Shown piece by piece: positions 1 to 64,000 of a DNA stretch of 64,000 nucleotides. The translations under genes and the position numbers were made by a program. Source of the DNA: an uncultured Alphaproteobacteria bacterium. Its GTDB lineage: Bacteria > Pseudomonadota > Alphaproteobacteria > Methylaequorales > Methylaequoraceae. The stretch covers positions 11,711 through 75,710 of the forward strand of contig CABZJY010000005.1 of the NCBI GenBank assembly GCA_902526175.1, given 5' to 3'. How positions within the stretch are numbered: position 1 is the first letter of the stretch; each line of letters starts with the position of its first letter. A model generated the notes under the pieces. It worked only from the letters and a program-made list of their open reading frames with translations, was not told the DNA's origin and did no database searches.

Positions 1-2
1 CC

Positions 3-92
3 CCAAAGAATATAAAAACAATTGGGTTTGCTGCTATTGGTGGTGATTTTGATGCTGAACTGGATATTAAAAGAATAATTTTATACAAATAA
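3..92 (+). CDS. 3' end of a gene truncated by the window edge, probably CIA30 family
   Basis: Manual translation PKNIKTIGFAAIGGDFDAELDIKRIILYK* resembles the CIA30-family C-terminus; stop 4 nt before the next gene. Confidence 0.5.
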   Translation, partial: PKNIKTIGFAAIGGDFDAELDIKRIILYK

Positions 93-96
93 ATTT

Positions 97-384
97 GTGA
101 AAAAAACAAAAATACCGCAAACCAGGGTAAAAAACCCTGAACCAGATGTAAGAACAGTAGACTGGATTATTTGGGCTGCTTGGGCCGATAGGATTACATT
201 TGAAGAAATTTTTGAAAAGACTGGAAAAAAAGAAAGTGAAGTCATCAAAATTATGAGAAGAACATTAAAACCAAAAAGTTTTCAAAATTGGAGAAAAAGA
301 GTAAGAGAAAAATCAATAAAACATAGAAGCTTGTTTAAAAAAAAAAGGGAAAAAGAATCAAGAAAAACAAATTTTATTATTTAG
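97..384 (+). CDS. TIGR03643/DUF2805 family protein
   Basis: IIWAAWADRITFEEI...EVIKIMRRTLKPKSFQNWRKRV matches the family pattern. Confidence 0.75.
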   Translation: MKKTKIPQTRVKNPEPDVRTVDWIIWAAWADRITFEEIFEKTGKKESEVIKIMRRTLKPKSFQNWRKRVREKSIKHRSLFKKKREKESRKTNFII

Positions 385-823
385 CTAACGCTTTCTTAGC
401 TTTTTCTTTAGCTAATGATGATTCTTTTCCAGTTATATGAAAAAGACCAGAAACTTTCCTGATAAGTCCAGTCTCAAAGTCATCTACCTCGTTATCAACA
501 AGAATTATTTCCCACATGAATTGAAATAATTCAAGTATTTGTTCATGGTCAAATGTGTCCCTAATTTCTTTTGTTAGTGAATACATTTCTACTGAATTAG
601 TAGTTTCATCTAAAGCCTTATCAATGATGTCGTCAATTTGCTTATCATCAGAATAGGCTTTGTTTCTTCTTAAAATATCCTTAATTTTTGTTAGTTCACT
701 TTCATCAAAGCTGTCATCACTTTTCGCAACTTCTATCAGAAGACACGCAATAAGATCAATTTGCTCCTTTTTCTGGAGTTGATTGATATTTTTTTTATCC
801 TTATTAAAAAAATCCTTTAACAT
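377..823 (-). CDS. TerB family (tellurite resistance-like) protein
   Basis: LLIEVAKSDDSFDESE and WEIILVDNEVDDFETGLIRKVSGL motifs. Confidence 0.8.
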   Translation of the reverse strand: MLKDFFNKDKKNINQLQKKEQIDLIACLLIEVAKSDDSFDESELTKIKDILRRNKAYSDDKQIDDIIDKALDETTNSVEMYSLTKEIRDTFDHEQILELFQFMWEIILVDNEVDDFETGLIRKVSGLFHITGKESSLAKEKAKKALAK

Positions 824-897
824 CGTAAAATCCTAAATTATTTACAATACACTTTTTAATTGTATACTAACAAGAATTAATTAATATTGGAGTTAAT

Positions 898-3408
898 TTG
901 TTTTTTATTTTTTTTTTAATATTTTTAATTAGCAATATAGTTGTTAATCAACTCTATTCACAGGAAGAAATTCTTGTTGCACCTGACGTAAATGTTATTT
1001 CTGTGTCACCGGTTCAAGGTTCAGGTTTAGATATTGAAAGAGTACCTGGTAAAGTCCAAATTCTAAATAGAGAAAAGCTTGATAAAAAGAAGAACTTTTC
1101 AATCACTGAAACACTTAATAGAGAAGCAAGTGGGATTTCAATTTTTAATTTAAATAGCTCTCCAATGCAAAATGATATTAATTTTAGAGGTTATGTTGGT
1201 GGTCCACTCTTAGGTACAGCTCAATCAATAGCGGTTTACCAAAATGGTATGAGGGTAAATGAATCTTTTGGTGAGGTAGTCCAGTGGGACCTTGTTCCAG
1301 ATTTTGCAGTTAACAATATGCAAGTTTTTGCTGGAGGTGATCCTATATTCGGACAAAATGCTATTGGTGGTGCAGTAACAATGGAAATGAAAAATGGATT
1401 TAATTTTGAAGGTGGAAATTTAACCACTTCTGGAGGAATTTATGGTCGTACAAACGAAGTACTTGAGTACGGTAAGCAGTTTGATGATGTTGGAATATAT
1501 CTTGGAGCTAATTTTAATCATGACGCTGGTTGGAGAGACCACTCAGAATCATATCTAAATACTGTTTTCGGTGATGTGCGATATAGAACTAATGACAATA
1601 CAGAGTTATTTGTTAATTTTGGACAAGCTTACACTGATATAAGAGGTAATGGTGCTGTTCCACTCACTTTGATGGACTTAGAAGGTAGAGAAGCTGTGTA
1701 TACTTACCCTGATAATACTCATAACAAAAATTATTATGTAAATTTTGGAGGTAATCATTTTGTTAATGATAATTTATCTTTCCAAGGTAACATTTACTAT
1801 CGCCATATGGAGAGAAGGAACTACAATGGTGACGAGTTTGAAGCAGGTGACTGTGGAAAAGGATATAATTTTGATAGAGGTACTGCTGATGGAATTTTAT
1901 GTTCGGAATTAGAGGTTACAGGAGGATCTGACGAAACTTATCTTGATTTGGCTGGAAATACAATTAATTACACAGCATTAGGTTTATCCCTTGAAGATGA
2001 TGAAAATGAAGTAGAAAGTATTGGTGCTATTAACAGGTCTAATACTAAGCAAAATCAAATGGGATTAAACTTTCAATCAACTTATGATTATAACTATTTG
2101 AACAAAAGCAACACGCTTATTACAGGTTTAACCTATGAATTTTCACACAACAGTTTTGCCTCCTCTACAGAATTAGGTATTATTCAAGGTGATAGAGGCG
2201 TGCAAGGAACAGGAGTTCTTTTAAGCCAAGATTCAGAAGGTGAAAATATTTTTATTACAAACCTTGAAGCCACAACACATAATGTAGCTATCTATGGTTC
2301 GAATACTATAGATCTTGATAATGTGACATCATTAAATCTGTCTGGAAGATGGAACTGGGCGTCCTTAAAAATGGATGATCAATATTCAACCGCACTTGAG
2401 GGACACCACTTCTTTAACAAATTTAATCCTGGCGTTGGAATAACAAGAAAATTTGGAGATATAGGTGAAATATTTAAAAATACTTCTGCTTATGCAACGT
2501 ATAAAGAGTCTAGCCGTACTCCTTCTGTCGCCGAATTAGGTTGTGCAGATCCTGATCAACCATGTAGATTACCTAATTCCTTTCAAGCAGATCCACCATT
2601 AGACCAGGTAAAAAATAGAAGTTTTGAAATTGGTGCTCGTGGTTTTACGAAGGCGTATAAACTTTTTGATATGGATCACAACATCAAATGGGATGCAACA
2701 GCATTCGCTGGTCGTAATTACAACGATATCATCTTTATTGGTGGTAACAGGGTTGGAACTGGCTATTTTAGAAATGTTGGAAACACTCAAAGGATGGGTG
2801 CAGAGTTTGCTTTAAACGGAAAACTTGGTGAAAAATGGACATGGTATAGTAATTATTCTTATGTTAGAGCATCATTTGAAACCCATCAAAAAATAGCAAG
2901 TGCTGGGCACTCTGAAAACCCATTTTCATGTTCAGGTCCAGAGGAATATGGAGCCAATGCAACTGGTGATACAAACGCAACAAATGACCAATCTTCTTGT
3001 GAATCTAATGAAGCTTATCAAATACAAGTTGGTCCAGGAGATGCTATTCCTGGAATATCTCCACATATAGGTAGAGTGGGACTAGGATACACACCATATA
3101 AAAACCTAAATTTCTTTTTAGATGCCGAATATAATTCTCAACAATTTTACAGAGGAGACGAAAACAATGCTGAAGGCAGACAGGTTCCAGGCTATTTTCT
3201 ACTAAACGCATCTGCAGAATATACAATTACTAGGTCAAATGGTATGAATTCAGTATTTTTTATTGAAGGAAGAAATCTTTTTAATGAGAATTATGAAACA
3301 GGTGGAATCTTAGCGGAAAATGAAGTTGATGGTACAGGGGGAAGTGGTACCTTCGTTACTCCAGGACAGCCAACAACAATATTTGCAGGGGTACATGTTC
3401 GCTGGTAA
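898..3408 (+). CDS. TonB-dependent outer-membrane receptor, candidate lanthanide-uptake (LutH/LanA-like) type
   Basis: Signal peptide, plug domain (INFRG...NAIGGAV), barrel ending in aromatic W; ELGCADPDQPCRLPNSFQADPPL motif; TTG start with GGAG 5 nt upstream. The lanthanide role is inference. Confidence 0.9.
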   Translation: MFFIFFLIFLISNIVVNQLYSQEEILVAPDVNVISVSPVQGSGLDIERVPGKVQILNREKLDKKKNFSITETLNREASGISIFNLNSSPMQNDINFRGYVGGPLLGTAQSIAVYQNGMRVNESFGEVVQWDLVPDFAVNNMQVFAGGDPIFGQNAIGGAVTMEMKNGFNFEGGNLTTSGGIYGRTNEVLEYGKQFDDVGIYLGANFNHDAGWRDHSESYLNTVFGDVRYRTNDNTELFVNFGQAYTDIRGNGAVPLTLMDLEGREAVYTYPDNTHNKNYYVNFGGNHFVNDNLSFQGNIYYRHMERRNYNGDEFEAGDCGKGYNFDRGTADGILCSELEVTGGSDETYLDLAGNTINYTALGLSLEDDENEVESIGAINRSNTKQNQMGLNFQSTYDYNYLNKSNTLITGLTYEFSHNSFASSTELGIIQGDRGVQGTGVLLSQDSEGENIFITNLEATTHNVAIYGSNTIDLDNVTSLNLSGRWNWASLKMDDQYSTALEGHHFFNKFNPGVGITRKFGDIGEIFKNTSAYATYKESSRTPSVAELGCADPDQPCRLPNSFQADPPLDQVKNRSFEIGARGFTKAYKLFDMDHNIKWDATAFAGRNYNDIIFIGGNRVGTGYFRNVGNTQRMGAEFALNGKLGEKWTWYSNYSYVRASFETHQKIASAGHSENPFSCSGPEEYGANATGDTNATNDQSSCESNEAYQIQVGPGDAIPGISPHIGRVGLGYTPYKNLNFFLDAEYNSQQFYRGDENNAEGRQVPGYFLLNASAEYTITRSNGMNSVFFIEGRNLFNENYETGGILAENEVDGTGGSGTFVTPGQPTTIFAGVHVRW

Positions 3409-3535
3409 TTCATTAAAAAATAAGAAGTTGAATTTCTAAACTAGTTTTTAATAATCAATTTGGAATATCTGTTTAGAATTTAAAAAGTTGTCTTTGCTTA
3501 TAATTTTTAGAAAAGATCTTCCCATATTATACTAA

Positions 3536-3760
3536 ATGTTACAAAGAACACTTATCATAGTTGGAATTTTGTTTATATTGATAGGTCTGTTTTATCTATT
3601 AATCAAAGATATCGGATTTGGTAAATTGCCTGGTGATATAATAGTAAAAAGTGGTAATTTTTCTTTATATTTCCCAATAATTACCTGTTTGATTGTGAGT
3701 GTAGTGCTAAGTATTTTATATATTTTTTATTTAAGGAAAAGCAAAGAATTATTTTGCTAG
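3536..3760 (+). CDS. DUF2905 small membrane protein
   Basis: GKLPGDI...FSLYFPIITCLIVSVVLS signature. Confidence 0.8.
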   Translation: MLQRTLIIVGILFILIGLFYLLIKDIGFGKLPGDIIVKSGNFSLYFPIITCLIVSVVLSILYIFYLRKSKELFC

Positions 3761-5173
3761 AGGTATATTATCAAATAAATCAGCATTCATCCATAAATGA
3801 ACTACTACACCGGCTGCATAGCCTAACAAAATGGCCCAAGACCATTTAAGATGAGAAAAGAATGTATATACTCCACGAGCCTGACCCATTAGAGCCACAC
3901 CAGCTGCGGAACCAATTGAAAGTAGTGAACCACCGACTCCGGCAGTTAAAGTAATTAATAACCATTGGCCCATATCCATCTCTGGGTGAGCTGTTAATAC
4001 TGCATAGACTATTGGAATATTATCTATAATTGCTGATAAAAAACCCACCAGTATGTTGGCATATGTTGGCCCGAGAGTACCGTACATATCATTGGAAATC
4101 AAACTAAGATAACCTAAAGCTGCTAGCCCACCTACTGATACTAAAATACCATAGAAAAATAGTAATGTGTCCCACTCAGCTCTTCCTGTTTGAACAAAAA
4201 TATCAAATTTGTTATTTTTAGGATATTTGGTTTTTAGAAAATATCCATAAGTCCCAAGAGCTCCCAATCCAAACATCATCCCAAAAACTGGTGGCATATG
4301 CAAAATTTGATGTCCTGAAACTGTAAAAATAATAGTGAAAATCCCAAGTGCTGCAATAACCTGTCCTCCAGGAAGGATTTCAACTTTTTTTCCATCACCT
4401 TCAGGAATTTTATTTGAAATGAAAAGTGACATTATCACAGCTGGAATTATGTATGTTACAACTGAAGGAACAAAAATATTGAAAAAGTCAAAAAATGATA
4501 CGAAACCTCTTTGCCAAATCATAAGCGTTGTTATATCTCCAAATGGTGAAAACGCACCACCAGCATTAGCTGAGACAACTATATTAATCATTCCAATTGT
4601 TATGAAGTTTTTATTACCTTTACCTACAACTAGTACGACTGTGCCTAGAATTAAGGCTGTTGTGAGATTGTCTGCAATTGGTGAAAGAAAAAAAGCTATT
4701 ACACCGGTAATCCAGAAAATTTTCTTAAAACTGAATTGATTATTTGACAACCAAGAACATAAAGCGTCAAAAACTCTCCTCTCCGTTAATGAGTTTACAA
4801 AGGTCATAGCAACAAATAGAAAAAAGAATAATTCAGCAAATTCTAGAATGAGGTGTTTAAATTGCTTCTCTGCCCAATGCGTAGATAGATTTGGATCATT
4901 ACTAGCGTATAAAGCAATCACACCCCAGATAATTGTAGCTGCCAATATGACCGGTTTTGCTTTTCTATAATGTGTATATTCCTCAGCCATAACAAAAGCG
5001 TAGGCTACTACAAAAATAAGTAAACAAAATATCCCGATAGGGCTAAGTACCAAGTCTAATGATATAGGTTCATCACCAGTAGTTGCAGCATTTAAAATTT
5101 CAGGGAAGCAAATGGCAAATAGAGAAGCTAGAAATAAAGATAAAAAGGTTGTTCTAAAGTTTATCATTTCCAA
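3749..5173 (-). CDS. nhaD: Na+/H+ antiporter NhaD
   Basis: SPIADNLTTAL, ANAGGAFSPFGDITT, SAIIDNIP and GGSLLSIGSAAG motifs. Confidence 0.9.
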   Translation of the reverse strand: MEMINFRTTFLSLFLASLFAICFPEILNAATTGDEPISLDLVLSPIGIFCLLIFVVAYAFVMAEEYTHYRKAKPVILAATIIWGVIALYASNDPNLSTHWAEKQFKHLILEFAELFFFLFVAMTFVNSLTERRVFDALCSWLSNNQFSFKKIFWITGVIAFFLSPIADNLTTALILGTVVLVVGKGNKNFITIGMINIVVSANAGGAFSPFGDITTLMIWQRGFVSFFDFFNIFVPSVVTYIIPAVIMSLFISNKIPEGDGKKVEILPGGQVIAALGIFTIIFTVSGHQILHMPPVFGMMFGLGALGTYGYFLKTKYPKNNKFDIFVQTGRAEWDTLLFFYGILVSVGGLAALGYLSLISNDMYGTLGPTYANILVGFLSAIIDNIPIVYAVLTAHPEMDMGQWLLITLTAGVGGSLLSIGSAAGVALMGQARGVYTFFSHLKWSWAILLGYAAGVVVHLWMNADLFDNIPLAK

Positions 5174-5208
5174 ATATAATTAACGTCAATATATATATAT
5201 GAGATAAA

Positions 5209-6555
5209 ATGACAATAAAAAAAAAAAACAAATCTATTTTTTTTAGTTTCAAGTCAAATGATGAACCTTCAAAAAGATTTAATCGAAAGTTTTCATTCCC
5301 AGATGATTACATGTTAGATGACGATTGTAATATCTATGTTTTTCTTCACAACTTTTCTGAATTTACAACTCTTGAAAAAAACTATTTTATGATTTTAATA
5401 GGAATGAAGCTTTTTAATTTTTCCAAAAACTTCAACTTTTCAATTTCAAATTTAAATAGTAAAAGATACTTAGCTAATGTTGCTTTAGGCTGGAAACTAG
5501 GGCAGTATAAGTTTGAAAAATTTAAGTCAAAAAAAATTCTCAATAAGAAAAATAAAAATTTACAGGTCTCACAAAGTGTTAAAGATTTAGCCGATGTTAT
5601 TTTTTTGGTAAGAGATTTAATAAATACTCCAGCTAATCTACTTGGTCCGAAAGAAATAAATGATATTGCTAATGATCAATTTAAAAAAATTGTTAATTCA
5701 AAAAAAATTTACCATTCGTCAGTTTTAAAAAAAAAATTCCCTTTGATCTATGAAGTGGGTAAAGCTGCAGATGAATCAAAACAACCTATTCTCTCAGAAT
5801 TTAATTGGAGAAATAAAAAAAGAGGTAAGAAAAAAAAAATTATTATAATAGGAAAAGGAGTTTCGTTTGATACAGGGGGACTAAATTTAAAACTTGGATC
5901 AGGAATGAGCTTAATGAAAAAGGATATGGGGGGAGCGGCAAATTGCATTGGTTTGTCAAAATTAATTATTAAAGAAGAAATTGATGTAGACTTAAAACTT
6001 TTGCTTTGCCTCGTTGAAAACTCAGTTTCATCAAAGTCTATGAGACCTTCAGATATTGTTAAAAGTAGAAAAGGAACTTTTGTAGAAATAAAAGATACTG
6101 ATGCAGAAGGAAGACTAATAATGGCTGATGCATTAGCTTACGCATGTGAATCAAAACCGGATCTAATAATAGATCTAGCAACACTTACAGGAGCCTCAAG
6201 AGTTGCTTTAGGACAAGAGATACCAAGTTTTTTTTGTAATGATAAACTTATATCACAAAAATTAATCAAATCATCTGAAGCAGTTGGAGATCCTTTATGG
6301 GAGTTGCCATTGTGGAAGAATTACTCTTCATTACTAAAATCCCAACACGCAGATTTAAGTAATATCAGTTCTGGACCATTTGGAGGAGCGATTACTGCAG
6401 CATTATTCCTGGAAGAATTTGTGTCGAAAAACATACCCTGGATACACATAGATATGATGGCTTGGACAAATGGAAATCGTTTTTGTAGTTATCAAGGTGG
6501 TGAGGCTATGGGCATTAGAGCGCTCAGTCACTTGTTAAAAGAAATATCAAGATAG
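5209..6555 (+). CDS. M17 leucyl aminopeptidase family protein
   Basis: GKGVSFDTGG, MKKDMGGAA and DTDAEGRL metal-binding motifs. Confidence 0.92.
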   Translation: MTIKKKNKSIFFSFKSNDEPSKRFNRKFSFPDDYMLDDDCNIYVFLHNFSEFTTLEKNYFMILIGMKLFNFSKNFNFSISNLNSKRYLANVALGWKLGQYKFEKFKSKKILNKKNKNLQVSQSVKDLADVIFLVRDLINTPANLLGPKEINDIANDQFKKIVNSKKIYHSSVLKKKFPLIYEVGKAADESKQPILSEFNWRNKKRGKKKKIIIIGKGVSFDTGGLNLKLGSGMSLMKKDMGGAANCIGLSKLIIKEEIDVDLKLLLCLVENSVSSKSMRPSDIVKSRKGTFVEIKDTDAEGRLIMADALAYACESKPDLIIDLATLTGASRVALGQEIPSFFCNDKLISQKLIKSSEAVGDPLWELPLWKNYSSLLKSQHADLSNISSGPFGGAITAALFLEEFVSKNIPWIHIDMMAWTNGNRFCSYQGGEAMGIRALSHLLKEISR

Positions 6556-6559
6556 TCAA

Positions 6560-8149
6560 CTACAAAAAAGCCGATTTTATTAAATTTTTGGTGTAACTGT
6601 CTCTGGGTTTTTCAAATATAGTTTTTTTATTTCCATACTCAATTTCTTTACCATCTTTCATAACAAGAATATTATCTGACAATGCCTTGATAACCTTAAG
6701 GTCATGGCTAATAAAGATGTATGTTAACTTATCTTTTTTCTGAAGTTTTAATAATAAATCTATTATCTGTGATTGAACTGTCATATCTAAAGCGCTGGTT
6801 GGTTCATCAAGTATAATTAGATCAGGTTTAAGTATAAGAGCTCTAGCAATTGCGATTCTTTGTCTCTGTCCACCAGAAAATTCATGAGGATAACGATTTA
6901 ACATATCAAAATCTAACCCAACTTCATTGATGATCTCATGTATTAAATTGTTACGATTTTTTTTACTACCAATTTTGTGAACAGTTAAGCCCTCTCCAAT
7001 TATATCATATACATTCATTCTTGGGCTTAAAGATGCAAAAGGGTCCTGAAAAATTATTTGGATATTTTTCCTCAAACTTCTAAATGAAGCTTCATTCATA
7101 TTAGAAATTTTTTGTTTTTTGAAATATAGCTCACCATTAAAATCAATTAAATTTAAAATTGCCTGAGCGAGAGAGGATTTACCAGAACCGCTTTCACCAA
7201 CAATTCCTAATGTTTCACCTTTCCTTACAGAGAAACTTATTTTTTTAACAGCACTAAATTTAGATTTCTTATCAAAGAAAAAATTACTTTTAAGCTTATA
7301 GTCAACACTTATTTTTTTTGCTTCAATAATAACATCACTATTCTTATAATCTAAATTAGTTTTATTTTTAGGAACGCAATTTATCAAAGCCTTAGTGTAA
7401 GAGTGACTTGGATTTTCAAAAACTTTCTTAGTTGTACCTTGTTCAACTATTTTTCCTTTTTTCATCACACACACAAAGTGAGAAATTTTTTTTACAACAT
7501 TTAAATCGTGGGAGATTATCAAAAGTGACATACCAATTCTTTTTCTTAATTCATCAAGTAATTGCAAAATTTGTTTTTGAATCGTTACATCAAGTGCTGT
7601 AGTTGGTTCATCTGCGATTAAAATATCGGGATTGTTTGCAATTGCCATTGCAATCATAATTCTTTGTCTTTGCCCCCCAGATAATTGATGAGGATAGTCA
7701 TCAAGCCTAGTTTCTGCTTCTTTGATTCCGACAAGGTTTAAAAGATTAATACATTTTTTTTCCTGGACATCTTTTTTTATATTTATACCATTTTCCAAAC
7801 ACTCAATAATTTGTTTTTTTATAGTGTGCAATGGATTTAATGAAGTCATTGGTTCTTGAAAAATCATTGAGATTTTTTTCCCCCTAATATCCATTAATTT
7901 TCTTTCAGGAATTGATAATATATCTTTATTATTAAAAATAATTTTTCCTGAGATAGATGTTTTTGAATTTTTTGATAAAAGTTTAAGAATTGAAAGTGCA
8001 GTTACTGATTTTCCTGAACCACTTTCTCCTACAATTGCAAGTGTTTTACCTTTAGAAACTGTGAATGTGCTATTTTTGACTGCTTCAATATTGTTTTTGT
8101 TAACATTGAAAGAGACACTTAATTCTTTAACATCAAGAATTTTAGACAT
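6560..8149 (-). CDS. yejF: Peptide ABC transporter ATP-binding protein with two NBDs (YejF-like)
   Basis: Two GESGSGKS Walker A and two LSGGQRQR/FSGGQRQR signatures; operon context. Confidence 0.85.
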   Translation of the reverse strand: MSKILDVKELSVSFNVNKNNIEAVKNSTFTVSKGKTLAIVGESGSGKSVTALSILKLLSKNSKTSISGKIIFNNKDILSIPERKLMDIRGKKISMIFQEPMTSLNPLHTIKKQIIECLENGINIKKDVQEKKCINLLNLVGIKEAETRLDDYPHQLSGGQRQRIMIAMAIANNPDILIADEPTTALDVTIQKQILQLLDELRKRIGMSLLIISHDLNVVKKISHFVCVMKKGKIVEQGTTKKVFENPSHSYTKALINCVPKNKTNLDYKNSDVIIEAKKISVDYKLKSNFFFDKKSKFSAVKKISFSVRKGETLGIVGESGSGKSSLAQAILNLIDFNGELYFKKQKISNMNEASFRSLRKNIQIIFQDPFASLSPRMNVYDIIGEGLTVHKIGSKKNRNNLIHEIINEVGLDFDMLNRYPHEFSGGQRQRIAIARALILKPDLIILDEPTSALDMTVQSQIIDLLLKLQKKDKLTYIFISHDLKVIKALSDNILVMKDGKEIEYGNKKTIFEKPRDSYTKNLIKSAFL

Positions 8150-9171
8150 TATTTCACCTTTCTTGGGTCAAAGGCATCTCTGACTGCTTCACCAATAAAT
8201 ACTAGTAAACTTAATTGAAGTGATAATGTTATAAATGCCGATAAACCTAACCAAGGTGCTTGTAAGTTAGCTTTACCTTGTGCCACCATTTCACCTAAAG
8301 AAGGTGAACCTGGAGGTAACCCAAATCCTAAAAAGTCCAAAGAGGTAAGTGTGGCGATTGATCCAGATAATATAAATGGTAACAAAGTTAAAGTTGCAAC
8401 CATTGCATTAGGTAAAACGTGCCTTATCATTATCTTCCAATCGCTTACTCCAAGTGCTTTTGCAGCTTTTACATATTCAAAATTTCTTGCTCTTAGAAAT
8501 TCTGCTCTTACAACACCCTCAAGAGCCATCCAGCTAAATAGTAACATTATGAGTAATAAAATCCAAAAACTCGGTTCTACAAAACTTGAGATAATAATTA
8601 AAAGGTATAGTACAGGTAACCCTGACCAAACTTCTATAATTCTTTGTCCAAATAAGTCAATTTTTCCTCCAAAGTAACCTTGAATTCCACCAACAGCTAC
8701 TCCTATAATTGTAGATAAAATAGTTAAAATTAGTCCAAAAAAAACAGAGATTCTAAAGCCATATATTAATCTTGAAAGAACATCACGTCCCTGATCATCA
8801 GTTCCAAGAATATTTTCAAGACTTGGCGGAGATGGCGATGGTACATTTAAATCATAATTAATAGTTTCATATGAGTATTCTATTAATGGCATAACAAAAA
8901 AACCGTTTTTATTTATTAGTTCAATAACAAATGGATCTTTATAGTCTGCCTCTGTTTCAAACTCTCCTCCAAAGAATGTTTCAGGTATACTTTCAATTAC
9001 AGGAAATAAAATTTTTTTATCATAAAAAACAAATAAAGGTTTATCATTAGCTATAAAATCAGCAAAAATAGAAACTAAAAACATTGAAAGAAAAATGTAA
9101 GTAGAATAAAGACCTCTTTTATTGTTTTTGAAGTTTTCTATTCTTCTCAGAGTTAGTGGCGAAAAATTCAT
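8149..9171 (-). CDS. yejE: Peptide ABC transporter permease YejE
   Basis: FFGGEFETEADYKDP, LGTDDQGRDV, EMVAQGKANLQAPWLG. Confidence 0.88.
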   Translation of the reverse strand: MNFSPLTLRRIENFKNNKRGLYSTYIFLSMFLVSIFADFIANDKPLFVFYDKKILFPVIESIPETFFGGEFETEADYKDPFVIELINKNGFFVMPLIEYSYETINYDLNVPSPSPPSLENILGTDDQGRDVLSRLIYGFRISVFFGLILTILSTIIGVAVGGIQGYFGGKIDLFGQRIIEVWSGLPVLYLLIIISSFVEPSFWILLLIMLLFSWMALEGVVRAEFLRARNFEYVKAAKALGVSDWKIMIRHVLPNAMVATLTLLPFILSGSIATLTSLDFLGFGLPPGSPSLGEMVAQGKANLQAPWLGLSAFITLSLQLSLLVFIGEAVRDAFDPRKVK

Positions 9172-9177
9172 ATTTTT

Positions 9178-10278
9178 TTACCTTGTTTCAAAATCAATTC
9201 TTGGATCAATCAAGACGTACGTTAAGTCACTTATTAGTTTTAGCAATAATCCAATTAGTGTGAAAATATACAAGCTTCCGAAAACAACAGGGTAATCCCT
9301 GCCGAGAGCTGCTTCAAAGCCAAGCAAACCTAAACCATCAAGTGAAAAAATTACTTCTATTAATAAAGATGAAGTGAATAAAATATTAATAAATGCTGCC
9401 GGAAATCCTGAAATGACAATGAGCATTGCATTCCTGAACACATGTCCGTAAAGAACTTTCTTTTCACTTATTCCTTTTGCGCGAGCTGTCACAACATACT
9501 GCTTGTTTATTTCATCAAGAAATGCATTTTTGGTTAACATGGTTAGACTCGCAAAACCACCAATTACCATAGCTAAAATTGGAAGTGCTAAATGCCAAAA
9601 ATAATCTTTTATTTTATTTAGTGTGCTTAATTCTGACCAATTATCTGAGACCAAGCCTCTGAGTGGAAAAAAATCAAAATAACTTCCCCCGGCAAAAAGT
9701 ACTATTAAAAAAATTGCAAATAAAAATCCTGGTATTGCATAACCAATAATTACTAAAGAAGATGTATAAATATCGAACTCAGATCCGTCTTTTACAGCTT
9801 TTTTAATACCTAAGGGGATAGAAATTAAATAAACTAAAAGTGTTGTCCATAATCCTAGTGAAATAGAAACAGGTAGTTTTTCAATAATTAATTCAATTAC
9901 CTTTTTGTCCTTGTAAAAGCTCTCACCGAAATCAAACAATACATAATTTTTTAACATTAAAAAAAACCTCTGATAAGCTGGTTTATCAAATCCATACTGT
10001 TTTTCTAATTCTTTTATTAGGTCTGGATCTATTCCTTGAGACCCCCTATATTTGGAATCGTTAAAGTTAGATTGTATTTTGTTCTGCGCCGTATTGGCTT
10101 GCTCTCCACCAGAGGTAGAAAATCTTTCTGTCACGGATACTTCATTTCCTTTAATTTGAGCTATTACTTTCTCAACGGGTCCTCCTGGGGCAGCTTGTAT
10201 TATTAAAAAATTTACAACTAATATTCCAAGCAAAGTTGGAATAATTAAAAAAATTCTTCTTAATATATAATCAATCAT
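9178..10278 (-). CDS. yejB: Peptide ABC transporter permease YejB
   Basis: [30 protein letters not shown]. Confidence 0.88.
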
Positions 10279-12206
10279 CGTTTTATTTTCCTATAAAAGT
10301 ATATAAATGTAATAACCAATATTGTTATTAAGAGATAGTGATTTTTTTTTTCTACATTTTCTTTTTTATAAACTTCTAAATTACCTAAATTCTCATTTTT
10401 CTTTTCATCAAACCACCAAAAATCAAATCCCAAATCGTATTTTGACGTTGTTTCGGGTCTTGAGATTTTATTCCAATATGCAACTCTATAGTGCCCTATA
10501 TGAAATTGTGGAATTAAATAGTAGTTAAATAAAAGAATTCTATCAAGAACCTTAGTATAAACAACTAACTCTTCTCTATTACGCGCACTAATCAATCTAT
10601 CTATTATTTCATCGATTACAGAGTTTTTCACCCCAATTATATTTTGGGTACCTGGTTGATCGGCTGCTTCTGAACTCCACCAATTTTTTTGCTCATTTCC
10701 TGGAGAGATTACTGAACCGAAATTAGTTACAACCATATCAAAATCAAATTCTTCAAGTCGTTTTTGATATTGGGAATCGTCCTGAACTGTTCTGATTGAA
10801 ACTTGAATTCCAAGTTTTTTAAAGTTACGTTTTAAAGGTAAGACAATTCTTTCAAAAAGAGGAGATCTTAGGAGTATTTCAAATTTAAACTCTTCTCCTG
10901 TAATTTTATTTGTCAGTATATCATTTTGAATTATCCACCCTTCGTTCTTAAGAATTCTCCTAGCAGTTCTCAAGTTTTTTCTTAAACCGTTTTCTTTATC
11001 ATCTGTTCTTGGAGGCTGATAAATTTCATTGAAAATTTCAGGTGGAATCTTGTCTTTAAATTCCGAAAGTATCTTAAGCTCTTTCTTTGATGGATAATTT
11101 TGGGAAGACAATTCAGAATTATCAAAAAAACTTTTTGTCCTAGTATATGCATCATAAAATAAATTTTTATTTGACCATTCAAAATCAAATGCATAAGTAA
11201 GTGCTTTTCTCACATTTCTATTCTTAAAAATTGGTTTTCTTATATTAAATGCAAAACCTTGCATTCCACTTGGTCTTTCATATGGGATTTCTTCAATAAT
11301 AACTTGCCCTTTTTTTGTTGCATTGAAATCATAGGCCGTTGCCCAATTCTTAGAGGAGTTTTCTAGTCTAAAATCATATGCTCCTGATTTAAAAGCCTCA
11401 AGTGCTACCGTTACATCTCTATAGTAATCAGTATGTATTTCATCAAAGTTATACCTTCCTCTGTTAACATTAAGATTCTTTCCCCAGTAATTAGGATCCC
11501 TTTTAAGAGTTATACTTCTTCCAGGTTTTAAATCTGAAATTAGATATGGTCCACTTCCGATAGGAGGATCTAATGTAGTTTTATCAAATTGTTTATTTGA
11601 CCAATATTTTTTTGAAAAAATTGGTAGTTGATAACCAATAATTAAAGGTAGTTCTCGATTTGTTTCACCTGAAAAATTAAATTGTACTTCTAATTCATTA
11701 ATTTTCAAAACCTCATCAACCTGACTGTAATAATTCTTCCATGCAGGATGTCCTTTCGACATAAGGATTTTAAATGAAAAAATCACATCGTCAGATGTAA
11801 CTTTTGTACCATCAGAGAATTTGGCAAAATTTCTTAATTTGAAACGAACCCACTTTCTGTTATCAGGCAACATAACTTTTTCAGCTAATAGCCCATATTG
11901 ACTAAATGGTTCATCAAATGATGATTTCATTAAAGTTTCAAATAAATAACTGGTTTGATAAGCAGCTACCCCTTTTAATATGTAGGGGTTTAAGTTATCA
12001 AATGTTCCAATAGCAGATAGTTTAATTTTTCCTTTTTTAGGAGCATCAGGATTAGAATATTCAAAATTTTTAAAATTTTTTTTATATTTTAAATCCCCAT
12101 GCATGGCCATCCCATGCATGTAATTAAAAATTTCTTCCTTGACACATATGTTTTTAGGAAAGAACAAAAATGTAACCATATAAAGGGCAATTATTTTAGA
12201 AATCAT
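10275..12206 (-). CDS. yejA: Peptide ABC transporter substrate-binding protein YejA, with C-terminal hydrophobic tail
   Basis: [32 protein letters not shown] end motif. Confidence 0.88.
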
Positions 12207-12208
12207 AT

Positions 12209-12994
12209 TTATTTTTTTATTGATAATAATTTAATCGCCTCCTCGTAGCATTTTTTTGATGAAGAAGCAATTACCTTACCTTCCGAATTAATATCCAATT
12301 CATTTCCCGACCAATCTGATATAATGCCACCAAGTTCATTTATCAATGCCACTTGAGCTAAGTAATCCCAAGGTTTCATATTATTTTCAATGATAAGGTC
12401 AATTTTTTTTGATAACAAAAGACCATATGCATAACAATCCGTTCCAAAAATTGGAAATTTTGATTGTTTATAAATTTCCTTAATTTTATTTTCATACACA
12501 CCCTCGAACATTAGCGAAGATGTAGATGAGACTATTGACTGATTTAATTTTTTTTTCCTTTCAATAGGCTGGCATCTTTTTTTATTAAAAAAAACACCTA
12601 ACCCTTTTCCACCTACCCACCTTTCTTTTAGGATAGGCACATCAATTAAACCTATTATAGGTATTTTATGAAATGTGAGACAAATTAATGTACCAAAAAG
12701 CGGTTTGCCAGAGATAAAACTATGTGTGCCATCAAGAGGGTCGATAACCCAAACGTATTCAGAATTATTATTGGAGTACCCAAATTCTTCACCATAAATT
12801 CCATGAGAAGGATACGTTTTTTTAACTTCGTGTCTAAATAATTCTTCAATTTCCTTGTCAATATCTGTTACAAAACTTCCATCTTTTTTAGACTCTAAAT
12901 TAAATTTTTTCCTAAATCTTTTAGTTAATATTGTACTGCTTTTATTAGCAAAATTATTTAAAAAATTAACAAACGAATCAAACTCACTTTTCAT
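12209..12994 (-). CDS. hisN: Inositol monophosphatase family, probable histidinol-phosphate phosphatase
   Basis: GEEFG, WVIDPLDGTHSFISGKPLFGTLI, MKPWDYLA. Confidence 0.7.
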   Translation of the reverse strand: MKSEFDSFVNFLNNFANKSSTILTKRFRKKFNLESKKDGSFVTDIDKEIEELFRHEVKKTYPSHGIYGEEFGYSNNNSEYVWVIDPLDGTHSFISGKPLFGTLICLTFHKIPIIGLIDVPILKERWVGGKGLGVFFNKKRCQPIERKKKLNQSIVSSTSSLMFEGVYENKIKEIYKQSKFPIFGTDCYAYGLLLSKKIDLIIENNMKPWDYLAQVALINELGGIISDWSGNELDINSEGKVIASSSKKCYEEAIKLLSIKK

Positions 12995-13506
12995 TATTTA
13001 AGTGATTTCAAATATTGAATAAGATTCACCCTATCTTCAGATTTTTTCAAACCTTTATATATCATTTTTGTTCCAGAAATATAGTTTTTTGGATTCTCAA
13101 GAAAAAAGTAAAGATTTTCAACTGACCATTCTTTTTTAAAGTTTTTAAGTGACTCAGAATATTCAAAGTTTTCTTCTAAAGCCGACTGTTTCCCTACAAT
13201 CGACCATAATGGTGGGCCAACTTTTATTTTTTTACTTTTTTCTAAGTCATGACAACCAGCGCACTGCTTTGCAATTTTCTTACCTTTTTCAAAATTGGCA
13301 TTAATAAATAAATTGTCGAAATCTATTTTATTTTTTAAATTTTTACTTAAAGGTTTTTCTTCATTTTTTTTATCAATCTCCTCAACAGAAGATGAGACAG
13401 AATAGACATTTTTTATATTTTTTTTTGGAAAAAAGATGTCATCAATTAGAAATAATGATTGTATTATTAAAAGTACTGTAATTATGGATAGAAAATATTT
13501 ATTCAT
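12994..13506 (-). CDS. cycM: Membrane-anchored class I cytochrome c (CycM/c552-like)
   Basis: N-terminal TM, CAGCH heme motif, GPPLW, GTKM Met ligand; divergent from kdsB-pheA as in other alphaproteobacteria. Confidence 0.8.
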   Translation of the reverse strand: MNKYFLSIITVLLIIQSLFLIDDIFFPKKNIKNVYSVSSSVEEIDKKNEEKPLSKNLKNKIDFDNLFINANFEKGKKIAKQCAGCHDLEKSKKIKVGPPLWSIVGKQSALEENFEYSESLKNFKKEWSVENLYFFLENPKNYISGTKMIYKGLKKSEDRVNLIQYLKSLK

Positions 13507-13561
13507 TACGAGAGATTCTTAATTTACATATAGAATTTTACAGAAAAAAAAAAAAGAATAA

Positions 13562-14305
13562 ATGATTAGTAAAAAAAAAATTTTAATAATAATTCCTAGT
13601 AGATTAAAATCTACAAGATTAAAGACAAAAGCATTGAGAATGATCCTAAAAAAACAAATGATTATTAGGGTTGTTGAACAAACAATGAAATTTAAAGTAG
13701 GAAGAGTTATTGTAGCAGCAGGCGACAAAAAAATTCAAAAATTATTAATTAGAAATAGCTTCGAATCATATTTGAGTGTAAATAGTCACAATAGTGGAAC
13801 AGATAGGATACAAGAGATATACAAAAATTTTTTTAATGGTTATGATTATATATTAAATTTGCAAGGTGATATGCCGTACTTCAAAAAAGAGTTATTAACA
13901 GACACCTTATCCCTTTTAGAAGATGATCAGGCGGATATCGGTACTGCTGCTTGTATTCTAGACCCAGCAGATTATCAAAATCAAAATGTAGTAAAAGTGA
14001 GAGTTAGTTTTAAAAATAAGCAAGGTTTCGCGCAAGATTTTATTAGAAATGTTAAAAGCGTTAATCAATGTTATCATCACATAGGCATTTATGCGTTTAG
14101 ACCAAAGTCTTTAGAGAATTTTGTAATGTTAAAGCAATCCAAGAATGAAAAAAACAGAGGGTTAGAACAGATGAGAGCTCTAGATAATGGCATGAAAATT
14201 AAAGTAGCTCTTATAAATTCAAAACCATTTAGTGTTGATACAAAGGAAGATTTAATAAAAATTAGAAATTTTTTGAAACACAAACTAAGTGCAATTAGGT
14301 GCTAA
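13562..14305 (+). CDS. kdsB: 3-deoxy-manno-octulosonate cytidylyltransferase
   Basis: IIIPSRLKSTRL, SGTDRI, NLQGD, HHIGIYAF, LEQMRAL. Confidence 0.93.
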   Translation: MISKKKILIIIPSRLKSTRLKTKALRMILKKQMIIRVVEQTMKFKVGRVIVAAGDKKIQKLLIRNSFESYLSVNSHNSGTDRIQEIYKNFFNGYDYILNLQGDMPYFKKELLTDTLSLLEDDQADIGTAACILDPADYQNQNVVKVRVSFKNKQGFAQDFIRNVKSVNQCYHHIGIYAFRPKSLENFVMLKQSKNEKNRGLEQMRALDNGMKIKVALINSKPFSVDTKEDLIKIRNFLKHKLSAIRC

Positions 14306-14306
14306 A

Positions 14307-15140
14307 ATGAATATTATTTCATTTCAAGGTCTACCCGGTGCATACTCTCACTTAGTTTGTAAAAAATATTACCCAGACTTTAAAACTTTGCCTTGCGAAA
14401 ATTTTGAAGATACCTTCAAAGCAGTAGAAATGAAGAAAGCCGACCTTGCAATGATTCCTATAGAAAATAGTACAGCGGGAAGGGTCGCTGATATCCATTA
14501 CTTAATCCAAAATACAAAATTAAAAATTGTAGCCGAACATTATCAAAAAGTAGAACATTGTTTGCTGTCCAAAAAAAATACAAAACTCATTGATATTAAA
14601 AAAATTTACAGTCATGAACAAGCAATTCTACAGTGTCGAAATACAATTAAAAAATACGGCATAAAAACAGTCAATTACTTAGATACCGCAGGTGCTGCAA
14701 AATTAATCTCAGAATCCAAAGATAAAAGTAAAGCTGCTATAGCATCTTCATTAGCTGCTGAAATATATGGGCTAGAAATTAAAAAAAAGCAGTTACAGGA
14801 TAAACAAAATAACACAACAAGATTTTTGGTTTTTTCAAAAAAAAGTGTTGAAGTTTCTACTAAAAAAAAAGTTAGAACAACATTAGTTTTTAAAACAAAA
14901 AATGTACCTGCAGGTTTGTATATGGCCTTAGGAGGATTTGCAAAAAATGGAATAAATTTATCTAGGCTAGAAAGTTTTTTTGTAAATGAACAATTCAAAC
15001 AGTCATGGTTTATTGTTGACGTTGACTGTCATCCCGAATTAAAAAGTTTTAAAAAAGCTATTACGGAGTTAAAAAAATATTCATTAGTTATAAACATATT
15101 AGGCTATTATGAAGCCGCAAATTTAATTACTAAGAAATAA
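14307..15140 (+). CDS. pheA: Prephenate dehydratase
   Basis: FQGLPGAYS, PIENSTAGRV, NTTRF, ACT domain; ATG at 14307 preferred over GTG at 14289. Confidence 0.93.
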   Translation: MNIISFQGLPGAYSHLVCKKYYPDFKTLPCENFEDTFKAVEMKKADLAMIPIENSTAGRVADIHYLIQNTKLKIVAEHYQKVEHCLLSKKNTKLIDIKKIYSHEQAILQCRNTIKKYGIKTVNYLDTAGAAKLISESKDKSKAAIASSLAAEIYGLEIKKKQLQDKQNNTTRFLVFSKKSVEVSTKKKVRTTLVFKTKNVPAGLYMALGGFAKNGINLSRLESFFVNEQFKQSWFIVDVDCHPELKSFKKAITELKKYSLVINILGYYEAANLITKK

Positions 15141-15176
15141 ATTTAAAAAAATATAAAGTAATGTTAAATTTAAATT

Positions 15177-15268
15177 GGGGGTTGAATTTAGGCAGTATTA
15201 TCGCTAACCCGGTCAGGACTGAAAAGTAGCAGCCGTAACGATCAAATATTGGGTTAGATTCAACTCCT
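15177..15268 (+). ncRNA. ffs: Bacterial small SRP RNA (4.5S)
   Basis: Core CCGGTCAGG-ACT-GAAA-AGT-AGCAGCC; ends pair over about 14 bp (GGGGTTGAATTTAG / TTAGATTCAACTCC); directly upstream of dnaX. Confidence 0.92.
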
Positions 15269-15278
15269 TAGAGGAAAA

Positions 15279-16970
15279 ATGATAAATAATCAATACTTAG
15301 TTCTAGCAAGAAAATATAGACCACAAAAATTTTCGGATTTAATAGGTCAAGACGATATAGTTCAAATATTAAAAGGTGCTATTGAAAACAATAGATTAGC
15401 GCATGCATACTTGCTTTCAGGTACAAGAGGTGTTGGTAAGACAACTTTAGCACGACTTATTGCCAAAATAGTAAATTGTTTAGCAAGAGCTAAAATTAAT
15501 GATTTTGATCCATGTGGGACGTGCGAAAATTGCAACTCTATAAACTCTTCTAGTAATATTGATGTTGTTGAAATAGATGCAGCAAGCAAAACAGGGGTTT
15601 CCGACGTAAGAGAGATAATAGAGAATGTTAATTATAAAGCTGTAACAGCATTGAAAAAAGTTTTTATAATTGATGAGGTACATATGTTATCTAAAGCAGC
15701 TTTTAACGCATTACTAAAAACTTTAGAGGAACCTCCATTGGATGTTTTGTTTGTTCTTGCAACCACTGAAACAGAAAAAGTTCCAGTTACAATATTGTCA
15801 AGGTGTCAACATTTTGGTTTAAAGAGGTTATCATTAAAAGATATATCCGAACATCTAATTAAAATTTCTAAACTTGAAAAAATAAATTTAGATCACGAGT
15901 GTTCCATGATGATTGCCAGATCTGCTGAGGGGTCCTTAAGAGATGCTCTTTCTTTATTAGATAATGTATTTGCTAGGGGCAATAATATAACTAAGGATCT
16001 AGTAAAAGATGTACTTTGTATCGAAGACTTTTCAAACATTCTTCAATTATTTAAATTTATTTGTGAAGCAGAAGTTGAAAAAGCACTTAAATCAGTTGAA
16101 AAATTCTATTTTGATGGATGTTCTTTTGAACTGATAGCAAGAGATCTCCTAAATATAACTTATCAAATAACAAGAATAAAATGTTCCAATACTATCGATG
16201 ATACATCTCTTACTGACTATGAGCTAGGGGAATATAGAAATTTTGCAAAGTTTTTAGACATGGATGTACTTATACGACTGTATGAATTTATGGAGAAATA
16301 TTTTTCAGAACTTTCTAACGCTTTTGATCAAAAAAAATCATTTGAAATGACTGTTATGAGATTGTGTTATATCATTTTGTTACCATCACCTTTTGAACCT
16401 GAGAAGAATAAATTGCCTAGAGATGATTTATTTGAATCTGGTTTAGATAATACTAAAAAAAATGAAAAATCAATAAATGAAAAGGAAGGTGAAATAGAAG
16501 AAAAACTTGCTTCAACAAGTGATAATAAAAACTCTAATATTAAAGATTGTGATTACAATCTTGATTCTTCAGAGAAAGAAAAGTTTAAGAAATTTAGTGA
16601 ATTAGTGTCAATCATAGAGTCCCAAGGTGATTTAGTTTTAGCCCACAAATTAAAAAATAATTTTAAGCTCATTTCAATTAAGGATAATGAAAAAAATAAA
16701 CCATGTGAACTAGAACTTGAAAATTTTAAAAATGAAAAAATTAAAAGTAGCCAACTATGGGAGTTATCTAAAATGTTAGAAAGTGCAACAAAAAAAAGAT
16801 GGATAGTATCACTTTCTTACCAAAAAGGAATAGAAACATTAGGTGAAATAGAAATGAAGAATCATCAAGAGTTAATAAGTAAAATTTCTAAAGAAAGCTC
16901 TATAAAAAAAATACTTGAAATCATTCCCAATTCTAAAGTAACTTCAATAGAAAAAATGGAGAAAAAATGA
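15279..16970 (+). CDS. dnaX: DNA polymerase III subunit gamma/tau
   Basis: LARKYRPQKF, GTRGVGKTT, IDEVHMLS, SRCQ. Confidence 0.97.
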   Translation: MINNQYLVLARKYRPQKFSDLIGQDDIVQILKGAIENNRLAHAYLLSGTRGVGKTTLARLIAKIVNCLARAKINDFDPCGTCENCNSINSSSNIDVVEIDAASKTGVSDVREIIENVNYKAVTALKKVFIIDEVHMLSKAAFNALLKTLEEPPLDVLFVLATTETEKVPVTILSRCQHFGLKRLSLKDISEHLIKISKLEKINLDHECSMMIARSAEGSLRDALSLLDNVFARGNNITKDLVKDVLCIEDFSNILQLFKFICEAEVEKALKSVEKFYFDGCSFELIARDLLNITYQITRIKCSNTIDDTSLTDYELGEYRNFAKFLDMDVLIRLYEFMEKYFSELSNAFDQKKSFEMTVMRLCYIILLPSPFEPEKNKLPRDDLFESGLDNTKKNEKSINEKEGEIEEKLASTSDNKNSNIKDCDYNLDSSEKEKFKKFSELVSIIESQGDLVLAHKLKNNFKLISIKDNEKNKPCELELENFKNEKIKSSQLWELSKMLESATKKRWIVSLSYQKGIETLGEIEMKNHQELISKISKESSIKKILEIIPNSKVTSIEKMEKK

Positions 16971-17290
16971 ATAACATGTCAAATATAATGAAACAAGCAA
17001 AAGCAATGCAAGACAAAATGCAAGAATTGCAAAAGAAAGTAGAGAATACTGAAGTTGAAGGTACAGCAGGCGGGGGTCTTGTAAAAATAACTATTAATGG
17101 GAAACATCAAGCCTCAAAAGTAAAAATTGATTCATCTCTTGTAGACAAAAATGAAATTGATGTGCTTGAAGATTTAATACTTGCAGCATTAAACGATGCA
17201 ACAAAAAAAGTATCAGAGAATATGAACTCTGAGCTTGGTTCAATAACTGGGGGTTTAAATCTCCCTCCAGGAATGAAATTACCATTTTAA
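16967..17290 (+). CDS. ybaB: YbaB/EbfC nucleoid-associated protein
   Basis: MKQAKAMQ...GGGLVKI...LEDLILAALNDA; synteny. Confidence 0.93.
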   Translation: MNNMSNIMKQAKAMQDKMQELQKKVENTEVEGTAGGGLVKITINGKHQASKVKIDSSLVDKNEIDVLEDLILAALNDATKKVSENMNSELGSITGGLNLPPGMKLPF

Positions 17291-17296
17291 CCTGTA

Positions 17297-17890
17297 ATGT
17301 CATCTTCTATTGAGGAGCTAATTTATCTTTTTTCTAGATTACCAGGTTTAGGACCTAAATCCTCACGAAGAATCGTGCTGCATTTACTAAAAGACAAAAA
17401 TAATTTGTTAAATGACTCTATCAGGTACTTAACGAATATTAAAAAAGATATCAAACATTGTATTTGTGGAAATATTGATATTCAAACACCCTGCTATATT
17501 TGTAGAGATAACAAAAGAGAAAAAAATAAAATTTGTGTTGTCGAAGAAATTAGTGATTTGTGGGCAATTGAGAAGACAAATACCTTTAAAGGAAATTATC
17601 ATGTGCTAGGAGGAATTTTGTCAGCGGTAGATGGTATTGGACCAGAAGAGTTAAATTTGGGAGTTCTTTTTGAAAAATGCAAAAAAGAAGGTGAAATTAA
17701 GGAGATAATACTTGCAACAAACTCAACAATGGAGGGTCAGCTTACTGCACAATACATTGCCGAACAATTACTGGAATCAGGTGTTTTTGTAACTAGATTA
17801 GCTCACGGGATGCCGATAGGAAGTGAGCTTGATTTTATTGATGAAGGTACTTTATCAACAGCATTTAAATTGAGATCACAGTTTAAGTAA
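17297..17890 (+). CDS. recR: Recombination mediator RecR
   Basis: LPGLGPKS, Zn finger, YHVLGG, TOPRIM domain, RLAHGMPIG. Confidence 0.96.
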   Translation: MSSSIEELIYLFSRLPGLGPKSSRRIVLHLLKDKNNLLNDSIRYLTNIKKDIKHCICGNIDIQTPCYICRDNKREKNKICVVEEISDLWAIEKTNTFKGNYHVLGGILSAVDGIGPEELNLGVLFEKCKKEGEIKEIILATNSTMEGQLTAQYIAEQLLESGVFVTRLAHGMPIGSELDFIDEGTLSTAFKLRSQFK

Positions 17891-18032
17891 TAAAATAATG
17901 TAATTTTAATCAAGTTTTATAGAATATATCTAATTAGATACCTCAGGTAGTCTTTAGTAAAAATTGTTAAAGATAAAAAATGTTTATGGTATTATTTCAA
18001 TATCTTGTTTATATATTTAATAAAGTAACAAA

Positions 18033-18548
18033 ATGCCAAATCTTCAAATAATAACTATACCTAATCCTTTATTAAAAAAAAAGTCCGAAGAAGTGAAAGA
18101 ATTTGATCAAAATCTAAAAAATACAATTCGAAATATGTATGATACTTTGTACTCTTCTGGAAATGGGATTGGTCTTGCTGCACCACAGGTTGGTATCATG
18201 AAAAGAATCGTGGTTATAGATATAAAAGAAAAAGATAAGTCTAATCCAATAACATTTATAAACCCAAAAATTGTTAAAAGATCTAAAGAAACTTTTGTTA
18301 ATGAAGAAGGTTGTTTATCAATACCAGATTTTTTTTCTAATGTAGAAAGATACAAAGAAGTAGAAGTACAATGGCTAAGTGAAAATGGGGACTTAAGATC
18401 TGCAAACTATAATGGTCTAATGTCAATATGTATTCAACACGAAATAGATCACTTAAATGGAGTATTGTTTATTGATCATTTATCTAAAATTAAAAGAAAG
18501 ATGGCCGTAGAGAAGGTTTTAAAGCAAAAGAAAAAAAAAAAAAACTAA
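18033..18548 (+). CDS. def: Peptide deformylase
   Basis: GIGLAAPQVG, EGCLS, QHEIDHLNG. Confidence 0.97.
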   Translation: MPNLQIITIPNPLLKKKSEEVKEFDQNLKNTIRNMYDTLYSSGNGIGLAAPQVGIMKRIVVIDIKEKDKSNPITFINPKIVKRSKETFVNEEGCLSIPDFFSNVERYKEVEVQWLSENGDLRSANYNGLMSICIQHEIDHLNGVLFIDHLSKIKRKMAVEKVLKQKKKKKN

Positions 18549-18551
18549 TAA

Positions 18552-19502
18552 ATGTCGAAAATCGAAAATATTAGTATTGGGTTTTTTGGGACATCAATAT
18601 TTGCTCTGAAAGCATTATCAAAATTATACGAAAATCAGGTTAATATAAAATTTGTTGTTTCTCAAACACCTAAACCATCTGGAAGAGGAAATAGAATTTC
18701 GGATTCACCAGTAGGTGATTTTGCAAAAAAAAAAAACCTTTCTTTGCTATGTCCAAATAAATTAGATGAAGAATTTTATAATCAGATTTCAAGTTATAAT
18801 ATTGATTTTATTGTTGTTGTTGCTTACGGAAAGTTATTAACAAGAAAAATACTAAGACTTCCGAAGTTTTTTTGTTTAAATATTCATGCATCAATTTTAC
18901 CTAAATGGAGAGGAGCTGCACCGATACAAAGAGCAATTTTGAATTCAGATAAAAAAACAGGAGTATCGATAATGATTCTTGAAGAAAACCTTGATTCTGG
19001 TCCAGTTATTATGAATAAAGCAATATGTATTGAAAAAAACGATAATGCAGGAACATTACACGAGAAACTTTCAGTCATCGGAAGTGAATTAATTTTAAAA
19101 GCTCTAGAAGATATTTTTAATAATAAATATTCCACAAAAAAGCAAAAAGAGAGTGAAGCAACTTATGCAGAAAAAATTTTAAAAAGTGAAACAAAAATTG
19201 ATTGGTCAGAAAATGCTCAAATTATAAATAATAAGGTAAGAGCTTTTTACCCGTGGCCAGGTGCTTGGACATATCTTCACAAAAAAAATAAAAAAATTAG
19301 AATTAAAATAGTTGAAACCGAGGTAATAAATTCACCAGAAGCTTTGTCTAAAGAAAATTTAAGAGCCGCTGAAAAAAACTTGATTGTAAAATGTAACGAG
19401 AGTTATTTAAAAATAAAAAAGTTGCAACCTGAGGGAAAAAAAATTTTGAATTACTCAGATTTTTTAAATGGGCTCTCTAATCAAAATTTTTTTTTTAAAT
19501 AA
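18552..19502 (+). CDS. fmt: Methionyl-tRNA formyltransferase
   Basis: NIHASILPKWRGAAPIQ, LDSG. Confidence 0.96.
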   Translation: MSKIENISIGFFGTSIFALKALSKLYENQVNIKFVVSQTPKPSGRGNRISDSPVGDFAKKKNLSLLCPNKLDEEFYNQISSYNIDFIVVVAYGKLLTRKILRLPKFFCLNIHASILPKWRGAAPIQRAILNSDKKTGVSIMILEENLDSGPVIMNKAICIEKNDNAGTLHEKLSVIGSELILKALEDIFNNKYSTKKQKESEATYAEKILKSETKIDWSENAQIINNKVRAFYPWPGAWTYLHKKNKKIRIKIVETEVINSPEALSKENLRAAEKNLIVKCNESYLKIKKLQPEGKKILNYSDFLNGLSNQNFFFK

Positions 19503-20239
19503 TGATAGTTAAACTTATAATTGAATACGATGGGACAGATTATGTTGGATGGCAAAAACAAAAGAATGGAAAATCTATTCAAGGTGAAATTGAAAAGTGT
19601 TTAAATAAAATTTTTGACAAAAATATAAAATTATTTGTAGCAGGAAGAACAGATGCTGGAGTTCATGCTCTTGGTCAAGTCGCTCATTTTGAAATAGATA
19701 CTAAAATAGAACCCAAAAAAATTGGATTGGCAATAAATTACTTTCTTGGGAAAGAAAATAAAATCGTAATAAAAAAATCTTCAATAGAAAATAAAAAATT
19801 CCATAGTAGATTTTCTGCTATTGAACGAATTTATGAATATAAGATATTAAACAAGAGAGTTTATTCTCCTTTACTTTTGAATAGGATGTGGTTTATACCC
19901 TTCAATATTGACTCTAATCTTATTCAGTCTGCATCTCAAGTTTTTATTGGTACTCATGATTTTAATTCATTTAGATCATCAGACTGTCAGTCAAAAAGCT
20001 CAATAAGAACAATCAATAAAATAGAAATAATTAAATCTGGATATCAAATTACACTAAGATTTAGGGCTAAATCCTTTTTGCATAATCAGGTTAGAATACT
20101 CGTTGGAAGTTTAGTCAATGTTGGAAGAAAGGTTTGGGATAAAGATAAACTTATACAAATTTTAAAATCAAAAAATAGAGCTCTTTCAGGTCAAACAGCT
20201 CCAGCTTGTGGGCTATATTTAAAGAGAGTTCGTTACTAA
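19502..20239 (+). CDS. truA: tRNA pseudouridine(38-40) synthase
   Basis: EYDGTDYVGWQ, AGRTDAGVHA, FLHNQVR. Confidence 0.96.
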   Translation: MIVKLIIEYDGTDYVGWQKQKNGKSIQGEIEKCLNKIFDKNIKLFVAGRTDAGVHALGQVAHFEIDTKIEPKKIGLAINYFLGKENKIVIKKSSIENKKFHSRFSAIERIYEYKILNKRVYSPLLLNRMWFIPFNIDSNLIQSASQVFIGTHDFNSFRSSDCQSKSSIRTINKIEIIKSGYQITLRFRAKSFLHNQVRILVGSLVNVGRKVWDKDKLIQILKSKNRALSGQTAPACGLYLKRVRY

Positions 20240-21363
20240 GAATATACTCTAGTCAAAAGATCTATATATATTTCTGATAAAAGATCTAAATCTTTTATTT
20301 TGACTTTCTCATCAATCTGATGCATTGTTTCTCCAACTGATCCAAACTCAACAACTGGACAAATTTTTGAAATAAAACGTGCATCAGATGTTCCCCCTGA
20401 TGTACTAAATTCTACGTTTTCCTTTGTAATTTCAAAAATTGATTTTTCAAGATGATTATTTAAGATAACAGATTGATTAAGAAATGATTCACCGGAGATT
20501 TTTGTACTTAATTCATAATGAGATTCTAAATTGTCTAGTCTCTCCTTCAATGTTTTTATCAATGTCTTTGAATTGTAAAGATTATTAAATCTAATGTTGA
20601 ATTTTGCTGTTACTTTTTCAGGTATGAGATTGGTAACTTTATTTTCTGTATCAATTGAAGTAATTTCAAGATTAGTTGGAGGAAAAAATTTATTTCCTCT
20701 ATCAAATGGTTTTTTTAGCTCACTGCATAATTTAATTAGATCTGTAATTGGATTTTTAGCTTTTTCTGGATAGGCGACGTGTCCTTGCTTACCTTTTACT
20801 GTTAAATTACAGTTTATACTTCCACGTCTACCTATTTTAGCCATATCACCAATTTTTTTTCTACTTGTAGGTTCACCTACAAGGCAAAAATCAATCTTAA
20901 TTTTTTCTTTTTTTAACCATTCTATAACTTTTTTAGTACCAAACTCTGCATCACCTTCTTCATCTGATGTTAATATAAAACTTATTGTTCCCTTAAAATC
21001 TTTTGTTTTTTTTAGAAAGTTATTAACAGCATTAACAAAGGCTGCGATAGCACTTTTCATGTCACAAGCGCCTCTTCCAAATATGTAACCATTTTTTTTT
21101 GTTGCCTTAAAAGGATCTGATTTCCAATTATCTCCCGGGGGTACTACATCAACATGACCAGCAAAGCAAAAATGTGTTCCAGATCCTCTTGAAAAATGTG
21201 CATATATATTTTTTGTTTTGTTTGGAGTATTCCCAAAATTAAGTTTTTTACATTTAAAACCCATATTTAAAAGTACCTTGGTTATAAATTCTAAGCATCC
21301 ATCATCGTTTGGCGTAATGCTTTTAAATGATATTAGTTTTGTTAACAATTCAACTAAACTCAT
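20236..21363 (-). CDS. dapE: Succinyl-diaminopimelate desuccinylase
   Basis: FAGHVDVVP, GRGACDMK, DEEG, GRRGS, GHVAYP. Confidence 0.95.
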   Translation of the reverse strand: MSLVELLTKLISFKSITPNDDGCLEFITKVLLNMGFKCKKLNFGNTPNKTKNIYAHFSRGSGTHFCFAGHVDVVPPGDNWKSDPFKATKKNGYIFGRGACDMKSAIAAFVNAVNNFLKKTKDFKGTISFILTSDEEGDAEFGTKKVIEWLKKEKIKIDFCLVGEPTSRKKIGDMAKIGRRGSINCNLTVKGKQGHVAYPEKAKNPITDLIKLCSELKKPFDRGNKFFPPTNLEITSIDTENKVTNLIPEKVTAKFNIRFNNLYNSKTLIKTLKERLDNLESHYELSTKISGESFLNQSVILNNHLEKSIFEITKENVEFSTSGGTSDARFISKICPVVEFGSVGETMHQIDEKVKIKDLDLLSEIYIDLLTRVYS

Positions 21364-21366
21364 TTT

Positions 21367-22227
21367 CTATGATCTCAATAAATCGTTAATAGAAGTTTTA
21401 GACCTTGTTTTTGCATCAACTGTTTTGACAATAACAGCGCAGGAAAGATTTAAGTCAGATAATTTATTATTATTTGTACTTTTCATTGATCCTGGGACAA
21501 CTACAGAATACGGTGGAACTTCACCATAAAAAATCTCACCACTTTTCCTATCCACTATTTTAGTTGACATACCAATAAAAACTCCCATTGAAATTACACT
21601 ACCTTCACCGACAATTACCCCTTCAGCTATTTCAGATCGTGCTCCAATAAAACAATTATCTTCAATTATGACAGGATTATTTTGAAGCGGTTCAAGAACA
21701 CCACCAATACCGGCACCACCTGAAATATGAACATTCTTTCCTATTTGAGCACAGGAACCTACTGTTGCCCACGTATCAATCATAGAACCAGAATCAACAT
21801 AAGCTCCTAAGTTTACAAAGCTAGGCATCAAAACTACATTCGATGCAATAAAAGCCGAATAACGTACTACTGCTCCGGGAACTGACCTAAATTTTCTTTT
21901 GGTCCATTCGTCTTCATTCCAATTTGAAGTTTTTAGGCTTACCTTATCATACCAACTATAATGCCCTGATAAAGAATTTTGAATTCCACTTTTTATAATA
22001 GAATTATCATAGATTTTAAATGAAAGTAAGATTGCTTTTTTGATCCACTGATGAACAATCCAAACTCCTTCCTTCTTTTCGCAAATTCTAATGGACCCAT
22101 TATCTAAAAGCATGAGTGTTTGGTCTACATATTTTTTTGTTACTGTGGGGAGTTTATTACCATCATTATAATTGTCCCAGCAATTTGAAATTTCTTTTTT
22201 GATTAATTCAATATCAGCATTTTTCAT
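21367..22227 (-). CDS. dapD: Tetrahydrodipicolinate N-succinyltransferase
   Basis: [27 protein letters not shown]. Confidence 0.97.
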
Positions 22228-22892
22228 TAGTTAACCTTTGTAAATTTTATAATCATTTTTAATGCTGATTTTATACATTTAAATTCAAAGTCAATATACT
22301 TTTTTTGTTTTTTTGATCTGCGAACATCTAAATCAAAATCAATGTGTACTGTGGTAAAACCTAAATCGTGAGCGGGCTTTAAGTTTTTTTCAATGTCCTC
22401 AAAAAAAACAGTTTGTCTAGGAACTATATTATAACTGTTAATTAGATTTTTATAGGTTTCTATCTTCGGCTTTGGTATATAATTTCCTTTTTTTATATCA
22501 TATATCTCATCGATATTGTCAATAATCCCTAAAGAACGAAGAACTTTTGAAGCGTATTTCTCATCACCATTAGTAAAAACAATTTTTTTTCCTGGTAACA
22601 ATTTTAAATATTGATTAAGTTCATCATTTTTTTTTAATTTCGAAAAATCTATATTGTGCACATAGTCAAGAAATTCATTGGGATCAATATTATGATATTT
22701 CATTAATCCAAATAAAGTTGTTCCGTATTTTTTGTAAAAATATTTTTGAATTTTAAAGGCTTGTTCAATTGGAATTTCAAGTTTTTTTGAAATAAAATCC
22801 TTCATGTTAAAGTCTATCATGTCAAAAATATTTGTTGAAGACGAATAAAGTGTGTTATCTAGGTCAAAAATCCAAAATTTTTTTTTATTTAT
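22227..22892 (-). CDS. Pyrimidine 5'-nucleotidase (HAD family)
   Basis: HAD motif [11 protein letters not shown] lies in frame upstream of the tracked ATG (22820); start placed tentatively at ATA 22892; FTNG, PKP and FFED motifs downstream. Confidence 0.8.
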
Positions 22893-22906
22893 AAATAAAT
22901 CAGTGG

Positions 22907-23791
22907 CTATTTTGTAATTAATGTTCCTGCTCCATGTTCCGTAAAAATTTCTAGCAGTATTGCATGAGGAAATGTACCATCCAGAATTACTGCTGCCTTA
23001 ACACCATTTTGAACTGCTTTAACGCACGTTTCTACTTTTGGAATCATGCCACCACTTATGGTTCCATTTGAAATAAGTTTTTTTACATCTTTAATTGATA
23101 TATGAGTTAGTATATTCTTTTTTTTATCCATAACACCTTTTACATCGGTTAGCATTATTAACCTTTCAGAATTTATTTCAGAGGAAATGGATCCTGCTAA
23201 AGTGTCAGCATTTATGTTGAAAGTTTGATAATTTTTACCAAATCCAATCGGAGAAATAACAGGTATAAAGTTAGAATCAAGACACCATTTTAAGAAATCC
23301 TTGTTAATTTTTTCTGGTTCTCCCACAAATCCAAGTTCTTTATTGCCCTTACTCTTTTTATCAATTTTATAGGTTTTTACCAATAAAGCATCCTTTCCTG
23401 AAACACCAATAGCTCTACCACCCTCTTTATTGATCTCCATAACTATTTCCTTGTTTATAGATCCTGACAGTACCATCTCAATTACTTTCATAGCATTTTT
23501 ATCGGTCACTCTTAAACCATCAATAAATTTTGATTTTACATTTAATTGATCAAGCATAATTTCTATTCGCGGACCTCCGCCATGAATTACTATGGGGTTA
23601 ATCCCTACTTGTTTTAACAAGGCTATGTCTTTTGCAAAACTTACCGATAAGTCATTTTTACCCATCGCCGAACCACCAAATTTTATGGTAATGTTCTTAT
23701 TGCTGTATTTTTGCATGTACGGAAGCGCTTTAGATAAAATCGATGCTTGTTCTATCCAATCATGCTCATTAGTTTTTGATATTTTTGTCAA
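22907..23791 (-). CDS. argB: Acetylglutamate kinase
   Basis: IKFGGSAM, IHGGGP, GLRVTD, NINAD, GGMIPK. Confidence 0.96.
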   Translation of the reverse strand: MTKISKTNEHDWIEQASILSKALPYMQKYSNKNITIKFGGSAMGKNDLSVSFAKDIALLKQVGINPIVIHGGGPRIEIMLDQLNVKSKFIDGLRVTDKNAMKVIEMVLSGSINKEIVMEINKEGGRAIGVSGKDALLVKTYKIDKKSKGNKELGFVGEPEKINKDFLKWCLDSNFIPVISPIGFGKNYQTFNINADTLAGSISSEINSERLIMLTDVKGVMDKKKNILTHISIKDVKKLISNGTISGGMIPKVETCVKAVQNGVKAAVILDGTFPHAILLEIFTEHGAGTLITK

Positions 23792-23794
23792 TTT

Positions 23795-24391
23795 CTAGCC
23801 TACAATATTGATAACTTTTTTTTTTAAATCTAAAATACCATTCCCATTTTTACAACTTGTCATAAATATTTTTTTATCTGCTGCTGTAATATTCTTTAAA
23901 AATTTCTCAGTATTATTAATTAATATTTCTAATTCTAAAAATTTAACTTTATCAATTTTGGTAAAAACTACAAAGAAATGATTACCAAATGATTCTAATA
24001 GATCTATTGCTTCTAAGTCTATTTTCATTAGCCCTTGTCTTGAGTCAATTAGCAAAAAAATGCAAAGAAGGTTTCTTCTGCTATCTAGGTAGTTAGTTAT
24101 TACATTACTCCATACTTTTTTATCCTTTTTTGATACTCTGGCAAATCCATAACCAGGAAAATCAACCAGTCTTATTTTATTTGGAACTTCAAAAAAATTT
24201 AAACTTTTTGTTCTTCCTGGTGTTTTTGAGGTTTTTGCAATTTTTGTTTTAGTCAAACTATTAAGCAAACTTGATTTGCCTACATTAGATCTTCCCCAAA
24301 AACCAATCTCATCTATATTATCTTTTGGGTAATCAATTACTTCAAATACTGACTTTAAAAAAAAACAGTTTTTTTCAATAATACATTTCAT
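23795..24391 (-). CDS. engB: Ribosome biogenesis GTPase YihA/EngB
   Basis: GRSNVGKSS, SKTPGRT, DFPGYG, TKID. Confidence 0.95.
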   Translation of the reverse strand: MKCIIEKNCFFLKSVFEVIDYPKDNIDEIGFWGRSNVGKSSLLNSLTKTKIAKTSKTPGRTKSLNFFEVPNKIRLVDFPGYGFARVSKKDKKVWSNVITNYLDSRRNLLCIFLLIDSRQGLMKIDLEAIDLLESFGNHFFVVFTKIDKVKFLELEILINNTEKFLKNITAADKKIFMTSCKNGNGILDLKKKVINIVG

Positions 24392-24397
24392 TTAATT

Positions 24398-26080
24398 TTA
24401 TGAATCAGCAAGTTTTTGTTTTCTAAGAATTAAGCTTTGTTGAGCAATTGATAAAATATTATTAAAAGTCCAATATATGACCATACCAGCTGGAAATGTG
24501 GCAAGAAGAAATGTAAAAATGAATGGTAACATCATAAAAATCTTTGCTTGTATAGGATCAGGAGGGGGAGGGTTCAATTTTTGCTGAAGGTACATTGTCA
24601 AACCCATCAATATAGGCCAAATCCCTATGACAAGAAACCCAGGTGGATCCCATGGGATTAGACCAAATACATTAAAAATACTTGTAGGATCTGGGGCAGA
24701 AAGATCTTTAATCCAACCAAAAAAAGGAGCATGCCTCATTTCTATAGAGACAAAGAGTACTTTATAAAGTGCAAAAAAAATTGGAATCTGTAAAAGTATG
24801 GGTAAACATCCCGCAGCTGGATTTATTTTTTTTTGTTTGTATAAATTAAACATTTCTTGATTCATTCTAGTCTTGTCATCTTTAAACCTTTCCTTTAACC
24901 TTTGAATTTCAGGTGTTAATAATTTCATAGCATTCATAGATTTAAAAGATTTGTTAGCAAGTGGGAATAAAAGAATTCTTACAAATAAAGTTAAGATAAT
25001 TATACCGATTCCAAAATTGCCAAAAAATAACGATAAATAATTAAGTGCATAAAAAAGAGGTTTAGTAAGAAAATAGAACCAGCCAAAATCTACAGATAAA
25101 TCAAAATTTTGGATATTATATTCTTTCATGTATCTATCAATTAAAGGGACCTCTTTTGCACCAACGAATATAAATGAATTAGTAGATATAGTTTCAGTGG
25201 GTTTTAAAGAAAATATTTTTTTATTAATAAAATCTACTTGAATGGAATTTTTTAGATCTTTGATGTTTTTAAAGTTTGATTCAAATTTATTTCCTGCTTC
25301 AGGAAAAATTGAGACTTGCCAATAATGGTCTGTTATCCCTATCCAGCCACTGGAGGCGTTTTCAGTTATAACTTTTTTTTCTTCAATTTCATCATAAGAT
25401 AACTCTCTTAGCTCTTGATTAAATACTCCGATTGGGCCCTCGTGCAAAATAAAAAATTTATTTTCGGGTCTATGATTTTTTCTTTGAATATAAGAATAGT
25501 TTGATAAGTTCAGTGTGTCTTTAGAGAAATTTGTAACGCTATCAGTTATCTTGATTAAATAGTTTTCATCAAAAGCTATTTTTCTTTGGAATGTTATACC
25601 CTGATTATTTTTCCAGAATAATTCTATTAATCCTTTATCAGAAGATTCAACTTCTTTAATCTTCCATAAGGTATTTTTATTTGGTAAATCAATTTTAGTA
25701 GTTGAAGCCCATCCATTTCGAACTAAAAAAGGTGTCTCAGAGTTTTCTTTAAATAATACTCGTACCGGCTCACTATCTTTTTCAACTTTGGTTCTGTAAT
25801 CTTTCAAAATTATGTCATCAAAAGTCGCTCCATATAAATTTATACTTCCTTGAATTCTCCCTAAATCAAAACTTACTCTGTCTTCTTGAACTTTTTCATT
25901 TTTTTCAATAGAAAATTGAGGGTTTGAGATTTTAGGGTCTAAGCCTTCACCAATATTTTCAGCAATGTTAGAGTCTGTCATGGCTTGTTCTCTAATTGGT
26001 TTATTAACAAAAAAATCGAATACAATTAATACTAGAATTGAAAAAGTTACTGCCAAAATTAAATTCTTTTGATTATCCAT
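24398..26080 (-). CDS. yidC: Membrane protein insertase YidC
   Basis: DFGWFYFLTKP, GCLPILLQIPIFFALY, WIKDLSAPDP. Confidence 0.96.
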   Translation of the reverse strand: MDNQKNLILAVTFSILVLIVFDFFVNKPIREQAMTDSNIAENIGEGLDPKISNPQFSIEKNEKVQEDRVSFDLGRIQGSINLYGATFDDIILKDYRTKVEKDSEPVRVLFKENSETPFLVRNGWASTTKIDLPNKNTLWKIKEVESSDKGLIELFWKNNQGITFQRKIAFDENYLIKITDSVTNFSKDTLNLSNYSYIQRKNHRPENKFFILHEGPIGVFNQELRELSYDEIEEKKVITENASSGWIGITDHYWQVSIFPEAGNKFESNFKNIKDLKNSIQVDFINKKIFSLKPTETISTNSFIFVGAKEVPLIDRYMKEYNIQNFDLSVDFGWFYFLTKPLFYALNYLSLFFGNFGIGIIILTLFVRILLFPLANKSFKSMNAMKLLTPEIQRLKERFKDDKTRMNQEMFNLYKQKKINPAAGCLPILLQIPIFFALYKVLFVSIEMRHAPFFGWIKDLSAPDPTSIFNVFGLIPWDPPGFLVIGIWPILMGLTMYLQQKLNPPPPDPIQAKIFMMLPFIFTFLLATFPAGMVIYWTFNNILSIAQQSLILRKQKLADS

Positions 26081-26088
26081 ATTAGTAT

Positions 26089-26415
26089 TTAGATAAATTT
26101 TTTTAATGTTAGAATATCTTTATTAAAACTTGAAAATGATGGACTTAAGTTTCTCTTTGCTATTATTTCAATAATTAAGCTTTTTGGAATTGCTGATTTT
26201 TTATTTGAGATTATGGATTTAATTAAGCGCTTGATATAATTTCTTTTTACAGCATTTCCAATTTTGTTTGAAACAGTTATTCCAACAACTGGAACAAGCA
26301 AGGAGTTATCTATTTTAAAGTTAAAAATGAAGTTTTTCGTTTTAAAACTTGAACAATTTTCTCTAAGCCTCAAAAAATCAGCTCTTTTCTTTAAACTTTT
26401 AAAACCAACTGACAT
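26089..26415 (-). CDS. rnpA: Ribonuclease P protein component
   Basis: GITVSNKIGNAVKRNYIKR motif; lies between rpmH and yidC. Confidence 0.9.
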   Translation of the reverse strand: MSVGFKSLKKRADFLRLRENCSSFKTKNFIFNFKIDNSLLVPVVGITVSNKIGNAVKRNYIKRLIKSIISNKKSAIPKSLIIEIIAKRNLSPSFSSFNKDILTLKKFI

Positions 26416-26549
26416 TATGATGTAAGAACTTTTCTGCCTTTGGCACGCCTTCTTGATAAAACTTTTCTACCTTCGGCTGTAGACATCCTCGATCTGAAAC
26501 CATGTCTTCTTTTTTTTTTAATTTCACTAGGTTGGAATGTTCTTTTCAT
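26415..26549 (-). CDS. rpmH: 50S ribosomal protein L34 (not in ORF track)
   Basis: Manual translation [44 protein letters not shown]; TAATG overlap with rnpA start. Confidence 0.97.
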
Positions 26550-26585
26550 CTATCTTAACCTTTATTACTAATAAAATTACTTACT

Positions 26586-28274
26586 CTATTCACCAACTAC
26601 TGAACCGTCTCTTCTAATATCAGCTGCTGCACGATATAAGTTTTTTTCTTTTTTGATTATAGCTATACCACTGATTAAATTTCTTTCAATAACATTTTCA
26701 TAATTAGACTTTATTTTTTCTAGATCGAACATATTTTTCTCAATAAACACTTTACCATCTTTGCTTACAAAATTGCCTTTTTTAATTGAATCAATTGGAG
26801 AAATTTTCATATACAGCACATCAATTATTGATTTAAATACATAAGAAATAATAGCAGTTCCCCCAGGAGAACCGACAGAAAAAAGAAAATTATTTTTTTC
26901 GTCTAAAATTATTAATGGTGACATTGAACTAAGTGGCTTTTTACCTCCTTGTACTCTATTTTTTACTTTTTTTTTGTTTTTAAGAGGCTGAAAATTAAAG
27001 TCAGATAATTGATTGTTTAGTAAAAATCCGTTCGTAAACTGCCTCGACCCAAACGAACTTTCTATACTAGAGGTCATAGATACAACATTACCATAAAAGT
27101 CAACTATAGAAAAATGAGATGTTGAATTAAACTCATTCTTTATGATGTTAACATTTTGTTTTTTAGGAAATATTAAAAACTTTTCAAACTCAGCCAACAA
27201 AAAACTTTTGTTTAAAAGTTTTTTTAAATTTACATCAACAAATCTGCTATCACCTAAATATTCTTTTCTTAAAGAGTATATAAATTCTAAAATTTCAATT
27301 TGTTTTGTAAATTCATCATAATCGCTTTTGAAATTATAATTTTCGTATAGTATTAAAGCTTGGATTATTGCTATATTACCAGAAGATGGCAAATTAGGTC
27401 CGCAAATAGTATTTATTTCTAATTTATAACATAATGCCTTGGATTTTATAGATCTATAATTTGAAAGATCTGTTAACTCCATTAGTCCTGGTCTTCTTGG
27501 ATGATTTTTCACTTTATTTACTATATCGATGGCAATTTCACCGTTATAAAAAATTTTATAGTTTTCAGATATTTTTTTTAAGGTTGAGGCATATTCTAAA
27601 TTTTTAATTTTACTGAAAGGTTCATTTTTTATTTTTGAAAAAAACTCATTATTAATATTTTCACTTAACAAGAATTTTTCTTTCAATATTGCATTTCTGA
27701 GTCGCTGTGGTGGATAAAATCCGTTTTCTGCTAGCTTAATAGCTGGTTTTATTACCTCTTCCCAACTTAAATCTCCATAGTCTTTATGAAATTCAAATAG
27801 TAAATCTAATGTCCCTGGGACACCTACAGATAATCCACCAACAATAGCATCAAAAAAAGGTATGCTTTTTTTTTTTTCATCTAAAAATAAATTTTCTGTA
27901 GCATAAAAAGGAGCTGTTTCCCTTCCGTCATAAGAAATTACAGAGTTATTTGTTTTATCTAAGTAGGTAAGAAAACTTCCACCTCCAATTCCGGAGGATT
28001 GAGGTTCAACGAGTCCTAAAACTAGTTGTAAAGTAACAGTAGCGTCAGCTGCATTTCCACCAGACTTTAAAATATTCCATGCAGCATCAGTTGAATATTT
28101 ATTTGCAGAAACGATTATAGCATCTTTAGCTTCCCCTTCTTTTAGTTCTTGAGATTGTTTTGACAATACCGTTTCCGGCTCAAGTCTGTAATCAGAATTA
28201 TTTTTCTGATCTGAAAGTGCAAAAGAGAAATAAAAAATTAAAAAAAAAAAATAAAAAGTATTTAATCGTTTCAT
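26586..28274 (-). CDS. ggt: Gamma-glutamyltransferase, exported
   Basis: EPQSSGIGGG, DGRETAP, nucleophile Thr in TSHFSIVD, GSPGG; ATG at 28274 with signal peptide preferred over TTG at 28382. Confidence 0.9.
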   Translation of the reverse strand: MKRLNTFYFFFLIFYFSFALSDQKNNSDYRLEPETVLSKQSQELKEGEAKDAIIVSANKYSTDAAWNILKSGGNAADATVTLQLVLGLVEPQSSGIGGGSFLTYLDKTNNSVISYDGRETAPFYATENLFLDEKKKSIPFFDAIVGGLSVGVPGTLDLLFEFHKDYGDLSWEEVIKPAIKLAENGFYPPQRLRNAILKEKFLLSENINNEFFSKIKNEPFSKIKNLEYASTLKKISENYKIFYNGEIAIDIVNKVKNHPRRPGLMELTDLSNYRSIKSKALCYKLEINTICGPNLPSSGNIAIIQALILYENYNFKSDYDEFTKQIEILEFIYSLRKEYLGDSRFVDVNLKKLLNKSFLLAEFEKFLIFPKKQNVNIIKNEFNSTSHFSIVDFYGNVVSMTSSIESSFGSRQFTNGFLLNNQLSDFNFQPLKNKKKVKNRVQGGKKPLSSMSPLIILDEKNNFLFSVGSPGGTAIISYVFKSIIDVLYMKISPIDSIKKGNFVSKDGKVFIEKNMFDLEKIKSNYENVIERNLISGIAIIKKEKNLYRAAADIRRDGSVVGE

Positions 28275-28338
28275 TCTGGGAGTTAGTATTTGTTTTATTA
28301 GATTATATAGATAAAATTTATGAATTAGGAAATATGTT

Positions 28339-29127
28339 TTGAATATAAAGAACAAATTTTTTTTAAACAATCTTTTTAACAAGAAGAAACCTATTGTTTG
28401 CTTAACTGCTTATTGTAAAAATATTGCAAATTTAGTTGATCAATTTGCTGATATAATTTTAGTTGGTGATTCAGTTGGCCCCGTGCTTTATGGTTATAAG
28501 TCAACAAGAGAAGTAAGTCTTGATTTGATGATTAATCATGGAAAAGCAGTGGTAAACAATTCAAAAAATGCCATTGTGATTATTGATATGCCCTATGGTT
28601 CATATGAAAAATCTAAATATTTAGCACTGAAAAATGCCAATTTAATTTTAAAAAAAACAGGAGCATTTGGTGTAAAGCTTGAGGGAGGGATGGAAATTTC
28701 TGAAACAATAAAATATCTTGTTAAAAAAAAAATTAATGTCATGGGACACCTTGGCATGTTGCCACAGAAAATAAAAAAAAATCAGTTTAAAGTTTACGGG
28801 AAAAGTGATGTTGAAAAAAAAAGATTTAAACGTGATGCAATAAGCTTAGTTGACTCTGGTGTTTTTGCAATTGTAATAGAAGCTACTAAGGAGAAATTAG
28901 TAAATGAAATAATTAAAGATATTAACATTCCAACCTTAGGAATAGGAGCATCATCAAATTGCTCAGGCCAGATATTAGTAACAGAAGATATTTTGGGTAT
29001 GACAAATTTTAATGCAAAATTTGTAAAAAAATATATCGATCTCAACAAAAAAATTAAAAGCTCGATTAGAAAATTCTCAATTGATGTAAAATCTAAAAAA
29101 TACCCTCAAAAAAAACATCTCTATTAA
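28339..29127 (+). CDS. panB: 3-methyl-2-oxobutanoate hydroxymethyltransferase
   Basis: LTAY, ILVGDS, DMPYGSY, VKLEGG, GQILV. Confidence 0.95.
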   Translation: MNIKNKFFLNNLFNKKKPIVCLTAYCKNIANLVDQFADIILVGDSVGPVLYGYKSTREVSLDLMINHGKAVVNNSKNAIVIIDMPYGSYEKSKYLALKNANLILKKTGAFGVKLEGGMEISETIKYLVKKKINVMGHLGMLPQKIKKNQFKVYGKSDVEKKRFKRDAISLVDSGVFAIVIEATKEKLVNEIIKDINIPTLGIGASSNCSGQILVTEDILGMTNFNAKFVKKYIDLNKKIKSSIRKFSIDVKSKKYPQKKHLY

Positions 29128-29131
29128 ATAT

Positions 29132-29992
29132 ATGTCCAAAATTCTTCGATCAAAAAAAGAGATAGATCAGTTATTAAAAAGAAAATATAAGTTACATTTT
29201 GTACCTACTATGGGTTTTTTGCATGAGGGTCATTTAAAAATAGTAAATGAAGCTAAAAGAAATACTGAGTCAAAAACTTTAGTTAGTATTTTTATTAATC
29301 CAATACAATTTTCAGAAATATTAGACTTTGATTTATACCCAAAAGATTTAAAAAATGATATTTCAAAATTAAAATTATTAAAAACAGACTTTATTTTTAT
29401 TCCACAGAAAAACTTTATTTCTAACTCAATATCAAAAATTAAAATTGGAAAATTGTCTAAGATGTTATGTGGTGTAGATAGAAAAGAACATTTTGATGGA
29501 GTAGCAACAGTAATTATGAAATTTTTGACACTTTTAAGGCCAGAGTATATTTATCTAGGTGAAAAAGATTTCCAACAAATTTTAGTTATACGCCAACTAA
29601 TAAAAGACTTTTCAATTAATACAAATGTTAGAGTGATTCCAACCGTTAGAGAAAAAGGGGGGCTCGCACTTTCCTCAAGAAATAAAAGATTATCTAAGCA
29701 GCAAAAGAGTCTAGCTCAAAAAATTTATCATGAATTAAACGGAGTAAAATCAAAAATTAATAAAAAAAAATTTCATCTAAGTGAGTTAATTAAAGTAAAA
29801 GAAAGATTATTAAAGCACGGTTTCAAACAAATTAATTATCTAGAAATTAGAAAAGAAAAGGATTTGACTTTAATTGATAAAAATTACGATAGTTGCAGAA
29901 TTTTTATTTCCGCAAATATAGGCGGCGTAAGATTAATTGATAATTTAAGGTTGGGAAAAACTAGAATTATTGGAAAATTTGTCTCTAAATGA
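29132..29992 (+). CDS. panC: Pantoate--beta-alanine ligase
   Basis: FVPTMGFLHEGH, GEKDFQQ, LSSRN, RLIDN. Confidence 0.95.
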   Translation: MSKILRSKKEIDQLLKRKYKLHFVPTMGFLHEGHLKIVNEAKRNTESKTLVSIFINPIQFSEILDFDLYPKDLKNDISKLKLLKTDFIFIPQKNFISNSISKIKIGKLSKMLCGVDRKEHFDGVATVIMKFLTLLRPEYIYLGEKDFQQILVIRQLIKDFSINTNVRVIPTVREKGGLALSSRNKRLSKQQKSLAQKIYHELNGVKSKINKKKFHLSELIKVKERLLKHGFKQINYLEIRKEKDLTLIDKNYDSCRIFISANIGGVRLIDNLRLGKTRIIGKFVSK

Positions 29993-29997
29993 CAAAA

Positions 29998-31140
29998 TTA
30001 GTTTCTTACATAAACATGAACTTCTTCTGCTTGCGCAGTTGAACTATTAGAAGAGCTAAGTAAAAGTCTTTCCGCGGGAACTCCCATTTCAGCAATTTTA
30101 TTTAGTATTTCAGATGCTCTTTCTCTGGCTTTATTTGCAAAGCTTGCTCCACCTGTGGGGCTTACAGCAACAACTTCAAAAGCAGCTGATGGTTTTTGTT
30201 CTAACGCACTTGAAATAGCTTCAAAAAGTCCAGCTGCATAGTCTGTATCTTGGTCATCAAATTTAATCACAACAATTGCGTTATCATAGTTAATTGGAGC
30301 CATTTTAATATCGTTAGACGATTGAGAGTTTTGTTCAAAGGTTGGTGGAGCTGAAACAGTTCCACCAAACTTACCAACTTCAACATCTGCTGCAAGATTT
30401 TTCATATACTCTCTTTCATTGTTTAGGATAGTAATTTCTCTGGTAATTCTATTTCCTAATTCCTGAAGTAAGCGATCATATAACACTTTTGTTCTTTCAA
30501 CATCGTCCCTTAATACTTTTAGTTGATCATGATCCTCATCTATTGCACCTGATATAAAGAAACTTGAAGAAATTGCATTCTTTAAATGACCAATTAATGC
30601 TGAATCTGCAGTAACTCTATTATTTACAATTTGAAGATTATTAACATTATTTTGTATATCTTCAAGAGCCCTTTGAGCGTCGTTCCATTGACCCACTAGT
30701 ATTGGATTTCCTGGAGTTGTGCCAATTTGAAGTCTTGATCTTATTGCACTTGACAATCCCTGATAAATAGTAGTTTGCTCATCTACGAGATCCTTAAATC
30801 TTAAATAATCATTATTGTGAGAGGAAATTGCTGTTTGAATGCTTGACAAATCAGCTCTAAATTGTGAAATTTTTCCTCCTACAAAAGTACCAGTTGGCCC
30901 GGTGTCTACAACATTAGTTGGAGGAGGCGGTGGTGCGTATTGTGAGGGTGGAATTTGTAGATCTTCAGGAATTTGTTCTTCAACAAAAGCTGGAGCTTCT
31001 TCAATAGCTGGTGGTGTTATGATTTCCTCGTCAGAAAGTGAAGGAAAAACATATTCCTGAATAGAAGTACAGGATGTTACCATAAATAAAATCATTGTGT
31101 AGGAAAGTTGTTTGTAGAAATAGTTCATAGGCCTAATCAT
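29998..31140 (-). CDS. Conserved hypothetical lipoprotein (Pro-rich linker, coiled coil, OmpA-like C-terminus)
   Basis: Lipobox VTSC; PPPPP linker; long amphipathic helical middle; C-terminal VVIKF...AIS.AL...P.A.FEVVAV; ATG at 31128 is an alternative start. Confidence 0.6.
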   Translation of the reverse strand: MIRPMNYFYKQLSYTMILFMVTSCTSIQEYVFPSLSDEEIITPPAIEEAPAFVEEQIPEDLQIPPSQYAPPPPPTNVVDTGPTGTFVGGKISQFRADLSSIQTAISSHNNDYLRFKDLVDEQTTIYQGLSSAIRSRLQIGTTPGNPILVGQWNDAQRALEDIQNNVNNLQIVNNRVTADSALIGHLKNAISSSFFISGAIDEDHDQLKVLRDDVERTKVLYDRLLQELGNRITREITILNNEREYMKNLAADVEVGKFGGTVSAPPTFEQNSQSSNDIKMAPINYDNAIVVIKFDDQDTDYAAGLFEAISSALEQKPSAAFEVVAVSPTGGASFANKARERASEILNKIAEMGVPAERLLLSSSNSSTAQAEEVHVYVRN

Positions 31141-31273
31141 TAAATTTTTTTTTTTAACTATAAGATATAGCGCATAAATTTTTTAAAATAAACATAAATT
31201 TGAAATTTACTGTGTTTAAGAATTTTACATACATTATAATTAAATATACAATTACCTTTACTTAGTAAAAAAA

Positions 31274-31350
31274 GCGCTCGTAGCTCAATTGGATAGAGCA
31301 TCTGACTACGAATCAGAAGGTTGGGAGTTCGACTCTCTCCGAGCGCGCCA
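31274..31350 (+). tRNA. tRNA-Arg (anticodon ACG)
   Basis: 77-nt cloverleaf GCGCTCG...CGAGCGC-G-CCA; anticodon arm TCTGA-CTACGAA-TCAGA; T-loop GTTCGAC; CCA encoded. Confidence 0.98.
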
Positions 31351-31361
31351 AAAAATCTTTA

Positions 31362-31408
31362 ATACTACCTGTTGACATATAAGTTCTTTAAATTACTATA
31401 TGTAGTAC
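31362..31408 (+). promoter_or_regulatory. nrdA sigma70 promoter overlapped by tandem NrdR boxes
   Basis: TTGACA (31372-77) N16 TACTAT (31394-99); boxes ATACTACCTGTTGACA and TTACTATATGTAGTAC 31 bp apart resemble acaCwAtATaTwGtgt. Confidence 0.7.
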
Positions 31409-31449
31409 TACTATTTAAGTTACTAACCTAATATTTTGGAAATTAAATA

Positions 31450-33339
31450 ATGACTAAGCAACAAACTGCAGAGATTCTTAAACTTTCTTCTCAAGAAGTA
31501 AATGTTAGCGATAACATTGAAAAAAAAGACGAAATTATTAATACGGTTGACGATATACAACCGAATTATGAACTTGATTCAAATTTAACTGATTTTGGTA
31601 AAGCAACATTGCTAGATAGATACCTTTTGCCGGGAGAGAAATTTCAAGATATGTTTGTAAGAGTAGCAAAAAAATATTCAGATAATTATGAACATGGTAA
31701 AAGAATCTACAAATATATGTCCAATTTATGGTTCATGCCGGCAACACCTGTTTTATCTAATGGTGGTGCAAAAAGAGGGCTTCCAATATCATGTTTTCTA
31801 AATTCAGTAGGTGATAGCTTGGACGGAATTTTATCTAAATGGGGTGAAAATGTCTGGTTAGCATCTAATGGTGGCGGAATAGGAACTTACTGGGGTAATG
31901 TCAGGTCAATTGGTGAAGAAGTAAAGGGTAATGGGCAAACTTCAGGTATAATCCCTTTTGTTAGGGTAATGGATTCTTTAACTCTTGCTATATCCCAGGG
32001 AGCTTTAAGGAGAGGTTCTGCGGCATGTTATTTGGATGTCCACCACCCAGAAATTGAAGAGTTTTTGGAAATCAGAAAACCATCAGGTGATTTTAATAGA
32101 AAAAGCTTAAATGTTCATCACGGAATAAACATAACTGACGAGTTTATGGATTGTGTAAAGATGAATAAGAATTTCTCGTTAAGAAGCCCAAAGACAAAGA
32201 AAGTGTTAAAAAAAATTAATGCCAGAGAACTGTGGCAAAAAATTCTTGAAACAAGGATGGCAACTGGTGAACCTTACCTAGTTTTTGTTGATACAGTAAA
32301 TCGGTCTATGTCAAAACATCAAAGAGATAGTGGCTTAAAGGTTACAACTTCCAATCTATGTAGCGAAATAATGCTTCATACTGGGCTTGATCATAAGGGC
32401 AAAGAGAGAACTGCTGTTTGTTGTCTATCTTCAGTCAATTTAGAAAAATGGGATGAATGGAATAATGAGAGCAAATTTATTGAAGATATAATGAGATTTT
32501 TAGATAACGTTTTGCAGGACTTCATAAATCGCGCACCACAAAGTATGGATAATGCTGTATATTCTGCTATTAGAGAGAGATCGGTTGGATTAGGGGCAAT
32601 GGGATTTCATTCTTTTCTGCAAAAAAATAATATTTCATTTGAAAGCGCCATAGCTAAAAGTTGGAATCTCAAATTTTTTAAGCACATTAGAAAGGAAGCT
32701 GACAAAGCTTCCTTGATATTAGCTATGGAAAAAGGTGCCTGCCCTGATGCTAGTGAGAATAACGTTAAAGCAAGATTTAGTCACAAATTAGCTATTGCCC
32801 CTACAGCATCAATTAGTATTATTTGCGGGGGAACTAGCGCTTGTATTGAACCTATTCCTGCAAACGTGTACACTCACAAGACATTATCCGGTTCATTTAC
32901 AGTTAAAAATAAATACCTTGAAAAAATTCTCGAAGAAAAAAATATAAACAACAATAAAACGTGGCAATCAATCCTTGAGAATGAAGGATCAGTTTCCCAT
33001 ATCAAAGAGTTATCTCAAGAAGAGAGGAATTGTTTTAAAACAGCTTTTGAAATTGATCAAAGATGGATTATTGAGTTTGCTTCCGACAGAACACCATTTA
33101 TATGTCAGGGTCAATCAATAAACCTTTTTTTGCCATCAGACATTGACAAATGGGATTTAATGATGCTCCATTGGAAAGCATGGGAAACTGGCGTAAAAAG
33201 TTTATATTATTGCAGATCCAAATCAATTCAAAGAGCTAGTTATGCTGGTGTTGAAGCCGATAATACAAAAGAGTGGCCACAAAAGTCACTTAAATCTAAC
33301 GAAAAAATAGACTACGACGAATGTTTGTCGTGTCAATAG
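31450..33339 (+). CDS. nrdA: Ribonucleotide reductase class Ia alpha subunit, short form without obvious ATP cone
   Basis: PISCFL, SNLCSEI, CCLSS, APTASIS, LYYCRS, C-terminal CLSCQ. Confidence 0.96.
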   Translation: MTKQQTAEILKLSSQEVNVSDNIEKKDEIINTVDDIQPNYELDSNLTDFGKATLLDRYLLPGEKFQDMFVRVAKKYSDNYEHGKRIYKYMSNLWFMPATPVLSNGGAKRGLPISCFLNSVGDSLDGILSKWGENVWLASNGGGIGTYWGNVRSIGEEVKGNGQTSGIIPFVRVMDSLTLAISQGALRRGSAACYLDVHHPEIEEFLEIRKPSGDFNRKSLNVHHGINITDEFMDCVKMNKNFSLRSPKTKKVLKKINARELWQKILETRMATGEPYLVFVDTVNRSMSKHQRDSGLKVTTSNLCSEIMLHTGLDHKGKERTAVCCLSSVNLEKWDEWNNESKFIEDIMRFLDNVLQDFINRAPQSMDNAVYSAIRERSVGLGAMGFHSFLQKNNISFESAIAKSWNLKFFKHIRKEADKASLILAMEKGACPDASENNVKARFSHKLAIAPTASISIICGGTSACIEPIPANVYTHKTLSGSFTVKNKYLEKILEEKNINNNKTWQSILENEGSVSHIKELSQEERNCFKTAFEIDQRWIIEFASDRTPFICQGQSINLFLPSDIDKWDLMMLHWKAWETGVKSLYYCRSKSIQRASYAGVEADNTKEWPQKSLKSNEKIDYDECLSCQ

Positions 33340-33349
33340 GAGATAAAAA

Positions 33350-34405
33350 ATGGATGACACAATAAGAACGTATAAAAACAATAAAATAAAAAAAGTAATA
33401 AATAAACAAGTAGGTTTATTAACTTCGTCACATTCTTATAAGCCATTTAGGTATCCGTGGGCGTATGATTTTTGGAAAAGGCAACAGCAAGTTCATTGGA
33501 TGCCGGAGGAAGTTCCTTTGGGAGAAGACTGTAAGGATTGGGCAATAAAGTTAGATGAAGGCGAAAGAAATTTACTTACTCAGATTTTTAGATTTTTTAC
33601 TCAATCAGATGTTGAGGTAAATGATAATTATATGGAAAGATATTCTCAAGTATTTAAACCAACTGAGGTAAAAATGATGATGTCGGCATTTTCAAACATT
33701 GAGACGGTTCATATTGCAGCTTATGCTTTGCTTCTCGAAACTATAGGCATGCCCGACACAGAATTTTCTGCCTTTTTAAAATATAAAGAAATGTCTGATA
33801 AACATGATTATATGCAACAATTTACAATAGATTCCAACCACGAGATTGCAAAAACTGTTGCAATGTTTGGAGGTTTTACTGAAGGCCTTCAGTTATTTGC
33901 CAGTTTTGCTATGTTATTAAACTTTCCGAGACATAACAAAATGCGAGGTATGGGGCAGATTGTAACTTGGTCAGTTAGAGATGAATCATTACATTGTGAG
34001 GGTATGATCAAGTTATTCCATGAGTTTGTGAAAGAAACAAAGTGTATGACAAAGAAACTTAAACAAGAAATACTTGAATGTTGTGAAAAAGTTGTTGAAT
34101 TAGAAGACAACTTTATTGATCTTGCATTTGAGATGGGTCCAGTAGAAGGAATGAAGCCTATTGATATAAAAAATTATATAAGATACATAGCTGATTGGAG
34201 ATTAAAACAATTAAATCTTGACCCAATTTACGGAATTAAAAAACATCCCTTGCCTTGGTTAACGGAGATATTAAATGGGGTAGAGCACGCGAATTTCTTT
34301 GAAGCAAGAGCTACTGAGTATTCAAAGGTTGCTACAAAAGGCTCATGGGAGGGTGACAAAGGTGTGTGGAATCATTTCGATAAAAGTGTAAATACCTCTT
34401 TTTAA
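33350..34405 (+). CDS. nrdB: Ribonucleotide reductase class Ia beta subunit
   Basis: HWMPEEV, ETVHIAAY, RDESLH, NFFE. Confidence 0.96.
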   Translation: MDDTIRTYKNNKIKKVINKQVGLLTSSHSYKPFRYPWAYDFWKRQQQVHWMPEEVPLGEDCKDWAIKLDEGERNLLTQIFRFFTQSDVEVNDNYMERYSQVFKPTEVKMMMSAFSNIETVHIAAYALLLETIGMPDTEFSAFLKYKEMSDKHDYMQQFTIDSNHEIAKTVAMFGGFTEGLQLFASFAMLLNFPRHNKMRGMGQIVTWSVRDESLHCEGMIKLFHEFVKETKCMTKKLKQEILECCEKVVELEDNFIDLAFEMGPVEGMKPIDIKNYIRYIADWRLKQLNLDPIYGIKKHPLPWLTEILNGVEHANFFEARATEYSKVATKGSWEGDKGVWNHFDKSVNTSF

Positions 34406-34411
34406 GCAACA

Positions 34412-35491
34412 TTACTTTTTTTCAATATATAAAGATTGGGACGGGAAGGCAAAACCAGCATCGTGTTTCTCAACAATTTCTTTTATCTTAATGGCAAGCC
34501 TATCTTTGACATCCACCCATCCTTTGTATTCGTTAGTTTTTGTAAAACATCTAACAAGGACATCAATTGAACTGTCTGAAAATTTATCGATCCGTACAAT
34601 AACTGGTGTAGATGGTGTATTGCTGAAATCACTGTTGCCTTTAATGTATTTCTCAATGTCATTTCTCACTTTTTTCAGCTGATCGACTGTACTTCCATAT
34701 TCTAGTCCAATAATCCAATTGATTCTTCTATTACTTATTTTTGAAATATTTATTACAGGATTTTCAGCAAACTGGAAGTTTGGAATGGTACATAATGATT
34801 TATCAAATTTTCTAATTGTTGTTGATCTAAAACTTATTTTTTCAACAACCCCTTCAACAACCCCTTCAACCTGAATTACATTACCGACTTCAAATCTTCT
34901 TTCAACTAATACCAAAATTCCAGAAATTAGGTTTTTAAATAAATCTTGAGCTCCTAAAGCAACAGCAACCCCAAACAAACCTAACCCAGCAATAATAGGT
35001 CCAACCTTTATTCCCCATAATTCTAATACTGATGAGGCTCCAATTATTATAATCAAGATTTTAGTAGCATTAGCCATCCAGTTAACTAAATCACGTGAGA
35101 GAATTTTCTCAATTGACTTTGTCATTAACGCTAATGGAAGAACTAACTGATGTACAAACCAAAAAATAAGTATTGTCAAAAATGTTTTATTTAGATTATA
35201 CAAAAGAGATTGATATTTTTCATCATAATCTAACACCAAAATTGACAAAAAAAATCCAATGAAAATTGGTAAGAAGTTCACTGGAGGATGGAGATGCTTA
35301 ATTAATGTATTTTCCTTACCAAAAATCTTTTTTGTTATGATTTCAATCTTTGAAATAAACAGTCTTGAAAATTTTAATCTAAAAAAAAAGAATATGAAAA
35401 AAATTGATAATGATATTAAGATATTTGCATATGTAAAATCATTTATGTCATTATATAAATTAATTAAAGAAAAATTTTTTTCACTAAGCAT
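34412..35491 (-). CDS. MscS family mechanosensitive channel
   Basis: GLGLFGVAVALGAQDLFKNLISG, TIPN. Confidence 0.9.
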   Translation of the reverse strand: MLSEKNFSLINLYNDINDFTYANILISLSIFFIFFFFRLKFSRLFISKIEIITKKIFGKENTLIKHLHPPVNFLPIFIGFFLSILVLDYDEKYQSLLYNLNKTFLTILIFWFVHQLVLPLALMTKSIEKILSRDLVNWMANATKILIIIIGASSVLELWGIKVGPIIAGLGLFGVAVALGAQDLFKNLISGILVLVERRFEVGNVIQVEGVVEGVVEKISFRSTTIRKFDKSLCTIPNFQFAENPVINISKISNRRINWIIGLEYGSTVDQLKKVRNDIEKYIKGNSDFSNTPSTPVIVRIDKFSDSSIDVLVRCFTKTNEYKGWVDVKDRLAIKIKEIVEKHDAGFAFPSQSLYIEKK

Positions 35492-35493
35492 AT

Positions 35494-36018
35494 CTAATCC
35501 TGGTCTAAAAAATTTTTACAAATTTCATATCTAAAACCTTCTCTTAACAACTTTGACAAAGTCTTTGTAAAGTTTTTCTCATTTTTAGTATCCCATTTTG
35601 TGCTATATTTCCCAAGCAATTTTTTCTTGCAAAATCTATCTAAAGATCTTGAATCTAAATCTACATCAAACAATAATTTTTTAATTTTCATATTTATAAG
35701 AGGTTTTTCGAATTTATCTCTTACAAGAATATTTTCAATCTTTTTTATTGAGGTTCCTTTATTTAATAGATAATCGATTTTATTATCAATTAATAATTCT
35801 TCTTTAATTATATTTCTAGAAACAAATTTACTAGAAATTTTTTTTATAATGTCTTCAGACTCACTCTTTTGTTTAGAGCAAAGTTTTCCAGACAAAAAAT
35901 CTTTTAAAACTTTTCTTGAAAGTACGCATTCAAATTTCTTCTTTGAAACACTATATCTTGATAAATAATAAATTGAATATTCTTCTAGATAATTGAATAA
36001 ATTAGTTATAATTTTCAT
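35494..36018 (-). CDS. recX: RecX family regulatory protein
   Basis: YYLSRYSVS, KGTSIKKI..L, L.KLLREGF.Y; ATG at 36018 preferred over TTG at 36036. Confidence 0.7.
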   Translation of the reverse strand: MKIITNLFNYLEEYSIYYLSRYSVSKKKFECVLSRKVLKDFLSGKLCSKQKSESEDIIKKISSKFVSRNIIKEELLIDNKIDYLLNKGTSIKKIENILVRDKFEKPLINMKIKKLLFDVDLDSRSLDRFCKKKLLGKYSTKWDTKNEKNFTKTLSKLLREGFRYEICKNFLDQD

Positions 36019-36041
36019 TATATCAAAATAACACAAATTAA

Positions 36042-36863
36042 ATGAAAGAAAAAAAAACTTTGAATGAAAATAATAAAATTCTTTTAAAAGACTACAGTAA
36101 ATTTAATTACATTGGATTTAAAACGATGTACAAAAGAGAAACTCAAAGATTTTTAAAAGTTGCTACCCAAACTCTTGTTGCTCCTGCAATCACAACGATA
36201 TTATTTTACATGATTTTTGCAGTGGCATTAAAAAGAAGTGTCATCGAGATTAATGGAATCCCCTTTTCTGAATTTCTAGCTCCAGGGCTAATATGCATGG
36301 CAATTTTACAAAATTCCTTTGCAAATACATCTTCCTCAATATTAATATCTAAGGTTCAAGGGAATATTGTAGACATACTTATGCCACCAATTTCTGAAAA
36401 AGAGTTAACACTTGCTTATTCACTTGGTGGTATGACCAGAGGTATATTAGTAGGTATTGTAGTAGCTTTTACGATATATTTATTTGTGCCAGGTTCAATT
36501 TTTAGCATTTTTCATATTTTTTTCTTTAGTATTTCGTCTGCACTATTTTTGTCGTGTCTTGGAATTCTATGTGGCATTTGGGCTGAAAAATTTGATCACA
36601 TGGCTGCAATAACAAATTTTGTAATTGTTCCACTTACATTTTTGTCTGGAACGTTTTACTCAGTTTTAAATTTACCAGTATTCTGGCAAAATTTTACTTA
36701 TATAAACCCTTTTTTCTATATGATTGATGGTTTTAGATATGGTGTTTTGGGGATCAACGACAGTAATATAATCTCCGGAATGATAATACTTACTTTAGCT
36801 AATATAATTTCACTGATATTATGTATGCATATTTTTAAATCGGGATATAAGTTAAAAACATGA
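36042..36863 (+). CDS. ABC-2 type transporter permease (YadH-like)
   Basis: FLAPGLICM, SKVQGNIVDILMPP, LSGTFYS, NPFFYMIDGFRYG. Confidence 0.88.
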   Translation: MKEKKTLNENNKILLKDYSKFNYIGFKTMYKRETQRFLKVATQTLVAPAITTILFYMIFAVALKRSVIEINGIPFSEFLAPGLICMAILQNSFANTSSSILISKVQGNIVDILMPPISEKELTLAYSLGGMTRGILVGIVVAFTIYLFVPGSIFSIFHIFFFSISSALFLSCLGILCGIWAEKFDHMAAITNFVIVPLTFLSGTFYSVLNLPVFWQNFTYINPFFYMIDGFRYGVLGINDSNIISGMIILTLANIISLILCMHIFKSGYKLKT

Positions 36864-38044
36864 TGAAAAATTCTACTCTTCAAGTTTACAATACAATTGA
36901 CTTGTCCTTTGACCACGGTGATGGAGTATATTTGTATACGGAAGATGGCACAAGATATTTAGATTTTACAAGTGGAATTGGTGTTACATGTCTCGGACAC
37001 AGTCATCCAGCACTCGTTTCAGCTTTAACAGAACAAGCTGGCAAACTATGGCATTGTTCAAATTTATTTAAAATTAAAGGACAGGAATCTGTTGCAAAAA
37101 AAATAACAGATCATTCTTTTGCAGAAAAAGTGTTTTTTTGTAATTCGGGTGCAGAGGCTATTGAAGCTGGAATCAAAGCTTTAAGGAGATACTTTTATAC
37201 AAATGGGAAAAAAAAAAAGAATAAAATAATATGTGTTAAGAATGCTTTTCATGGCAGAACTTACGCAGCAATCTCAGCTTCTGGTCAATCTAGGATGTTA
37301 GAAGGGTTTTTACCTGCGCTGAATGGATTTGAGCAGGTAGAATTTAATAACATTGATGCAATAAATAAAAAAATTGATCATAATACAGCCGGAATTTTAA
37401 TTGAAACTATTCAAGGAGAAGGAGGCATAACTCCAGCTAATAAAAAATATCTTAGGGATTTGAATGATATAGCAAAAGAAAAAGACTTACTTCTTTTTTT
37501 TGATGAAGTTCAGTGTGGAGTAGGACGTACAGGTAAATTTTTAGCTGTGGAATGGGTTAAAAGCTTAAAGCCTAATATTGTCTCAATTGCTAAAGGTATT
37601 GGTGGAGGGTTTCCTCTAGGTGCACTTTTGTTGGATAAAAAGGTATCTAAAACAATGACACCAGGTTCACATGGTTCGACATTTGGGGGAAATCCATTAG
37701 GTATGGCAGTGGCAGACGTTGTTTTAAACTATGTCCTAAAGGAAGATTTTTTAGATCACATAAGATATGTAGGATACAATCTAAGAGAAAAGCTAAAAGA
37801 AAAAATTATTGCAAAATACCCAGACTTAGTTACTGGGGTAAGAGGCGTTGGATTAATGGTAGGATTAGTAGCTAAGGAAAATAACGAAAAATTGATTCGA
37901 CTCATGAGAAAGCAAAGACTTTTAACTGTAAAAGCAGGTATGAATGTTATTAGAATGTTACCTCCTTTAACCCTTGAGATGAAGCATGTTGATGAAGCAA
38001 TAGAGAAAATTGATAAAGCATTTTCGGAATTTAATCATGAGTAG
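36860..38044 (+). CDS. argD: Acetylornithine aminotransferase
   Basis: FCNSGAEA, FHGRT, DEVQCGVGRTG, AKGIGGGFP; precedes argF. Confidence 0.93.
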   Translation: MMKNSTLQVYNTIDLSFDHGDGVYLYTEDGTRYLDFTSGIGVTCLGHSHPALVSALTEQAGKLWHCSNLFKIKGQESVAKKITDHSFAEKVFFCNSGAEAIEAGIKALRRYFYTNGKKKKNKIICVKNAFHGRTYAAISASGQSRMLEGFLPALNGFEQVEFNNIDAINKKIDHNTAGILIETIQGEGGITPANKKYLRDLNDIAKEKDLLLFFDEVQCGVGRTGKFLAVEWVKSLKPNIVSIAKGIGGGFPLGALLLDKKVSKTMTPGSHGSTFGGNPLGMAVADVVLNYVLKEDFLDHIRYVGYNLREKLKEKIIAKYPDLVTGVRGVGLMVGLVAKENNEKLIRLMRKQRLLTVKAGMNVIRMLPPLTLEMKHVDEAIEKIDKAFSEFNHE

Positions 38045-38951
38045 AGGTGTTAGACATTTTCTTGATTTTGAAAAAATATCTACAAATGAAGTAAGGCACA
38101 TACTTGAGTTAGGGTATAAAATTAAGCATAAGAATTTCAATAAAAAAATATTAAAAAATAAATTTCTTTCCATGATTTTCGAAAAACCCTCAACTAGGAC
38201 TAGAATTTCATTTGAAGTAGGGATGAAGCAACTAGGTGGAGATGTTATAACTTTAGACCAAGCAGACACTCAATTGGGAAGAGGAGAAACAGTTCAGGAT
38301 ACAGTAAAAGTTTTAGGAAAGTATGTTGATGTTATCGTTTACAGAGGTTCGACTGATAAATTGCTTAATGAAATTTCTAAATTTTCCGATGTTCCAATTA
38401 TTAATGGTTTGACAGAAAATAGTCATCCATGCCAGATTATGGCAGACATCCTGACCTTGCAGGAGAAATTTCAAAGCGTAGACGATTTAAAAATTTGTTG
38501 GGTCGGTGACGGAAATAATGTTTGTAATTCCTGGATAGATATAAATAAACATTTTAATTTTAATTTAAATATTTCAACTCCAGAATCCTTTAAACCGGAC
38601 AACTCCAGGATTAAAAAAGTTAAGAAATACGGAAGAAATATTAATTATTTTCTTGACCCTAGAGAAGCTGTTGAAAATGCTGACGTGGTAATCACAGATA
38701 CATGGTCTTCTATGGGAACAAAGGAATCAAAAGTAAGATTATCAAAATTTTCAAAATATCAGGTTAATAAAAAATTAATGGATTTTGCTAAAAAGAAAGC
38801 AATTTTTCTTCATTGTATGCCGGCACACAGAGGACAAGAGGTTACCTCTGAAGTAATAGATGGAAATAATTCTTTGGTTTTGGAAGAAGCATTTAATAGA
38901 TTGCACGTGCAAAAATCAATTTTATTATGGTGTTTAAATATGGGTTTTTGA
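38037..38951 (+). CDS. argF: Ornithine carbamoyltransferase
   Basis: STRTR, HPCQ, HCMP; ATG at 38037 preferred. Confidence 0.95.
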   Translation: MSRGVRHFLDFEKISTNEVRHILELGYKIKHKNFNKKILKNKFLSMIFEKPSTRTRISFEVGMKQLGGDVITLDQADTQLGRGETVQDTVKVLGKYVDVIVYRGSTDKLLNEISKFSDVPIINGLTENSHPCQIMADILTLQEKFQSVDDLKICWVGDGNNVCNSWIDINKHFNFNLNISTPESFKPDNSRIKKVKKYGRNINYFLDPREAVENADVVITDTWSSMGTKESKVRLSKFSKYQVNKKLMDFAKKKAIFLHCMPAHRGQEVTSEVIDGNNSLVLEEAFNRLHVQKSILLWCLNMGF

Positions 38952-39456
38952 TGATCAGAACCATTGTTTTTTTTTTTGTTTTTTTTCAGCTAAAGTCTTC
39001 TCAGAATCATTACACCTAAGATTTAATGAAGTTGAAATTAAGAATGAAAGTTTGTTATCAAGCAAAGGTCACGAGTATTCAAAAAAAATAGAAAAAGCTC
39101 TGATAAAAGAGCTTATAAATATTGGTGATTTTTCAACTAATAAATTAACAGTAGGTATTAAAAGATATAATATCATAATAAGAAAAGTGAAAGGTAATGA
39201 CACAATTTTTTTTTCAGATGAAAAAAAAATTTGTATTCATAATCTTGAAGGATTTTTAACAATTTATGGATCGGAGGGATTAAAAATATTTTATGAAGAA
39301 TTTACAATAACAAGTTCAAAATTAATGATCGCTAATAATTATAGTAAAAAGAAAAAAATTAATGATGAAGTTTCATATTTACTGTTAGAGAAACTTATTC
39401 CAGAATTAAGAAAGGTGTTCTCAAAAAATCTTGGAGACCTTATAAATCCTATCTAA
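38951..39456 (+). pseudogene. Exported hypothetical protein with a 1-nt frameshift in a poly-T tract (or a sequencing indel)
   Basis: ATG overlaps the argF stop (TGATG); that frame stops at 39017-19, but one extra T in T11-G-T8 gives MIRTIVFFFVFFSAKVFSES joined to ORF 39052..39456. Confidence 0.55.
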
Positions 39457-40901
39457 TTTCTCCAAAAATCAATAGAAAATAATATCAGTAAGGGATAAAG
39501 CTCTAGTCTTCCAACAAGCATTCCAATCGATAACATTATTTTTGTAAAATCGGATAATGTTGAATAATTTGAGCTAGGTCCAATTGTATCACCGAGTCCT
39601 GGTCCAACATTTGCAAGTGCAGCTGCTGCTCCTGACATAGATGTTATAATGTTGAGACCATTAAATGACAAAATTAAAGTTAATATTGCAAAAGTTAGAA
39701 TATAAAGAAAGAAGAATCCTGTAACTGCTGAAAGAACATCTGAGCTAATGCTTTTTGAGTTATACGATGGGATAAAAACACCCCTAGGTTGAATTATTTT
39801 TTTTACTAGCGAAATAGCATTTGTTAGTAATATCTGTAATCTAAAGACTTTTAATCCACAACTTGATGAGCCAGAACAACCACCTATTAACATAAAAAAT
39901 AATAAAATAATAGTTGTAAAACTTCCCCAGGTACTGAAGTCGTAAGTGCTAAAACCACTTCCAGTTGTAACAGAAATAATACTAAAAGAAGCAATTCTTA
40001 GTGCCTGAAAAAAACTCACTTCATAGTATTTTTGAAGCCAGAATGTGGTAATGAATACTAAAATTAGTATTGTTACAAAAAAAAATTGAACTTGTGAATT
40101 TTTTAAAAGTTCAAATATCCGTCCTTTAAACATCTGGAGAATTAATAAAAATGGCAGTGCTGATATTAGCATAAAAAACATAGTTGTAATTTCAATATAG
40201 ACCGAATCAAAAAAACCTATAGACATATTTTTTGTTGAGAATCCTCCAGTTGCAATTATGGTCATCGAATGAGCAATTGCATCAAATAGTCCCATGCCCG
40301 CTAACACAAGGCAAATAAAACAAACAAAAGTTAATAGCAGGTAAACAGAGCCAATACCTAATGCTATTGTTTTCGTTCTTGGTAGGACTTTATCATCTCT
40401 TGCACTAAATTCTGTTTTAAAAAGTTGCATACCACCAAGTCTTAATACCGGGAAAACAGCTATTGCGATTACAATAATTCCGATACCCCCTAACCATTGC
40501 AACATAGCTCTCCATATCAACATTGATTTTGGGGTAGAATCTAAATCATTAATTATTGTTGCACCAGTCGTCGTAATTCCTGACATCGATTCAAAAAATG
40601 AATCTACGAATGAAAGATTTGGCGAACCTAAGAAAAATGGAATCGATCCAACAAAAGTTAAAATTATCCAGCAAAGAAGAGTTAAAATGAATGCTTGAAG
40701 AATCCCAATATCTCGGTTTTTATTTTTAAATACAAAAGAAACATTTAAGCCAACAAAAAAACATAAAGAAGCTACAGTAGCAAATACAACCCAATCATTA
40801 CCACCCTCCACAAAGTCGAAAAAGCCAGGAATTGTCATGTAGAAAGAAAAGAAAACCAAAAGATTCCCAACAATATACAATGAAGAACGAATATCGTTCA
40901 T
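39453..40901 (-). CDS. trkH: Trk system K+ uptake membrane protein
   Basis: Four pore motifs: SGITTTG, TIIATGGF, SVTTGSGF, ANVGPG. Confidence 0.93.
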   Translation of the reverse strand: MNDIRSSLYIVGNLLVFFSFYMTIPGFFDFVEGGNDWVVFATVASLCFFVGLNVSFVFKNKNRDIGILQAFILTLLCWIILTFVGSIPFFLGSPNLSFVDSFFESMSGITTTGATIINDLDSTPKSMLIWRAMLQWLGGIGIIVIAIAVFPVLRLGGMQLFKTEFSARDDKVLPRTKTIALGIGSVYLLLTFVCFICLVLAGMGLFDAIAHSMTIIATGGFSTKNMSIGFFDSVYIEITTMFFMLISALPFLLILQMFKGRIFELLKNSQVQFFFVTILILVFITTFWLQKYYEVSFFQALRIASFSIISVTTGSGFSTYDFSTWGSFTTIILLFFMLIGGCSGSSSCGLKVFRLQILLTNAISLVKKIIQPRGVFIPSYNSKSISSDVLSAVTGFFFLYILTFAILTLILSFNGLNIITSMSGAAAALANVGPGLGDTIGPSSNYSTLSDFTKIMLSIGMLVGRLELYPLLILFSIDFWRN

Positions 40902-40903
40902 GA

Positions 40904-41287
40904 CTAGTTCTGAATTTTTTTTGAATTTGGAATATCTAGAGAAAAGGCCGGTATTTTTACTTCAAATTTTTTACCCTTTTCGTTTGTCATAAAATAGCTA
41001 CCATGCATTAGTCCTGAGCTTGTATTCAATGGTGTTCCACTTGTATATTCAAATGTCTCTCCAGGTTTTAGTATTGGTTGTTCCCCCACAACTCCGTCGC
41101 CTTTAACTTCTTTTTGGTATCCATTCTCATCAATTATTTTCCAGCATCTACTTACAAGTTTGACAGTATTCATACTATTATTTTTAATAAAAACTTTATA
41201 TGCCCATATGTAATTATCCTCAGATGGCTGAGACTGTTCCTCAAGAAAAAAAGATTTTACATTTACTTTGATTTGTTTCGAGTTCAT
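40904..41287 (-). CDS. apaG: ApaG domain protein
   Basis: GDGVVGEQP, FEYTSG, G.MHGSY, IPAFSL; ATG at 41287 avoids overlap with metZ. Confidence 0.93.
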   Translation of the reverse strand: MNSKQIKVNVKSFFLEEQSQPSEDNYIWAYKVFIKNNSMNTVKLVSRCWKIIDENGYQKEVKGDGVVGEQPILKPGETFEYTSGTPLNTSSGLMHGSYFMTNEKGKKFEVKIPAFSLDIPNSKKIQN

Positions 41288-41288
41288 A

Positions 41289-42473
41289 TCACAATGCTTG
41301 TTTAATATCATCAATAAGATCTTCAGAACTTTCAAGTCCAATTGATAGTCTAATCAAATTTTGTGTTATGCGTAAACTTCTTTTTTCATTTTTTTCTAAT
41401 TTTTGATGAGTAGTTGTGTAGGGGTGAGTTACAAGACTTTTACAGTCACCAAGGTTGTTAGAAATTTTTATTATCTTTAGTTTATTAATAAAATCAAAGG
41501 CAGTTTTTTTTTCTGATAGGTTATTTTTTTTTTTAAGTCTAAAGGAAATTATACTACCTCCATTATTCATTTGCTTTTTGGCAAGCCTGATCTGACTAAA
41601 ATTTTTACTCCAAGGATAAATTAAACTTTCAATAGAATTTTGTGCTTCAAGAAAATTAACAACTTTTTTGGTATTGATGTTTTGTTGATTTATTCTGAGT
41701 TCAAGAGTGTCCAAACTTTTTGAGAGCAACCAAGCATTAAACGGGCTAATTGAGGGTCCAGTATTTCTAATGAAAGGCTTAATGATTTCTTCACAAAGCT
41801 TTTTTTTTCCTAAAATTGCACCACCTAAAACTCTTCCTTGACCATCTATGTGTTTGGTAGCTGAATACATGATAATGTCTGCACCAAGCTCTAACGGTTT
41901 TTGATTTATTGGCGTAGCAAAGACATTATCAACTATAACTTTCGCCCCTACTTTGTGTGCCATATTTGAAACAGATTTTATATCTACTAAATCAAGGCAT
42001 GGATTTGATGGAGTTTCAAAAAATACAAGTTTGGTTTTAACTTTTAAAGCTTCTTTCCACTTATCATTATCATGTCCGTCTACCATCACTACATTAATTC
42101 CAAAATTTGGTAATATTTTTGTTATTATGTAGTGACAACTTCCGAATAAAGCTTTACTTGATACAAGTCTATCTCCCGACTTTAACTGTGACATAAAAAT
42201 TGAGAAAACAGCTGACATTCCAGTTGAGGTGGCAAGACAACTTTCTGCACCTTCTAGCTCAGCCATTTTTTTCTCAAAAGTTTCAATTGTTGGATTTGAA
42301 AACCTCGAATACATAAATTTTTTTTTTTTTTCTAGAAAGCATTGTTCAGCTTCTTCAGCTGATCGATAAATGAAGCCTGAAGTAAGAAAAAGTGCCTCAC
42401 TTGTTTCGTTAAAGTTCGATCTATTAAAGTCGCTTTGAATTAATTTTGTTTGTTTAGAATATTTTTTTTTCAC
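41289..42473 (-). CDS. metZ: O-succinylhomoserine sulfhydrylase
   Basis: ETSEALFLTSGF, YSRFSNPT, YSATKHIDGQGR, NNLGD. Confidence 0.9.
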   Translation of the reverse strand: MKKKYSKQTKLIQSDFNRSNFNETSEALFLTSGFIYRSAEEAEQCFLEKKKKFMYSRFSNPTIETFEKKMAELEGAESCLATSTGMSAVFSIFMSQLKSGDRLVSSKALFGSCHYIITKILPNFGINVVMVDGHDNDKWKEALKVKTKLVFFETPSNPCLDLVDIKSVSNMAHKVGAKVIVDNVFATPINQKPLELGADIIMYSATKHIDGQGRVLGGAILGKKKLCEEIIKPFIRNTGPSISPFNAWLLSKSLDTLELRINQQNINTKKVVNFLEAQNSIESLIYPWSKNFSQIRLAKKQMNNGGSIISFRLKKKNNLSEKKTAFDFINKLKIIKISNNLGDCKSLVTHPYTTTHQKLEKNEKRSLRITQNLIRLSIGLESSEDLIDDIKQAL

Positions 42474-42544
42474 TGTAAAAGATTTGTCTTTGATATAATA
42501 TTGAGTTTTGATTAAATAAAAAACTTAATAATAATAGAAAAATT

Positions 42545-43825
42545 ATGTTTTTAAAATTCATTTGCAAATTTATTTTTATTATAATTTTATCAAATTTTTT
42601 TGATAACAATAATATTTTGACCAGAGAACTTTCAATTAAAGATTTAGAATTGAGAAAAAAGGCAGATCAGGAAAGACTTTTAGAGAGACAAAAAAGAGGT
42701 TTGAAAAAAAGTAAGATAGAAAAAAAATTTACAACAGATATTGTATTTCTTACAAAAGAAAGAAAGATCCCACCAGTTTTGTCAAATCTAGACCCAATTT
42801 TAAGTGATGAAGGTTTCTACGGAATAAAACTTGGTAATGAAGATAATCTTACTACTGGAAACTTTTTAGGCCATGATTACCAATTTAAATTTATTCAGGT
42901 GGGGCTTGAGGAAGAATTAGAGAAAGAATTTAAATTACTCGTAGATATGGGCTATAAATTTTTTATTGTTGATTTAAAGACTGATGAAATTTTAAATCTT
43001 ATGGAACTTGAAGAATTCGATGAGGTTCTGATTTTCAATACAAGGTCAAAATCAAATGTACTCAGAAATAAACTTTGTCATGAAAATCTTTTTCATGTTG
43101 CACCTAGTAATGCAATTTTAGCTGATGCATTAACGCAATATTTAGTAAAAAAAAAATGGAAAAAATGGTTTTTAGTAGTTGGTCCAGAACTTGAAGATAA
43201 AGAGTTTGCAGAAGCTTTGAAGGAGTCGGCTGACAAATTTAATGTCAAAATTAAAGAAGAACGAACTTGGGATTTTACATCTGATCTAAGAAGAACCTCT
43301 CAAAAAGAAGTGCCAATTTTCACTAAAGGAGTTAAGTATGATGTACTGGTCGTCTCCGATGTAAAGGGTGAATTTGGAGAATATTTAGCATATAGGACAT
43401 GGGACCCTAGACCGGTGGTTGGTACTCAAGGACTTATTCCTACAAGTTGGCACAGAACCCACGAACAATGGGGAGCTACACAGATGCAAAATAGATTTAG
43501 AAGAAATGCAGGTAGATGGATGACCCCTGTAGATTATGGAGCATGGGTTGGGATGCGTTCTATTGGAGAAGCAGTTACAAGAGTTTCTAATAATAATTTA
43601 AAAGATATCAGAGAATTTTTAACTAGTGAAAAATTTGGTATTGGAGCTTATAAAGGTTTAAAAGTCTCTTATAGAAGTTGGAATAGACAACTTCGTCAGC
43701 CGGTTTTACTTGCAGCATCTAGATCTATGGTATCCGTGTCACCACAAGAAGGTTATCTTCATCCAAAAAGTGAATTAGATACTTTAGGATACGATGAGTC
43801 TGAATCCTCTTGTAAAATGAAATGA
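42545..43825 (+). CDS. ABC substrate-binding protein of the PQQ-alcohol dehydrogenase / lanthanide transport system (LutA/PedA-like)
   Basis: DNLTTGNFLG, WHRTHEQWGATQMQNRF, LRQPVLL, EGYLHP..ELDTLGYD..ES.C. Confidence 0.85.
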   Translation: MFLKFICKFIFIIILSNFFDNNNILTRELSIKDLELRKKADQERLLERQKRGLKKSKIEKKFTTDIVFLTKERKIPPVLSNLDPILSDEGFYGIKLGNEDNLTTGNFLGHDYQFKFIQVGLEEELEKEFKLLVDMGYKFFIVDLKTDEILNLMELEEFDEVLIFNTRSKSNVLRNKLCHENLFHVAPSNAILADALTQYLVKKKWKKWFLVVGPELEDKEFAEALKESADKFNVKIKEERTWDFTSDLRRTSQKEVPIFTKGVKYDVLVVSDVKGEFGEYLAYRTWDPRPVVGTQGLIPTSWHRTHEQWGATQMQNRFRRNAGRWMTPVDYGAWVGMRSIGEAVTRVSNNNLKDIREFLTSEKFGIGAYKGLKVSYRSWNRQLRQPVLLAASRSMVSVSPQEGYLHPKSELDTLGYDESESSCKMK

Positions 43826-43843
43826 AAAATATAAATTAATATA

Positions 43844-44818
43844 ATGAAATCTTTTATGACATATCTTTTTTGCTTAGTTCTGATTTTTTTTGTAAGTGAA
43901 ACTGCAGACGCTAACATGGCTTATATAACCAATGAAAAAGATAATACTGTAAGTGTTTTAGATATCAAAAAGAAGAAAGTAGTAAAAACTGTTGAGGTTG
44001 GACAAAGGCCAAGGGGTATAATAATGTCTAAGGATGGAAAACTCGTTCTTATATGTGCGTCAGACGATGATAGGGTCGAAGTGAGAGACGCAGAAACAAT
44101 GAAATTAAAATATTACCTTCCATCAGGTCCAGATCCAGAATTATTTGTTCTATCTCCAGATGACAGTGTACTCTATATTGCTAATGAGGACGATGCAATG
44201 GTAACAGTTGTTGATATGGATCAGAAAATGATAATTGATGATATCCCTGTAGGTGTTGAGCCAGAGGGTATGGGACTTAACACAGACGGTACTCTATTGG
44301 TTAACACCTCAGAAACAACTAACATGGCTCATTTTATTAATACAGACACTCTTGAAATAGTTGAAAATGTACTTGTAGACGCACGTCCGCGAGTTGCTAT
44401 GTTTACAAGTGATAACAGCGAAATTTGGGTTTCCGCAGAAATCGGTGGAACAGTTAAAGTCATTAACCCGGAAGATAAGTCAGTAAAAAATACCATTTCA
44501 TTCGAAATACCAGGTGTAAATGAGGAAAGTATTCAGCCAGTTGGTATAAGGCATACAAATGATGGGAAATACACTTTTGTTGCACTTGGACCCGCTAACA
44601 GAATTGCAGTTATTGACCAAAAGAGTAAAGAAATTTTAAAATATTTACTTGTTGGACAAAGAGTATGGCAGTTAGCTTTTACACCCGATCATAAAACTCT
44701 TCTAAGTACCAATGGTGTGAGCAACGATGTTTCATTTATTAATGTAGAAAAATTAAAAGTTGAAAAATCGATCAAGGTAGGTAGATTTCCTTGGGGAGTG
44801 GTAATTTCACCAAATTAA
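43844..44818 (+). CDS. PQQ-catabolism-associated YVTN beta-propeller protein (LutB-like)
   Basis: AYITNEKDNTVS, VGQRPRG, LPSGPDPELF, VGVEPEG repeats. Confidence 0.85.
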   Translation: MKSFMTYLFCLVLIFFVSETADANMAYITNEKDNTVSVLDIKKKKVVKTVEVGQRPRGIIMSKDGKLVLICASDDDRVEVRDAETMKLKYYLPSGPDPELFVLSPDDSVLYIANEDDAMVTVVDMDQKMIIDDIPVGVEPEGMGLNTDGTLLVNTSETTNMAHFINTDTLEIVENVLVDARPRVAMFTSDNSEIWVSAEIGGTVKVINPEDKSVKNTISFEIPGVNEESIQPVGIRHTNDGKYTFVALGPANRIAVIDQKSKEILKYLLVGQRVWQLAFTPDHKTLLSTNGVSNDVSFINVEKLKVEKSIKVGRFPWGVVISPN

Positions 44819-44822
44819 ATAA

Positions 44823-45545
44823 ATGTCAGCGCTATCAATAGATAATGTGAGTCACTTCTTTGGATCTTTTTGTGCTCTGGATGATGTTGATTTCAAAATC
44901 TCCGGCGGCGATTTCACTGTATTACTAGGTCTCAACGGTGCGGGTAAAACAACTCTGTATTCTTTAATAACTCGTTTATACAATACCGCTAAAGGTGAAA
45001 TAAAAATTTACGGAAACAGCTTGTCTAAAAACCCATATCAGGCTCTTAAGAACATTGGAGTTGTTTTTCAACAGCCTACACTTGATCTAGATCTAAGCGT
45101 AAATGAAAATCTTATGTATCATTCGTCTTTACATGGTATGAAAAAAAAATTAGCTCGTTCAAGAATTGAAAACGAATTAGATAGAATAGGGCTTTTAGAA
45201 AAAAAAAATACTAAAGTAAGAACTTTGTCCGGTGGTCAAAGGAGAAGAATTGAAATAGCAAGATCTTTAATTCATAAGCCCAATCTATTGTTGCTTGATG
45301 AACCAACTGTGGGTCTCGATATAGGTTCAAGGCAGACCATTTTGAAGCATGTTAAAAATCTATGCAAAGTTGATAATCTTGCAGTATTATGGGCTACACA
45401 CCTTATTGATGAAATAGACAAAGGTGAAAAAGTTGTAATTATTGATAAGGGTAAGATTTTAGAAAAAGGTGATGTCGAATCAATAGTTAAAAGAAATAAA
45501 ACAAAAAATATAAGAGAAGCATTTAATAAGCTAGTCAAAATTTAA
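44823..45545 (+). CDS. ABC transporter ATPase (LutE/PedB-like)
   Basis: GLNGAGKTT, GVVFQQPTLDLDL, LSGGQRRR, WATHLIDE. Confidence 0.88.
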   Translation: MSALSIDNVSHFFGSFCALDDVDFKISGGDFTVLLGLNGAGKTTLYSLITRLYNTAKGEIKIYGNSLSKNPYQALKNIGVVFQQPTLDLDLSVNENLMYHSSLHGMKKKLARSRIENELDRIGLLEKKNTKVRTLSGGQRRRIEIARSLIHKPNLLLLDEPTVGLDIGSRQTILKHVKNLCKVDNLAVLWATHLIDEIDKGEKVVIIDKGKILEKGDVESIVKRNKTKNIREAFNKLVKI

Positions 45546-45552
45546 GAAATCC

Positions 45553-46353
45553 ATGAATCTCCCAAGTTACATAATTTGTTTTAAGGGTATCGTATTAAGA
45601 GAAGCCCTAAGATTTGTGCATCAAAGAGAAAGATTTTTTTCAGCATTAGTAAGACCTTTGGTTTGGTTAGGCATTTTTGCTGCAGGTTTTAGATCTGTAT
45701 TAGGTGTTTCTATTATTCCACCTTATGAAACATATATAACTTATGAGGTATATATTGCTCCGGGTCTTATAGCAATGATACAGTTGTTTAATGGTATGCA
45801 AAGCTCACTATCAATGGTTTATGACAGAGAGATGGGGAGTATGAAAACCATGCTTGTAAGCCCAATACCGAGATGGTTTTTGCTTACTTCTAAACTATTA
45901 GCTGGAGTATTTGTCTCGATTCTACAGGTTTATGCGTTTCTATTTATCGCCTCATTTTGGGACATAAAACCTCCTATTTTTGGATATTTATCCCTTTTGC
46001 CAGCTTTGATAGTTTCAGGACTAATGCTTGGTGCTTTAGGAATGTTTCTATCCTCGGCAATTAAGCAACTTGAGAATTTTGCTGGTGTTATGAATTTTGT
46101 AATTTTTCCAATGTTTTTTGCATCTTCGGCTCTTTACCCATTGTGGAAAATTGAAGAAACAAGTGAATGGTTATATGTAGTTTGTAAATTTAATCCATTT
46201 ACATATGCGGTTGAAACAATAAGGTTTTCACTTTATGCTCAAGTAAATTTAGAAAATACCGTGGGAATCATAACTTGCACGATTATATTTTTGACTTTTT
46301 CGATTATAGGTTATGATCCTGCAAGAAGATTCATCCAAAAAAAAGGGAGGTAA
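45553..46353 (+). CDS. ABC transporter permease (LutF/PedC-like)
   Basis: RFFSALVRPLVWL, PPYETYITYEVY, MQSSLSMVYDREMGSM, ENFAGVMNFVIFP. Confidence 0.88.
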   Translation: MNLPSYIICFKGIVLREALRFVHQRERFFSALVRPLVWLGIFAAGFRSVLGVSIIPPYETYITYEVYIAPGLIAMIQLFNGMQSSLSMVYDREMGSMKTMLVSPIPRWFLLTSKLLAGVFVSILQVYAFLFIASFWDIKPPIFGYLSLLPALIVSGLMLGALGMFLSSAIKQLENFAGVMNFVIFPMFFASSALYPLWKIEETSEWLYVVCKFNPFTYAVETIRFSLYAQVNLENTVGIITCTIIFLTFSIIGYDPARRFIQKKGR

Positions 46354-46355
46354 TT

Positions 46356-46766
46356 GTGAAAATAATATTTATGTCATTATTGTTTTTTGCATTAGAATTA
46401 AATGCAAAAGGAGATTTATCAATTAGAGCTAAAAAGCTTATTTTAGATTTGGGATCTGAAAAAAGTGATTATGATATGTCTCAAAAAATTTTTAATCTTG
46501 AAACTGGAAAAGCGTATAATCTCGAAATTACTAGTATGGGCTTTAAGGAATATGAATTTGAAGCTGAAGATTTCTTTAGGAATATATGGATTAGAAAGAT
46601 TGAAGTTGAAGGCGTTGAAATAAATGCTCCAGTGCTTGAAGGGTTTGAGTTTGAAAGAGAAGGTGAAATTGAAATAAAATTTGTTCCAATTAGACCGGGA
46701 AAATATGATTTTCAAATTGAGGGTTTAGAATCCAAAGGTATGATTGGAAAATTTGTTGTAGAATAA
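46356..46766 (+). CDS. Exported cupredoxin-fold-like protein lacking the Cys/His copper ligands
   Basis: Signal peptide; C-terminal GKYDFQIEGLESKGMIGKFVV aligns without gaps to the pseudoazurin ligand loop GIYLYQCSPHAALGMIGIVVV. Confidence 0.65.
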   Translation: MKIIFMSLLFFALELNAKGDLSIRAKKLILDLGSEKSDYDMSQKIFNLETGKAYNLEITSMGFKEYEFEAEDFFRNIWIRKIEVEGVEINAPVLEGFEFEREGEIEIKFVPIRPGKYDFQIEGLESKGMIGKFVVE

Positions 46767-46786
46767 ATAAATGAAAGGATATTCAA

Positions 46787-47434
46787 ATGTATATTAAAAA
46801 GTTTTTAGTTATTTTAATGTTTACTTTTTGTTTTAGTGTAAACAGTTTAGAATCTGCTCCACCTGAATCATCACCTAAAAAATGGCCATGTGATCAAGTT
46901 TATAACCCTAAGTTAGACCTAAAAGCAGTTTGGAGTGGTCCACAAATTGATGATTTTAAGAAAAATTGGTGGAAAGATGATGAGGTTATAGAAATGGTAA
47001 ATAAATTATCTGATCCAATTCTGAGTGAAGACGAAGGTACACGGATTATTGAAGATTTTGCGAAAAAACATTCGTATTTTGGTTTAATAAAAAAGAAAGA
47101 AAGAAATACAAAATTAATAAATATTTTTGTAGGTTTATTTGAGAAAGCTTCTCAAAAAAGAAATAAGCAATATGAAGGTATAATTAAGTTTGTGGAAAGA
47201 CAGGATGTAATTAGAAAAACAATTGGAGATGCATCAAAGGAATTGAGAAAATACAGAAAAGCTGGCCTGGATGTTAAAGATCCAAAGTTCACCGAGGCTG
47301 AAGCTAAAATGAAATGGAATACCAGAGTTTTTGACCAAAGAACAAGATTAACAGAATATGTTTGTGAAGAGCCAGTTTTTCTTGAACAAAGGATTGGTTA
47401 TCAAGCCAGAAAAATACTTACCTATTTGCAATAA
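46787..47434 (+). CDS. Conserved exported helical protein of methylotroph lut/xox clusters
   Basis: Signal peptide; WPCDQ...VWSGP and YVCEEPVFLEQR motifs that I recognise from lut-cluster hypotheticals. Confidence 0.6.
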   Translation: MYIKKFLVILMFTFCFSVNSLESAPPESSPKKWPCDQVYNPKLDLKAVWSGPQIDDFKKNWWKDDEVIEMVNKLSDPILSEDEGTRIIEDFAKKHSYFGLIKKKERNTKLINIFVGLFEKASQKRNKQYEGIIKFVERQDVIRKTIGDASKELRKYRKAGLDVKDPKFTEAEAKMKWNTRVFDQRTRLTEYVCEEPVFLEQRIGYQARKILTYLQ

Positions 47435-47551
47435 AGTAAATTAATTATGAATCTGGTATGAACGAACCAATCATTTTATTTTAATATTTTATCTGTATAT
47501 TTTTCATCAAGCTCGTAAGAGTGAAATCCAAACTATATAAAGGAGAAAATT

Positions 47552-47629
47552 ATGGCTTGGACTAAACCAATGATTTCTGAGATCTCTGTAGGTCTAGAAA
47601 TCAATTCATACGCTTGCGCTGAGAAGTAA
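47552..47629 (+). CDS. pqqA: PQQ precursor peptide PqqA (not in ORF track)
   Basis: MAWTKPMISEISVGLEINSYACAEK*; E-x-x-x-Y motif; AAGGAG RBS; upstream of pqqB. Confidence 0.96.
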   Translation: MAWTKPMISEISVGLEINSYACAEK

Positions 47630-47632
47630 TTC

Positions 47633-47682
47633 TTAGCAATAGCTAATTTGATGCCCCTTAAGTCTAATTTGGTTTAAGGGGC
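47633..47682 (+). terminator. Two hairpins between pqqA and pqqB (attenuator or mRNA-stabilising element)
   Basis: TTAGC-AATA-GCTAA (47633-46) and GCCCCTTAA-N12-TTAAGGGGC (47653-82); no U-tract follows. Confidence 0.6.
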
Positions 47683-47698
47683 TAACAAATATCTAATT

Positions 47699-48628
47699 AT
47701 GAAACTACTTGTACTAGGTTCTGGAGCAGGAGGGGGATCTCCCCAATGGAATTGTAATTCTGAGGTAAGTATGGCTGTCCGAGAGAAAAGAGACGGTACT
47801 TCCATCAGGACACAATCATCAATTGCTGTATCAGCTGATAATGAAAACTGGTTTTTGTTTAATGCTTCACCAGATATCGGTTCACAGATGTTAAAAAATA
47901 AGCAATTGCACCCCAAAAAAAAACCCAGACATAGCCCTATATCTGGTGTAGTTCTAACCAATGGTGATGTTGATCATGTTGCAGGATTGCTTACCCTGAG
48001 AGAGCGACAAAATCTTTCTTTATATGCACATAAAAGGGTCCATCATGTATTAAGTCAAAATAGTATATTCAATGTATTAAACCCAGATTATGTAGACAAA
48101 AGAGAAATGGTAATGAATAAAGAGTTTGAACTTGAAACGAAAACCTTCAAAAAGTCTGGTATCTTGGTTGAGGCATTTGAAGTTCCAGGAAAAATTGCTT
48201 TATGGCTTGAAGATGAATCCAAAGGAGCAAATTTTGGTACTCAAGAAGGCGACACCATTGGACTAAAGATTTCTTCGAAAAATAGCTCAAAAAGTTTTTT
48301 TTACATCCCTGCATGTGCCAAAATTACAGATGAACTTAGAAATAGAATTGATAATAGTGATTTAATACTTTTTGATGGTACATTATGGAAAAATGATGAA
48401 ATGGAAGATAGTAATGTTGGCGAAAAGACGGGTCAAAGAATGGGACACATGAATAATTCTGGATTAGACGGTTCTATGGAAATATTTAAAAAAATTAATG
48501 TAAAAAGGAAAATTTATATACATATAAATACTACTAATCCAATTTTGCTTGATTATTCTAATGAAAGAAAGATTGTTGAACAAAATGGTTGGGAAGTAAG
48601 CTATGATGGAATGGAGATCGATTTATGA
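47699..48628 (+). CDS. pqqB: PQQ biosynthesis protein PqqB
   Basis: LGSGAGGGSPQWNC, RTQSSIAVS, NASPD, DGTLW, HINTTNP. Confidence 0.96.
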   Translation: MKLLVLGSGAGGGSPQWNCNSEVSMAVREKRDGTSIRTQSSIAVSADNENWFLFNASPDIGSQMLKNKQLHPKKKPRHSPISGVVLTNGDVDHVAGLLTLRERQNLSLYAHKRVHHVLSQNSIFNVLNPDYVDKREMVMNKEFELETKTFKKSGILVEAFEVPGKIALWLEDESKGANFGTQEGDTIGLKISSKNSSKSFFYIPACAKITDELRNRIDNSDLILFDGTLWKNDEMEDSNVGEKTGQRMGHMNNSGLDGSMEIFKKINVKRKIYIHINTTNPILLDYSNERKIVEQNGWEVSYDGMEIDL

Positions 48629-49407
48629 AAAATATGGTAAATGAACAGCAATACAATGACTTATTAACTAAATCAGAATTTGAAGCAGCTCTAAGAAAAA
48701 TTGGTAAGGAGCGTTATCATGATAACTGTAGATTCCATCATCTTTTGCATAATGGATTGTTAAATAAAGGCCAAGTACAGGCATGGGCAATTAATAGATA
48801 TTACTACCAAATTAATATTTCAATTAAAGATTCTGCTCTAATGTCAAGAATCAAAAACCCTGAATTAAGAAGAAAATGGATTCACAGGATACTTGATCAC
48901 GATGGTAGAAGAGATGATGAAGGTGGCATTGAAAGATGGTACAAATTAACTGATGGTCTTGGTCTAGACAGAGAATATGTAAAATCAACGGATGGTGTAT
49001 TGCCTGCAACAAAATTTGCTGTCGACTGTTATGTATCTTTTGTAAAAGAGAAAACTATACTAGAAGGAGTAACATCCTCCTTAACTGAATTATTTGCACC
49101 AAAAATACACAAAGAGAGAATTTCTGGGATGTTGGAAAATTATAAGTTTATAAATGACACAACTATGGCTTATTTTAAAAAAAGAGTAGACCAAGCAACT
49201 GACGACGCTGATTTTGTTTTGGACTATGCTTTAAAAAATGCCAAAACTCGTGAAGAACAAGATTCTGTTTGTGATGCATTAAAATTTAAAACAGATGTCT
49301 TATGGGTAATGCAAGATGCATTGTATCACTCTTATATTAATGGGCACGTGCCTCCTGGCGCTTTCATGCCGGAGGATTTTGATGACAGATATATTGAAAA
49401 TAAATGA
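48625..49407 (+). CDS. pqqC: PQQ synthase PqqC
   Basis: RYH...FH, WAINRYYYQ, RILDHDG, SSLTELFAP..HKER. Confidence 0.96.
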   Translation: MKNMVNEQQYNDLLTKSEFEAALRKIGKERYHDNCRFHHLLHNGLLNKGQVQAWAINRYYYQINISIKDSALMSRIKNPELRRKWIHRILDHDGRRDDEGGIERWYKLTDGLGLDREYVKSTDGVLPATKFAVDCYVSFVKEKTILEGVTSSLTELFAPKIHKERISGMLENYKFINDTTMAYFKKRVDQATDDADFVLDYALKNAKTREEQDSVCDALKFKTDVLWVMQDALYHSYINGHVPPGAFMPEDFDDRYIENK

Positions 49408-49669
49408 TGAAACAATTCTTAAATTTCCAAAACATGTTAAATTTAAATATAATGAACCAAGAAAGGAATGGGTTATTCTTGCTCCTGAAAAACTTGTTAA
49501 ACCAGACAAAATTGCAGTTGAAATATTAAAATTAGTAAACGGTGAAAGATCAGTGAAAAATATAGTCCAAGAGCTTAGCAAAATCTTTAAAGCACCGGAG
49601 AATGTTATCCTTGAAGATGTAAAGATTATGCTTCAACAACTTTCTGAAAAAGGATTTTTGGTAGAATGA
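49382..49669 (+). CDS. pqqD: PQQ peptide chaperone PqqD
   Basis: WVILAPEKLVKPDKIAVEIL; ATG at 49382 preferred over 49316. Confidence 0.9.
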   Translation: MTDILKINDETILKFPKHVKFKYNEPRKEWVILAPEKLVKPDKIAVEILKLVNGERSVKNIVQELSKIFKAPENVILEDVKIMLQQLSEKGFLVE

Positions 49670-50811
49670 CTAACAATAACGGTAATGGTTTAAAAAAAGC
49701 TTCTGAACATGGAATTCCAGCGCCTTTGGCACTCCTAGCAGAATTGTCGCATAGATGTCCACTTCAATGTCCTTATTGTTCGAATCCAGTACAGTTAGAG
49801 AAAAAAACTGCTGAGTTGACAACTGATGAATGGAGGTCCGTTATTGACCAAGCTGTTGATATGGGTATGCATCAAATACATTTGTCAGGAGGAGAACCTA
49901 CAGTAAGGCATGATTTGGAAGATATAGTTGAGCATTGTTCAAAGAAAGGTTTGTATTCTAATTTGATTACATCTGGCGTATTGCTTAATCCCGATCGAGT
50001 AAAAAAACTTGAAAAACTTGGTTTAGAGCATGTACAGATATCCTTTCAAGACACTGAGAATGAAAATGCTGATAGAATTGGTGGTTATAAAGGGGGGCAT
50101 GTAAAGAAACTTGAGGTAGCAAAATGGGTGAGAGAAGTTGAGATCCCTTTAACATGCAATTGTGTCGTACACAGACAAAATATAGATAACTTAGAAAATT
50201 TTATAAATATGGCCCTTGAACTTGATGCTGAAAGAGTTGAAATTGCTCAAGTACAGTATTATGGATGGGCTTTGAAAAATAGAGCAGCATTTATTCCAAC
50301 TCCAGAGCAGCTTGATCATGCAACAGAAATAGTTGAAAAAGCTAGAGTAGATCTAAAAGGTAAAATTGTAATTGATTATGTCATTCCAGATTATTACGCA
50401 AAGCATCCTAAGAATTGTATGGGTGGCTGGGGTAGGCAGTTTTTAAACTTAAATCCAAAAGGCGATGTTCTTCCATGTCATGCTGCTGAAACAATTCCTC
50501 ATCTGAAATTTGACAATGTAAGAGAACGTTCACTTAAATGGATATGGGAAAATTCTGAAGCTTTTAATTTGTATAGGGGTACAGATTGGATGCCAGAACC
50601 ATGTAAATCATGTGACCGAAAAGAAATTGATTGGGGCGGATGTAGGTGTCAGGCAATGGCTTTGACAGGTGATGCAAGAAATACAGATCCAGCCTGCTCA
50701 ATATCACCGCTACACAATGAAATATTTTCTATGGCAGCAAAAGAAGCGAAAAGTGCACCACCAGAATTCATTTACAGAAGATATGGTGTGAGGTTTAATT
50801 CACCAATCTAA
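49666..50811 (+). CDS. pqqE: PQQ biosynthesis radical SAM enzyme PqqE
   Basis: AELSHRCPLQCPYCSNP, CMGGWG, SPASM C..C...GGCRCQA. Confidence 0.97.
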   Translation: MTNNNGNGLKKASEHGIPAPLALLAELSHRCPLQCPYCSNPVQLEKKTAELTTDEWRSVIDQAVDMGMHQIHLSGGEPTVRHDLEDIVEHCSKKGLYSNLITSGVLLNPDRVKKLEKLGLEHVQISFQDTENENADRIGGYKGGHVKKLEVAKWVREVEIPLTCNCVVHRQNIDNLENFINMALELDAERVEIAQVQYYGWALKNRAAFIPTPEQLDHATEIVEKARVDLKGKIVIDYVIPDYYAKHPKNCMGGWGRQFLNLNPKGDVLPCHAAETIPHLKFDNVRERSLKWIWENSEAFNLYRGTDWMPEPCKSCDRKEIDWGGCRCQAMALTGDARNTDPACSISPLHNEIFSMAAKEAKSAPPEFIYRRYGVRFNSPI

Positions 50812-50828
50812 ATTAATGCAAGTTTTAC

Positions 50829-50857
50829 TTGATATATGCCTAGATTAAGGCCATATT
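50829..50857 (+). promoter_or_regulatory. Putative sigma70 promoter of the pseudoazurin gene
   Basis: (C)TTGATA-N17-CATATT. Confidence 0.4.
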
Positions 50858-50917
50858 AACTCAAATAATCGTGATGATATTATGTGGGTCACGTTAAACT
50901 TTTAAAAAGGAAATATT

Positions 50918-51349
50918 ATGAAAAAAATTTTATTTACCCTAGCAATTTTTTGCTTTGCAACAACAGCTTATTCTGCAGATGTTACTATTGAGATGCTGAA
51001 TAAAAACAAAGAAACAAAACAAAGAATGGTTTATAGTCAGGAACTCGTAAAAATTGATGCTGGGAAAACTATAGAATGGTTACCAACGGCTAAAGGTCAT
51101 AATGTTGAAATGCTTGCTGGACCAGATGGTTATGAATTACCAAAGAAGACTAAGTTAAATGACCCAGTTTCTATTAAATTTGATAAGCCTGGTATTTACT
51201 TATATCAATGTTCACCTCACGCAGCATTAGGAATGATTGGTATCGTGGTAGTTGGCGGTGATACATCAAATAAAGATGCCATTGCTAAATTGAAACTTAC
51301 TGGTAGTAAATCTAAGAAGAAAAGAGATAAATTATTAGAAGGTGTTTAA
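50918..51349 (+). CDS. paz: Pseudoazurin (type-1 blue copper protein)
   Basis: Signal peptide; EMLNK, KGHNV, YQCSPHAALGMIG supply His/Cys/His/Met ligands. Confidence 0.93.
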   Translation: MKKILFTLAIFCFATTAYSADVTIEMLNKNKETKQRMVYSQELVKIDAGKTIEWLPTAKGHNVEMLAGPDGYELPKKTKLNDPVSIKFDKPGIYLYQCSPHAALGMIGIVVVGGDTSNKDAIAKLKLTGSKSKKKRDKLLEGV

Positions 51350-51360
51350 GCTTTAGATTT

Positions 51361-52245
51361 CTATTGAACAGGAGCTCTTCCTCTTATAAGAGCTTCTGTA
51401 GTTCCCCCATCATCAGCTATTTTTCGTTTACCAGGACGCAAACTTAAAACTGGGATATTATGTTTATTTAAGATCATATCAATTTCTTTTTGATTGGTTT
51501 TAATAAATTTATTTAATTTTTTTTTCCAATCTGTTTCTCCATCTCTAACACCCATTGTAGTGTAATAGTCCATTTTACCCCATCCCTGATCTGTTGATTC
51601 TAAGGGGATAATTACATAGTCTGATTTACTAAGTCCATTTTTGGCTAAATAATGACTAGCAATGGGTCCAGACATATAAACTATATCAACCATACCATCA
51701 ATTAAATCTTCAATCATGGTTTCTCCGATAACAGCAACTCTTGGATCAAAGGTTAAGTTATAAGGTCTAACTTTGCTCATTAGGTTATATCGTTGTAATA
51801 AAAATGTTGGGGGGGTACCAGCCTGCGCACCTATTCTTAAATCAGCTAATTGAGGGTGGTCAGGTCTATCAACTTCAACACCAGTATCTTTTAAATAAAC
51901 CATAGAGTATGCCCATCTCATATAAGGAATTGTATTCAATACAAGATCATTGTTAGCAGTGATCCCAATTATGATATCGCACTTTTTCTTATTCAAAGTA
52001 CTTCTAACATATCCTATGACTTGAGGAAAATAGTCATATACCACAGGAATACCTAACTTTTTCCCAATAAGACTAGCAATTTCATTTTCATAACCTTGCT
52101 GCTTATCGTTAGAAAAAGGCATGTTGGCTGGATCCGCACATACTCTTAAGTTTTCAGTATCTACGGCTTCAATAGCAGATTCTCTAGCTTCTGATTTAAA
52201 ATATATTAAACTTATTGAAAGCAGAAATAAAAAAAATTTGTACAT
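51361..52245 (-). CDS. xoxJ: XoxJ/MxaJ-family periplasmic binding protein
   Basis: LRVCADPANMPFSN, GYENEIA, KCDIIIG, MGVRDGETDWK. Confidence 0.9.
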   Translation of the reverse strand: MYKFFLFLLSISLIYFKSEARESAIEAVDTENLRVCADPANMPFSNDKQQGYENEIASLIGKKLGIPVVYDYFPQVIGYVRSTLNKKKCDIIIGITANNDLVLNTIPYMRWAYSMVYLKDTGVEVDRPDHPQLADLRIGAQAGTPPTFLLQRYNLMSKVRPYNLTFDPRVAVIGETMIEDLIDGMVDIVYMSGPIASHYLAKNGLSKSDYVIIPLESTDQGWGKMDYYTTMGVRDGETDWKKKLNKFIKTNQKEIDMILNKHNIPVLSLRPGKRKIADDGGTTEALIRGRAPVQ

Positions 52246-52260
52246 TCAATAATCTTATAA

Positions 52261-52890
52261 TTATTCAGCTTCTTTAAACTTAGGTAATTTAGGTAATCTT
52301 ACTCCGCGTCTAATTTTACCGTCGGCTCTTGCTTTCACATAACGATACATATCCTCAACATGAGGAGCAACGTTAGTGTTAGCGCCAAATGCAGGCATAA
52401 CATTTCCTGCTACGGCTCCTTCAGCCTCACCTCTACCATTCATAATAACAGCATAGAAATCGTCAAAAGATAATCCTTGTTGTAATGAAACCATTAGTGA
52501 GGGTGCGTAAGTACTTCCCATTGCGTCTGGACCATGACATACATGGCATTCTGCATGATAAGCTCTCCAACCTTTATAAGTTGAAAAATCCATCCAACCA
52601 TACTGCTCTTCAACTAGAGATGCATCATCTCTGCATGCATCTAGCTTTTCTTCACTTACCTGGTCGACGGCCTTACCATCACACAATATTTGTATCATAT
52701 TAAGTGGTTTGTTGGTAGATGGGTCTATTCTATCTCCCTTTCCATATTTTATAACATAGGTTGGGTTATCATTTTCGTCCCAGGCTGGTTCAACAGCATC
52801 TGGTCTAGGCACAGAATGAACTTGAAAGCCTAATGACAAAGTAATTACAAAAGCTAAAAAATTTTTGTTTATATTCATTATATTCCTCAC
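52261..52890 (-). CDS. xoxG: c-type cytochrome, XoxF electron acceptor (XoxG / c553i-like)
   Basis: YKGWRAYHAECHVCHGPDAMGSTYAPSL, VMPAFG, YVKARADG; between xoxF and xoxJ. Confidence 0.85.
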   Translation of the reverse strand: MRNIMNINKNFLAFVITLSLGFQVHSVPRPDAVEPAWDENDNPTYVIKYGKGDRIDPSTNKPLNMIQILCDGKAVDQVSEEKLDACRDDASLVEEQYGWMDFSTYKGWRAYHAECHVCHGPDAMGSTYAPSLMVSLQQGLSFDDFYAVIMNGRGEAEGAVAGNVMPAFGANTNVAPHVEDMYRYVKARADGKIRRGVRLPKLPKFKEAE

Positions 52891-52976
52891 TAATTCTCCA
52901 TATCAATAGATAATATTCTTAATATTAATAATATTGTATTTCTTAATTAAATCTCAACTCTTTTTTTATTTTTTCC

Positions 52977-53008
52977 AAAAAAAAAGCCCGACATTTGCCG
53001 GGCTTTTT
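52977..53008 (-). terminator. Rho-independent terminator after xoxF
   Basis: Minus strand AAAAAGCCCG-GC-AAAU-GU-CGGGCUUUUUUUUU, including a G-U pair valid only on that strand. Confidence 0.88.
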
Positions 53009-53031
53009 TGCAGTTAAAACTTATCTTGCTA

Positions 53032-54864
53032 CTACGGTAGAGCGAAGACAGTTAATACACCACCAAGGTTTGTGTGGTTGTGTAGTGCAGAGTATGCACC
53101 CACAGCACCTAAACCTGCAGTTGGGTCAGTAAGACCAGCAGCTAGACCAATTCCGGCCCATCCACCAACACCTGATAAGATACCAACATATTGCTTACCT
53201 TTGTGTTCGTAAGCCATGAAGTTACCAATAATACCAGAAGGTGTTTTGAACGAGAATAGTTCTTTACCTGTTTTACTGTCAACAGCTTTAGCATAACCTT
53301 CTAATGTTCCATAGAATGTAATACCACCGGCAGTTGCCATAGCACCACTCCATACAGAGAATGGCTCTGGGTTAGACCATACGATCTTACCTTTATCAGC
53401 ATCCCATGCAATGAAGTTACCTAGGTGAGTTCCGCCTGGAGCTGGGTACATTGATAATGTAGCACCAACATAAGCGTTACCAGCAACGTAGTCTACCTTG
53501 AATGGCTCATAGTCCATACAAACGTGGTTTGTTGGTACCATGAATAAACCAGATAGTCTATCGTAAGCAGCAGGCTGTTGGTCCTTAGTACCTAGAGCCG
53601 CTGGGCAGATGTTAGTTGTATTAACATCTTCACCTTGGTGAGCTGTTGAATATCTGTCAACAACTTGTGGACGACCAGTTTTCATATCAACGTGTGTTGC
53701 CCAGTTCACAGCTGGATCGTACTTCTCAGCTACTAATAGCTCACCAGAAGCTCTATCCATTGTGTAAGCAAAACCGTTACGGTCGAAGTGTACAAGAGCC
53801 TTACGGTTCTTGCCTTTTACTTTCATGTCAACAAGAATCATCTCGTTAACTCCGTCGTAATCCCACTCATCATATGGAGTCATCTGATATAACCATTTAG
53901 CCATACCATTGTCTGGGTTACGAGCGTTAATTGTCATAGACCATTTGTTGTCACCAGGACGAACAACTGGGTTCCATGTTGATGGGTTACCTGTACCGTA
54001 GTACAAAGTGTTTAATTTAGAGTCATAACCGTAGAAACCCCAAATTGAACCACCACCAATTTTCCATGCATCACCAGGCCAAGTTTTCAAGCTTGAATCT
54101 TTGCCTACAGGCTTAAGCATAGATGTAGTTTTACTAGGATCAACTAACATATCGGCATCAGGGCCCATACTGTAAGCTCTCCATAGTCTTTTACCAGTTT
54201 TGATGTCATACTGTGTCCAGTTACATCTAACACCGAACTCAGCACCAGAACATCCTACACCAACCATATCTTTAATGATGAATGGCTGACCTGAACCAGT
54301 AGATGCAGAAACACCATATTTACCAGTACCAGAGTGAAGGTTAGTTGTAACCCACTTCTCTTTACCAGTTTTAGCGTCTAATGCAATTACTGAAGTATCA
54401 GCAGCGTGTAGAACGATTGTACCATTTGGATGGTAGTTAACACCACGGTTTACGTTGTCACAGCACATAACTGAGATAACTCTGTCCATAGTCTCACCAC
54501 CTGGATACTTACCACCCTTAACTGGGTTGTACTTCCACATGATCCTTTGGTTGTCATTAAGATCTAAAGCGTACACAATGTTAGGAATCGCAGTGTGAAC
54601 ATACATTACGTCTCCGATTACAAGTGGACCACCTTCGTGACCTCTAAGTACACCAGTAGAAAAAGTCCAAGCGACTTTTAAGCTACCAACATTACTTTTA
54701 TTGATTTGATCCAATTCAGAGTAACGGTGTCCGGCATAGTCACCTGACTGCTGTACCCACTGTGATGGATCTTTCATCATCTTCTCAAGTTTAGCGTTAG
54801 CAGATACTAGACCTGGTAATGCTAATGCAGCAGAAGCGATGAGGGTTTTTTTTAAAATACTCAT
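53032..54864 (-). CDS. xoxF: Lanthanide-dependent PQQ methanol dehydrogenase XoxF (XoxF5-like)
   Basis: [30 protein letters not shown] with the extra Ln-ligand Asp, [12 protein letters not shown]; ATG at 54864 with signal peptide preferred over GTG at 54906. Confidence 0.96.
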
Positions 54865-54999
54865 AGAATATTTTTCCCTTTTATTTGAGTTAATAATAAA
54901 GCGCACAAATGTACGCTCGATTTGATTTGAAGTACATCAAAACCTAACAAAATTTAATGTGTTAGTTGATTCCTCCCAAAAAGACTTTCGTCTTTTGAT
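54865..54999 (-). ncRNA. Candidate structured 5' leader of xoxF
   Basis: Three hairpins at 54979-54996 (GAAA loop), 54936-54970 and 54899-54918 (two G-U pairs on the sense strand), plus an internal GGGAGGA. Confidence 0.4.
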
Positions 55000-55034
55000 T
55001 ATATATTATAATTAAAATTGTCAATTTCAAGCAA
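54998..55034 (-). promoter_or_regulatory. Putative sigma70 promoter(s) of xoxF
   Basis: Minus strand TTGCTT-N18-TATAAT (55034-55005) or TTGACA-N15-TATAAT (55024-54998). Confidence 0.5.
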
Positions 55035-55048
55035 AAAATGAATGCAGG

Positions 55049-55076
55049 ATGAACAAAATATACACAATTTGTTCAT
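55049..55076. promoter_or_regulatory. Inverted repeat, candidate transcription-factor operator
   Basis: ATGAACAAA-N10-TTTGTTCAT, perfect 9-bp arms just upstream of the xoxF -35. Confidence 0.45.
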
Positions 55077-55203
55077 TTAAGCCAGTAAATGTAGAAAATT
55101 CAGATACTTACGTTGTAAAAAAAAGTTGTGGATAACTATTCGAGACGTATATTTTTTATATTTGGTATATCAATGTTAAATTTCAACCAATTTTATTGAA
55201 ATA

Positions 55204-55231
55204 TTGAAATTTTTTTTTTAAGTCATATAAT
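55204..55231 (+). promoter_or_regulatory. Putative sigma70 promoter of the SoxYZ-like gene
   Basis: TTGAAA-N16-TATAAT, 26 nt before the ATG. Confidence 0.5.
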
Positions 55232-55257
55232 CTAATTTGATCTAGGCGGTAAATATT

Positions 55258-56082
55258 ATGAGACATAATCATATCAATTATCTAATACTACTTTTATTTG
55301 TTGTCTTCTTCTTTAAGGTTGTAGATGCAGATGATCAATTACCTCCTCAAACAACATGGCAAACTAGTCTCAAGGATATGGTTTTTGGTAACGATGAAAT
55401 TTTTGATGGAAAAGATATTATTTCCCTCGAAACACCTTATCGAGCTTTGGATGCCGCAATAGTTCCAATTAAAGTGAAATTTAACAAAATTCAAGATAAA
55501 AACCTTTATGTTAAACATATAACAGTTGTTGTTGATGAGAACCCATCTCCTGTTGTAGGTAAATTTTCTACTTTTTTGAAAACTGGAAGCGCAGATATTT
55601 CAACAAGAGTAAGAGTTGATAAATATACATATGTTAGAGCAATAGCTGAAATGAGTGATGGTAAGAAATATATGGTGCAAAATTTTGTCAAAGCAGCTGG
55701 TGGATGCTCAGCTCCAAGTCTTGCTGATATGGATACAGTGATGACCAGACTAGGCAAAATGAAAATGAAGTTTCTTCATACAGGCTTAAAAGGAGAGGTG
55801 AATAAGGCAAAATTAGTAATAAGCCATCCAAATTTCTCTGGTTTACAGTTCAATCAACTCACGAGAACTGAGATTCCGGCACATTTTGTTGATTCAGTTT
55901 CAATAACTCAAGATGAAAGTAAAATTCTTGAAGTTACACCAGATATATCTTTATCCGAAGACCCAAACATTACATTTCATTATATGAATTCTGGCGGTCC
56001 TTTAAATGTTATCGTAACAGATAGCGATGGCGGAAAATTTACAAAAAGCTGGCCTGTTAATCAATTAATTAGTAAGAATTAA
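55258..56082 (+). CDS. Quinoprotein dehydrogenase-associated fused SoxYZ-like carrier protein
   Basis: Signal peptide; PYRALDAAIVP, DENPSP, TRVRVDKYT, VKAAGGCSAP, HPNFSGLQ, SLSEDP. Confidence 0.88.
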   Translation: MRHNHINYLILLLFVVFFFKVVDADDQLPPQTTWQTSLKDMVFGNDEIFDGKDIISLETPYRALDAAIVPIKVKFNKIQDKNLYVKHITVVVDENPSPVVGKFSTFLKTGSADISTRVRVDKYTYVRAIAEMSDGKKYMVQNFVKAAGGCSAPSLADMDTVMTRLGKMKMKFLHTGLKGEVNKAKLVISHPNFSGLQFNQLTRTEIPAHFVDSVSITQDESKILEVTPDISLSEDPNITFHYMNSGGPLNVIVTDSDGGKFTKSWPVNQLISKN

Positions 56083-56420
56083 AAACATTCGAGCTCAGAA
56101 GCTGCTTGTGCTCTGAATAATTTATCCATTTTTTCTTTTGATAATCCAACACTTTTAAAAGCTTCTTCCCTTGGACTAGCACCTTCCCAGAGTCGCGCAA
56201 TCGCTTCAGCTTGGGCATATTCTTTGAAGGAAATTCTTTTGGCAATCTCATCAACTGCACACGAACACTTAGCCATAAAATCCCGGTTATTTGCATTAGA
56301 ACTCATACAAGCAAATACAAATTCAGAACGCGCGTAAGTTGGAAAATCATTCACTTTTGTTGATATATTATCGTATCTAAATACCAAAAAAATTAAAGTT
56401 AAAAACATTATTTTTTTCAT
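56079..56420 (-). CDS. Small exported four-Cys protein of xox clusters
   Basis: NDFPTYARSEFVFACM...KCSCAVD...AQAASELECF. Confidence 0.7.
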   Translation of the reverse strand: MKKIMFLTLIFLVFRYDNISTKVNDFPTYARSEFVFACMSSNANNRDFMAKCSCAVDEIAKRISFKEYAQAEAIARLWEGASPREEAFKSVGLSKEKMDKLFRAQAASELECF

Positions 56421-57250
56421 GACTTATCACCACTATCCTTTCTTTTTTTATAAATTTCTCTTAATTCTTTGTTAGTTTTAATACCCTGAAAAGTAAGTGT
56501 TTCTCTAACTATATCATTTGCCTTTTGTGTATCTTTAGTAAAGGTTTCAATCTTATATATATAACCTGGAATTTTATTAGACATCGTGACTCTAAATTCT
56601 TTTGTTTTATATCTATTTACCCTGTTTTTAAGCTTTGTTTTAGTAAAAGGCTTAAAGGTAATTTCTTGTGCTGAAATATTTTCACCTTTAAAATTTAATG
56701 AAATATCTTTAGTCTCAGTTGCAGCAATTGCGTGTCTGATTCTGCTCCTAAAGAAGAGGGCATTTCCACCTGTTAATCGTTGCATATCTCTTGCATCTCT
56801 TTCAAAAAATAACATAAAGACCGGATTTCCTTTAGCTCCAATTTGTGGTGGAAACCTTACCTTATTTCTTCCTTTGAGATATCTAAAAGTAATATATTTC
56901 TTTTTTTCTTCATCAATCTTTACAATATTTAAAACAACATTACCAACAAAGTTATCTTCAAGTGTAGAAAATTTTTCAAATTTATAAAAAATTCTTGATG
57001 GTTCAGTAATTTCAGATAGATGCTCATCAATAAAAAGACTAACATTTGCACTAGACATTTCATCAATTAAACTTTGCTTATGTTCTTCTGTCCCCCATTT
57101 TGATCTTTTTTCTTCTGCATCAATTGCATCAGAAAAATCGACATTTGAATCAAGATCCTGTGAATGTAAATCTCCACACAAAAGAAATACGATGTTCAAA
57201 GATAAGATTAGCCCAAAAAAGTTTTTTATTGTTACGTTTATTAATTTCAT
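56417..57250 (-). CDS. Exported hypothetical protein of methylotrophy clusters
   Basis: Signal peptide; GNPVFMLFFERD.RDMQRLTGG...FFRSRIRHA; IPGYIY. Confidence 0.6.
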   Translation of the reverse strand: MKLINVTIKNFFGLILSLNIVFLLCGDLHSQDLDSNVDFSDAIDAEEKRSKWGTEEHKQSLIDEMSSANVSLFIDEHLSEITEPSRIFYKFEKFSTLEDNFVGNVVLNIVKIDEEKKKYITFRYLKGRNKVRFPPQIGAKGNPVFMLFFERDARDMQRLTGGNALFFRSRIRHAIAATETKDISLNFKGENISAQEITFKPFTKTKLKNRVNRYKTKEFRVTMSNKIPGYIYKIETFTKDTQKANDIVRETLTFQGIKTNKELREIYKKRKDSGDKS

Positions 57251-57303
57251 GATATGTTTATGGGCATTTTTTTATAAATTTGCAATAATTAATTTAAAAC
57301 GAT

Positions 57304-57792
57304 ATGAGTTCAAAAAAAAAATATTACAACTTACTGTCCTCTGGATCATATGTACCAGAAGGCAAAAATTCAAAAAATGTAAATAGTGAAGATGAATATA
57401 AAATATTTATTAAAAATTTAACTCTAGATGCATTTATAGGTATTCATCCTCATGAGAAAAAATCGAGGCAGAAAATTTCCATAGATATTGAGTTAACAGC
57501 TCCTGACAATTTCAAAAATATAAAAGATAACATTAAAAATGTTGTTTCATATGAACAAATTGTACATGAAATTAAAGAAATATTTAAAAAAGGGCATATT
57601 GGACTTTTAGAAACTCTCTCAGAACAGATCTCAGATGTTTGTTTAAAGGATGATAGGGTCCTTGACGCAAAAATCAAAATTAACAAGCTTGAAGTATTCT
57701 CAGAAACAGAAAGTGTTGGCATTCAGATTTATAGAAAACAAAATAAGATAAAATATACAAATAACAAAAAAGTCTTAAAATTAAAAAAATAA
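57304..57792 (+). CDS. folB: Dihydroneopterin aldolase
   Basis: FIGIHPHEK, SYEQI, LLETL, KLEVF....SVGI. Confidence 0.85.
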   Translation: MSSKKKYYNLLSSGSYVPEGKNSKNVNSEDEYKIFIKNLTLDAFIGIHPHEKKSRQKISIDIELTAPDNFKNIKDNIKNVVSYEQIVHEIKEIFKKGHIGLLETLSEQISDVCLKDDRVLDAKIKINKLEVFSETESVGIQIYRKQNKIKYTNNKKVLKLKK

Positions 57793-57799
57793 TTTTTTT

Positions 57800-58426
57800 A
57801 TGTGGATTGTTAAACTTGGTGGAAGCTGGGTTTCAAATCCAGAGCTTCTAAAATTGATTGATAAATTATATAATTACAGAAATGAGCCTATTGTTCTTGT
57901 TGTTGGTGGGGGAAAATTTGTTGATGCGATTAGGTTTGCTCATGAAAAAATAAATTTTGATGAAGGCTTAGCTCATAAACTTTCAGTAAAATCAACTGAA
58001 ATTTATGCAAAAATACTAAAAAATATTGCATCAAAAAAAATTTCATTTGTTAAACGTTTTTCCGAAATCAATTCAAAAAAAAAACTGGAGATTTTTTTAC
58101 CCGATAAAGAGCTTATTAAAGATAAACTATTAGAGAAAAATTGGGAGAGTACATCGGATTCAATAGCATGTTGGTTAGCTAGAAAAATTAAAGGTAAAGG
58201 GGTAATTTTTATTAAGTCTGTATCATTTGAAAATCAGATAGCATCTTCGCTAGATTACTTGCAAAAAAAAGGAATACTAGATAAAAATATAAATTACCAT
58301 CTCAACACCAATATCAGGTTAAAAGTTGTAGGACCTGAAATCTTGTGTAAGATAGAAAAGTTTAAAACTTGGAATAAAATAATTAATTCCTTTACAAAAA
58401 TTGAATGGAAAAAAAAAATAAAATAA
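57800..58426 (+). CDS. Amino-acid-kinase family Orf21 (MfnE-like, methylofuran biosynthesis)
   Basis: VKLGGS, VGGG.FVD.IR, LAH, W..TSDSIACWLA. Confidence 0.8.
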   Translation: MWIVKLGGSWVSNPELLKLIDKLYNYRNEPIVLVVGGGKFVDAIRFAHEKINFDEGLAHKLSVKSTEIYAKILKNIASKKISFVKRFSEINSKKKLEIFLPDKELIKDKLLEKNWESTSDSIACWLARKIKGKGVIFIKSVSFENQIASSLDYLQKKGILDKNINYHLNTNIRLKVVGPEILCKIEKFKTWNKIINSFTKIEWKKKIK

Positions 58427-58965
58427 AAAAAAAGTGGGCTTGGGTTCTAACTGGCTCTGGACATTTTTTTAATGAATCTATAACAATAATTAAAAAGTTA
58501 AAAGAAATTGATTTGTTTGTTTCAAAAGCTGCAGAAGAAGTTCTTGTTATGTATAAAAAAAAAGGAGAACTACCAAAGTCAATAAAGATTTTTAAAGACA
58601 ATACTGCAAGCTCGGTTCCTGTGGGACAATTTTACAGAGGAATTTATCATACTTTAATAATGGCACCTACCTCAAGTAACACGGTTGCAAAATGTGTTTA
58701 TGGCATATCAGACAATTTAGCTACAAACGTGTTTGCTCAATCTGGAAAATGTAGGGTAGAATGTATTTATTTTCCTTGTGATACTGCTCCTGAGCTTGTT
58801 ACACGTTCACCGAAAGGTTTTGTAGATGTTTATCCAAGAAAAGTAGATCTTCAAAATGTTGAAAAGTTAAAAAAATTTGAAAAAACTACTGTTGTTTTGT
58901 CAATCCAAGAGTTAGAAAAACATATTGAAAAAAGAAAAATATGGCTGAAAAAATACTATTTCTAA
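58405..58965 (+). CDS. dmrB: Dihydromethanopterin reductase DmrB (AfpA flavoprotein family)
   Basis: WAWVLTGSGH, LFVSKAAEEVL, DNTASSVPVG, APTSSNTVAKC..GISD.L.TN.FAQ.GK. Confidence 0.85.
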   Translation: MEKKNKIKKKWAWVLTGSGHFFNESITIIKKLKEIDLFVSKAAEEVLVMYKKKGELPKSIKIFKDNTASSVPVGQFYRGIYHTLIMAPTSSNTVAKCVYGISDNLATNVFAQSGKCRVECIYFPCDTAPELVTRSPKGFVDVYPRKVDLQNVEKLKKFEKTTVVLSIQELEKHIEKRKIWLKKYYF

Positions 58966-60323
58966 CTGGTAAATTAGCAGAAAGACAACTTAAAAGAATA
59001 CTTGAAGCTATGAAACCTGACTTCAGTTATAAAATTAATCAAATTGGAGTTAGTGTAGCTGCCCTAATGTCAGAAAATATAATAATGAGAAGAGTGAAAG
59101 TTGATGAAACTTTTAATAAAATTATTATTCCGGGTAAGTTTAGGGGTGACTTAAAAAAATTGTCCAATTATTTTCAAATTCCAGTTGAAAGAGGCCCTGA
59201 AGACCTGACCAGTTTACCTGATTATTTTGGTATGGACAATAATGAAACTCAGCTCAACGAATCAGATTGTCTTATATTTGCTGAAATAGTAGATGCAACA
59301 ACATTGACTGTAAATGAAATTCTAACAAGAGCTGAGGAGTATAGAAATGATGGTGCTGATGTTATAGATATTGGTTGTATGCCGGATACAGAATTTAGTA
59401 ACCTGGAAGAGGTTATATACAAATTAAAAAAATCGGGTCATAAAGTATCCATTGATTCCGCTAACTATGAGGAATTACTTAGAGGTGGAAAATGTGGAGC
59501 AGATTATCTGTTAAGTATTAGTGAAAAAAATTATGACATATTAGATTCTGTTGATTCAATTCCAGTTTTAATTCCATCCCAACCTGGAGATTTGAAATCC
59601 CTGGAAAGAATAATTAGAAAAACTCAATCAACGAATAGGGATTTCTTGGCTGATCCAATTTTAGATCCAATACATTATGGGTTTGTAGATTCTATAGTCC
59701 GTTATAAAAAGCTTCGATCAATGTTTCCAGATATAAAAATACTGATGGGTATCGGAAATTTAACTGAACTAACTGATTGTGACTCCGTTGGTGTCAACAC
59801 AGTTTTAATGGGCTTAGTTTCTGAATTATCCGTATCTGCAGTTTTAGTAGTTCAGGTTAGTAACCATTGTAAAAATTCAATTAAAGAAACTGATCAAGCA
59901 AGAAAGCTTATGTACTTTGCAAAAAAAAATCAGAGGCTCCCAGTTGGCATTGACGAGAGTTTAATGTGCTTATCAAACAGAAGACTTCTTAGACAGACAA
60001 AAGATGAAATAAATCATTTTAAATTAAATGTAAGAGATAGAAACTTCAGAATCATGCTTACAGACAAAAAAATAAATATATTCAATAAAGATGTGCACTT
60101 GAAAGGAACAGATCCATACGATTTTTTTAGCAAATTGGATGTTGATAATGATTCTAGTCATGCTTTTTACTTAGGTGTAGAATTAGCTAGAGCACAAATA
60201 GCTTTGCAATTATATAAAAACTATAATCAGGATAATGAATTAAGCTGGGGTACATCTCTAAAAAAAGATAAAGTTGATCTTCATAAAAGGCCAAAATTAA
60301 AGTCAACACAGGAAAAAAAATGA
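58941..60323 (+). CDS. Dihydropteroate synthase-like Orf20 (H4MPT biosynthesis)
   Basis: ILFLTGKLAE, VAALM, GADVIDIGC, DPILDPIHYGF, MGIGNLTELTDCD, HAFYLGVELARA. Confidence 0.88.
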   Translation: MAEKILFLTGKLAERQLKRILEAMKPDFSYKINQIGVSVAALMSENIIMRRVKVDETFNKIIIPGKFRGDLKKLSNYFQIPVERGPEDLTSLPDYFGMDNNETQLNESDCLIFAEIVDATTLTVNEILTRAEEYRNDGADVIDIGCMPDTEFSNLEEVIYKLKKSGHKVSIDSANYEELLRGGKCGADYLLSISEKNYDILDSVDSIPVLIPSQPGDLKSLERIIRKTQSTNRDFLADPILDPIHYGFVDSIVRYKKLRSMFPDIKILMGIGNLTELTDCDSVGVNTVLMGLVSELSVSAVLVVQVSNHCKNSIKETDQARKLMYFAKKNQRLPVGIDESLMCLSNRRLLRQTKDEINHFKLNVRDRNFRIMLTDKKINIFNKDVHLKGTDPYDFFSKLDVDNDSSHAFYLGVELARAQIALQLYKNYNQDNELSWGTSLKKDKVDLHKRPKLKSTQEKK

Positions 60324-60895
60324 TAATTGAAACAATCATTTCTACAATGTCGAAAGAAAAAAAACCTCAAACATCTCCATTTGGCATAAAAAAAAAAAAT
60401 GAATTAATTTTAATTTCACCCTATCTCCCATCCACTACACATACTAATATGTTAGAAAATAAATATGCATCAATTAGTTATACAGATAATGCCAATATAT
60501 TTGTAGAATGTATAATAAAAAACCAAAGTTTTCTAATGGAAAAATGTACTTCTATTGAAGCTTATTATGTTAAAGATTCTCTCAAACATGATGAAGTAAA
60601 AGTTATCAATTATATTAAGGATAGTGAGCGTCCTACTTTCGAATGTGAAATAATTCATACTGAAAATCATGGGTCATTTTTAGGGATTAACAGAGCAAGA
60701 AATGCTCTTATTGAAGCTTGTATATTGGCTACGAGAATTAATCTATTACCTCAAAAAAAAATTCTCTCTGAATTAAAATACCTAGAAAATGCAATTATAA
60801 AAACTTCTGGGCAGATTGAGCAAGTGTCTTGGAATAAATTAAAAAAATTTATAGATAAAAAAATTAAAAAAAATGAATTCAATAGTCAAACCTAA
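60320..60895 (+). CDS. DUF447 protein Orf19 (H4MPT-linked)
   Basis: IIETIIST, SPFGI, PYLPSTT..N, NRA.NA.IEACILATR. Confidence 0.82.
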   Translation: MIIETIISTMSKEKKPQTSPFGIKKKNELILISPYLPSTTHTNMLENKYASISYTDNANIFVECIIKNQSFLMEKCTSIEAYYVKDSLKHDEVKVINYIKDSERPTFECEIIHTENHGSFLGINRARNALIEACILATRINLLPQKKILSELKYLENAIIKTSGQIEQVSWNKLKKFIDKKIKKNEFNSQT

Positions 60896-61616
60896 AATTT
60901 TATTAAGTGTCAAAGATATTTATGAAATCGACAAAGTTATTAATTATGCCGATATTATAGATTTAAAAAATCCTAATGATGGTCCAATTGGTTCATGGGA
61001 CACAGAAAATATAAGAGAAGTAATCAGAGCATATAAAAATATAAATTTTAGTGCAACTTTAGGTAACTTAAAAGATTTGTCAGAAGTAAAAAAAAAGTTA
61101 CCTGTATTTGATTCTCTTGGTTTACATTATATAAAGATTGGTTGCTTTTGCAAATCAATCAAAGACCTAGATAAATTCTTAAAGTTTTTTAAAAACACTA
61201 AAACTTCAGCAAGTATAGTATTAGTCTTTTTTGCAGAAAACCAAAAAATCATTAACAGTTTAGATAAATATTTTGAAACATTTATAAATTATAATATTAA
61301 GGATATAATGATTGATACAAAAAATAAATCCTCAAAGGGATTACTTGAGAATTTAACTCTCAATAAGTTACAGAAAATTTTATCAAGATGTCATAAGTCT
61401 GAAATCAGTATTGGGTTGGCCGGCAAGCTTCAACTAAGTAATCTCATTAATTTACTTTTTTTAAACCCTAATATTGTAGGATTTAGAGGGGCAATTTGTA
61501 AAACGGAAGATAGAAATTCAGATATATGCCTTAAAAAGGTGAAGAATTTATTTCAATCAATAAATTTTGAAATTAGTAAAGCACAAGAAGTTGCTGGAGC
61601 ATGCATTGAAGCATAA
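60873..61616 (+). CDS. mfnB: (5-formylfuran-3-yl)methyl phosphate synthase (Orf22/DUF556)
   Basis: LLSV, ADIIDLKNP..G.IGS, SATLG, YIKIG, MIDT.NK, GLAGKL, GFRGAIC. Confidence 0.85.
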   Translation: MNSIVKPKILLSVKDIYEIDKVINYADIIDLKNPNDGPIGSWDTENIREVIRAYKNINFSATLGNLKDLSEVKKKLPVFDSLGLHYIKIGCFCKSIKDLDKFLKFFKNTKTSASIVLVFFAENQKIINSLDKYFETFINYNIKDIMIDTKNKSSKGLLENLTLNKLQKILSRCHKSEISIGLAGKLQLSNLINLLFLNPNIVGFRGAICKTEDRNSDICLKKVKNLFQSINFEISKAQEVAGACIEA

Positions 61617-62584
61617 TATTTTTTTTTCTCTCCACCTGTAAGATAATCAGAAAAATTTTTGATTTTGTACCCAAGTTTAATTGCGTGTTTTTCTATGATT
61701 TTTTGTCCTATACCACATGGAACAATGGGGGTGTTAGATTTTATATTATTCTGCTTAATTAATTTTTTTGTACAGTGAAATATATGATTCTTTTGAATTT
61801 CTAAAAGTCTATCAATAAATTTATTAATTAAAGGATTTTTTTTTTTAAAATCTATCCCAAAGTTTCTAGAAATTCTTTTTAAACTATTTAATTCTGATTT
61901 ACTTCTGTTATCTGCCGAGTCAAAAAGATCTAAATTTTTGTTTAGCATTTTGTTCACTCTGTAAAGATCAGCGGTTGTAGAAAATAATTCAGGAATTAAG
62001 TTATATTCATTACTATCAACAACAATTTTTTTTGCTATGGCAAATAAAGGGGTTCTTGTATAACCAGTATAGATGAGTTCACAATTATTAATTCTATCAA
62101 AATCAGAAAAATGTCTATTAACAATTCTTTGATTTTTAATGATTATGATGTCAGTAGTAGTAGATCCAAAATCAATTACCACGGCTTCATTAATTTTATT
62201 TTTAATATACTCTCCTGTAGCTAGCCAATTCATTGAACAAATATCAGAGAAATTTATTCTTTTTTCAAAGTTTTTATTTTTTGATGAAAAAAAATAAAAG
62301 TTTATAAAGAGTTTCTCGCACAGCTGATATATCTGCTTTGCACCATTTGTTCTATTTACGAAACAATCAGATAATTCAGCTGTAATCGTAATTCCAAAGG
62401 TTGTTTTTCTGGGGTCTAAATATTTTAAAAGTTTATAAAGTGTTTTTTCTAGTAAAAAAAAATCTTTCCAAATGGGACATTTTTCATAAAATATAAAATT
62501 AATTTTTTTGTGTTGATCTATCCCAACTGCTTTTACATGAGCTCCGCCAATATCTAAGCCAACATAAGTACTTTTTGATTTCAT
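61553..62584 (-). CDS. H4MPT-linked hydantoinase/oxoprolinase-like Orf9 (MfnF-like)
   Basis: GLDIGGAHVK, ITAELSDCF, NWLAT, IDFGSTTTDI, ELIYTG..RTP, APA. Confidence 0.85.
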   Translation of the reverse strand: MKSKSTYVGLDIGGAHVKAVGIDQHKKINFIFYEKCPIWKDFFLLEKTLYKLLKYLDPRKTTFGITITAELSDCFVNRTNGAKQIYQLCEKLFINFYFFSSKNKNFEKRINFSDICSMNWLATGEYIKNKINEAVVIDFGSTTTDIIIIKNQRIVNRHFSDFDRINNCELIYTGYTRTPLFAIAKKIVVDSNEYNLIPELFSTTADLYRVNKMLNKNLDLFDSADNRSKSELNSLKRISRNFGIDFKKKNPLINKFIDRLLEIQKNHIFHCTKKLIKQNNIKSNTPIVPCGIGQKIIEKHAIKLGYKIKNFSDYLTGGEKKKYYASMHAPATSCALLISKFID

Positions 62585-62585
62585 C

Positions 62586-63575
62586 TTAAAATTTAATTTT
62601 TACAGTTTTTTTAAGAGGTATTATTTTATTTTCAAAATCTTTTCTACCTAGATAAATGTCTGAAATTAGGTCTGTCATTATTTCTCCATATGCTTCTTTT
62701 AATCCGCAGTATGTAGTACTAAATCTTGGATTTATTTCAATAATTTTCCAAGCCTCTTTGACCCTTATTACATCAAAATTTACCAATCCAAAAAAACCCT
62801 TTATTTTGAAATTAATTATATCAATTAAATCTTGAAAATCTGATCTATATTCTTCTAATCCACCTATAATAGAGCCAACTTGTTGAATTTTTTGTCCTGT
62901 TATTTTTACAATATGCTTATTGCAGGATAAAAGAATATTTCTATTTTCAATAAAAATAACATTTAAGCTACCAACAATACCTTTCTTGAAATATTGAATT
63001 ATATAAGGGAAATTTATTTTTTTTAATAATTTTTTTAAATCAAAGTAGTTATTTAAAATGAAAATATTTTCTGAGCCAGCGCCTTGATTAGGTTTTAAAA
63101 TTATTTCTTTTGATTTGTCAATTTTTGATAAATTACCGATAAAGTCAACACAAGGTAAGCCAACTTTTTTTAAAAATGTAATAGTACTTTTTTTAGAAGA
63201 AAATTTATTAATTAAAGAATAATTTGATAGTAGTAAATTAAAACCCATATCATCAATAGATTTAAAGACAGATTTTAATATTCCCTTAGATTCTGGAGCA
63301 ATCAATAATATTTCTGTCTCCTTTGGACAATATTTCAACAAAAAATTAATAAAATTTTTTCTCTTTGAAGTCACTAAGTATGTTATATTTTTTTTATATA
63401 ATTTTTTAAAATTCTCGTTCCGAACAACGATAATATTTGTGTTTTTTGATCTTTTAATTAATTCTTTTATTAGACAGTCAACCATCTTTAACCCTTCTTC
63501 AAAGATTTCTCTTTGGATGAACCCAGTTTTTAGTGGACTTGCAGTTAAATATTCAATTATAATCAAATTTTTCAT
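62586..63575 (-). CDS. ATP-grasp protein (Orf1 / MfnD-like tyramine-glutamate ligase)
   Basis: EG..M...L, LIAPE..GIL, KP..GAGS, IEINPR.ST.Y.GL. Confidence 0.75.
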   Translation of the reverse strand: MKNLIIIEYLTASPLKTGFIQREIFEEGLKMVDCLIKELIKRSKNTNIIVVRNENFKKLYKKNITYLVTSKRKNFINFLLKYCPKETEILLIAPESKGILKSVFKSIDDMGFNLLLSNYSLINKFSSKKSTITFLKKVGLPCVDFIGNLSKIDKSKEIILKPNQGAGSENIFILNNYFDLKKLLKKINFPYIIQYFKKGIVGSLNVIFIENRNILLSCNKHIVKITGQKIQQVGSIIGGLEEYRSDFQDLIDIINFKIKGFFGLVNFDVIRVKEAWKIIEINPRFSTTYCGLKEAYGEIMTDLISDIYLGRKDFENKIIPLKKTVKIKF

Positions 63576-63580
63576 CTTTT

Positions 63581-64000
63581 ATGATCAAGATTTTTGCAGT
63601 AGACATAAAGAACGGAAAAGTAGTTAAAGCATATGCTGGTGCAAGATTTAATTATAAACCACTGAAAATTAAAAACAAAGATTTTTCTAATGCAAATTTT
63701 CTAATTAAAAAAGCAATTGGTGTTGGGATTACAAACATTTATATTGCTGATTTAGATTCTATAACAAACAGAGGAAATAATTGGCATTTAGTAAGGAAGA
63801 TTGTAGAAACAAACCAACAAATAAATTTTTTTTTCGATTCAGGTTTTAATCGAGTGTCTAAATTAAGAAACTTTTATCTTTTTTTTAATAAAAATAAACA
63901 CATAAAAAATATTACAGTTGTTATTGGGACGGAAGGTATCTCAAGTGTAAAATTATTAAATCAATTAAGTGTGCAATTTAAGTCTATTATTTCCCTTGAC
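63581..64000 (+). CDS. HisA/HisF-related Orf17 (H4MPT cluster), truncated by the window end; not in ORF track
   Basis: Open frame to the edge: MIKIFAVDIKNGKVVKAYAGARFNYKP...IYIADLDSI...FDSGF...VIGTE. Confidence 0.8.
   Translation, partial: MIKIFAVDIKNGKVVKAYAGARFNYKPLKIKNKDFSNANFLIKKAIGVGITNIYIADLDSITNRGNNWHLVRKIVETNQQINFFFDSGFNRVSKLRNFYLFFNKNKHIKNITVVIGTEGISSVKLLNQLSVQFKSIISLD

Follow-up and report, generated by a model that had tools for sequence, protein, structure and literature searches.

Described methylotrophy clusters and the present locus

A "methylotrophy island" of about 45 kb has been described for the order TMED127/Methylaequorales in an analysis of 64 genomes, and was drawn from MAG CM1_5m.P40 (Glass, Warters & Alajlan 2025, AEM, PMC12542740). 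Its modules follow the order hopanoid, H4MPT plus C1 transfer, methanol oxidation, PQQ, and lutABEFCG, and no lanmodulin was found in that analysis (PMC12542740). The better known Methylorubrum extorquens AM1 has a genome of 6.9 Mb, a Ca-dependent MxaFI, and a lut cluster that includes lutD, lutH, and lanmodulin (Roszczenko-Jasinska et al. 2020, PMC7391723).

Positions 42545–64000 of the window, the whole stretch of 64,000 nucleotides analyzed here, are confirmed as a cluster in which a marine alphaproteobacterium with a tiny genome (1.33 Mb in 31 contigs, about 29% GC, 83% complete, 0% contamination) carries intact genes for lanthanide-dependent methanol oxidation. Its genus (g1) comprises only two species. 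The cluster contains lutA/B/E/F-type ABC transport genes, pqqABCDE, a pseudoazurin-like gene, xoxJ-xoxG-xoxF, a SoxYZ-like carrier, four exported ORFs, and genes for H4MPT/methylofuran synthesis; GC across the window is 25–37%. Gene content, intactness, and synteny were observed directly. Every gene class named in the first-pass annotation was located where it had been placed, many with scores above curated NCBIfam cut-offs, and its description of the module type (lanthanide uptake, PQQ, XoxF, and H4MPT in a streamlined, low-GC marine alphaproteobacterium) was right. It had also pointed, correctly, to a similar inventory in TMED127/"Ca. Methylaequorales," and this genome shares its GTDB family with CM1_5m.P40. 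The shared family follows from the order-wide search, where the match at C1:201680–203524 of a family member coincides in its coordinates with the CM1_5m.P40 locus. Since a collinear cluster with the same gene content and order had already been published (PMC12542740), the locus is not new by the standard that the annotation itself had set. The interpretation as a whole is only partly supported.

The CM1_5m.P40 island matches in module order and size (43.7 kb here, from lutA to hpnB at window-equivalent 86218, versus about 45 kb). Flanks included, the two are collinear gene for gene over about 73 kb (43–116.5 kb of contig C5 versus 180–253.6 kb), although CM1_5m.P40 belongs to another genus (g11). 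XoxF and Fae are 96% identical between them, most island proteins 33–86%, and several cofactor-biosynthesis enzymes 33–49%. This bears on whether the region might be a recently acquired mobile island specific to this genome, that is, a new horizontal-transfer event. Its GC content (33–37% versus 28–31% in the surroundings) would fit such an origin, as would the conservation of XoxF relative to its neighbors across genera, which extends to third codon positions (77% identical versus 45–55%). However, the flanks of the island stay collinear over a minimum of 11 kb (left) and 18 kb (right), through housekeeping genes (ribonucleotide reductase, TrkH, CtaA, cysHDN), the island is found in 14/14 genera of the order, and the ORF annotations made showed neither an integrase nor a tRNA at its edges. 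Only xoxF bears the GC and codon signal, which is consistent with selection acting on a gene of very high expression. Recent acquisition thus has next to no chance of being correct, and a conserved chromosomal island is the reading adopted here. For SAG AG-892-F10, xoxF5 accounts for 16–57% of mapped transcripts (PMC12542740).

AM1 has xox1, pqq, lut, and "archaeal-like" H4MPT clusters (PMC7391723), and the families in common with it are XoxF1, XoxG, XoxJ, pqqBCDE, lutA/B/E/F, and exported proteins of the lutC/G type. By comparison with AM1, the present locus has its lut, pqq, xox, and H4MPT genes in one contiguous block, the TonB receptor lies 39 kb away, and no second methanol dehydrogenase was detected. 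The same run of DUF447, DHPS-like, flavoprotein, kinase, FolB, 277-aa ORF, 113-aa ORF, SoxYZ-like, xoxF, and xoxJ, then lut, is found in a Dongiaceae MAG (L015), and Hyphomicrobium (L046) and Roseibium (L062) share the trio of 277-aa, 113-aa, and SoxYZ genes beside xoxF. These genomes and that of Ancylobacter (L019) differ in being GC-rich and partly large, with extra genes interspersed and protein identities of 22–68%.

Lanthanide transport

The cluster begins on the plus strand with a lutA/pedA1-type periplasmic binding protein of a PQQ-ADH-associated ABC transporter (42545..43825; TIGR03863, 455 bits, cut-off 413.6), which is 68% identical to its homologue at the collinear position in CM1_5m.P40. 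It is followed, also on the plus strand, by a lutB/pedA2-type exported beta-propeller (43844..44818; TIGR03866, 484 bits, cut-off 287), a lutE/pedB-type ABC ATPase (44823..45545; TIGR03864, 328 bits, cut-off 302), and a lutF/pedC-type ABC-2 permease (45553..46353; TIGR03861, 412 bits, cut-off 241). Of 72 loci outside TMED127, 29 have a lutB-type gene no farther than 10 kb from xoxF. In NCBIfam, TIGR03861, 03863, 03864, and 03866 form the ABC set of a PQQ-alcohol-dehydrogenase system, the first with the short name phenyl_ABC_PedC; the names LutF/A/E/B were assigned to the corresponding proteins from published annotation and from gene order in other loci. Through these shared models the four genes presumably correspond to the Pseudomonas putida PedA1A2BC lanthanide ABC transporter. 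The latter operates in the context of PedH/PedE ethanol oxidation, not methylotrophy, and without linkage to H4MPT.

A TonB-dependent receptor (898..3408, plus strand; Plug and TonB_dep_Rec_b-barrel domains) lies 39 kb upstream of the 21.5-kb cluster and is the only one detected in the assembly, where it is also the sole tblastn match. It occurs in 34/42 genomes of the order (9/9 of high quality), its distance to xoxF being conserved at 52–53 kb. Six Xanthobacter/Bradyrhizobium loci have full-length homologues of 31–32% identity at most 10 kb from xoxF. We infer that this receptor is a candidate outer-membrane lanthanide importer.

PQQ synthesis

The PQQ genes are all on the plus strand. The 25-residue precursor peptide PqqA (47552..47629; MAWTKPMISEISVGLEINSYACAEK, with E-x3-Y) falls below the length of the ORF list and was read directly from the sequence immediately upstream of pqqB. 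The remaining genes all score above cut-off: pqqB (47699–48628; TIGR02108, 387 bits), pqqC (48625–49407; TIGR02111, 340 bits), pqqD (within 49316–49669; TIGR03859, 68 bits), and pqqE (49666–50811; TIGR02109, 574 bits).

XoxF and electron transfer

The lanthanide-dependent methanol dehydrogenase gene xoxF5 occupies 53032..54906 on the minus strand (TIGR03075, 674 bits, cut-off 480). In its product, which retains the vicinal CC, the motif DEWDYDG supplies both Asp349 (catalytic) and Asp351 (lanthanide-type); the lanthanide ligand is thus directly visible. It is 96% identical to TMED127 XoxF5 proteins, including those of CM1_5m.P40 and several AG-xxx SAGs, and XoxF is present in 31/42 genomes, 14/14 genera, and 9/9 high-quality genomes of the order. 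No second MDH-like gene was found, XoxF being the sole match at E≤1e-50 in the genome. Directly 3′ of the xoxF stop codon is an intrinsic terminator-like hairpin (52971..53009, minus strand; stem GCCCGGC-AAAU-GUCGGGC, then U9) with an MFE z-score of −3.5 versus shuffles, which was not picked up by the consensus scan.

XoxF-type enzymes also oxidize formaldehyde and other alcohols in vitro, and substrate preference is not fixed by sequence alone. The enzyme could therefore act mainly on a non-methanol substrate (formaldehyde, ethanol, or other small alcohols), the H4MPT pathway serving formaldehyde detoxification. This is extremely improbable: the best PDB match is the AM1 methanol dehydrogenase XoxF1 (6oc5, E 6e-264), its closest solved relative; a complete Fae/Mtd/Mch/Fhc route and the synthesis of its cofactors are encoded alongside xoxF; and published analysis supports obligate methylotrophy of the order (PMC12542740). 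Methanol is accordingly retained as the probable substrate.

On the minus strand downstream of xoxF are genes for a xoxG-type c-type cytochrome (52261..52890; TIGR03874, 119.8 bits, below the cut-off of 161.75; Pfam Cytochrome_CBB3; CHVCH heme motif), a homologue of which lies downstream of xoxF in 67/72 other loci, and a xoxJ-type periplasmic binding protein (51361..52245; TIGR03871, 238.5 bits, cut-off 212). A pseudoazurin-like type-1 copper protein (50918..51349, plus strand; Pfam Copper-bind, 54.5 bits; TIGR02375, 90.5 bits, below the cut-off of 109.85) displays the C-x2-H-x4-M ligand loop and is a candidate electron acceptor. Its gene is present in 6/8 TMED127 loci, CM1_5m.P40 included, and absent from two loci of two other genera (L001, L005). 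A fused SoxYZ-like carrier associated with quinoprotein dehydrogenases (55258..56082, plus strand; TIGR04557, 244 bits, cut-off 140) is found near xoxF in 27/72 other loci.

Exported proteins without a family

Four ORFs with hydrophobic, signal-like N-termini have no Pfam or NCBIfam match. The first-pass annotation had regarded the genes of unassigned function as candidates for essential new components, which was an overstatement: judging from sequence homology, the four are not lineage-specific and recur beside xoxF5 in other Proteobacteria as the lutC/D-, lutG-, orf6-, and orf7-position neighbors of xoxF and lut. In AM1, knockouts of lutC, lutD, lutG, orf6, and orf7 have been grown, that of lutD without a significant defect (PMC7391723).

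A 136-aa protein (46356..46766, plus strand; likewise no PDB match) corresponds to the lutC/lutD position of other bacteria, with homologues in seven TMED127 loci and 4/72 other xoxF loci. Its gene follows lutF here, whereas in Ancylobacter (L019) and Hyphomicrobium (L046) it is placed between lutB and lutE. The adjoining 215-aa protein (46787..47434, plus strand; no PDB match) is the positional equivalent of LutG, having homologues in 26/72 loci outside TMED127, which abut lutF in 18/19. In AM1, lutG follows lutF, and its knockout grows more slowly on methanol plus La (PMC7391723).

The remaining two ORFs are on the minus strand. The one at the orf6 position (56079..56420; no PDB match) encodes a 113-aa, four-Cys helical protein with homologues in 26/72 other loci; T28, V35, C38, M39, C52, C54, D57, Y68, and C112 are invariant in alignment A1. 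Its AF2 model is all-helical (pLDDT 85.6) and has no Foldseek match. Correspondence to the AM1 orf6/orf7 pair beside pqqE is drawn via a congeneric locus, that of Methylobacterium thuringiense (L075), where the 113-aa homologue lies two genes from pqqE. The 277-aa protein at the orf7 position (56417..57250; no PDB sequence match) has homologues in 11/72 other loci, and its gene abuts the 113-aa gene in all ten loci holding both. Foldseek matched its AF2 model (pLDDT 85.6, pTM 0.74) to LolA3, NE2245, LprG, and LppX at E-values of 7e-5 to 5e-4, with TM scores of just 0.25–0.38, which hints weakly at a LolA/LprG-like fold.

H4MPT, C1 transfer, and assimilation

Cofactor genes at 57304..61616 are collinear with CM1_5m.P40 at 39–70% identity. 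These plus-strand genes encode a FolB-like aldolase (57304–57792; Pfam FolB), an MfnE-like kinase (57800–58426; Pfam AA_kinase, NCBIfam MfnE below cut-off), an AfpA/DmrX-type flavoprotein (58405–58965; Pfam Flavoprotein, TIGR02700/02699 below cut-off), a DHPS-like protein with DUF6513 (58941–60323; Pfam DUF6513 and Pterin_bind, TIGR00284 below cut-off), a DUF447 protein (60320–60895; Pfam DUF447_N/C), and the 4-HFC-P synthase MfnB (60873–61616; Pfam 4HFCP_synth). On the minus strand are an "H4MPT-linked C1 transfer pathway"/MfnF-like protein (61553–62584; TIGR03123, 235.8 bits, cut-off 244.1; NF040623 MfnF, 145 bits) and an ATP-grasp MfnD-like ligase (62586–63575; ATP-grasp_3, 69 bits; MfnD, 52.7 bits). 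A HisA/HisF-related protein (63581..64000, plus strand; TIGR00734, His_biosynth) runs on to window-equivalent 64252. None of these cofactor enzymes reaches an NCBIfam cut-off, although their family or Pfam matches are clear.

As had been anticipated, the cluster runs on beyond the window. Still on this contig are fae (TIGR03126, 259 bits), mch (401 bits), mtdB (Mpt_N, 120 bits), mptG, and fhcB/D/C, and a hopanoid block (hpnM/A/H, shc, hpnE/D/C/B, ispH, dxs) in which hpnE has an in-frame TAA in this assembly. With fhcA (contig C2, 651 bits), the formate dehydrogenase alpha subunit (contig C1, 770 bits), and ftfL (contig C2, 866 bits), the C1-transfer genes that the first-pass annotation proposed seeking were all found intact. 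Its "minimal blueprint" was an overstatement: the 21.5 kb is not self-contained, the TonB receptor, fhcA, FDH, and ftfL being placed elsewhere, and relatives carry malyl-CoA lyase about 60 kb downstream of xoxF.

Malyl-CoA lyase (HpcH/HpaI, PF03328), the single serine-cycle marker looked for, had no match in this genome or in its sole congener. There is also just one Mpt_N gene and hence no separate mtdA, so an assimilation route is not demonstrated in this assembly. Methanol oxidation might then be purely dissimilatory ("methylovory," for energy), in a lineage that lacks the serine cycle and is no true methylotroph. We consider this very unlikely. Apart from the presence of ftfL, mcl occurs in 32/42 genomes and 12/14 genera of the order, lying 60–62 kb downstream of xoxF on shared contigs, whereas contig C5 stops 50 kb past xoxF on that side; this genome is 83% and its congener 54% complete. 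In CM1_5m.P40, mcl is in a 15-kb segment with secA, accA, aroB, aroK, and argJ. The flanks of this segment match the end of C5 on the left and the beginning of contig C1 on the right. In this genome secA, aroB, aroK, and argJ have no tblastn match, and accA has a weak partial match (30% identity). The matching flanks and missing segment neighbors point to an assembly gap, rather than loss, of malyl-CoA lyase.

Working model

We infer flux, metal specificity, and expression as follows. Lanthanide would cross the outer membrane probably through the single TonB-dependent receptor and pass from periplasm to cytoplasm via the LutA/B/E/F-type ABC system, presumably assisted by the two exported proteins that take the lutC/D and lutG positions. 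With PQQ made by PqqA–E, periplasmic XoxF5, loaded with Ln and PQQ, would oxidize methanol and donate electrons to XoxG, the pseudoazurin-like protein being a possible additional acceptor. XoxJ would be accessory to XoxF, which the SoxYZ-like carrier and the orf6/orf7-like exported pair may accompany. Fae would capture formaldehyde, to be oxidized via MtdB, Mch, and FhcABCD with the cofactors H4MPT and methylofuran, whose synthesis genes occupy the right half of the 21.5-kb cluster, and the resulting formate would go to formate dehydrogenase or FtfL. The region is very probably this bacterium's version of the chromosomal methylotrophy island conserved in TMED127/Methylaequorales, which would work as modeled from its gene families and the AM1 paradigm.

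Gene content of the island

The ORF listing, combined with Pfam and NCBIfam scans, bears out the inventory that the first-pass annotation had given for positions 42545-64000 of the window, and its functional reading as a module for lanthanide uptake, PQQ synthesis, XoxF and H4MPT is likewise supported. The region opens on the + strand with four lut-type ABC genes, encoding a lutA/pedA1-type binding protein (TIGR03863, 455 bits; cut-off 413.6), an exported β-propeller (TIGR03866, 484 bits; cut-off 287), an ABC ATPase (TIGR03864, 328 bits; cut-off 302), and an ABC-2 permease (TIGR03861, 412 bits; cut-off 241). All four exceed their cut-offs, lie on the same strand and are separated by only 2-20 nt, and thus form one tight operon. 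The operon continues with two small ORFs of 136 aa (46356-46766) and 215 aa (46787-47434), with signal-like N-termini and no family match. The 25-aa pqqA gene (47552-47629), which carries the E-x3-Y motif, was read from an intergenic stretch; pqqB, pqqC, pqqD, and pqqE lie downstream of it, and every one scores above its equivalog cut-off.

A pseudoazurin-like cupredoxin gene (50918-51349) is found between pqqE and xoxJ. It is present in six of the eight TMED127 loci and absent from AG-337-E20 and AG-915-O07, in which pqqE abuts xoxJ; among 72 xoxF loci from outside TMED127 only one has a homologue near xoxF. The genes xoxF (53032-54906), xoxG, and xoxJ occupy the - strand. Divergent from xoxF is a gene for a fused SoxYZ-like carrier (TIGR04557, 244 bits; cut-off 140), beyond which two exported ORFs of 113 aa (56079-56420) and 277 aa (56417-57250), again on the - strand, belong to no family. 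The remainder of the window, beginning at 57304, is taken up by H4MPT/methylofuran biosynthesis genes, which encode a FolB-like protein, an MfnE-like kinase, a flavoprotein of the AfpA/DmrX type, a DHPS-like protein with DUF6513, a DUF447 protein, MfnB, a TIGR03123/MfnF-like protein, an ATP-grasp ligase, and a HisA/F relative.

The assembly (1.33 Mb in 31 contigs, about 29% GC, 83% complete, 0% contamination) carries the pathway further along the same contig, C5, of which the window covers positions 11711-75710. Downstream of the window the HisA/F gene is completed and is followed by fae (259 bits), a CitG-like gene, a gene for an MptN-like ligase, mch (401 bits), an ATP-grasp gene, mtdB (Mpt_N, 120 bits), mptG, a pterin-4a-carbinolamine dehydratase-like gene, fhcB, fhcD (413-431 bits), and fhcC (187 bits). 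The scores for fae, mch, Mpt_N, fhcD, and fhcC are all above cut-off; fhcB is weak, being short (341 aa), scoring 99.9 bits against a cut-off of 327.8 and showing 34% identity between genera. The fhcA gene is unlinked to fhcB-fhcD-fhcC and lies on a second contig (C2:86688-88295; 651 bits) without internal stops; five relatives also possess an intact single match. Contig C1 encodes the formate dehydrogenase alpha subunit (770 bits) and C2 ftfL (866 bits). The C1-transfer genes for which a genome-wide search had been proposed, among them fae, mtdB, mch, fhcABCD, mptG, and formate dehydrogenase (alpha subunit), were therefore all found and are uninterrupted, as is ftfL. The only Mpt_N gene found in the 83%-complete assembly is the mtdB of the island, so that a separate mtdA was not detected.

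After fhcC comes a hopanoid/isoprenoid block (hpnM, hpnA, ispH, hpnH, shc, hpnE, hpnD, dxs, hpnC, hpnB), and beyond hpnB are ordinary genes for a porin, ctaA, and cysHDN. Within the block the gene for hydroxysqualene dehydroxylase, hpnE, is a single open frame except for one in-frame TAA on the - strand (C5 92369-92371, equivalent to window positions 80659-80661), which opens a run of 12 A (ATA TAA AAA AAA AAA). It may reflect either a genuine nonsense mutation or a miscalled base in the homopolymer. The remainder of the block is intact.

Relationship to the TMED127 methylotrophy island

Genomes of TMED127/Methylaequorales are about 1.5 Mb in size (Glass, Warters & Alajlan 2025, PMC12542740), and 44 of 64 contain a "methylotrophy island" of about 45 kb, drawn from the MAG CM1_5m.P40, with modules for hopanoids, H4MPT synthesis and C1 transfer, methanol oxidation, PQQ, and lanthanide uptake (lutABEFCG) (PMC12542740). 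The GTDB order of the genome under study consists of a single family, whose 42 species are divided among 14 genera and have genomes of 0.8-2.0 Mb. An order-wide search found XoxF in 31 of the 42 genomes, including all 14 genera and all nine high-quality genomes. When species-representative genomes were scanned with XoxF, CM1_5m.P40 and seven AG-/LRMED genomes matched at 95-96%, the next best at ≤70%. One genome of the order, G029, has its xoxF at C1:201680-203524, precisely the coordinates of the CM1_5m.P40 locus (L003), which by association places the genome studied here in TMED127.

A tblastn comparison of all C5 ORFs with CM1_5m.P40 reveals gene-for-gene collinearity from 43 kb of C5 to its end at 116.5 kb, corresponding to 180-253.6 kb of the MAG and including the housekeeping flanks on either side of the island. 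The region is accordingly a long-established and fixed feature of the family's chromosomes and no recent acquisition. The order of the modules (lutABEFCG, PQQ, methanol oxidation, H4MPT synthesis/C1 transfer, hopanoid) is that of the published island, the size is comparable (43.7 kb from the lutA start at C5 54255 to the hpnB end at C5 97928, against about 45 kb), and the genome, at 1.33 Mb and 83% completeness, compares with the approximately 1.5 Mb of TMED127. Protein identity to CM1_5m.P40 ranges from 96% for XoxF and Fae, through 72-92% for the lut and pqq products, to 33-49% for several cofactor-biosynthesis enzymes, a spread that fits a genus other than that of CM1_5m.P40.

As a kind of system the region is not new, but it extends the confirmed range of the published island to another, rather divergent genus. 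Its novelty is removed, a collinear island being already in print (PMC12542740); prior publication of the cluster had been named as grounds for this in the first-pass annotation itself. In CM1_5m.P40 (L093, L003) several genes are broken into series of short ORFs or are matched by tblastn only in part, examples being L093 151-5196 and the homologue of the 277-aa ORF; this suggests frameshift errors in the CM1_5m.P40 assembly.

XoxF type and conservation

The xoxF product is a propeller of the PQQ-dependent methanol/ethanol dehydrogenase family (TIGR03075, 674 bits; cut-off 480), and its best solved relative is XoxF1 of Methylorubrum extorquens AM1 (6oc5, E 6e-264). An additional Asp two residues past the catalytic Asp (DYD, where MxaF has DYA) separates XoxF from MxaF. 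The motif DEWDYDG (D349, D351) aligns with DEWDFDG of 6oc5, and the vicinal CC is also present; by these residues, the enzyme is assigned to the lanthanide type. A whole-assembly search returned no second XoxF match at E≤1e-50, so no mxaF-like gene was detected in this 83%-complete assembly.

Between genera, xoxF is much better conserved than the genes around it, and this extends to its synonymous positions. Compared with CM1_5m.P40, third-position identity is 0.77 (neighbours 0.45-0.55) and the same codon is used at 0.76 of identical residues (neighbours about 0.5), while GC3 is 0.32 versus 0.18-0.24 in the neighbours. These values fit a gene expressed at a very high level whose codon usage is under strong selection. 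The raised GC3, the synonymous conservation and a terminator-like hairpin of its own (below) are indirect signs only that this xoxF, like xoxF5 of the published island, may be highly transcribed in surface seawater. Recent transfer as the cause of the 96% XoxF identity among genera was considered and rejected, since the flanks are collinear and the GC3 and synonymous signal is limited to xoxF.

Folding identified a GC-rich hairpin followed by U9 (52971-53009, - strand; z = -3.5) immediately after the xoxF stop and before xoxG, which suggests higher production of XoxF than of XoxG and XoxJ. A scan of 50800-57400 for consensus promoters and terminators found no excess over shuffled sequence (27 promoters versus 26.7, two terminators versus 3.5) and missed the hairpin-U9 3′ of xoxF; because it performed at shuffle level and overlooked so clear a structure, no conclusions on operons were drawn from it.

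Conserved exported neighbours

The exported ORFs were followed into 72 xoxF5 loci from outside TMED127, each taken with 10 kb on either side, the coordinates of homologues being obtained by tblastn and jackhmmer. Homologues of the 215-aa ORF occur in 26 of these loci and abut lutF in 18 of 19 cases, the position of lutG in strain AM1. The 136-aa ORF is rarer (4/72); in L019 and L046 it lies between lutB and lutE, the lutC/D position. The 113-aa ORF has homologues in 26 loci, the SoxYZ-like gene in 27, and the 277-aa ORF in 11, and wherever both the 113- and 277-aa genes are present (10/10) they directly abut.

In Methylobacterium thuringiense (L075) the gene order is xoxF, xoxG, xoxJ, an interval, 113-like, 277-like, pqqE, pqqC, pqqB. 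The order in AM1 is xoxF1, xoxG, xoxJ, an interval, orf6, orf7, pqqE, pqqCD, pqqB (PMC7391723), which matches except that AM1 has pqqCD where L075 has pqqC. From their position in this congener, we infer that the 113- and 277-aa ORFs correspond to AM1 orf6 and orf7. In AM1, deletion of orf6 lowers the growth rate on methanol with La from 0.16 to 0.03 per hour, and deletion of orf7 results in a 9 h lag and a rate of 0.08 per hour under the same conditions; the lutG deletion grows at 0.03 per hour, and that of lutC has a small defect (PMC7391723). The "hypothetical" exported genes of the island are thus widely conserved xoxF5/lut neighbours, putatively equivalent by position to AM1 lutC/D, lutG, orf6, and orf7.

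Alignment of the 113-aa family reveals an NDYPT-ARADYVF-CM motif and four invariant Cys residues. In the AF2 model (pLDDT 85.6) the protein forms an all-helical bundle, for which Foldseek found no match at E<1, and a homologous-protein search with this ORF recovered close relatives only, none of which has a Pfam domain. The 277-aa family is characterized by an invariant GNP and two Pro-containing motifs. Its model (pLDDT 85.6, pTM 0.74) was matched by Foldseek, with good probability, to half-barrels of the LolA, LprG, and LppX type (E 7e-5 to 5e-4, TM 0.25-0.38); the likeness to LolA/LprG is a weak lead from modeling, short of a fold assignment. Searching PDB sequences with the four ORFs (136, 215, 113, and 277 aa) gave nothing meaningful, and no solved lanthanide-binding protein was matched by the 136-aa ORF.

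One rather speculative proposal, which we consider improbable as it stands, is that the SoxYZ-like carrier, the four-Cys helical 113-aa protein, and the 277-aa protein might constitute one periplasmic XoxF5 accessory module, delivering or inserting cofactor (Ln3+ and/or PQQ) or serving as a thiol/persulfide relay by which the vicinal Cys-Cys of XoxF is kept in working order; on this view the single conserved TonB-dependent receptor, 52 kb from xoxF, would be a lanthanophore-independent outer-membrane Ln importer. Were this true, retention of the module in streamlined genomes of 1.3-1.5 Mb would show it to be a core component of lanthanide methylotrophy that has yet to be described.

Predicted lanthanide uptake and the distant receptor

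The lut/Ped-type set of the PQQ-alcohol dehydrogenase-associated kind (binding protein, β-propeller, ATPase, and ABC-2 permease) is complete within its operon. Lanthanide transport by Lut has been shown genetically for AM1 only (PMC7391723). Whereas in AM1 the TonB-dependent receptor gene lutH is adjacent to the lut genes, the genome studied here has no adjacent receptor, and none was found within the island; the published TMED127 uptake list, lutABEFCG, also lacks lutH (PMC12542740). Across the whole assembly a single TonB-dependent receptor gene could be detected, 39 kb upstream at window positions 898-3408. The view of the region as a self-contained blueprint is accordingly not upheld.

Full-length homologues of this receptor (31-32% identity) are found ≤10 kb from xoxF in six Xanthobacter and Bradyrhizobium loci. 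Within the order it is present in 34 of 42 genomes, including all nine of high quality, and lies 52-53 kb from xoxF on shared contigs. The receptor is therefore a reasonable candidate for lutH, and one not named in PMC12542740.

Malyl-CoA lyase and the C5-C1 gap

Malyl-CoA lyase (PF03328) was not found in the assembly. The gene, mcl, is present in 32 of the order's 42 genomes; where it shares a contig with xoxF it lies 60-62 kb downstream of it. C5 stops (116564) 50 kb past xoxF in that direction. In CM1_5m.P40 the 15 kb past the last C5-matching gene hold aroB, aroK, an integrase-family gene, mcl, accA, secA, argJ, and a NUDIX gene, after which the genes match the start of C1. In the assembly, tblastn recovered no match for secA, aroB, aroK, or argJ, and the one for accA was weak and partial. 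The absence of essential genes alongside mcl argues for an assembly gap between C5 and C1 rather than serine-cycle loss, and synteny with CM1_5m.P40 indicates that the two contigs probably join across a missing segment of about 15 kb. That the organism has no serine cycle because mcl is absent was rejected, as the expected mcl site falls in this gap.

Significance

The present analysis shows that this additional, rather divergent genus has its pathway genes intact. It also makes three modest additions: the conserved exported neighbours; models of the orf6-like protein, predicted to be a four-Cys helical bundle for which Foldseek found no structural relative, and of the orf7-like protein, confidently modeled and with a weak LolA/LprG-like resemblance; and, as the obvious lutH candidate, a single TonB-dependent receptor conserved across the order at a fixed distance from xoxF. 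Among the methanol oxidisers of oligotrophic surface oceans, TMED127/Methylaequorales reportedly show the highest transcriptional activity, and a correct parts list for the island therefore matters for marine carbon and rare-earth cycling.

Follow-up and report, generated by a model that had tools for sequence, protein, structure and literature searches.

An undescribed leader RNA motif specific to xoxF in one family of marine Alphaproteobacteria

The DNA analysed here (the window, a stretch of 64,000 nucleotides) contains xoxF on the minus strand (53032-54864, ATG at 54864), which encodes a PQQ beta-propeller dehydrogenase of 610 amino acids (PF01011, 3e-53). Between this gene and a SoxY-SoxZ fusion gene, which is divergent from it and starts at 55258 on the plus strand, lies a leader that the original prediction described as a new regulatory RNA. 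Is it a genuine RNA element, and if it is, what would it do for the xoxF message?

The setting is that of a methanol oxidation locus in a small marine genome. On the 3' side of xoxF, Pfam matches identify a cytochrome c and then a periplasmic binding protein (SBP), which gives the order xoxF-xoxG-xoxJ. The nearest public genomes belong to uncultured marine Alphaproteobacteria and are single-cell genomes and MAGs of 0.8-2.0 Mb. Our comparison covers the order to which the window belongs; in the genome collection used it comprises a single family of 14 genera, represented by 42 species genomes. Labels such as L010 or L166 denote loci or genomes of these relatives, and C1, C9 and the like are contigs of the window's own genome. 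XoxF proteins of most genera are 94-97% identical to each other (90% in one), and the four-fold degenerate sites of xoxF are 62% T and 32% A, with G+C only 6%. Such codon bias and protein identity are signatures that mark a very highly expressed gene, and XoxF probably belongs to the most plentiful proteins in these uncultured bacteria, which are widespread in the ocean.

Anatomy of the leader and its promoter

All three hairpins of the original prediction and its GGGAGGA word are indeed present on the minus strand, which is the sense strand of xoxF. The 135-nt sense strand folds with -28.9 kcal/mol (z -3.63), a value that 200 dinucleotide shuffles never reached; the antisense strand has a z of only -1.81, and the fold is thus significant on the sense strand only. 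Read from the 5' end, the leader begins with P1, a terminal hairpin AAAAGAC-GAAA-GUCUUUU (54979..54996, minus strand, like all features of the leader), seen in the fold. The Shine-Dalgarno-like (SD-like) word GGGAGGAAUCAA follows (54966..54977); it is invariant, and its 3' part is at the same time the 5' strand of P2. P2 itself is a long imperfect hairpin in which AUCAACUAAC pairs with GUUAG..UUGAU, closed by GGAG/CUUC (54929..54976). After the linker AAAUCAAAUC (54919..54928) comes P3, a G+C-rich hairpin GAGCGUAC-AUUU-GUGCGCUU (54899..54918), which is seen in the fold and has its pairing kept in relatives. An A/U-rich box UAUUAUUAAC (consensus A-AAUAUUAAC; 54889..54898) lies between P3 and the true ribosome binding site (RBS), AAAAGGGAAAAAUAUUCU (54871..54882; together with the xoxF start codon, 54862..54882). 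In this box A85 and T87-A89 are invariant in alignment A1, and they are conserved in alignment A6.

The two SD-like sequences of the leader deserve to be kept apart. The true SD sits in an open A-rich stretch 3' of P3 and has an accessibility of 0.3-0.4 in the window. An RNA thermometer of the ROSE or fourU kind was rejected on this ground, as the last hairpin does not pair the SD. The upstream word GGGAGGA was said to have no start codon behind it, and this is correct: no ATG, GTG or TTG lies within SD range. Its GGAGG is complementary to the CCUCC of the 16S 3' end of the same genome, GGAUCACCUCCUUUCU, and two G of this GGAGG are paired within P2. We also considered a leader peptide translated after GGGAGG and rejected it, since there is no canonical start, the open frames 5' of xoxF vary from 4 to 37 codons, and there is no conserved ORF. 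An extended complementarity of GGAGG..AUC to the 16S tail was put down to coincidence, since window-type variants that are without one A lose the pairing.

A consensus scan finds a promoter of the sigma-70 type, TTGAAA-16-TAATAT, at 55003..55030 on the minus strand, and CTTGAA(T)-16-TAATAT is kept at the same position in relatives. Because we assume the usual distance of 7 nt from the -10 element, transcription is predicted to start at about 54996, that is, at the first paired base of P1. A second promoter at the UUAAC box was rejected; it has no usable -35, and its TAATAT-like hexamer is not kept in the largest genus.

Further 5', at 55038..55076 (minus strand), conservation points to a putative array of regulator sites where a protein may bind. 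It consists of direct repeats GTTCAT-N5-ATTCAT at 55054..55038 and of an inverted pair ATGAACAAA...TTTGTTCAT at 55076..55049 (ATGAACA..TGTTCAT). TTCAT-N6-TTCAT is kept immediately 5' of the xoxF -35 in all genera (L004-L038, L139-L185), and most genera have a further ATTCA between -35 and -10. A spacing of about 11 bp between half-sites is typical of OmpR/PhoB-type regulators, and the TTCAT array looks like a site for a regulator of this type. The genome encodes four response regulators in all, namely one PhoB-like (on C9), one OmpR-like (on C1) and two NtrC-like. None of the four is encoded within the window, where no two-component regulator lies, and this agrees with the statement in the original prediction that the window lacks regulators of the MxbDM/MxcQE type. 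The conserved repeats suggest that on/off control of xoxF is more likely transcriptional, through a protein at these sites, and the repeat-bearing promoter is a concrete handle for finding the transcription factor.

TTCAT-N6-TTCAT with a T-run, as at xoxF, also occurs at two other promoters, C7:50767 (plus strand) and C2:29077 (minus strand). The genes behind them encode one exported fasciclin-like protein and one periplasmic binding protein. These promoters could belong to the same regulon or could be due to chance in an AT-rich genome, which has 20 such sites genome-wide.

Conservation, pairing and distribution of the element

To follow the leader through the family we built a covariance model from five leaders (R1), which was rebuilt from 27 (R2); its E-values are rough owing to a shortened calibration. 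Another 47 leaders came from metagenome contigs, which were scanned by pattern; the final alignment comprises 73 sequences (63 distinct). Alignments were made with the covariance model, as MAFFT with RNAalifold on the raw leaders misaligned P2. Alignments made in this way lean towards the structure of the model, and this was mitigated by controls with slid partners and with shuffles.

R2 gives exactly one match per genome in 28 of the 42 genomes and in 10 of the 14 genera (the window at a rough E of 1.9e-5). The matches always lie directly 5' of xoxF and end about 20 nt before its start codon, as the original prediction had it in placing the RNA in the xoxF leader, and all 65 collected leaders continue with ATGAGTATTTT. 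The word occurs once in the genome, and searches for a second copy elsewhere in it with the covariance model, the word and blastn gave none. Outside the family R2 had no match among 72 xoxF loci of other Proteobacteria, and none, under strict filters, among 397 other genomes of the class. A permissive scan of the window leader and of the loci of 12 relatives against Rfam 15 matched no family; the best match in the window leader was STnc320 with 26 bits, against a gathering score of 50. The claim that this RNA is new to the databases thus held when the Rfam scan proposed along with it was run.

The common plan of these leaders, from 5' to 3', is TTCAT-N6-TTCAT; CTTGAAT-16-TAATAT; a hairpin in some genera; GGGAGGAAAUCAA(A); a long hairpin closed by GGGAGGAAAUCAA and UUGAUUCC; a G+C-rich hairpin of variable sequence; A-AAUAUUAAC; and AAAGGAGAAAUACUUU-AUG. 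Two genera are without this canonical leader. L002 (genus g4) is without the 5' word, and L003 (genus g10) has a degenerate word UGGAGGGAU at the 5' position. Both carry GGGAGGA as the true SD, whereas the true SD is the weaker AAGGAGA where the 5' word is present. This hints that one strong SD-like element may be needed somewhere in the leader.

Is the pairing conserved as such? Standard pairs fill 93.6% of the cells, compared with 87.4% in shuffles and 19-59% with slid partners. Two-sided changes occur at 10 of the 20 pairs, in 71 cells where 20 are expected. P3 is 100% paired in the 63 leaders, and three of its four core pairs covary (G-C/A-U; C-G/U-A). The extension of P3 differs entirely between lineages and always pairs: GGGUAG/CUACCC, GGGUUU/AAACCC, GAGCUU/AAGCUC and GGACGAAA/UUCGUCC. 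Within inner P2, seven of eight pairs have changes on both sides. The covariation check that the original prediction had proposed for relatives' leaders therefore comes out in favour of an RNA, with covariation in both P2 and P3. An all-against-all scan of column pairs for extra helices, pseudoknots or junctions returned only P2, P3 and phylogenetic noise, and the hairpin loops, the P2-P3 linker and the helix lengths vary freely between leaders.

The outer pairs of P2 (GGAA/UUCC, UCAA/UUGA) behave differently from the inner ones. Their 5' side never varies, and their 3' side changes only to G-U pairs (about 32 cells); in total, about 45 G-U cells are valid only on the sense strand of xoxF. Two things follow from the outer pairs. 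The pairing must operate at the level of RNA and on the sense strand, and the 5' strand must be under an extra, sequence-specific constraint beyond pairing. This strand belongs to the 13-nt word GGGAGGAAAUCAA (GGGAGGAA), which is invariant in the 63 distinct leaders. Lack of time does not account for the invariance, since genera agree at only about 76% of the four-fold sites of xoxF.

An invariant word so near a promoter could also be explained at the level of DNA, with GGGAGGAAATCAA serving as an operator or promoter-proximal site and the hairpins as by-products. The word would fit such a role by its invariance and by its place, at +1..+13 of the predicted start in most genera. In seven genera, however, P1 shifts it 23-35 bp downstream with its sequence unchanged. 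Moreover, the partner strand changes only from C to U and from A to G, so that pairs are kept in RNA and symmetry in DNA is not; nor would by-products show the covariation of P3 and inner P2. In our opinion this explanation is highly improbable.

P1 has a history of its own. It is absent from most genera, and there GGGAGG begins 5-9 nt after the -10. A hairpin occurs in 13 distinct leaders, including the window and four window-type metagenome sequences; the 13 are of unrelated or weakly related sequence, often AAGG..CCUU, and sit exactly in the interval that separates the -10 from GGGAGG, always beginning 7-11 nt downstream of the -10. Each of them beats its shuffles (p 0.000-0.043). P1 is therefore real but lineage-specific. 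Given these distances, the 5' terminus is always formed by a hairpin or by the SD-like word, if the start is as predicted, and the median number of unpaired 5' nucleotides in the predicted folds of 65 leaders is 1. The original prediction also remarked on the UCAAAUCAAAUC linker and on a GNRA loop in P1; both exist in the window but are not conserved in relatives. A pairing of an AAUCAA linker with the 3' strand of P2 was dismissed for the same reason, as the linker is not conserved.

The two-state fold proposed for the window, in which AUCAAAA at the 5' end would pair with UUUUGAU, fares no better. The two segments are in the sequence, but P1, which the pairing would displace, is missing from most genera, and the arrangement is not conserved. 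In L166, the nearest relative, the 5' arm reads AGCAAAA while its partner is the same as in the window, and the change goes uncompensated. The arm in the window (54999..54997) is located at or upstream of the predicted +1.

Based on all this, we regard the element as a genuine, undescribed leader RNA motif of xoxF, specific to this gene and to one streamlined marine alphaproteobacterial family. The motif is now defined through a covariance model and an alignment, with 63 distinct examples.

How the leader might act

We tentatively prefer, with somewhat less than even confidence, the reading that the leader is a 5' stabiliser of the xoxF message that boosts its expression. Transcription would begin at about 54996 from the TTGAAA-16-TAATAT promoter, and the message would present, in this order, P1, the start-less SD-like word GGGAGGAAUCAA, P2, P3, the A/U-rich box and a mostly open true RBS. 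The terminal stem-loop, together with a 30S subunit that may be parked on the start-less word, would block RNases that depend on the 5' end (RNase J/E type). The blocked end would in turn give a longer life to the mRNA and more XoxF, and on/off control would be left to a DNA-binding protein at the TTCAT repeats 5' of the promoter.

Several of the observations speak for a stabiliser: the fold on the sense strand only, the single copy ahead of xoxF, and the compensatory changes in P2 and P3. So does the position of a hairpin or of the SD-like word at the predicted 5' end of all leaders, as does the match of GGAGG to the CCUCC of 16S with no start codon after it. The true RBS is unmasked in the window, and its accessibility is unaffected when the 5' strand is blocked. 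The codon bias and the identity of XoxF across genera indicate very high expression. L002, without the 5' word, has GGGAGGA as its true SD, and so does L003 with its degenerate one. The window's genome encodes a full-length RNase J-like protein, as do all 14 genera (TIGR00649, E 1.6e-114); the match of 381 bits is just under the curated NCBIfam cut-off of 400.

There are also points against it. A plain stabiliser does not account for an invariance that covers all 13 nt of GGGAGGAAAUCAA, with AAAUCAA after GGGAGG, rather than GGAGG alone. It gives no reason for the retention of P2, P3 and the UUAAC box, and the pairing of two G of GGAGG within P2 would compete with the 30S subunit. Finally, elements of the STAB-SD type are documented in Gram-positives and not in Alphaproteobacteria.

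The invariance is something that a switch would explain. The invariant 5' word may be a decoy SD, a sensor strand for the 30S subunit, for a protein or for a small RNA, in a two-state control of translation. When the word is bound, the loop and 3' strand of P2 would be freed to pair further 3', with the true SD and the UUAAC box, and translation would be off; when P2 is formed, the SD would be free. This accounts both for the invariance of the word and for the UUAAC box, which resembles the 5' strand of P2. The best case for it comes from L010 and L012, which belong to one genus. There the loop and 3' strand of P2, CUUCUUUGUUAUGGUU, pair with AACCGUAAUAAAGGAG, which comprises the conserved box and the true SD, over 15-16 contiguous bp, and this alternative helix (dG -19.6 kcal/mol, z -4.9) lies within the minimum-energy fold. 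A strong helix is also found in L008, L183, L165 and L156, and a borderline one in L132, L011 and L018. With the 5' strand blocked, the SD in 29 of 65 leaders drops to an accessibility under 0.2. As an observation on the L010 leader itself (L010:3351-3434, minus strand, and the next ~25 nt to the RBS), its alternative helix uses the box UUAACCGUAAUAAAGGAG.

Yet the helix is absent from the window (dG -5.2, z +0.4; SD accessibility 0.36 against 0.32 when blocked) and from window-type metagenome leaders, and it is weak in the most species-rich genus (L005, L031). The covariation GAAC/GUUC of P2 in L008 is not followed by the box, which leaves a mismatch in the helix. No trigger was found either: the genome has no CsrA gene, and no complementary sequence occurs elsewhere in it. 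We regard the two-state control as unlikely for the element as a whole; within part of the family, though not family-wide, it is a rival to be taken seriously. The broader idea of a new, xoxF-specific RNA switch, in which occupancy of GGGAGGAAAUCAA by a ligand, a protein, a small RNA or the ribosome decides between P2 and the masking of the RBS, seems to us equally doubtful; under it, the decoy SD would keep the silent message stable. If a switch did turn out to be true, abundant bacteria of the ocean would control their lanthanide-dependent oxidation of methanol post-transcriptionally.

CsrA itself can be set aside. The word had been called CsrA-like, but PF02599 is matched in none of the 42 genomes, while control genomes gave matches. 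A leader bound by CsrA was also rejected from the position of the GGA, which lies in the 5' tail and stem and not in a hairpin loop.

A more specific form of switch was suggested by the original prediction, namely a leader that responds to metal, PQQ or C1 compounds. Its aptamer would be built of P2, P3 and the conserved unpaired letters, with a lanthanide, PQQ, formaldehyde or a C1 carrier as the ligand. It is true that a conserved and covarying leader with an invariant block, outside Rfam and attached to one gene of one pathway, is what one would look for in a riboswitch, and that a genome with four response regulators has very few protein regulators to do the work. The anatomy, however, gives this idea no support. 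Loops, linker and helix lengths are variable, there is no junction or pseudoknot and no conserved pocket-like loop, and the invariant block is one strand of a helix with a 4-nt 5' tail. There is no conserved terminator (the P3 tails of relatives are AAAUAUUAAU), and the window has no platform for masking the SD. The motif is confined to one family (0/397 other genomes; 0/72 other xoxF loci), and two genera express xoxF without the canonical element (no word in L002, a degenerate one in L003). The promoter, moreover, has conserved sites of the kind that proteins use. The fae genes, for formaldehyde-activating enzyme, are without the element as well. There are two of them in the genome, at C5:76071-76544 (minus strand) and C15:1865-2359 (plus strand), and the regions 5' of both hold unrelated sequence with no leader or promoter of the xoxF type. 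Our search of the literature gave no paper that links xoxF to a riboswitch, the co-mentions being unrelated. Altogether we consider a riboswitch very unlikely.

P3 might alternatively be an intrinsic terminator that stops most transcripts unless pairing upstream prevents it. In the window lineage P3 indeed looks like one, with a U-rich tail after the stem. The stem in the window has 8 bp and leads into UUUAUUAUU, and nothing else in the region resembles a terminator (1 site against 0.2 expected). GAUGUAC in the 3' tail of P2 (54931-54937, minus strand) is complementary to GUACAU atop P3 (54906-54914, minus strand) and could open it. But the U tail is not kept in relatives, where A-rich tails follow P3 (AAAUAUUAAU, AUAAUAUUAAC), and only the window and the near-identical metagenome relative L166 have the GAUGUAC insertion. 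A constitutive terminator before a gene expressed at the top level is also improbable in itself. We therefore judge an attenuator to be more doubtful still than a riboswitch.

Relation to known leaders

How does the xoxF leader compare with RNA elements that are already understood? With translational riboswitches and other SD-sequestering leaders it shares the conservation of a leader and, in some genera, a helix that masks the SD and competes with P2. It differs from them in being without conserved pocket-like loops or junctions, and its helix is missing in the window and weak in the largest genus.

The stabiliser that we tentatively prefer has closer parallels. A 5'-terminal stem-loop protects the ompA and papA messages of E. 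coli, and the stability of ompA is tied to RNase E and to Hfq with small RNAs. Occlusion of the 5' end, a strong start-less SD, or both, stabilise mRNAs such as ermC, atpE and cryIIIA, according to the review PMC3997798.

The same review cites the STAB-SD and related stabilisers of Gram-positives (cryIIIA, ermC, aprE; Agaisse & Lereclus 1996, cited in PMC3997798), which resemble the xoxF leader in having a start-less SD-like sequence near the 5' end. The likeness extends to the long leader of a very highly expressed gene, to the stem-loop at the extreme 5' end and to an RNase J-type enzyme encoded in the genome. The xoxF word is different in being 13 nt long, invariant and half-buried in a hairpin; it is followed by two more hairpins, its host is alphaproteobacterial, and stabilisation by it is, in our case, a proposal. 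If the leader is a stabiliser, the principle of a 5' hairpin and a start-less SD would reach beyond Gram-positives to Alphaproteobacteria, and the leader could find use as a compact part for expression in AT-rich hosts.

The 5' UTR of E. coli ompA (133 nt; Arnold, Yu & Belasco 1998, likewise as cited in PMC3997798) consists of a 5' hairpin, single strands, a second hairpin and the RBS. It has no sequence or Rfam relationship to the xoxF leader, and it is without a decoy SD. The two are nevertheless alike in length and layout, in a 5' stem-loop with almost no unpaired 5' nucleotides, in having hairpins further inside, in an open RBS and in serving an abundant exported protein.

Follow-up and report, generated by a model that had tools for sequence, protein, structure and literature searches.

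The window, by which we mean the whole stretch of 64,000 nucleotides that was analysed, contains the gene of a SoxY-like and a SoxZ-like domain fused into one protein, and this gene is divergent from xoxF, which encodes a PQQ-dependent dehydrogenase of the methanol/ethanol family. The locus thus raises the question of what a carrier with the architecture of SoxYZ does beside a methanol dehydrogenase and which proteins it works with. In an earlier note on this DNA, made from the sequence alone, it had been suggested that the single arm cysteine of the carrier either traps periplasmic formaldehyde coming from XoxF as a thiohemiacetal or keeps the vicinal disulfide of XoxF in the right state. The host is represented by an assembly of 1.33 Mb in 31 contigs (83% complete, about 30% GC) and belongs to a lineage of streamlined marine alphaproteobacteria with genomes of about 1.3–1.6 Mb and 30% GC.

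To describe the locus we searched its open reading frames against Pfam and NCBIfam (Table 1) and compared the gene order after clustering the open reading frames of 58 related loci. xoxF is divergent from the carrier gene, as the earlier note had stated, and it is followed by a xoxG-like and a xoxJ-like gene; a pseudoazurin gene and pqqBCDE lie beyond them. The translation of xoxF shows the vicinal Cys-Cys pair in the motif VMCCDN and also the motif DEWDYDG. The same divergent layout of the carrier and xoxFGJ was found in the loci L002–L005, and in two betaproteobacterial loci (L039 and L047) the genes form one co-directional run in the order xoxF-xoxG-xoxJ-orf7-orf6-carrier-MBL, in which MBL stands for a SoxH-like hydrolase. 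In the window no gene for a Sox enzyme, an MBL hydrolase or a rhodanese was detected near the carrier among the open reading frames between 50918 and 57250.

Table 1: Features of the carrier and xoxF region, with positions counted from the first nucleotide of the window.
Feature	Position	Strand	Description
xoxJ-like gene, periplasmic binding protein	51361..52245	-	TIGR03871, 238.5 bits (cut-off 212)
xoxG-like gene, c-type cytochrome	52261..52890	-	TIGR03874, 119.8 bits (under the cut-off of 161.75)
xoxF, PQQ methanol/ethanol-family dehydrogenase	53032..54864/54906	-	TIGR03075, 673.8 bits
Promoter-like site	55204..55231	+	TTGAAA-16-TATAAT, 27 nt upstream of the carrier ATG
Fused SoxY-SoxZ-like carrier	55258..56082	+	274 aa, ATG start, TIGR04557 member
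Predicted Sec-type signal peptide	55258..55332	+	Residues 1-25, putative cleavage after VDA, by inspection
SoxY-like domain	55381..55707	+	Residues 42-150, Pfam PF13501, 1e-31
Arm loop A-A-G-G-C-S-A-P	55693..55716	+	A146-P153, C150 codon at 55705-55707
SoxZ-like domain	55783..56052	+	Residues 176-265, Pfam PF08770, 1.1e-21
Exported 4-Cys protein, assigned to the Orf6 family	56079..56420	-	113 aa, convergent to the carrier
Exported protein, assigned to the Orf7 family	56417..57250	-	277 aa, convergent to the carrier

The carrier matches the NCBIfam profile TIGR04557 with 244.2 bits at a cut-off of 140 and covers the profile positions 1–226 of 226, and as Pfam recognizes a SoxY domain followed by a SoxZ domain, the assignment as a fused SoxYZ-like protein is borne out. 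It is an ordinary member of a named and already catalogued family found together with lanthanide-dependent methanol dehydrogenases, with which family it shares the predicted signal peptide, the SoxY domain, the internal G-G-C-S-A-P motif and the SoxZ domain as well as the position beside a PQQ dehydrogenase, a cytochrome and a XoxJ-like protein and the presence of a SoxH-like MBL in the genome. Within the family it falls in the high-scoring, XoxF-linked subgroup, which probably corresponds to SoxYZ-S4 of Osvatic et al. 2024. A profile search of the host genome found this one SoxY/Z-like locus only. Export, which had likewise been proposed, is predicted from an N-terminus that looks Sec-like by inspection (MRHNH, a hydrophobic stretch and then VDA/DD), and the N-termini of the relatives are hydrophobic too and lack a twin-arginine motif. 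The promoter-like site in front of the gene agrees with the consensus at 11 of 12 positions and is the top site of the region, in AT-rich DNA that contains no more sites of this kind than expected from shuffling.

C150 is the sole cysteine of the carrier and sits between the two domains. A phmmer alignment with Thermus SoxY (4uwq_B) matches it to the cysteine of the SoxY arm, in agreement with the internal arm cysteine in AAGGCSAP described before. G148, C150, S151, A152 and P153 are invariant in an alignment of 88 family sequences, and throughout 47 proteobacterial loci the loop reads G-[GA]-C-S-A-P. For structure prediction with AF2 we used the 88-sequence alignment, as the single sequence gave a pLDDT of 51.6; the alignment-based model reached a pLDDT of 90.5 and a pTM of 0.85 with lower confidence at residues 146–165, which comprise the arm and the linker. 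A Foldseek search with this model retrieved SoxY (2ox5_Y, TMt 0.82) and SoxZ (2ox5_A, TMt 0.84) at an rmsd of about 2 Å. According to the model the carrier folds as one chain made of a SoxY-like and a SoxZ-like β-sandwich.

Both folds match those of the canonical SoxYZ proteins from Paracoccus pantotrophus (2ox5/2oxg) and Thermus (4uwq) with TMt values of 0.81–0.86 and an rmsd of about 2 Å, and the cysteine after the last SoxY strand is homologous. However, the canonical protein is a heterodimer and not a single chain, and its SoxY ends in a free C-terminal GGCGG, whereas the cysteine of the carrier is internal, with S-A-P and then a helical linker behind it. The export of SoxY uses the Tat pathway, in contrast to the predicted Sec-type signal of the carrier. 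The carrier also stays under the cut-offs of the true SoxY (TIGR04488, 67.7 vs 125) and the true SoxZ profile (TIGR04490, 46.6 vs 76), and two partners of the canonical system are missing: a profile search did not find SoxB in the host genome (83% complete), and SoxA was found neither there nor in the 18 relatives of its family. For soxA and soxB this answers the genome search that the earlier note had proposed, and it agrees with the absence of Sox enzymes near the carrier that the note had reported, and a canonical Sox role was rejected on the basis of the profile scores and the two missing proteins. One could still think of a remnant or alternative Sox-type carrier that gains energy from thiosulfate or sulfide together with sulfur enzymes that escaped recognition. 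The homology and fold of both domains would suit such a role, and for a Sulfurimonas strain it has been proposed that SoxH-like proteins set sulfate free from SoxY (cited in PMC11237559). As neither SoxB in the genome nor SoxA in the 19 family genomes was detected, the scores and the lack of a C-terminal GGCGG set the carrier apart from true SoxY and SoxZ, and the conserved context is xoxF/pqq and not sox, we regard this explanation as highly improbable.

The earlier note had further described the carrier as persisting without a rhodanese and without an MBL hydrolase beside it. For the rhodanese this extends to the whole lineage, since the CXXCW rhodanese-like profile TIGR03865 gave no match in the host genome (83% complete) or in the 18 family relatives. 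For the hydrolase it applies to the neighbourhood (open reading frames 50918–57250) but not to the genome: on a contig other than that of the carrier (C7:56300–57238) we found a gene for a TIGR04559-type MBL, the 'quinoprotein relay system zinc metallohydrolase 2' of NCBIfam. With 277 bits it scores 3 bits under the cut-off of 280. The protein has 312 aa, carries a signal peptide and retains the complete HxHxDH motif, and its gene lies amid unrelated genes. The idea that the MBL partner had been lost was therefore rejected. Compared with the 'quinoprotein relay' set (TIGR04557, TIGR04558/9 and TIGR03865), the host and 12 of its relatives thus have the MBL in an unlinked position, and the CXXCW rhodanese-like member is absent across the lineage. 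The family, the fusion, the xoxF/ADH context and the MBL and rhodanese partners were already known (TIGR04557/04558/04559/03865; PMC12997753, PMC11237559); new is this rhodanese-free minimal version in a streamlined marine methylotroph.

Among the 19 genomes of the family the carrier was present in 15 and the MBL in 16, with all mismatches confined to less complete assemblies. Both occurred together in 14 of the 19, including the host and one genome that was counted although the end of a contig leaves its MBL incomplete, and wherever this could be judged (13/13) they were located on separate contigs. We then turned to 401 evenly sampled Pseudomonadota genomes, counting as carriers only uninterrupted fused proteins above the cut-off and as MBL only matches with E ≤ 1e-40; six-frame TIGR04557 matches with stop codons, which represent adjacent soxY and soxZ genes read through, were left out. 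The fused carrier was found in 36 genomes and a SoxH-like MBL in all 36 of them, in counts that ignore phylogeny, and nearly every one of the 21 top-scoring carriers has its counterpart among the 21 top-scoring TIGR04559 proteins. In 41 of the 58 related loci the MBL gene adjoins that of the carrier. As the two genes are unlinked in the family of the host and yet no carrier genome of the sample is without the MBL, carrier and hydrolase need not be linked but do have to occur together, and this co-occurrence without exception even when unlinked is an addition to what was known.

On its other side the carrier gene meets two convergent genes, and its stop codon overlaps with that of the nearer one in the sequence TTAA (56079–56082). 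Neither of the two encoded proteins showed a significant match in the Pfam, NCBIfam or PDB sequence profiles (best E 0.03–0.7). Using BLASTP and tblastn they cluster with genes in the loci L063–L066, and into these homologues map the primers that were published for the deletion of orf6 (META1p1746) and orf7 (META1p1747) in Methylorubrum extorquens AM1 (supplement of PMC7391723), with 0–5 mismatches overall and none for the orf7 primers in the homologues of L064 and L063. The sequence of one orf6 primer translates to DNDYPTD, a motif found at the N-terminus of the small Orf6-family protein, and the gene order pqqB-pqqCD-pqqE-orf7-orf6 is that of META1p1750 to 1746 in AM1. Because of the primer mapping and the synteny in the homologous loci we assign the two proteins, on sequence grounds, to two families of XoxF accessory proteins, Orf6 and Orf7. 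They resemble Orf6 and Orf7 of AM1 in being exported and encoded next to xoxFGJ, with the pqqB-CD-E-orf7-orf6 order conserved in L063–L066, but the identity between the AM1-type homologues and the window proteins is low (about 25–30%). A further difference is that both genes are convergent to the carrier and abut it in the window, whereas AM1-like genomes have the carrier–MBL pair elsewhere.

The Orf6-family protein contains four invariant cysteines (C16, C30, C32 and C90, counted without the signal peptide), including a CxC motif. Its gene is found beside the carrier in 26 of the 58 related loci and abuts it in 14/14 genomes of the host's family in which it was found, and the Orf7-family gene follows xoxJ or precedes orf6 in 16 of the 58. 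In the 401-genome sample Orf6 occurs in 24 genomes, 21 of which also encode the fused carrier; among the 21 genomes whose carrier is high-scoring, 20 contain Orf6. Both families were also considered as carrier-specific partners, which was rejected as they adjoin xoxFGJ/pqq in three genomes (G137, G382 and G422) that have the carrier elsewhere or not at all. In AM1 growing on methanol and lanthanum, the deletion of orf6 reduced the growth rate to 0.03 per hour and that of orf7 to 0.08 per hour, compared to 0.16 per hour for the wild type (PMC7391723). The connection of the 4-Cys and the 277-aa companion with these genetically characterized proteins is new, and the AM1 growth phenotypes offer a tractable genetic entry to the function of the 'quinoprotein relay'. 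Carrier, hydrolase, Orf6 and Orf7 together would make up a minimal XoxF accessory core that is kept in a genome of about 1.3 Mb.

From these results we tentatively propose that C150 would be covalently loaded in the periplasm and then hydrolytically unloaded by the SoxH-like binuclear metallohydrolase, the pair serving XoxF and not thiosulfate respiration. Such a cycle of loading and hydrolysis is favoured over pure disulfide exchange because the hydrolase always accompanies the carrier. As the most probable cargo we would guess a sulfur adduct, namely a persulfide, an S-sulfonate or a mixed disulfide, which the carrier may take from, or intercept before, the electrophilic centre of XoxF, made up of the C5 carbonyl of PQQ and the strained disulfide between the vicinal cysteines. 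Carrier and MBL would thus run a protection or repair cycle for XoxF, with Orf6 and Orf7 belonging to the same XoxF accessory set; we consider this a possible explanation and the one to pursue first, if with considerable reserve. The cycle would be conditional and not a core maturation step, which is suggested by two genetic data sets: in AM1 a selection for loss of XoxF1 activity yielded four or more hits in orf6 and orf7 but not in the genes of the carrier and the MBL (PMC7391723), and RB-TnSeq in P. putida showed minimal phenotypes for the genes of the carrier set (PMC12997753).

Every characterized SoxY carries sulfur adducts to our knowledge, which we counted in favour of a sulfur cargo. 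A rhodanese-like CXXCW protein and a thioredoxin-like gene belong to the set outside this lineage, in other taxa, and the growth of H. denitrificans on methanol is inhibited by thiosulfate (both PMC12997753, PMC11237559). As the lineage of the host has no rhodanese-like partner and SoxA and SoxB were not found, the link to sulfur is drawn from homology and from these other taxa. Against a sulfur cargo speaks that the coupling of sulfite or thiosulfate to a thiol requires an oxidant, of which none was recognized. Furthermore, the reach of C150 into the active site of a partner may be limited since it is located in an internal loop and not on a free C-terminal arm.

The cycle of loading and hydrolysis is also compatible with a thiohemiacetal/thioester route, which leads back to the formaldehyde trap of the earlier note. 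Formaldehyde or another aldehyde would react with C150 to a thiohemiacetal, XoxF would convert this into an S-formyl thioester and the MBL would release formate and the free carrier, so that the route would resemble the glutathione-dependent formaldehyde pathway, but in the periplasm and with a protein in place of glutathione, the thioesterase step corresponding to that of glyoxalase II. Thioesterases with an MBL fold exist, glyoxalase II being an example, and the constant pairing of carrier and hydrolase suits the hydrolysis of a thioester, as does the retention of both genes in a streamlined genome suit the relay as a whole. On the other hand, we know of no SoxY-type carrier that binds carbon, C150 again lies in an internal loop, and a protein thiol used in stoichiometric amounts could hardly take up the main carbon flux. 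The family goes along with aldehyde-producing PQQ dehydrogenases of the methanol and the ethanol type (PMC12997753), and the MBL–carrier pair is located beside NAD-formate dehydrogenase genes in the Methylococcales loci L006–L011 and likewise beside formate dehydrogenase genes in Thiodiazotropha (PMC11237559), a neighbourhood that hints at C1 rather than sulfur chemistry. A further counterargument comes from AM1, where homologues of the carrier set are present (META1p1703-1705; PMC12997753): XoxF1 in a fae mutant of this strain still yields free and lethal formaldehyde (PMC7391723; PMC6414531). The release of toxic formaldehyde despite the carrier set makes trapping or relay of formaldehyde as the main flux unlikely. 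All in all we judge an aldehyde relay to be rather unlikely, and the complete arrangement, in which carrier, unlinked hydrolase and XoxF oxidize the aldehyde on the protein thiol with Orf6 and Orf7 as docking or redox helpers, to be doubtful at best.

The second suggestion of the earlier note, redox maintenance or maturation, would need no hydrolysable cargo at all, as the carrier thiol, perhaps together with the CxC of Orf6, would form or restore the vicinal disulfide of XoxF; in a variant of this idea the carrier would help in the insertion of PQQ or the lanthanide. It agrees with the vicinal Cys-Cys pair of XoxF, with the tight linkage of the carrier to Orf6 and its four invariant cysteines and with the requirement of orf6 and orf7 for normal La-dependent growth of AM1 (PMC7391723). 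Disulfide maintenance has also been put forward by others (PMC12997753), and like the protection idea it is already in print (PMC12997753, PMC11237559). Yet it leaves the constant hydrolase companion (36/36) unexplained, and simple maintenance of the XoxF disulfide is disfavoured because a hydrolase has no role in pure thiol–disulfide exchange. A protein with a single cysteine could not complete a cycle of disulfide exchange on its own either, the AM1 screen recovered orf6 and orf7 but not the carrier, and the disulfide is likewise present in ExaA of P. aeruginosa, where these genes are missing (PMC12997753). We therefore consider redox maintenance improbable and keep the sulfur-adduct protection cycle as the working model.

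The nearest named relatives of the host come from uncultured marine Alphaproteobacteria that were assigned to 'Rickettsiales' in binning, and judged from these the host is probably a member of 'Clade X', an uncultured marine alphaproteobacterial group formerly binned under that name. Should the aldehyde relay be true after all, it would represent a new C1 pathway in the most active lanthanide methylotrophs of the ocean. In marine metatranscriptomes the xoxF5 genes with the highest expression are those of 'Clade X' (PMC11996626).

The usual partner of the carrier, the SoxH-like relay zinc metallohydrolase (MBL), is encoded on another contig (C7) of the window's own assembly (G000), where its gene stands alone in unrelated surroundings with a SelO-like gene and polyphosphate kinase. 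In this assembly, and likewise in the 12 family relatives that could be judged, the carrier and MBL genes lie on separate contigs. In the Methylococcales loci L006-L011, L016-L018, L032 and L035 the MBL-carrier pair has no adjoining xoxF and is located next to a LysR regulator and genes of an NAD-linked, FdsA/FdsB-like formate dehydrogenase, in agreement with the fdhAB link described in Thiodiazotropha (PMC11237559). Two fused carriers are present in a single locus in a Methylophaga and a betaproteobacterium (L025:2994-4741 and L039:6395-9914).

Features in the carrier region and the separately encoded metallohydrolase
Feature	Position	Strand	Evidence
SoxH-like relay metallohydrolase	G000:C7:56300-57238, outside window		TIGR04559, 277 bits
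Pseudoazurin-like cupredoxin	50918-51349	+	TIGR02375, 90.5 bits, under its cut-off
XoxG-like cytochrome	52261-52890	-	TIGR03874, 119.8 vs cut-off 161.75, below
Orf6-family exported protein, 'hypothetical'	56079-56420	-	homologues hold published AM1 deletion-primer sites
Orf7-family exported protein, 'hypothetical'	56417-57250	-	homologues hold published AM1 deletion-primer sites

The Gemmatimonadota relatives of the carrier (L048-L059) are distant (23–38% identity), lack the CSAP cysteine motif and are accompanied by H4MPT-type genes and MBL. Some of them terminate in G-L-N-G-C-G, resembling split SoxY. The group looks like a different subfamily. For family counts it has to be considered that in a six-frame search TIGR04557 also exceeds its threshold when neighbouring canonical soxY and soxZ genes are read through their stop codons, as observed, for instance, in the Thermus control, and a filter against internal stops is required.

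Neither the Orf6- nor the Orf7-family protein had a match in Pfam, NCBIfam or PDB. Published deletion primers from M. extorquens AM1 map to homologues of both genes, and deletion of orf6 or orf7 slowed La-dependent methanol growth in that strain (PMC7391723). The Orf6 family possesses four invariant cysteines including a CxC motif, which hints at a possible redox role for Orf6. The carrier gene and orf6 face each other in convergent orientation. As a terminator-like site was not detected in between, the two transcripts may overlap in antisense. Their stop codons overlap in TTAA at 56079-56082.

On the other side of xoxF, the XoxG-like cytochrome carries an N-terminal extension of ~95 residues ahead of the matched domain, and the cupredoxin gene adjoins xoxJ. 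XoxF/XoxG could pass electrons to this cupredoxin as an alternative acceptor. In locus L071 a similar cupredoxin gene is located between xoxJ and xoxF.
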